Assembly: GCA_037381445.1 (NCBI GenBank)
Contig: JARRQT010000050.1
Coordinates: forward strand, 1-23,697
Length of the DNA: 23,697 bases
Source: Calditrichia bacterium
Lineage (GTDB): Bacteria > Calditrichota > Calditrichia > RBG-13-44-9
Reading direction: 5' to 3'
Shown in pieces: positions 1-23,697 of the stretch. Position numbers and translations under genes: made by a program. Below the pieces are notes generated by a model. That model searched no databases, was not told the origin of the DNA, and worked only from the letters and a program-made list of their open reading frames with translations. How positions within the stretch are numbered: the first letter of the stretch is position 1; each line of letters begins with the position of its first letter.

Positions 1-111
1 CTATAGTAGAAGAAAATAATCCTTAACAGGTTTTTTCACGAATTAGATAATTGCAAAGCAATGAAGCTTTCTAAATTTAAGGGGAAAGATTTTGAAACTA
101 ATTTTTTAAAT

Positions 112-148
112 AAAAAAGCCGGAATCCTCAAAGGATCCCGGCTTTTTT
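112..148 (-). terminator. Rho-independent terminator downstream of the secreted multiheme cytochrome (potentially bidirectional)
   Basis: Minus strand reads AAAAAA-GCCGGGATCCT-TTG-AGGATTCCGGC-TTTTTT: an 11-bp stem (one G-U pair on the - strand, an A-C mismatch on the + strand), a 3-nt loop and a U6 tail, about 30 nt past the stop at 176. Confidence 0.9.
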
Positions 149-175
149 GTCAGAAAAATGCCAGCAAAGATACTA

Positions 176-2968
176 TTATTTTACCAGCAGCATCTTCTTG
201 GTTAACACGTGGGATTTCGCTTCCATTCTGTAAATATACACGCCAGCACTCACAACATTTCCGTTATGATCGCGGCCATTCCAGACGATGTCATGGAAAC
301 CTGCGCTCAATTTTCCGGAAACCAGCGTGCGGATCGGCTTGCCAAGCATATCGTAAATAATAATGCGAACTTCTTCATTGTTTGGCAATCCAAAGCTTAT
401 ATGGGTCGAAGGATTGAACGGATTCGGGAAGTTCTGCTGAAGTACAAAATCAGTCGGAACTGCCTGGTTGTTCTTATCTCCGATTCCCGTATAAGTGACA
501 GCAACTTCGCTGGATGTCTGACTTTCATTACCGGAGAAGTCAAAAGCGGCTACTTTGTAGTAGTAACTTTCATTTGCGCTGACTTCGGCATCGGTATAAG
601 TGACATCCGTCGTATTCGCTATGGGTTCCATATTCTGAATACTGAAATTGGGAGAAGTGCTGCGATAAATCGCGAAATAGTTGAAATCTGCGTCGGTTGA
701 CTCATCCCAGGTCAGCGTAATGCCCGAAGCGGTGATCTGGCCATTGACATTGGACGGCGCTGTAGGAGCCAGGTTGTCCACGGAGTAACCGCTATCGGGT
801 GCTGTAGACATATTCATGGCAGGAACACTGGTGTAACCAGTCACAATGAAATATGACCAATGCTGACCATCTATTTTGGTGGAATCATACAAGGTCGGGA
901 CAATTGCGCTGTAGGTTGCATTTCCGCCGGCGGGAACTTCACCTGCGAAATCCCAGACCTCTCCGTTCAACTGCAATGCGGCATTTTCATCCAGAGAAGC
1001 CGAGGACAGTTGTTCGAGAGAAGTGTAAACAGATTTGGCTGTGTTCTGGGCATTGGCCGGAGCAGCATTCATATCAGCTTTTCTCCAGATCACATAATTC
1101 TGGATCGGATTGTCTACCGCACCGTCGCCGCTGAACCGGCTCCACACGATCCTGACCTGACGGCCCTGATCATTGGGAACGTCAGCGATTTCTTCAATCA
1201 TTCCGGCACCTAAATCGCCTGTGGTCAAGGCATTGTAGGAGGCCTTCAGCAAGCCGATCGTGAATTTGGCATTATGGATACCAAAGCTGCCATCGGCTTC
1301 AATCATTAAATAGTTATAGGCGGCTTTTAACTGTACCGGCGTGTAATCTTCCGTTACGGTGACTGTCTCTTCATTGAGAGGAGGCAGCAGCATACCAATT
1401 TCTTCCAGCATTCCTTTCACTTCATCCTGGATACTTTCGATATTGCCGTCAGCGTCATAATCTTCACTGGCTTTGAAGTCGGCAAACGAAGTGACATTGC
1501 CGTGGCAGGTCTGGCATGCGCCAACCAGATCAACCTCGCCCTGGTCTCCGGTATAGCTCACCATAAAAGTATGACCACCGATATGATCCCGGCCATACTG
1601 GCTTGGATCGCTTGGATTGGGAGCCACGCCATCACCGGGTGTGGGTGCCATATGGCAGGTGACGCAGGAATTTCCAACCACTTTAATATGAGTAGAACTG
1701 GGAATGTTCTGGCCGAATGTCACAGCATTTGTTCCGGCCAATACATCCGCCTGGGGTCCTTCATGGGGGCCAAAATGGGATGCATATTGTGTGGTGTAAG
1801 TTGCTGCATCGCGGCGGGAACGGTGGCAATTCATACAGAGTTTACCAGTTCCGCCATCGGAAATCACATCGCCATTCTCCAGCGTAACAGTTGCGGTGGA
1901 GTGCAGTTCGGCAGTATGCGGCTCATGGCAGGCGGCACATGAGATGTTGCCGGGTGCGGCGGGATCGAATTCCAGATTGCTGTCAAATTTTGCGGCAAAT
2001 CCCAATGCGCTGTGGCAGACACCGCAATCTTCGCGGGTGGGAGCGCCGTGAGCAGCAGTGTACTGATCGTAGTTATGGGGAGAATTTTTCCACTGTTTGC
2101 TGTGGAAATGACGCCAGGGTTCATCATGGCATCTTCCGCAAACATCCTGATCCATAGATACTGACATTTTCGATGAAATAAAGACTTTTTGATGCTCACT
2201 GGCCGGACCATGGCAGTTTTCGCATTGGATACTTGCCAGGGGAGCAAGTCCGGAATATTTAACAACCAGGGTGTCCCATTCGCCGGCCTGAGGATGAGCC
2301 GGGAATACCCAGCCTAAATCAGCAGCAACGTCATCGAAACCATGATTGACGGCAGTCGGGTCGGTGTCATATCCCAGCGTATGGCATTCAATACATGATT
2401 CGGCATAGTGATCACTAGCAACTCCATTAATACCCTGCTGGAAAAGCAAAGAGTGGCCGGTTCCTGCCCATTGACTGATTTTATCGCTCATACCCTGGTG
2501 GCAATAGCAGTTTCCGTTTTCATAATCATTCGGATTGGCTATTAGGCTGTCCACATTGCCAACGCCCACATAATCTGCGCTAATGATAGTAACTGTTGTC
2601 GATGCGGTGCCGGTTGCGGTTGTAATGGTCAGCTGAACCACGTAGGTTCCGATCATACCGGGCCTGAAAGTGGTCCACTCGGTATCTGTGCTGTCCAGCG
2701 TGGTTGCATCACCCGCCGGGACTGTGGTCAATGACCACTCATAGGCGGTGACGGCTTCACCGGCGAGGTCTCTGCCGGACAAGTAAACCAGTTCGCCTTT
2801 TCCCACGGTTGTCAAACCGGTAGAGGGTGAAGATTCCCACCCGAGCTCTTCAAGGTCGCCATGGCTCAGACCCTGCACTATAATTTTGGGCGTCTGGGCG
2901 CTTCCTATTGCCAGGAGACCCATCAGCAAAAAGACCGTAAGAGCAAAAATTGGAACTCTTAATTTCAT
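176..2968 (-). CDS. Secreted multiheme c-type cytochrome (8 CxxCH + 1 CxCH) with N-terminal PKD/Ig-like domain, FN3 domain and C-terminal T9SS-type/FlgD-Ig sorting domain
   Basis: 930 aa. Sec signal MKLRVPIFALTVFLLMGLLAIGSA|Q and SD AAGGAG upstream. Heme motifs: CIECH, CENCH, CGRCH, CGVCH, CAACH, CMNCH, CVTCH, CQTCH, plus CYCH. FN3-like segment 'DNLAPTAPSNV...LTWDE...YYYKVAAFDFSGNES'. CTD 'LQQNFPNPFNPST...IYDMLGK...WNGRD...AGVYIYR...KKMLLVK'. Confidence 0.9.
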   Translation of the reverse strand: MKLRVPIFALTVFLLMGLLAIGSAQTPKIIVQGLSHGDLEELGWESSPSTGLTTVGKGELVYLSGRDLAGEAVTAYEWSLTTVPAGDATTLDSTDTEWTTFRPGMIGTYVVQLTITTATGTASTTVTIISADYVGVGNVDSLIANPNDYENGNCYCHQGMSDKISQWAGTGHSLLFQQGINGVASDHYAESCIECHTLGYDTDPTAVNHGFDDVAADLGWVFPAHPQAGEWDTLVVKYSGLAPLASIQCENCHGPASEHQKVFISSKMSVSMDQDVCGRCHDEPWRHFHSKQWKNSPHNYDQYTAAHGAPTREDCGVCHSALGFAAKFDSNLEFDPAAPGNISCAACHEPHTAELHSTATVTLENGDVISDGGTGKLCMNCHRSRRDAATYTTQYASHFGPHEGPQADVLAGTNAVTFGQNIPSSTHIKVVGNSCVTCHMAPTPGDGVAPNPSDPSQYGRDHIGGHTFMVSYTGDQGEVDLVGACQTCHGNVTSFADFKASEDYDADGNIESIQDEVKGMLEEIGMLLPPLNEETVTVTEDYTPVQLKAAYNYLMIEADGSFGIHNAKFTIGLLKASYNALTTGDLGAGMIEEIADVPNDQGRQVRIVWSRFSGDGAVDNPIQNYVIWRKADMNAAPANAQNTAKSVYTSLEQLSSASLDENAALQLNGEVWDFAGEVPAGGNATYSAIVPTLYDSTKIDGQHWSYFIVTGYTSVPAMNMSTAPDSGYSVDNLAPTAPSNVNGQITASGITLTWDESTDADFNYFAIYRSTSPNFSIQNMEPIANTTDVTYTDAEVSANESYYYKVAAFDFSGNESQTSSEVAVTYTGIGDKNNQAVPTDFVLQQNFPNPFNPSTHISFGLPNNEEVRIIIYDMLGKPIRTLVSGKLSAGFHDIVWNGRDHNGNVVSAGVYIYRMEAKSHVLTKKMLLVK

Positions 2969-3086
2969 ACATCTCTCCTTAGTTAGTTATACCTGTGCTA
3001 GTAATTAATAATTTTTATTTAACACTCCAGAGTAAGCATGGGAAAAAAGTATCAAAGAGACTTACTCCTTTAAGTGAAAATATTCC

Positions 3087-3103
3087 CACAATATTTGTGC
3101 CAA
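3087..3103 (-). promoter_or_regulatory. Sigma54 (-24/-12)-like promoter of the secreted cytochrome gene
   Basis: Minus strand TTGGCACAAATATTGTG: a perfect TGGCAC -24 box with GG-N10-GT in place of GG-N10-GC. It is adjacent to an NtrC-family gene and matches the element at 7094-7110. Confidence 0.72.
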
Positions 3104-3131
3104 GGTTTTTATGATGATACAATTATAATAT

Positions 3132-3144
3132 AATCAATACTTTA
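3132..3144 (+). promoter_or_regulatory. Putative IHF-binding site
   Basis: AATCAA-TACT-TTA is an exact match to WATCAANNNNTTR and lies between the sigma54 core and the first enhancer palindrome, the usual position for IHF. Confidence 0.55.
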
Positions 3145-3178
3145 AAAAGCGACTTGGGTTGCTCATTTTATCAAAATG

Positions 3179-3285
3179 TGGGGCATATATGTCTCATGCA
3201 CATACGATGATAATGTTTAAATGTATGAATAATTTAAACTTATATGGTTGCGACATTGCTGCATCAATGGGACATGAATGTCACA
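3179..3285. promoter_or_regulatory. Three 18-bp palindromic upstream activator sequences (putative binding sites of the NtrC-family regulator)
   Basis: TGGGGCA-TATA-TGTCTCA (3179-3196), TGCGACA-TTGC-TGCATCA (3249-3266), TGGGACA-TGAA-TGTCACA (3268-3285). The same motif recurs at 7186-7312. Confidence 0.7.
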
Positions 3286-3464
3286 GTGAATGGGCCTGGC
3301 ATAAAATGATTTGAGTAATTTTTAAAAAATTAATATGTAAATGAAATGATTTGTCGAAATTTGGGGGTGATTGTTCGAATATGTGCTTTATTGTGAGTGT
3401 TTGTTCAGGTGTGGAGGATGCGGATAAACATGCGGCAGAGGAGAGATCAATGCTAATTGGCGAG

Positions 3465-4832
3465 CTATTTTAATCTGTATTTTTTTATAAGACGGTGAAT
3501 GGTGCGCCGGTCGATACCGCAGGCTTCAGCGGTGCGGCTGATATTCCAATCATATTTCCGCAAATTGATTTCAAGATATTCCTTCTCAAAATTTTCCAGA
3601 ATTTGCTCTTTGGCTTCCTTAAATGACAGATTCTCAAGATTTGGCATGGATTTTTGATTAAGTTCCTGTGTGAGGTAAGAGGGTAAATCGGTTGATCGGA
3701 TAGCCGGAGACGAAGCCATGTAGTAGGTGCGTTCAATCACATTCTGCAATTCCCGGACATTTCCCGGCCAGGGATATTGCCGCAGGGTTTCCAGGGCCTT
3801 TGGATTGATTTTATGGATTTCCCGGTTGTATTTGCCTTCCAGTTCGTTTAAGAAGTATTGCAGCAGTAACGGTATATCTTCTTTCCGTTCCCTTAAAGGC
3901 GGGATTATAATATGAATGGTATTGATCCTGTAAAAAAAGTCTTCTCTCAGCCAGCCCTGCTCCAGCGCATCCTGCAATTCGCGGTTTGTTGCGCTCACCA
4001 CCCGGATATTTACCGGAATTTCTTTCTGGCCTCCAATCCGCCGGATTTTTCTTTCTTCCAGCATGCGCAGCAGCTTTACCTGCAGGTTTTGGGGCATTTC
4101 ACAAATTTCATCCAAAAACAGGGTGCCCCCGTTTGCAAGCTCTACCAGTCCGGGCTTGGCCTGAAAGGCGCCGGTGAAGGCACCTTTTTCGTATCCGAAT
4201 AATTCGCTCTCAAATAGCTGCTCCGGCAGTGCCCCGCAATTGATGGGAATGATGGGATGATTACGCCTCAAAGAATGTTTGTGAATACTTCTGGCAACAA
4301 GTTCCTTTCCCACCCCGCTCTCGCCGGTGATCAATACATTGCCGTTACCATAGGCAACCTTCTTTATCATGCTGAAAATATTGTGCATAGCGGGACTGAT
4401 TCCCACGATATTTTCAAAGCCTTCCTGAATCTCGGAATTGGCAGGTTCATTCGCAGGAAAGATCTGTTTGATAGCGTTTGCTACGGATTCAAGGAGTTTT
4501 TTGCTGGAAAAGGGTTTTTCGATAAAATCAAAGGCGCCGCTTTTTACCGCTTCCACCCCGATCTCCAGGGTACCATATCCGGTGACCATAATGACAGGAA
4601 GATGAGGATGATTTTTCTTTAGAATTGACAGAAAACTCAACCCATCCATTCCGGGCATTTTTAGATCAGAAATTACCAGGGAGAACTGATGATTGTTTTC
4701 CAGCATCTCAAAGGCTTCTTCAGCCCGTGAAGCGGTGTAAACTTTGTACCCGGCACGATTCAAAATCTTTTGATAGCTGACCAGCATTTCCTGTTCATCA
4801 TCAACCACTAAAATTTCCGGCTTATCCATCAT
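3465..4832 (-). CDS. Sigma54-dependent NtrC/AtoC-family response regulator (REC-AAA+-Fis HTH)
   Basis: REC domain (VVDDE, D in 'ISDLKMP', FIEKPF), Walker A GESGVGKE, GAFTGA loop, FLDEI, WPGNVRELQN and a C-terminal HTH 'NISRTAEACGIDRRTIHRLIKKY'. The start overlaps the kinase 3' end and may be the second ATG at 4829. Confidence 0.96.
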   Translation of the reverse strand: MMDKPEILVVDDEQEMLVSYQKILNRAGYKVYTASRAEEAFEMLENNHQFSLVISDLKMPGMDGLSFLSILKKNHPHLPVIMVTGYGTLEIGVEAVKSGAFDFIEKPFSSKKLLESVANAIKQIFPANEPANSEIQEGFENIVGISPAMHNIFSMIKKVAYGNGNVLITGESGVGKELVARSIHKHSLRRNHPIIPINCGALPEQLFESELFGYEKGAFTGAFQAKPGLVELANGGTLFLDEICEMPQNLQVKLLRMLEERKIRRIGGQKEIPVNIRVVSATNRELQDALEQGWLREDFFYRINTIHIIIPPLRERKEDIPLLLQYFLNELEGKYNREIHKINPKALETLRQYPWPGNVRELQNVIERTYYMASSPAIRSTDLPSYLTQELNQKSMPNLENLSFKEAKEQILENFEKEYLEINLRKYDWNISRTAEACGIDRRTIHRLIKKYRLK

Positions 4833-6345
4833 AGACCTCCATGGTAATGATAAATCTTGCGCCGCTATGCCCGACCTTTTCCAGGTTTATGTTTGCATTA
4901 TGATTGGCGAGGATATTTTTAACAATGAATAAGCCTAATCCCGTGCCCTTGTCGGAATCCTTTGTGGTGAAAAAAGGCGAGAAAATTTTGTTGTGATATT
5001 CATCCGGGACCCCCGGGCCATTATCCTGATAAGCAACCCGGTAAATGGATTTGCCCTTTTCATCATATATTTTTTTGGTGACGACCTGAATAACACCGCT
5101 ATTTTCGCAAATAAAATCAAGGCTGTTATTGATGAGATTGCAGAATACCTGTTCAAGTTGATTAAAATTTCCCCAGACTATGGAAGGCGATTGAGGCATA
5201 TTTAGCTTTATCTTGACCTTGCACTTTTTTATTCGGGGCTCCAGGATTTTAATGGAATGGGGAATCAGTTCATTGAGATTTACTTCGGAGAAGGTATGTG
5301 GCAGTTTGCGCGAATAATGTAGAATACTGCGGGTGGTTTCTGCAATTTTTTCAGTTTGTTGAATGATGATGTCAAGATCTTCGATGCTGCCGGAATTTAC
5401 ATTTTGGTCCAGCATTTCATCTTTAAGATATTCTGCCCGGGTCAGAATGATACCAGCCGGATTATTGACCTCATGAGCGATTTCGGCGGCGACTTCGCCT
5501 AATGTCACCAAGCGATCCGCCCGCTGCAGTTTTTCCAGAAAAAATTGCTCTTCTTTTTGGCGGGAGATTTTCAAATTTTCGACCATCTGGTTGAATTTTT
5601 GCGCCAGCAAAGCCAGCTCATGCTGGCCGGGCATCCGAATCTTAAAATCAAAATTTCCTTTTGGCAGGTGTTCGAACCCTGCCATTATGGTTTTAAGTCT
5701 GGTTTCTACTTGAGATTGATAGAGTAAGTTCAGCAGAATCCAGAGAATAACGATGATGAGGACACCGCCAAAAATTATTAATTTCTTGGAGGCGACATAC
5801 ATCTGATCCGATTGTGTAAAGCCGGCCTTGATATCCATGACGGCAATCAGGGCTCCTTCATTCTTGTGACAGGGTGTGCATTCCTTCTGAATGTAAATGG
5901 GATGACGGTGAGTGTAGATGTTCCCATTGCGCGCAAATGCTTCAATTTCAGACGATCCGTCTTTACTAGAGGTCAACATATTGGAATACGTCCGCACATT
6001 TTTGTTGACTTCGCTTCTGGAAGAGGAATAGAGAATTTTTCCGGTCGGTCTGTAGATGCGGACCTGTTTTATGGTTGGTTCCATGGCCAGCAATTCCAGA
6101 TTATGCTGAATGACCAGGGAATCATTTTTCATCATGCCGTCAAAGATGAATTGATATACTACCTGGCTGGTGGTCTCGATCATGTTCACTGAAAAATCGG
6201 AATAATTTTTATCAAGCTGGTAAACGAATAGGCCTACCGGAACACCGACCACCAGCAAAAGTATTATGGTGATAAATGCCATGAGGCGGAATTTGAGCGA
6301 GAAAAATTTTATTTCAATTTTCTTCTTTAATCTATCTGAAAACAT
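4822..6345 (-). CDS. Membrane sensor histidine kinase (NtrB-like, HAMP-HisKA-HATPase) with periplasmic CxxCH heme-binding motif
   Basis: Two TM segments flank a periplasmic domain containing ECTPCH. HAMP 'ELALLAQKFNQMVENL', H-box 'IAHEVNNP', N-box 'QVFCNLINNS', G-boxes 'DNGPG', 'FSPFFTTK', 'GTGLGL'. Confidence 0.94.
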   Translation of the reverse strand: MFSDRLKKKIEIKFFSLKFRLMAFITIILLLVVGVPVGLFVYQLDKNYSDFSVNMIETTSQVVYQFIFDGMMKNDSLVIQHNLELLAMEPTIKQVRIYRPTGKILYSSSRSEVNKNVRTYSNMLTSSKDGSSEIEAFARNGNIYTHRHPIYIQKECTPCHKNEGALIAVMDIKAGFTQSDQMYVASKKLIIFGGVLIIVILWILLNLLYQSQVETRLKTIMAGFEHLPKGNFDFKIRMPGQHELALLAQKFNQMVENLKISRQKEEQFFLEKLQRADRLVTLGEVAAEIAHEVNNPAGIILTRAEYLKDEMLDQNVNSGSIEDLDIIIQQTEKIAETTRSILHYSRKLPHTFSEVNLNELIPHSIKILEPRIKKCKVKIKLNMPQSPSIVWGNFNQLEQVFCNLINNSLDFICENSGVIQVVTKKIYDEKGKSIYRVAYQDNGPGVPDEYHNKIFSPFFTTKDSDKGTGLGLFIVKNILANHNANINLEKVGHSGARFIITMEVYDG

Positions 6346-6680
6346 TTAACTGTTCACATTTGGAAAAACCGGATTATAAAAGCATATCTCAAAAATCTAC
6401 TTAAATATACTAATTTTTATGAATATATAAAATCTTTCCCAAAAAATAAAAATCTTTCTTATTTCTCACACTTTCAGGCGGTGACAGCGCTTGGCTGCTG
6501 TGTTGGAATGAAAAGGATCCAACAAAATAATTATAGTCTTTCCGCCAATGGTTTGGTTTGATTTTGCGGGCTTGGAATGATCAAAAGCAAATATGAGAAA
6601 GAATGATCGTTTTATTGTCAGTGTTTGTGCTTCGATTCAAAAAGAGACTGCTGTTTGAACTGTTGAGAAGGGAGTGCCAG

Positions 6681-7061
6681 CTATTTTGCCAGCGAGGATG
6701 GAATCTGCAAAATGGATCCGATTATTTCACAGGTGGTGTCCACTGAGACAGGCTTAACCTGATGTGAGATGATGCCCAATGATAATGCAGCAGTGCACAG
6801 GTCCATTTTGTCCGCAGATAAAAACAGTACAATTTTGGTGCTGCGATGGATTGAATGAATAACGTGGATCATATTACTTACCTGGTTACCGAGCAAATCA
6901 ACATCAAGAATGGCCAGATCGGAATAACGGACCAGCAAATTCTCGACCATGTCCAAGGAATTTGTGAAAATGCTGATTTCCATTTCATTTTTGCTTTTCA
7001 GCGAATTTTTGACCTCGCTGAAATATTGAATATCTGATGATAATGTAAGAACCCTGTTCAT
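6681..7061 (-). CDS. Stand-alone, atypical receiver (REC) domain protein
   Basis: 126 aa with a CheY-like pattern: 'DLAILDVD' (candidate phospho-Asp), 'IVLFLS', 'HQVKPV' (conserved K-P). The N-terminal acidic pocket is degenerate (VLTLSSD). Confidence 0.75.
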   Translation of the reverse strand: MNRVLTLSSDIQYFSEVKNSLKSKNEMEISIFTNSLDMVENLLVRYSDLAILDVDLLGNQVSNMIHVIHSIHRSTKIVLFLSADKMDLCTAALSLGIISHQVKPVSVDTTCEIIGSILQIPSSLAK

Positions 7062-7093
7062 TCACGATTCCAACTTCAATTTGTGTAATTAAG

Positions 7094-7110
7094 CACATAT
7101 TCTGTGCCAG
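7094..7110 (-). promoter_or_regulatory. Sigma54 (-24/-12)-like promoter of the receiver gene
   Basis: Minus strand CTGGCACAGAATATGTG: TGGCAC plus GG-N10-GT, the same variant as at 3087-3103. Confidence 0.68.
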
Positions 7111-7185
7111 TTTGTAGAAAGTCTTTTAAGTGACTGTTTTTATATTAAATAGGAATTGTTTGTAAATTCTCAGATTTCCATAAAG

Positions 7186-7312
7186 TGGGGCTAATTTGTC
7201 ACAAAAAATTAATACAAAATCATAAGTCATATAATAACAGTAGTTTGATATATTGGGACAAACGTGACGCAGGTGAGGCATCGGTGTCGCAGGGCTGAGG
7301 TTTTATGTCTCA
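7186..7312. promoter_or_regulatory. Three full plus one degenerate palindromic upstream activator sequences
   Basis: TGGGGCT-AATT-TGTCACA (7186-7203), TGGGACA-AACG-TGACGCA (7254-7271), TGAGGCA-TCGG-TGTCGCA (7274-7291), and TGAGGTT-TTA-TGTCTCA (7296-7312, one base short). Confidence 0.68.
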
Positions 7313-7538
7313 AAACCTCTGACGGGGAGAAAAATTTATAAAAGAAGCAAAAATGTGCTGGCAAGACAGTATTCGATCTAAATTTTCATAAGCATATTTG
7401 CATATTGGTGATTGACCGTGACAGAAGATTTCCAGAAAGATGCGTGGTTTCAAAATATTTAATACGCATTCCTTAATTGGATTTTGTGCCCTTTTGCATA
7501 TCTTTCTACGGCAGAATATGAGCGTTCTTGTTGTTTTC

Positions 7539-8015
7539 TTATATATTGGCCCCCGAATCGTCCTGCCATAGTCTGACCTGAGCTTTGATATCTTTAATTA
7601 CCAGATCGATTGAAGAGGCGACTTCAGGGCTAAGAGAATCCCCCCAGATATTGCTCTTTGGTTCAACGCCAATTATGATGCATTCATCAGGTCTAATTTT
7701 CAGCAGACCCATAAGTGCCAGAACCTCGTGAAAGGTGACCTGGTGTTCGGATAGTTTCATGAAAACTCCGGTTGGTACCCGATCTGCTTTGAGCCTGATC
7801 ATCTGGCCGGGCTGCTTTCCGGATTGAACAATGTCCACTATGATAATATGAGTTTTGTCCGCCAGATAGGGAAGAAGGTAGAGTCCGATGGAGCCACCAT
7901 CGAGAATTTCAATATCAGGCAGTTCTCCGGACTCTTTTAACCTTCTAACCGTTTCAACTCCAAAACCGTCATCACCGAGCAGCGGATTCCCGATTCCAAT
8001 TACTGCAATGTTCAT
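7539..8015 (-). CDS. hyaD: Hydrogenase maturation endopeptidase (HyaD/HupD/HybD family)
   Basis: Motifs 'VIGIGNPLLGDDGFG', 'LDGG', 'IIVD', 'SEHQ', 'IIGVEP', 'LSPEV'. ATGA overlap with the cytochrome b gene. Confidence 0.95.
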   Translation of the reverse strand: MNIAVIGIGNPLLGDDGFGVETVRRLKESGELPDIEILDGGSIGLYLLPYLADKTHIIIVDIVQSGKQPGQMIRLKADRVPTGVFMKLSEHQVTFHEVLALMGLLKIRPDECIIIGVEPKSNIWGDSLSPEVASSIDLVIKDIKAQVRLWQDDSGANI

Positions 8016-8770
8016 GCTGACTTCTTTTTTGCCTGTACCCAGGGCTTTTCAGTTGGCTTCCAACCCAGGGGACGGGTTTTGAGTCCCGTGATCATCGAGG
8101 AAAGCATTCCTTTCTCTCTGTAGACCTCCACATAAAAAACAAACGTGATATGATGGATCATAAATGCGATGATAAACCACATCCCCAGGCGGTGCAGCAT
8201 TCTCACATGTGTCTCGCCGCCGAACAGGGGCATTACCCAGCCAAAAAGCGTATTCAGAAAACCGCCGGGTATCAACTGGCCCCACATAGAAAATCCGGTT
8301 AGCGCCATAAACAGCGCACATAGAAATACCGCCGAATACGATAGACTGGCGAGTGCATTGTGACCAAGGGTATAACTTTCATAATCCTCATAACGGAGCG
8401 TTATATAATCCTTTATCTTCCACCATACCTCCCGCCAATAGTCAGCGCGCCAAAAGTTAAACCTGAACCACTGCCGGTAGGTGTGTCCCGCAAAAAACCA
8501 GTAGGCTCTGAATAGTCCATTCACTGTGAAAACCACCCCGAAAACAAAATGCCAGTTTCGATAAGTTGCCATATTAAATGTTCCTGCGGTGCCTGACGGT
8601 CCCAGGGCACCTCCAATCTTAAAACCGGTATAAATCATGATAGCCACTGCCACGACATTGACCCAGTGGGAAACGCGGACAACGGCGTCCCAGACATAAT
8701 ATCTCTGGACGCGATCCGATTCAAGCCGGTACATTTGATCTAATTCTTTTGTATTTACGGGCGTCGCCAT
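8012..8770 (-). CDS. hyaC: [NiFe]-hydrogenase b-type cytochrome subunit
   Basis: 'YVWDAVVRVSHW', 'RNWHFVFG', 'GHNALA', 'RMLHRLGMW...HH', 'SSMITG'. Four hydrophobic helices; follows the large subunit. Confidence 0.94.
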   Translation of the reverse strand: MATPVNTKELDQMYRLESDRVQRYYVWDAVVRVSHWVNVVAVAIMIYTGFKIGGALGPSGTAGTFNMATYRNWHFVFGVVFTVNGLFRAYWFFAGHTYRQWFRFNFWRADYWREVWWKIKDYITLRYEDYESYTLGHNALASLSYSAVFLCALFMALTGFSMWGQLIPGGFLNTLFGWVMPLFGGETHVRMLHRLGMWFIIAFMIHHITFVFYVEVYREKGMLSSMITGLKTRPLGWKPTEKPWVQAKKKSA

Positions 8771-8819
8771 TTTGCCTCTCTCCGACTTATTTGATTTTTT
8801 AGCCTATTGTTTTTTAGTC

Positions 8820-8906
8820 TGAAATCTCAAAATACGGTTTTGTGTGTTTTAATAATAGTCATAATCACGCCCTATATAAATCTGATTCTGCCTTTTTGAG
8901 ATTTCA
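8820..8906. repeat. 13-bp perfect inverted repeat spanning the hyaB-hyaC spacer
   Basis: TGAAATCTCAAAA (8820-8832) and TTTTGAGATTTCA (8894-8906), 61 nt apart. Confidence 0.6.
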
Positions 8907-8915
8907 TTAACCTGT

Positions 8916-10643
8916 CTATGTCACTTTTACTCTCGTTATCTCCTTTCCGCTCATGTCAAGGACATGGGTTGAGCAGGCCAGGCAGGGGTCAAAGGAGTGG
9001 ATTACCCGGAGAATCTCCAGCGGTTTATCCGGCACCTGAAGAGGCAGTCCGATGAGCGACGCCTCGAAAGGTCCGTGTTGCCCCATCGGATCTTTGGGAG
9101 AACCATTCCAGGTGGTTGCAACAACCGCCTGATAGTTGGAGATTTTCTCATCCTTGATCTTCACCCAGTGTGCAAGCGCCCCGCGTGGTGCTGCATAAGT
9201 GCCCACACCTTTTACTTCTTCCTTTGGCCAGGTTGACGGATCCCATTTTTCCGTATTGGCGGTGTTGTAATTTCCCGCTTTAATATTAGCAATCAAATCA
9301 CCGTACAGTTTCGTCAGCATGGTAACCGCTCGCTTTGTTTCAAGGGCTCTGGCCAGGATACGACCAAATGTGGAATACATTGCTTCAAACGGCAAGTTCA
9401 ACTGTGTAAGGCTGTAATCCACCAGAGATTTGACCTCATCATCACCATGGGCTAGTGCCAGAATGGTCCTGGCTAGCGGACCGCCTTCCATTGATTTCTT
9501 CCGCCAGCGCGGTGCCTTCATCCAGGAATATCTCTTATCCATATCCAGGAAATCCCAGGGTGGCTTGGGTCCTGTATATTGAGGATTTGTCTCACCTGCC
9601 CAGGGATGCAGTCCCACTTTGTCGCCCTGCGTATATTGATACCAGGCATAAGATACAAATTCCTGAATTTGTTCAGGATCTGCCGGATTGACTTCATGTA
9701 CTTCTTTAAGATTACCGTCCAGTACCACGCCACCTTTCCAGCGATTTGTTGAAGTATCTCCGGAAACCTCCGGGAAATCTCCATAATCAAGCACCCCTTT
9801 GTTGCTCACGCCTCCGCCCCATTGTGTCCAGTCCTTATAAAATGATAGAATAGCCAATGCATCCGGAAGGTATAGCTGGTCGACCACAGTGACCGCCTCA
9901 TCAATCTTTGATTTTACCAGTTCAAGCCGATCGATGTTGATAGTATCTGGTGATTCCATGTTGATGGAGCACGGCATGCCTCCCACCAGCATGAAGGGAT
10001 GCGGATTCTTCCCTGCAAAGACCGTATGAATTTTAACAATCTCGCGTTGCCAGTTTAAGGCTTCAATATAATGAGCAAAAGCAAGAAGATTTGCTTCCGG
10101 CGGCAGCTTATACCCCGGATGTCCCCAGTATGCATTTGCGAAAATTCCCAATTGCCCGGATCCAACAAAAGTCTTCAGGCGGGTTTTCATATCTGTGAAA
10201 TAACCAACTGAAGAATCACCCCAGTTTGAGATTTTTTGTGCCAGGGCTGCGGTAGCTTTGGGATCGGCTTTGAGCGCAGATACCACATCAACCCAATCAA
10301 GTGCCTGCAGATGATAAAAATGGACGATATGATCGTGCACAAACAGGGTTGCGATCAGAATGTTTCGAATAATGTTTGCAGTTGAGGGAACGGAGATTTG
10401 GAGAGCATCTTCGACCGCACGAACTGAGGCCATGGCATGAACCAGGGTACAGACTCCGCAAATCCGTTCGGCCAATGCCCAGGCTTCCCTTGGGTCGCGA
10501 TTTTTTAGAATAATCTCAATGCCGCGAAATAATGCACTGGTGGAAGAGGCATCGGTAACCACATTGTTGTCGTTCAGAATTGTCTGTATCCGCAAATGCC
10601 CTTCGATGCGGGTCAAAGGATCAACAATAATTTTTTTAGCCAT
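8916..10643 (-). CDS. hyaB: Group 1d [NiFe] uptake hydrogenase large subunit
   Basis: 'DPLTRIEGHLRI', L1 'ERICGVCTLVH', 'GKNPHP', 'APRGALAHW', L2 'SFDPCLACSTH' followed by a 15-aa cleavable tail. Confidence 0.96.
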   Translation of the reverse strand: MAKKIIVDPLTRIEGHLRIQTILNDNNVVTDASSTSALFRGIEIILKNRDPREAWALAERICGVCTLVHAMASVRAVEDALQISVPSTANIIRNILIATLFVHDHIVHFYHLQALDWVDVVSALKADPKATAALAQKISNWGDSSVGYFTDMKTRLKTFVGSGQLGIFANAYWGHPGYKLPPEANLLAFAHYIEALNWQREIVKIHTVFAGKNPHPFMLVGGMPCSINMESPDTINIDRLELVKSKIDEAVTVVDQLYLPDALAILSFYKDWTQWGGGVSNKGVLDYGDFPEVSGDTSTNRWKGGVVLDGNLKEVHEVNPADPEQIQEFVSYAWYQYTQGDKVGLHPWAGETNPQYTGPKPPWDFLDMDKRYSWMKAPRWRKKSMEGGPLARTILALAHGDDEVKSLVDYSLTQLNLPFEAMYSTFGRILARALETKRAVTMLTKLYGDLIANIKAGNYNTANTEKWDPSTWPKEEVKGVGTYAAPRGALAHWVKIKDEKISNYQAVVATTWNGSPKDPMGQHGPFEASLIGLPLQVPDKPLEILRVIHSFDPCLACSTHVLDMSGKEITRVKVT

Positions 10644-10646
10644 TTT

Positions 10647-11747
10647 TTATTCCTCCTTCTCCTTTTGTTCATCAGGCGGTTCCGGCGGTTTTTTCATTCT
10701 TGCTTTCTTGACACCGGAAGCGACCAGGTGTGCCCCGGTGGCGAAAGCAACTCCGATGGCGAGTGCCTCACCAATATTATCCGGAGTACCCAGGCCGACA
10801 TATGGCACATCGCTGAGGTGTTGATAGAGCGGCTTGTTATCCCAATATCCGGGCTCCGAGCAGCCGATACAGGGATGGCCTGATTGAATAGGATAACTGA
10901 CCCCGTTATTCCATTTCATTACCGCACAGTCGTTATAAGTCGTCGGTCCCCTGCAGCCCATTTTATAAAGACAATATCCCTGCCGAGCTGCTTCATCATC
11001 AAATTTTGTCACAAACATGCCGGAATCGAAATAAGCCCGTCGATAACAGTTATCATGAATCCGGACACCGTAAAATGCTTTAGGCCGGTGAAACAGATCC
11101 ACTTCCGGTGGTTCGCCAAAAGCAATCAGATGGACAATAGTCCCCATGATGACATCCGGAATGGGGGGACAGCCCGAAACATTCACCACCTGTTTGTCAG
11201 TAATAATTTTGTAAATTGGTTTGCACTCAGTCGGATTGGGATCTGCGGTTGTAATGCAGCCAAAAGATGAACAGGCGCCAATGGACATAATCAGTTTTGC
11301 ATTGGCAGCCGCTTCCTTAAGAACTTCAATAGCAGGCCTTCCGCCGATAGAACAATACATGCCTTCGGCTCCAAATGGAACGGAACCTTCTACCAGCAGG
11401 ATGTATTCTCCGGCGTTTTCTTTCATCCCTTTGCTAATGATTTCTTCTGCTTGATGCCCCGCCGCTGCCTGAATTGTCTCCATATAATCCAGGGAGATAA
11501 TGCTTAAAATTGCCTCGGAAGCCAGGGGGTGGGCCGCTTTGATGACGCTTTCCGTGCAGCACGTGCAGGCAGCAAAATTCAGCCAATATACCGGCGGCCT
11601 GGGCTTTGATTCGAGCGCTTTTACCACAGTGGGAAACATGGAATAATCGAATCCCAACGAAGCTGTCATCATGAGACAAAATTTCAGGAAGTCGCGTCTT
11701 GAAACGCCGTTTCGATGCACAGCCTCATAGAACGTTTCTTTCTGCAT
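10647..11747 (-). CDS. hyaA: Group 1d [NiFe] uptake hydrogenase small subunit (Tat-exported, C-terminal membrane anchor)
   Basis: Tat signal 'SRRDFLK'. Proximal CTCCTES, 'GACSSFGC' and 'GCPP'; distal 'IHDNCYRR', 'CLYKMGCRGP'; medial 'YPIQSGHPCIGC'. C-terminal TM helix with His. SD GGAGGAGG upstream. Confidence 0.96.
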   Translation of the reverse strand: MQKETFYEAVHRNGVSRRDFLKFCLMMTASLGFDYSMFPTVVKALESKPRPPVYWLNFAACTCCTESVIKAAHPLASEAILSIISLDYMETIQAAAGHQAEEIISKGMKENAGEYILLVEGSVPFGAEGMYCSIGGRPAIEVLKEAAANAKLIMSIGACSSFGCITTADPNPTECKPIYKIITDKQVVNVSGCPPIPDVIMGTIVHLIAFGEPPEVDLFHRPKAFYGVRIHDNCYRRAYFDSGMFVTKFDDEAARQGYCLYKMGCRGPTTYNDCAVMKWNNGVSYPIQSGHPCIGCSEPGYWDNKPLYQHLSDVPYVGLGTPDNIGEALAIGVAFATGAHLVASGVKKARMKKPPEPPDEQKEKEE

Positions 11748-12415
11748 TTCATACCTCCTCCGTACGGGTTAAAGTTATCGACTATAATTCGCACAGACTT
11801 TGAGAACAATAGAGAACTAATTTCTCTCTCATTTGTCTCATTTACTGCTTAATGTTTTGAATCGACCTTCCTTTCCAAGCATACCTGGAGATCAGAATTA
11901 CCCGCTGGATTCGCCGTTTTAATTTAAAATAGCATGGAATATCTTATCCGGTAAATCGCTGTCCTATTCAGATAAACCCTATCTGACCTTCTGGATGTCA
12001 GATGGGAATACCCGTTCGGAAAAGAAAGTCAAAAAATATTTTATTGGATTTCTTATGCCGGCAGCTTCATGAGGTGTATAATACTTGTTGCAGTCGGATT
12101 CGCGCATCTCTCTGAACCTATAAGGTAAGCATCATTCTCATATCCACCAGATCGCTTAACGAATCCATTAGGAAAATAATTTGAATTTTTAAGAGAGTCT
12201 ATTCACTCCTTTTTTATTGTTAGGATTATTATAATTTACCGGTGTCCGGAACTCCAAAGTAGAAGTAATGCTTTAATAAAACCAACGGTCTCATAACGCC
12301 TTATCCTAATTTTCATATTATTGATATTGTTTTAATCTTCATTGTAATGCAGAAAATTTGAAAATGATGACTATTATAAAAAACTGAAAAATTTATAAAT
12401 TGCTCACAGTCAGAA

Positions 12416-15049
12416 TTATTTATAACCTAAAAGCATACTGACAATAATTGAAACGATCAAAATGATGCCGATAGTCAAAAAAGTGTATCCAAAAATACGA
12501 ATGGCAAGCATTTTCGGTGGCGATATTTCAGTAAAAGAGACCTTCTTACTTAATTCTCCGCTCTTCTTTAGATCTTCATATTCTGCAGGACGGTCTTCTT
12601 TATATTCCTCAACCGGAACCAGTCCCGTGAAAATAACCGGATCTAAAGGAAAGGATTCGGGACGCAAATGGCTGTTAAAAAAGTGAACTGAAAAGATGAA
12701 GCCGACCGCCAATAAGGCCTCATCACCATGAATAATAATGGCAACATTAATGATCCAGCCCGGCAGGAATAAGGTAAAAAATTCGGGGAACCACAGTATT
12801 AGTCCGGTGAAACCAATAACCGCTACTCCCCAAAAAACTGCGAAATAGTCAAATTTTTCCCAGTATGTCCAACGCCCATATTGCGGACGGGGCCCCAGGC
12901 CAACAAACCATTTCATTGATTGCCAGAATTGAATAATGTCTCTTTTCTTAAACCACATGGTATTCTTGCCGAAAATAAGCTGTTTCAGGGATAGCTTTTT
13001 CTTGCTCTTTAATCTTAATAAGGAGCCAAGGTGGGTAAAAAAGTATCCAAATGTAATAACAGCAGCTATTCGATGGATTGTGCCTGCTGCACTAACACCG
13101 CCTACAAAACTGGCAATAAATTTTGCCCATGGAAGTCCGGCAAATTTCAGCATCATACCAGTAAGCGCCAATGCCATAAAACTCAGAATGACAAACAAAT
13201 GAATCAGGCGCTGTAAGGTATTAAAGCGCCGGATATAGTATCTTTTAGGACCAGTGCTGATTTTTCTTTTTTCCTTAAGATGCCTGTAGGAGCGCGGTAG
13301 CCATAAAATTGTATGAACGCCGAAAAAGCTGAAGACGCCAATAAGCAGACCGGTCATTGCCCAGTAGGTGAAAAATAGTATGGGATATTTTGCCCTGTCA
13401 TGGTGAGTCGCATGTGTAAGATAACCTGTAAAGCGACGGTCTGCATCAGGATGACATTTGCGGCAGGTCGTCACAATATTGTCAATTCCAACACTGGATT
13501 TTGGATTGTTGACCGACAGAATATAATGCGCTCCATGGCAGTCCGAACATTTTGCGGCGTTCAGATTGCCATCCAGGTATGCCTGACCATGTATTGTTTC
13601 AAAATATGATTTTGCAAGCCGTTTATGGCAGGAACCACATTCTTCGGTAACTTCCCGCATGAAAGGATCTAATGCAACATTTTGTATGCGATGCGCTGAG
13701 TGACAGTTGTTGCATACCGGCAATTTCTTTTCGGTGTGTGTTACAGTGAAACTATGAATGCTTTTAATGAATTTTTTGTAAATTCCCAGATGACAGGTTG
13801 CGCAGGTTGCCGGGACATTTTTAAAATAGACAGAAGACTGCGGATTGTTGCTGCCTAAAATGTAGTGCGTGCTATGGCAGTCTGTGCAAACCGCAGTAGG
13901 GAGCAATCCCAATTTTACCAGGCCTATTCCATGAACACTACGGGAGTAATCGAACAGCACATTGGCATGTGAGCGCACTTGTTGATTGGGCGAATTTTTC
14001 AATTTGGCATGGCAATCACCACATAATGCCGGGATATGTGTTCGGTAGGTTTTTGCATCTTCATTCAGGTGTGAGAGCACATCATGGGTGCCATGACAAT
14101 AACTACAATAAGGAGCCATTTTATTTTTATTTTCATAGGCCTGTCCGTGGCTGCTGGAAAAATATTTTTCAGTAACCTCGGCGTGGCAGTTCGCACAGTT
14201 TACTTTGCCGACAGTGACCGGCGGATGCGGATGATGAGGCGAAATATCAGAATGGCATTGCACGCAAGGGATGTTTTTATGAACAGAGTTCTGAAGTTGA
14301 GCAACATCGACTGTTAAGGATATCGTTTTGCCATTTACAGTCTTATGAAGATCTTTTTTGGCATGGCATTTCAAACAGCTCTTGTCGGATGTTTTAGGAA
14401 CCACACTTACAGCCTGGATTTTATGAGGAAGGTGACAATCCGTACATGCCGGAACCGCCCCCGGTTGTTGTTCCCATAAGGCGCCGCGAATTATCTTTTT
14501 ATGAACCTGTTCAATTCGTGAATGGCATTTCATGCAGGTCTTAGCGATGTTTTGAACCGATATGCTGGAATGAGGATCTGTGGCGGGAAGGATCATATGG
14601 TTTCTGTGGCAGCTGTTACAGGTAGCCGTCACAGTCAGTCCCATTTTAAAAAGCCCTGTCCCATGGATACTCATGGAATAATTGGCCAGAATATTCTTTT
14701 CGGGGATTTTATAAACCTTTGAAACCGGCGCGCCCTCGCGGTGGCACTGACCGCATAAGGCCGGAATATTCATTATATAAGTGCTTGAATTGGGATTATC
14801 AGGGGGAAGAATATAGTGTACTCCATGGCAGGTGGAACAGGTCGGCGCATACGGTGAACCGCGCTTAAGGGCGGCATGATGAATACTGGCATCGTAATCT
14901 TTGCCCTGCTGTTGATGGCAGCTTTGGCATTGGACCTTAAGCAATTTCTCCGGGTGCGGAAATTCTTTTACATTAGCATCGGTATGGCAATGAACGCATT
15001 GCAGGCTTTTATGCACAGACTTGAGAAATTTGTCGTAATCGACATACAT
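12416..15049 (-). CDS. cbcL: CbcL-like multiheme cytochrome c / cytochrome b (FdnI/HydC-type) fusion quinol dehydrogenase; true 5' end lies further upstream and appears disrupted
   Basis: 18 CxxCH in the ORF plus one in-frame CEICH upstream (15095-15109). C-terminal multi-TM cytochrome b domain ('RLIHLFVILSF', 'IHRIAA', 'RWTYWEKFDYFAVFWG', 'IIHGDEALLA...HFFNSHLRP'). The architecture matches Geobacter CbcL but with about twice the hemes. The symbol is assigned by architecture, not by search. Confidence 0.82.
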   Translation of the reverse strand: MYVDYDKFLKSVHKSLQCVHCHTDANVKEFPHPEKLLKVQCQSCHQQQGKDYDASIHHAALKRGSPYAPTCSTCHGVHYILPPDNPNSSTYIMNIPALCGQCHREGAPVSKVYKIPEKNILANYSMSIHGTGLFKMGLTVTATCNSCHRNHMILPATDPHSSISVQNIAKTCMKCHSRIEQVHKKIIRGALWEQQPGAVPACTDCHLPHKIQAVSVVPKTSDKSCLKCHAKKDLHKTVNGKTISLTVDVAQLQNSVHKNIPCVQCHSDISPHHPHPPVTVGKVNCANCHAEVTEKYFSSSHGQAYENKNKMAPYCSYCHGTHDVLSHLNEDAKTYRTHIPALCGDCHAKLKNSPNQQVRSHANVLFDYSRSVHGIGLVKLGLLPTAVCTDCHSTHYILGSNNPQSSVYFKNVPATCATCHLGIYKKFIKSIHSFTVTHTEKKLPVCNNCHSAHRIQNVALDPFMREVTEECGSCHKRLAKSYFETIHGQAYLDGNLNAAKCSDCHGAHYILSVNNPKSSVGIDNIVTTCRKCHPDADRRFTGYLTHATHHDRAKYPILFFTYWAMTGLLIGVFSFFGVHTILWLPRSYRHLKEKRKISTGPKRYYIRRFNTLQRLIHLFVILSFMALALTGMMLKFAGLPWAKFIASFVGGVSAAGTIHRIAAVITFGYFFTHLGSLLRLKSKKKLSLKQLIFGKNTMWFKKRDIIQFWQSMKWFVGLGPRPQYGRWTYWEKFDYFAVFWGVAVIGFTGLILWFPEFFTLFLPGWIINVAIIIHGDEALLAVGFIFSVHFFNSHLRPESFPLDPVIFTGLVPVEEYKEDRPAEYEDLKKSGELSKKVSFTEISPPKMLAIRIFGYTFLTIGIILIVSIIVSMLLGYK

Positions 15050-15225
15050 TGAAACCGATCGACCATAGCGGGTGGCGGTGAGAGTTGGATCGCTATGACA
15101 AATTTCACAGTCATCATTCGTTGCTGCATATGAAGGTTTTAAAGGAAAGAGCTCTGTAGCCGTTATTCAGTAGTGATTTTCGGTAAAATTGCGAAAATAT
15201 AAAAAGTATTGTTGGTCCGCTTCAT
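15050..15225 (-). pseudogene. Disrupted 5' portion (signal peptide plus first heme) of the CbcL-like gene
   Basis: The main frame stays open upstream of the ATG at 15049 as ITATELFPLKPSYAATNDDCEICHSDPTLTATRYGRSVS until TGA at 15169-15167, with no ATG. A signal-peptide-like start, MKRTNNTFYIFAIL, begins at 15225 in another frame and stops at 15165-15163. Confidence 0.6.
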
Positions 15226-15591
15226 TTTTAAAAAAGGCTTTTAAGAGGCATGAGAAAATTGCAGCGACATCACAGGCAATATCTAATATGAAAAACATTC
15301 TATTGCTGATACGTTGCATTCTGGTGGGTCGCCTTTAGAATCAACTAAAATTCTTTAAGTGATTAAAATATTTCAAAGCAAGCAATATTTATTATGTCTA
15401 AAAATGAACTCCTCAGGCAAATAACTGTAAAGGACAATTAAAATTTTCTTTTGAATGTCTAATATTGAGAATGAATTACGTTATATGAGAACCTGCAATG
15501 TTAAGGACCTTGCCAATTTTGCTCGAAATCATTCCTCGAATACAGGAAAGAATTGACAAACATGTTTGAATTGAGTTTAGGGAAAGATTGC

Positions 15592-15640
15592 AAAAACCGG
15601 TATTTCTTCTAAAAGATTATTCTGTCAGAAGAAATACCGG
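15592..15640 (-). terminator. Rho-independent terminator after the imcH-like gene
   Basis: Perfect 14-bp stem CCGGTATTTCTTCT / AGAAGAAATACCGG (15597-15610 / 15627-15640) with a 16-nt loop, followed on the - strand by TTTTT. Confidence 0.75.
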
Positions 15641-15682
15641 CCGAAGGTTTTAGGAAAAATGTAATCTGTAACAGGAATTAAA

Positions 15683-17191
15683 TTATGGATTCAGACCCGT
15701 ATGGCAGTCCGTGCACAAACTTTCCTTCCATGCCTGATCTATGTCAACCGGGTGCTTAAATTCCAGCGCTTTATTAACGTCTGTCCTTTCCATATTCCCG
15801 GGAGTGCCTTGGGCATTAATCAGATGGCACAGGCTGCAATCTCTGCTTATTGTTTCTCCTTGTTCCGTCTTGTGCATTCCATCATGACATCTGAAGCAGC
15901 CTTTGAACTCAAGATGCCCGATGTGATTGGGATAAGCGCTCCAGCGCACCTTCATATTAGGAAATATGTTTTTGGAAAAAACAGACTGAAATCCGGTGAT
16001 TGCTTTTTCGACCAAAGGTCGATTATTATTATAAATGTCCGGATAGTTTTTCTGGTAATAATCCTGAATATATTCCCGAATGTGAATCATGGCAGAATCC
16101 ATGGAAGGATAAGTATCAGAGCATAAATCCATTGTCACTGTTTTAATATCAGGCAATTCTGGCGGAATATTGCCAGCCGTCATTTCGGTATTGACAAAAA
16201 GTGACGGCGCATTGTATAAATGTGAAGGCCGATTATGGCAGTCAATGCAGTCCATTGTACGTCTTTCTAAAGTATCTAACTGTGCTTTGTCGAGAGGATT
16301 GTTCTCGTCCTCAAATATTGATTCCTCGCCCGTCTCCAGATTTGTATATTTTACCCAGGCAATATCTTCCCGGGCCTTATCGGTTGCAATGTATTCAACT
16401 TTTACGAATGGGCTGATGTGCCAGTGAATGCCTTCTATCAATCCCATAGCAGGATGCTCCGAGCCAACTTTCATTATCAGACGAATGTTCCATCTTGTAT
16501 TGTTTTCATCTGCCAGAAAATGGGTCTGATATTGGACAGAATAAGCATAAAATTTTTGCGGCCAATGACACTGTTCACACACCGCACGTGCTGGCCGTAG
16601 ATCTTTAATGGGCGTGGGAATTGGCCGGGGATAAACATTGGCCAGCGTGGCATATACCTGATATAATCCCGAAAGTTTCGACCGAACGTACCAGTCCGCT
16701 CCCGGTCCCACATGACAGGCCACACAAGCCACCTTGGCATGGGGAGAATTGGCATGGGCTATGTATTCCGGGTCCATTACGGAGTGGCAAAGCGTACCGC
16801 AGAATTGAACCGATTCGGTAAAATGGAAGGCCTCATAACTTCCGAAGGCAGAGAGAAACAGAAAAATGGTGGTTCCAATTGCGAAGATAAAAAAGGCGTT
16901 CCGGTGTCGCGGGTCATTTAAATCCACCTGCGGCCATCCCGCTTCACCATGAACTTTTGCCCTCCTCTCCCGGCGATTCTTGATGATCATTCCAATGGGG
17001 ATTAGCAGAAGCCCCATAACCATGACCGCCGGCAAAAGAATATAAGTGACCAGACCCAGATAAGCGGCTTGTCGTGCCAGAAAGGCCGTAATAGCGATCA
17101 GAAATATGATCATGAAGAGACAGATTATCGCAATAGTAGCCCCAATCAGAGAGATCCAGTTCTGAGAAGAGTGCGGTAATTTTAATTTCAT
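15683..17191 (-). CDS. imcH: ImcH-like NapC/NirT-family heptaheme inner-membrane cytochrome c (quinol dehydrogenase)
   Basis: 502 aa with three N-terminal TM helices. Seven heme motifs: CGTLCH (CX3CH), CVACH, CEQCH, CIDCH, CFRCH, CSLCH, CTDCH. NapC-type context 'ESVQFCG..CHSVMDPEY...SPHAKVAC..CHVGPG'. The 3-TM, 7-heme layout matches Geobacter ImcH. The symbol is assigned by architecture, not by search. Confidence 0.85.
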   Translation of the reverse strand: MKLKLPHSSQNWISLIGATIAIICLFMIIFLIAITAFLARQAAYLGLVTYILLPAVMVMGLLLIPIGMIIKNRRERRAKVHGEAGWPQVDLNDPRHRNAFFIFAIGTTIFLFLSAFGSYEAFHFTESVQFCGTLCHSVMDPEYIAHANSPHAKVACVACHVGPGADWYVRSKLSGLYQVYATLANVYPRPIPTPIKDLRPARAVCEQCHWPQKFYAYSVQYQTHFLADENNTRWNIRLIMKVGSEHPAMGLIEGIHWHISPFVKVEYIATDKAREDIAWVKYTNLETGEESIFEDENNPLDKAQLDTLERRTMDCIDCHNRPSHLYNAPSLFVNTEMTAGNIPPELPDIKTVTMDLCSDTYPSMDSAMIHIREYIQDYYQKNYPDIYNNNRPLVEKAITGFQSVFSKNIFPNMKVRWSAYPNHIGHLEFKGCFRCHDGMHKTEQGETISRDCSLCHLINAQGTPGNMERTDVNKALEFKHPVDIDQAWKESLCTDCHTGLNP

Positions 17192-18050
17192 AACTTATAT
17201 CCTTCCATTTTTTAGTCCCGGGGAAAACTAATTCAATTTCATTTACCAAAACAGATGCATAAAGTAGAAAATGAACATGCAGTTTATCAAGTATTTAATA
17301 AATATTTTTGTCACTAATCCAATTTACATCTCAACCAGCCGTTTTCCCATTAAATTAAGGAAACTCTTAATATTTTTCAAAGACTGATTATCCCCACATG
17401 ATTTGACGGAAGCGATTTGATGTTATTTTGTCCTATTTTTCCTATCCTTAATCAGGTTTTGAGATTTTAGATTTTTGAAGTCTGGAAATTTCGTTGCTCT
17501 TAAATTTGAAAGCGATCAAAATTCATTTGAAGATATTAATCTCTTGGCGGGTGGGAAATATTTGATATCAAGTATGATATTCCGATTTTCTCCTGCACAA
17601 ATTTTAGAGCTTAAAGAGAAGACAGCAAGAAACATACGGAAATGGTAATATAAGCTATGATCAATAATTCACAAAGATATAACTTTTTAATATTCTATCT
17701 GTTCCCCGGATATTACCCGGCTTCTATCGATGATGAAATATATTGAAGGCATTTTCACTAAAGTTCTAAGAAAGAATTTCCGTTTTGAAGTCTGGGGAGA
17801 TCTGTGGTTATTTGAAGAATTACTGGCTGGCTATGAGAGAAAAGTTCCGGTCAATAGGTGATACCATTTCATAAATTGCATTTTTAATTTATCTTAAATC
17901 ATGATCAGTATGGAGGAGAATAATCTCGCTGTTTTTAAATGATTGGTAAGAGAATGGCGGATGGTGATAAGCTTTTATTTTGCTTGTAAAATACTATATT
18001 TTTCATTAATTTATATAGTTTAAAAGACACCAAGAGATGGAGGAAAAAGA

Positions 18051-19172
18051 ATGAAATTTTCAGTTATGCGTGACGAGATTTACAGTGCCCTGCAGAAAGT
18101 GGTAAATGTTATTCCGCAGCGTTCCACCTTTATGATGACCCAAAATGTTCTGCTTTTTACAGAAGACAATTTGCTGAAAATTGTGGGTACTGATCTGGAA
18201 ATTACATTGATGTCCTGGGCTGGCGCCTCCATCACAGAAGAAGGTTCTATCGCAGTTCCGGGGCGACTGATCCATGATATTGTCCGGGAGCTGCCCAACA
18301 TCGAATTACATTTCGAAGCGGATGACCAGTTCCGGATGAGAATTACCTCCGATTTTGGACGGTATAAAATTTCCGGCGTGAATCCTGTGGAATTCCCGCA
18401 GCGCCCCGAACTGGGTGAAGATGTTCAGCCGGTCACCCTGGAAAATCCCATTTTCAGGAAAATAATAGAAAATACGATCTTTGCCTGTTCTACGGATGAA
18501 CTTCGGGCTGCCTTGACTGGGGTTTATTTTAACATATCTCCCGGGAAGATAGACACTGTGGCCACAGACGGTCATCGCCTGGCCCGCATGAGATATACGA
18601 ATGAGGCTGCCGCCGACAAACAGGTGTCGGCCATCATCCCGACCCGTTCGCTCAATTTCGTACTGCGTAATCTGGACGGGAGTTTCAGCAGCACCATTCA
18701 TTTCGGGAAAAAGCATGCGCTGTTCGAGATGGAGGATATCCAGTTATATGCCCGTTTGATTGAAGAGACATTTGTCGACTATGAACGGGTTATTCCCCAG
18801 GAGACGCCGTTTGAGATGCTGGTGAACAGCGATGAGTTCTACGCATCCGTTAAACGCGTCTCATTGTTTTCAAATCCCCTAACATCTCAGGTCGTTTTAC
18901 ATATCTTCCCCCAGCACGTGGAACTGCATGCCGAAGATATTGATTACGGGGGGGAAGCACAGGAAAGGATTTCATGCGAATTTAACGGCGATGACTTTCT
19001 GATTGCCTTTAATTCGCGTTATCTGCAGGATATACTGCGCCACATTTCCACGGAACAGTTGCAGCTTCGTTTTGTGCGGCCCGATTATGCGGTGCTTGCC
19101 AATCCGGTTGAGATGCCCGAGGGTGAAGATCATTTGATGTTGTTAATGCCTGTGCGTTTGGAAACGGAGTAA
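18051..19172 (+). CDS. dnaN: DNA polymerase III beta sliding clamp
   Basis: 373 aa; 'GTDLEI', 'LTGVYF', 'VATDGHRLA', 'DYERVIP', 'IAFNSRYL', 'LLMPVR'. SD GGAGG upstream. Confidence 0.97.
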   Translation: MKFSVMRDEIYSALQKVVNVIPQRSTFMMTQNVLLFTEDNLLKIVGTDLEITLMSWAGASITEEGSIAVPGRLIHDIVRELPNIELHFEADDQFRMRITSDFGRYKISGVNPVEFPQRPELGEDVQPVTLENPIFRKIIENTIFACSTDELRAALTGVYFNISPGKIDTVATDGHRLARMRYTNEAAADKQVSAIIPTRSLNFVLRNLDGSFSSTIHFGKKHALFEMEDIQLYARLIEETFVDYERVIPQETPFEMLVNSDEFYASVKRVSLFSNPLTSQVVLHIFPQHVELHAEDIDYGGEAQERISCEFNGDDFLIAFNSRYLQDILRHISTEQLQLRFVRPDYAVLANPVEMPEGEDHLMLLMPVRLETE

Positions 19173-20284
19173 ATGATTTTAGAAACTTTGAATTTAACCA
19201 ATTTTAGAAATTATAAGCAGGCGGAAGTTGGTTTTCGCGCCGGAACAAATGTGCTTTTTGGGAAAAATGGTCAGGGTAAGACGAATATACTGGAGAGTAT
19301 TTATTATCTGGCTTTGACAAAGAGTTTTAGAACGAGCAGTGATCCGAACTTGATCTCGAATAAGGAAAAGTATTTTCGAATTCAGGGAGATTTGAAGAGT
19401 ACACAGGGACGCAGTCATCAAAGCGCCATCGCTTATTCGCAGGTGGATGGGAAGCGCCTGCTTTATAACGGACAGCGAATTCAAAAATTCTCGGAATATA
19501 TCGGATATATCCCGGTTGTTCTGCTGGCGCCGTCCGACCTTCAGATAAGCCAGAATGGTCCCCAGCAGCGCCGCCAGTTTCTGGATATTGTGCTTTCCCA
19601 ATCCAGCAAGCTTTATTTGCACCATTTGATCCAGTACCGGCGTTCCCTGAAACAGCGAAACGCACTCCTGCAGGAGGACGCAACGGATGCCAATTTGCTC
19701 CGTTCGTGGGAAGAAGCGCTGGTACAACATGGCACCATTCTTATTCAAAAACGGCTGGAAGCGATTGAATCGCTGGATAAAATGGTCAAGGAATTTTACG
19801 GACAGCTCAGCGGAATGGCGGATAAAGTAAAAATGGTTTATCAGAGCTCTGTGCCGTTCAAGAAACCGGAAAGCATTGCTCAGGCTTATCAAACCGCATT
19901 TTCAAACAGCCGAGAAAAGGAATTGCAGACCGGCAGCACAGCCATCGGTCCTCACCGGGACGATGTTTTGTTTCTCATCAACGGGAAAGCACTGCGGGCT
20001 ATCGGGTCTCAGGGTGAGCACAAAACTTTTGTTATTGCTCTGAAAATGGCGGAATTCAACTTTCTGAAAAATGTGCAGAATGAAACGCCCCTTCTGCTGT
20101 TTGATGATATCTTTGGAGAACTGGATGCCGGACGCATAAGCAATATGATAGGTTCCCTCTCCCGCATCGGTCAGGTGTTCATCACGACGACTTCTCCCCA
20201 TTTTTTTGGAAAAATGAACAACTGGGAGGCCGATGCCCATTTTTATGAAATCGAGCAGGGAACCGTAAGTGTTCGGGAATCCCT

Positions 20285-20288
<4 letters not shown>
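19173..20288 (+). CDS. recF: DNA replication/repair protein RecF
   Basis: 'NFRNY', Walker A 'GKNGQGKTNILESIY', 'GPHRDD', 'GSQGEHK', 'LLFDDIFGELD', 'QVFITTT'. Confidence 0.97.
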
Positions 20289-22503
<2,215 letters not shown>

Positions 22504-22567
22504 GAAATACGCTTTTGTTTGCATACAGAGTGATTAGCTATTATTTGAAGAAAGGCAGGATTTCAAG

Positions 22568-23697
22568 ATGGAATTGCAAAGACAAAGAATACTTCCGACT
22601 AACATAGAGGAGGAAATGCGGGATTCCTACATGGATTATTCCATGTCGGTTATTGTTTCCCGCGCGCTCCCGGATGTCCGCGACGGCCTGAAGCCAGTTC
22701 ACCGCAGGGTTTTATTCGGGATGCATGAATTGGGATTGACCTACAATCGTCCCTATAAGAAAAGCGCCCGGGTGGTGGGTGAAGTTCTTGGAAAATATCA
22801 CCCACATGGTGACTCCGCGGTTTACGATACCATCGTCCGGATGGTGCAGGATTTTTCACTGCGCTACCCGCTGGTCGACGGCCAGGGAAACTTCGGATCA
22901 ATCGATGGTGACTCACCGGCGGCCATGCGATATACCGAAGTCCGGATGGCCAAAATCAGCAGTGAGATTTTGCGGGATCTGGAGAAGGATACAGTGGATT
23001 GGCGCCCCAATTTTGATGAGACGCTGCAGGAGCCGATCGTGCTTCCCAGTGTTTTTCCGAATCTGCTCTGCAATGGCGGATCGGGAATCGCGGTGGGTAT
23101 GGCCACCAACCTGCCGCCCCACAATCTGCGGCAGGTGGTCAATGCTATTGTGGCCACCATCGATAATCCGGATATCAATGTTGACGAATTGATGCAGCAT
23201 ATTTCCGGGCCTGATTTTCCCACCGGCGGCATCATCTTCGGTGTAAACGGGATTAAAGAAGCCTATTCCACGGGCCGTGGAAAAATTATTGTCCGCGGAC
23301 GGGCTAACGTGGAACATCTTCGCAACAACAAAACCAGCATCATCATCAGCGAAATGCCCTATCAGGTAAACAAAGCTTCGTTTATCGAAAAAACCGCAGA
23401 ACTGGTGCGGGACAAAAAAATTGACGGCATCAGCGATATCAGAGACGAATCGGACCGTGATGGAATCCGCGTGGTTCTGGAATTGAAACGGGATTCGGTC
23501 CCCGAGGTTGTTCTCAATCAGCTCTACAAGCACACCCAACTGCAGGTGACCTTCGGCATCATCAATCTTGCCTTGGTTGACGGAATTCCTCGTGTGCTGA
23601 CGCTGCGCCAGTTAATCCAGTATTTTATCAATCACCGGCATGAAGTCATTCTGCGCCGCACGCGTTATGAACTGGACCAGGCCGAGAAACGGGCCCA
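22568..23697 (+). CDS. gyrA: DNA gyrase subunit A (5' part, runs off the window; absent from the ORF track)
   Basis: Manual translation from ATG 22568: [47 protein letters not shown]...KYHPHGD...[11 protein letters not shown]...AAMRYTE (catalytic Tyr)...GIAVGMATN...GPDFPTGG. Confidence 0.96.

Follow-up and report, generated by a model that had tools for sequence, protein, structure and literature searches.

Geobacter-type membrane cytochromes and an OcwA-like cytochrome with a putative secretion tag form a recurring gene set in Calditrichota

In Geobacter sulfurreducens, loss of imcH affects extracellular acceptors, with a phenotype on those of high potential, and ImcH homologues have been reported only from Fe(III) reducers. 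Members of the CbcL/MtrH/MtoC family carry 3–23 heme motifs (9 in G. sulfurreducens); homologues also occur in Fe(II) oxidisers, and the conduits are bidirectional. The ImcH family of Zhong and Shi 2018 (PMC6295460) includes Cabys_1801 of Caldithrix abyssi, and a 19-heme CbcL form, C. abyssi Cabys_319, was also listed in 2018, so that the Caldithrix homologues of both proteins are already known. Organisms that reduce Fe(III) or anodes are the source of the cytochromes OcwA and OmhA, the former of which also reduces nitrite and hydroxylamine, though slowly. Those parts of the published descriptions that were available to us name nitrate, not metals, as acceptor of C. abyssi and present Calditrichota as fermenters and nitrate reducers.

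Here we analysed a 23,697-nt stretch of DNA (the window) from a Calditrichia genome (completeness 91.85%), a placement that supports the Calditrichota-type host suggested by the initial annotation. Positions 176–17191 hold ten genes, all on the minus strand, and the heme motifs previously counted in them were confirmed on the sequence: 33 CxxCH (8 in a 930-aa cytochrome, 1 in a kinase, 18 in the cbcL-like ORF and 6 in imcH), or 35 with the CX3CH of imcH and a CEICH near 15109, plus one CxCH (CYCH). The initial annotation had regarded these genes as a self-contained, H2-linked island for extracellular electron transfer. We favour, with a probability of roughly 60%, a reading in which Geobacter-type membrane cytochromes and a secretion-tagged nonaheme cytochrome are a lineage-conserved set that likely exports electrons, and in which the hydrogenase is likely a separately controlled insertion. 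Genes, motifs, motif positions and synteny are the observed part of this reading; function, electron direction, export and regulation are deduced from sequence.

The gene at 15683..17191 (minus strand), divergent from the neighbouring dnaN, encodes an ImcH-family inner-membrane heptaheme cytochrome with three transmembrane helices, a CX3CH and six CxxCH motifs. Compared by motif position with G. sulfurreducens GSU3259 (published table) and with Geobacterales-family homologues, its hemes fall at residues 131, 156, 205, 315, 432, 452 and 493 versus 132, 156, 205, 311, 428, 448 and 486 in GSU3259. The CX3CH lies beside the membrane domain, hydropathy peaks at 20–38, 51–69 and 99–117 mark the three N-terminal helices, and the NapC/NirT-like region scored 40.8 bits with PF03264 (cut-off 24.1). 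A terminator-like hairpin 3′ of imcH (15588..15643, minus strand; 17-bp stem, T run, fold −28.0 kcal/mol) coincides with the terminator first placed at 15592–15640; a consensus terminator scan did not list it. The genes belong to several transcription units, as had been proposed.

Next to imcH, the frame at 12416..15163 (minus strand) encodes a CbcL-family 19-heme c/cytochrome b protein, and motif spacing and homologue comparison support both the ImcH and the CbcL assignment. The CEICH motif had been described as stranded; it is present, but it shares the reading frame of cbcL, and at 15143/15144 the window is 190 bases short of a contig from run X1, so CEICH most likely belongs to cbcL and its apparent stranding is probably an assembly error. 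The first methionine in the window lies at 15049, the frame stays open to 15163, and the true start is probably within the 190 missing bases. With CEICH, the N-terminal multiheme c domain has the 19 motifs of the family form. The cytochrome b domain is 41–48% identical to nonaheme Geobacterales-family proteins with several invariant histidine columns, and this identity and these histidines mark it as HydC/FdnI-like at a PF01292 score of 26.8 bits, under the cut-off of 30.1; crude hydropathy gave five transmembrane peaks versus the six expected in the family. The window frame lacks a signal peptide; the presence of one is suggested by the 190 bases of run X1 and by a hydrophobic stretch that lies in frame in run X5. 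Two cbcL paralogues occur elsewhere in the genome, one 66% identical (contig C21) and one with 11 hemes (C2).

The cytochrome gene at 176..2968 (minus strand), followed 3′ by a terminator-like hairpin (100..160, minus strand), is the least-known part of the locus. Its product is OcwA/OmhA-like, with eight CxxCH and one CxCH in a c554-like plus NrfA-like core, an N-terminal beta-sandwich, two C-terminal beta-sandwich/FN3 domains and a type IX secretion system (T9SS) type A-like tail. Because the CxCH lines up with the family's heme 1, where the spacing ranges from one to four residues, it is most likely a real ninth site, to which heme would be attached; nine CxxCH motifs were counted in 93 of 120 homologues. 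By profile the closest solved relatives were OcwA (E 3.5e-28), OmhA (8.6e-16) and then NrfA (3.7e-5), and the fold search gave the same order. The structure model shows three long helices, corresponding to the C-terminal three-helix bundle, and Foldseek E values of 1e-6 to 3e-6 at TM-scores of just 0.41–0.48. Where OcwA has its two His-His motifs, over hemes 2 and 5, the register is lost: R286-H287 and F399-G400 align there, with one histidine kept at or beside each position. The catalytic CxxCK heme of NrfA was found neither in the window motif counts nor, as a CxxCK multiheme protein, in a genome scan. In support of the export tail noted earlier, TIGR04183 scored 37.3 bits (cut-off 23), whereas PF18962, at 25.1, stayed under its cut-off of 27; the tail ends in a terminal lysine, and a hydrophobic stretch at residues 3–21 is a putative signal peptide by hydropathy, the combination expected of a T9SS type A substrate. 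Relatives carry a lipoprotein version in the same place. The genome holds SprA, PorV and a PorU-like gene, that is, translocon and sortase components, and SprA was found in 39 of 41 genomes. GldM, GldN and GldK were not found by the models used in this genome at its 91.85% completeness, with weak controls and an uninformative one for GldN; the export route would therefore not be a canonical T9SS.

Three genes precede the exported cytochrome: an atypical stand-alone receiver-domain protein that is conserved in the locus (6681..7061), a HAMP histidine kinase whose two transmembrane helices flank one CxxCH (4822..6345) and an NtrC-type sigma54 response regulator (3465..4832), all on the minus strand. 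The kinase CxxCH is kept in 9/9 orthologue rows (two of them identical), and of the heme-sensing circuit first suggested the periplasmic heme motif in the kinase is supported. The stretch upstream of the receiver–kinase–regulator genes (7095..7291, minus strand) contains a sigma54-like promoter at 7109 and, at 7186, 7254 and 7274, three palindromic sites of activator type; the same arrangement stands upstream of the cytochrome (3088..3285, minus strand; promoter 3102, sites 3179, 3249, which is weak, and 3268). A matrix built from 16 sites of relatives scored 15–23 bits at these two places and at most 1.1 bits upstream of hyaA, cbcL and imcH, a comparison that is partly circular since the training sites were picked with the pattern first seen in the window. 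Neither a sigma54-like promoter nor a palindromic site was found upstream of hya, cbcL or imcH. The kinase may sense the periplasmic redox state and, through the regulator, would induce both the operon that encodes it and the gene of the exported cytochrome; the conserved promoter and sites offer a concrete target for work on this putative heme-sensing two-component system.

The remaining genes, all on the minus strand, are hyaA (small subunit of a [NiFe]-hydrogenase, 10647..11747, with a Tat signal and both extra cysteines, presumably of the O2-tolerant type), hyaB (large subunit, 8916..10643, which we take to be group 1d-like), hyaC (cytochrome b subunit, 8012..8770, TIGR02125 above cut-off) and hyaD (maturation protease, 7539..8015). 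Strong imcH matches, leaving out two weak partial hits, were found in 30 of 40 relatives and in 14 of 16 within the family. The fullest family version of the locus reads, beside dnaN, imcH–cbcL (19 hemes)–DUF2339–Rieske–cytochrome b–nonaheme c–receiver–heme kinase–sigma54 regulator–OcwA-like cytochrome, and hyaABCD occupies the place of the Rieske module in this genome. Among 13 family regions, several of which stop at contig ends, dnaN was adjacent in 10, the Rieske/cytochrome b/nonaheme genes and the receiver were each present in 6, the heme kinase and the OcwA-like cytochrome in 5, the 19-heme cbcL in 4 and a hydrogenase in none.

The hydrogenase could have been recruited in this lineage as a co-regulated H2-to-extracellular-acceptor unit, which we consider unlikely. 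It shares the orientation of its neighbours and fills the very place that a different quinone-reactive module takes in relatives, the displaced Rieske module sits behind another hydrogenase in the host genome (G000) and in one relative (G009), and a run contig bridges imcH–cbcL–hyaA, which means that this junction is no mere chimera peculiar to the present assembly, although the bridging run may itself be the source of the assembly. Against recruitment, no hydrogenase stood in the imcH regions of other genomes: none in 20 imcH regions of relatives and none in 80 imcH loci across phyla (48/80 at least 15 kb; ORF calling recovered imcH itself in 72/80). The only orthologue among the 40 relatives, in G009, lies away from the locus with unrelated flanks on both sides, hyaA has neither a sigma54-like promoter nor an activator-type site upstream, and spacers of 668 and 477 bases intervene. 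These results do not uphold an H2-linked unit. The large subunit is on a long branch common only to the window and G009, whose contig stops just past cbcL and in which the kinase was not found. The GC content of the hya part (0.45–0.50) does not deviate from that of the genome (0.477), and there are no mobility genes among the window ORFs. Electrons from H2 could still enter the quinone pool, through this hydrogenase or two other group 1 enzymes of the genome.

Nor is the island self-contained, which also speaks against recruitment as a unit. As first noted, neither a porin nor a triheme shuttle is among the window ORFs or their profile matches, and the suggestion that the outer-membrane crossing is encoded elsewhere finds support: genes for a porin, an 11-heme protein and a 16-heme lipoprotein lie on contigs C151 and C334, the porin and 11-heme genes on different contig ends without overlap. 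In relatives, porin, 10–12-heme and lipoprotein cytochrome genes form one row in 10/10 loci fetched, and in other families they adjoin the imcH cluster. The porin has no MtrB/OmbB family match in Pfam, with a weak Porin_4 match only. Genes for ccm-type maturation and hypD were also found in the genome. In the favoured reading of a conserved electron-exporting set, ImcH and the 19-heme CbcL would oxidise quinol, electrons would traverse the periplasm via the doubled heme chain of CbcL and the 11-heme protein, pass the outer membrane through the porin conduit and may end at the OcwA-like nonaheme, exported by its tail through SprA/PorV.

That the cytochromes work with soluble acceptors (nitrite, hydroxylamine, sulfur oxyanions) or in periplasmic redox buffering, and the hydrogenase in O2 respiration, with no mineral respiration at all, strikes us as rather improbable. 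The nonaheme does belong to the NrfA/MccA/HAO structural family, OcwA has its weak side activities, heme-copper oxidase, cytochrome bd and ACIII-like genes are present by motif, and the cysteines of the hydrogenase presumably confer O2 tolerance; the genome scan for CxxCK, the imcH phenotype of G. sulfurreducens, and an outer-membrane export tail with recurring porin-cytochrome neighbours, which fit periplasmic substrates poorly, all stand against it. Still more doubtful is a chain that works inwards and supplies the quinone pool with electrons drawn from Fe(II), sulfide minerals or partner cells. The CbcL/MtrH/MtoC homologues of Fe(II) oxidisers, the bidirectionality of conduits and the O2 reductase motifs can be cited in its favour, but the Fe(III)-reducing or anode-reducing sources of ImcH homologues, OcwA and OmhA oppose it.

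With a complete predicted inner-membrane-to-surface cytochrome chain in most sampled genomes, respiration of metals, humics or electrodes becomes directly testable in cultured members. More tentatively, at less than even odds, Calditrichota may be an overlooked electroactive phylum, in which OcwA-like terminal reductases, brought to the cell surface interchangeably by lipid anchoring or by a type IX-like secretion tail that needs no motor, are swapped in one heme-kinase-controlled sigma54 slot, this strain having in addition coupled an O2-tolerant hydrogenase to the locus. A folded nine-heme protein with a type IX tail would, if true, be a new display mode for redox proteins, and, as the genome has SprA/PorV/PorU but no Gld motor that could be recognised, one may ask what powers it. 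The more specific proposal of an H2-to-mineral island is of lesser importance, as it is seen in one genome only.

The locus and its genome compare with five described systems. ImcH shares with GSU3259 and its family the three transmembrane helices, the CX3CH and six CxxCH in almost identical spacing and the NapC/NirT-like region, and it matches at 40–43% an ImcH-like gene present in the majority of those Geobacterales-family genomes that gave a match; the window protein nevertheless falls in a separate clade (FastTree), and imcH, monocistronic in G. sulfurreducens, here heads a larger locus beside dnaN. CbcL has the fused multiheme c and cytochrome b domains of GSU0274, with 19 hemes versus 9. 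The hydrogenase resembles group 1d HyaABC (Tat small subunit, large subunit, cytochrome b, protease and extra cysteines) but is not a conserved member of the locus. The conduit is likened by gene row and heme counts to Pcc (OmbB-OmaB-OmcB) and PCC3/PCC4 (He et al. 2017, PMC5566968), each with a porin, a periplasmic multiheme and a lipoprotein multiheme in one row, yet its genes lie outside the window and hold 11 and 7–16 hemes versus PCC3 medians of 21 and 34. The exported cytochrome finds its best sequence and fold matches in OcwA of Thermincola potens (PDB 6I5B) and OmhA of Carboxydothermus ferrireducens (6QVM), with which it shares the nine-heme core and C-terminal three-helix bundle; it differs in its contracted CxCH at heme 1, its out-of-register His-His motifs, its diderm host and a T9SS type A-like tail, or a lipoprotein anchor in relatives, in place of cell-wall/S-layer attachment.

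The minus strand of the window carries ten genes (176-17191), divergent from dnaN-recF-DUF721-gyrB-gyrA, and the window is an entire contig (C50) of the 5.1-Mb, 401-contig assembly (G000; 91.85% complete). Pfam and NCBIfam searches identified a NapC/NirT-like ImcH candidate, a multiheme-cytochrome b fusion, hydrogenase subunits plus a protease, a receiver, a HAMP kinase, a sigma54 regulator and a multiheme protein bearing a type A sorting domain, the last agreeing with the C-terminal export domain proposed in the initial annotation. A recount returned the same ten co-oriented genes and heme motifs (33 CxxCH within ORFs, one CX3CH, an upstream CEICH and one CxCH), and the nearest titled imcH loci were Calditrichia/Caldithrix (66–67%), consistent with the FCB/Calditrichota-type host suggested earlier. 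Another cluster, at C39:8660-12860, encodes 11-, 4- and 5-heme cytochromes and a 720-aa neighbour.

In the consulted part of Zhong and Shi 2018 (PMC6295460), ImcH is defined by three TM helices, CX3CH and six CxxCH, and Caldithrix abyssi ImcH and CbcL (920 aa, 19 hemes) are already included. The window ImcH fits this definition, with motif spacing nearly identical to that of GSU3259, the G. sulfurreducens ImcH. It matched 20 of 31 genomes of one Geobacterales family, mostly at 40–43%, and sits in a Calditrichia clade separate from those matches (FastTree, 49 rows). A nonaheme CbcL-like gene occurs in 25 of the 31, at 41–48% to the window CbcL over the C-terminal part, and is often adjacent to the ImcH-like gene. 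Both assignments were thus upheld. Their high- and low-potential roles, known from G. sulfurreducens (PMC4251993 and PMC13591261, sections consulted), may carry over by analogy. Three genomes of the Geobacterales family (loci L162, L163 and L164) have a second imcH (59–61%) nested inside the Calditrichia clade, which suggests horizontal transfer.

In the window, the cbcL frame before CEICH contains a stop and neither a start nor a hydrophobic stretch; signal peptides are present in four orthologues. Sequencing run X1, possibly the source of the window DNA, has a 7610-base contig (depth about 9) that spans imcH, cbcL and part of hyaA. Apart from a single differing letter in each part, this contig agrees with 11500-15143 and 15144-17582, and between the two it carries 190 letters that the window lacks. 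A short record of run X5 departs from the window at the same base. Read by hand in the cbcL frame, 30 letters give a hydrophobic stretch resembling the orthologues' signal peptides. On these grounds cbcL is most likely intact, with 19 hemes. The 15143/15144 junction is probably an assembly deletion that took out the start and signal peptide, although the absence may be a true deletion in one strain.

The locus is real, conserved and made of known families. Strong imcH matches occur in 30 of 40 relatives and 14 of 16 within the family, where many imcH regions stop at contig ends. Among 13 family regions, dnaN is adjacent to imcH, and divergent from it, in 10, followed in frequency by DUF2339 (8, one a fragment), the Rieske-cytochrome b-nonaheme c module and the receiver (6 each), heme kinase and OcwA-like cytochrome (5 each) and 19-heme cbcL (4); the complete row is present in G001 and G010. 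No dnaA precedes dnaN (17192-18050) in the window, and a dnaA motif matched nowhere in the assembly. In G015, genes for an octaheme, a 4Fe-4S and an NrfD-type protein are inserted in the same locus (L030:6737-9479), an arrangement indicating that the middle slot accepts differing modules.

The receiver gene and the exported cytochrome are each preceded by a sigma54-like element (TGGCAY-N5-WTGY) and a palindrome (TGnGRC-N6-GWCnCA), and these elements recur upstream of the orthologous genes in several relatives. Genome-wide, 5 of 11 pattern matches fell in these two spacers, from which the pattern was derived; with a partly circular matrix, built from 16 sites of relatives, 24 genome matches scored over 14 bits, and 6 of them, the two highest among these, lay in the same spacers. 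Its scores in front of hyaA, cbcL and imcH did not exceed 1.1. All nine orthologue rows of the kinase retain the periplasmic CxxCH. We infer that the sigma54 regulator would bind the palindromic sites; the regulon is defined as a candidate.

No hydrogenase turned up in 20 imcH regions of relatives or in 80 wider imcH loci (of the 80, three duplicate relatives and 48 span 15 kb or more). G009 alone has an orthologue of the window hydrogenase (87%), among unrelated neighbours; every other match is 58% or less, and the pair forms a long branch. The Rieske module of G000 and G009 sits instead after a family-type hydrogenase: L295 (G000:C80:11604-20009) and L141 (G009:C25) read hyaABC, DUF2339, Rieske, cytochrome b and nonaheme c. 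Gene order in the relatives therefore indicates that hyaABCD fills the slot of a displaced module. The hydrogenase has the cysteine pattern of O2-tolerant group 1d enzymes, and oxidase motifs are present in the genome, so H2 may equally feed O2. Given the synteny and matrix results, the H2-linked unit put forward initially was not supported: the H2 link is a rearrangement of one genome, without regulatory or syntenic support. The 145-base hyaB-hyaC spacer (8771-8915) contains a long imperfect inverted repeat.

Among the best 120 of 936 homologues of the exported cytochrome (176-2968), 104 carry the tail motif at their C terminus; nine CxxCH were counted in 93, and eight together with a CxCH in 9. 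Heme 1 spacing ranges from one to four residues (85-row alignment). The contracted CxCH at heme 1 (residue 154 in the window) occurs in tailed and lipoprotein clades (L050, L052, L055, L033, L023). The lipoprotein version, a separate clade with a G000 member on C104, holds the cytochrome slot in relatives; a tailed version less than 10 kb from imcH was seen in G039 and in 5 of the 80 wider loci. In G003, an unrelated tailed 16-heme protein stands behind the same promoter elements. Type A-like tails also end multihemes with 16 (L032:1-2388), 7 (L296:2419-3942 and L073:12027-14909) and 8 motifs (L056:18345-19778), in part unrelated to the OcwA-like family.

G000 encodes SprA (in 39 of 41 genomes), 18 PorV-like matches (13 over cut-off) and one PorU-like gene (contigs C78, C46 and C219), with 113 tail-motif proteins. 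GldM, GldN and GldK were not found in this 91.85% complete genome, in contrast to Flavobacterium, in which the Gld motor drives substrate release (PMC10994853, consulted in part).

The initial annotation left the outer-membrane crossing either elsewhere or non-canonical. Candidates now exist outside the window: a porin-like protein of 397 aa is encoded where C151 ends, and genes for 11- and 16-heme cytochromes lie at one end of C334, their adjacency across these separate contig ends being putative. The island is thus not self-contained. Porin and two multiheme genes form one row in all 10 family loci fetched (of 13 family porin loci), and 31 of 41 genomes had a match to the porin query. In other families the neighbours of this row are imcH, an OcwA-like gene, a kinase, a regulator and a multiheme fused to cytochrome b.

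Together, these results make extracellular electron transfer the most likely role of the locus in Calditrichia, and the export variant of its cytochrome is undescribed. Outside subscription journals, we found no paper joining type IX secretion, multiheme cytochromes and extracellular electron transfer, and for Calditrichota only PMC9769843, which in the part consulted merely lists multiheme proteins in MAGs. The sections seen of the C. abyssi genome paper (PMC5317091) do not mention iron reduction, ferrihydrite or insoluble acceptors; the main text of PMC11475568 gave no match on the points looked for, and its supplements could list Calditrichota. The porin row differs from PCC3/PCC4, as far as described in the consulted part of PMC5566968. 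By both sequence and fold, the top solved relatives of the exported cytochrome are OcwA (6I5B) and OmhA (6QVM), described in the excerpts consulted as surface reductases of Gram-positive Fe(III)/anode reducers (PMC6703420, PMC7829351).
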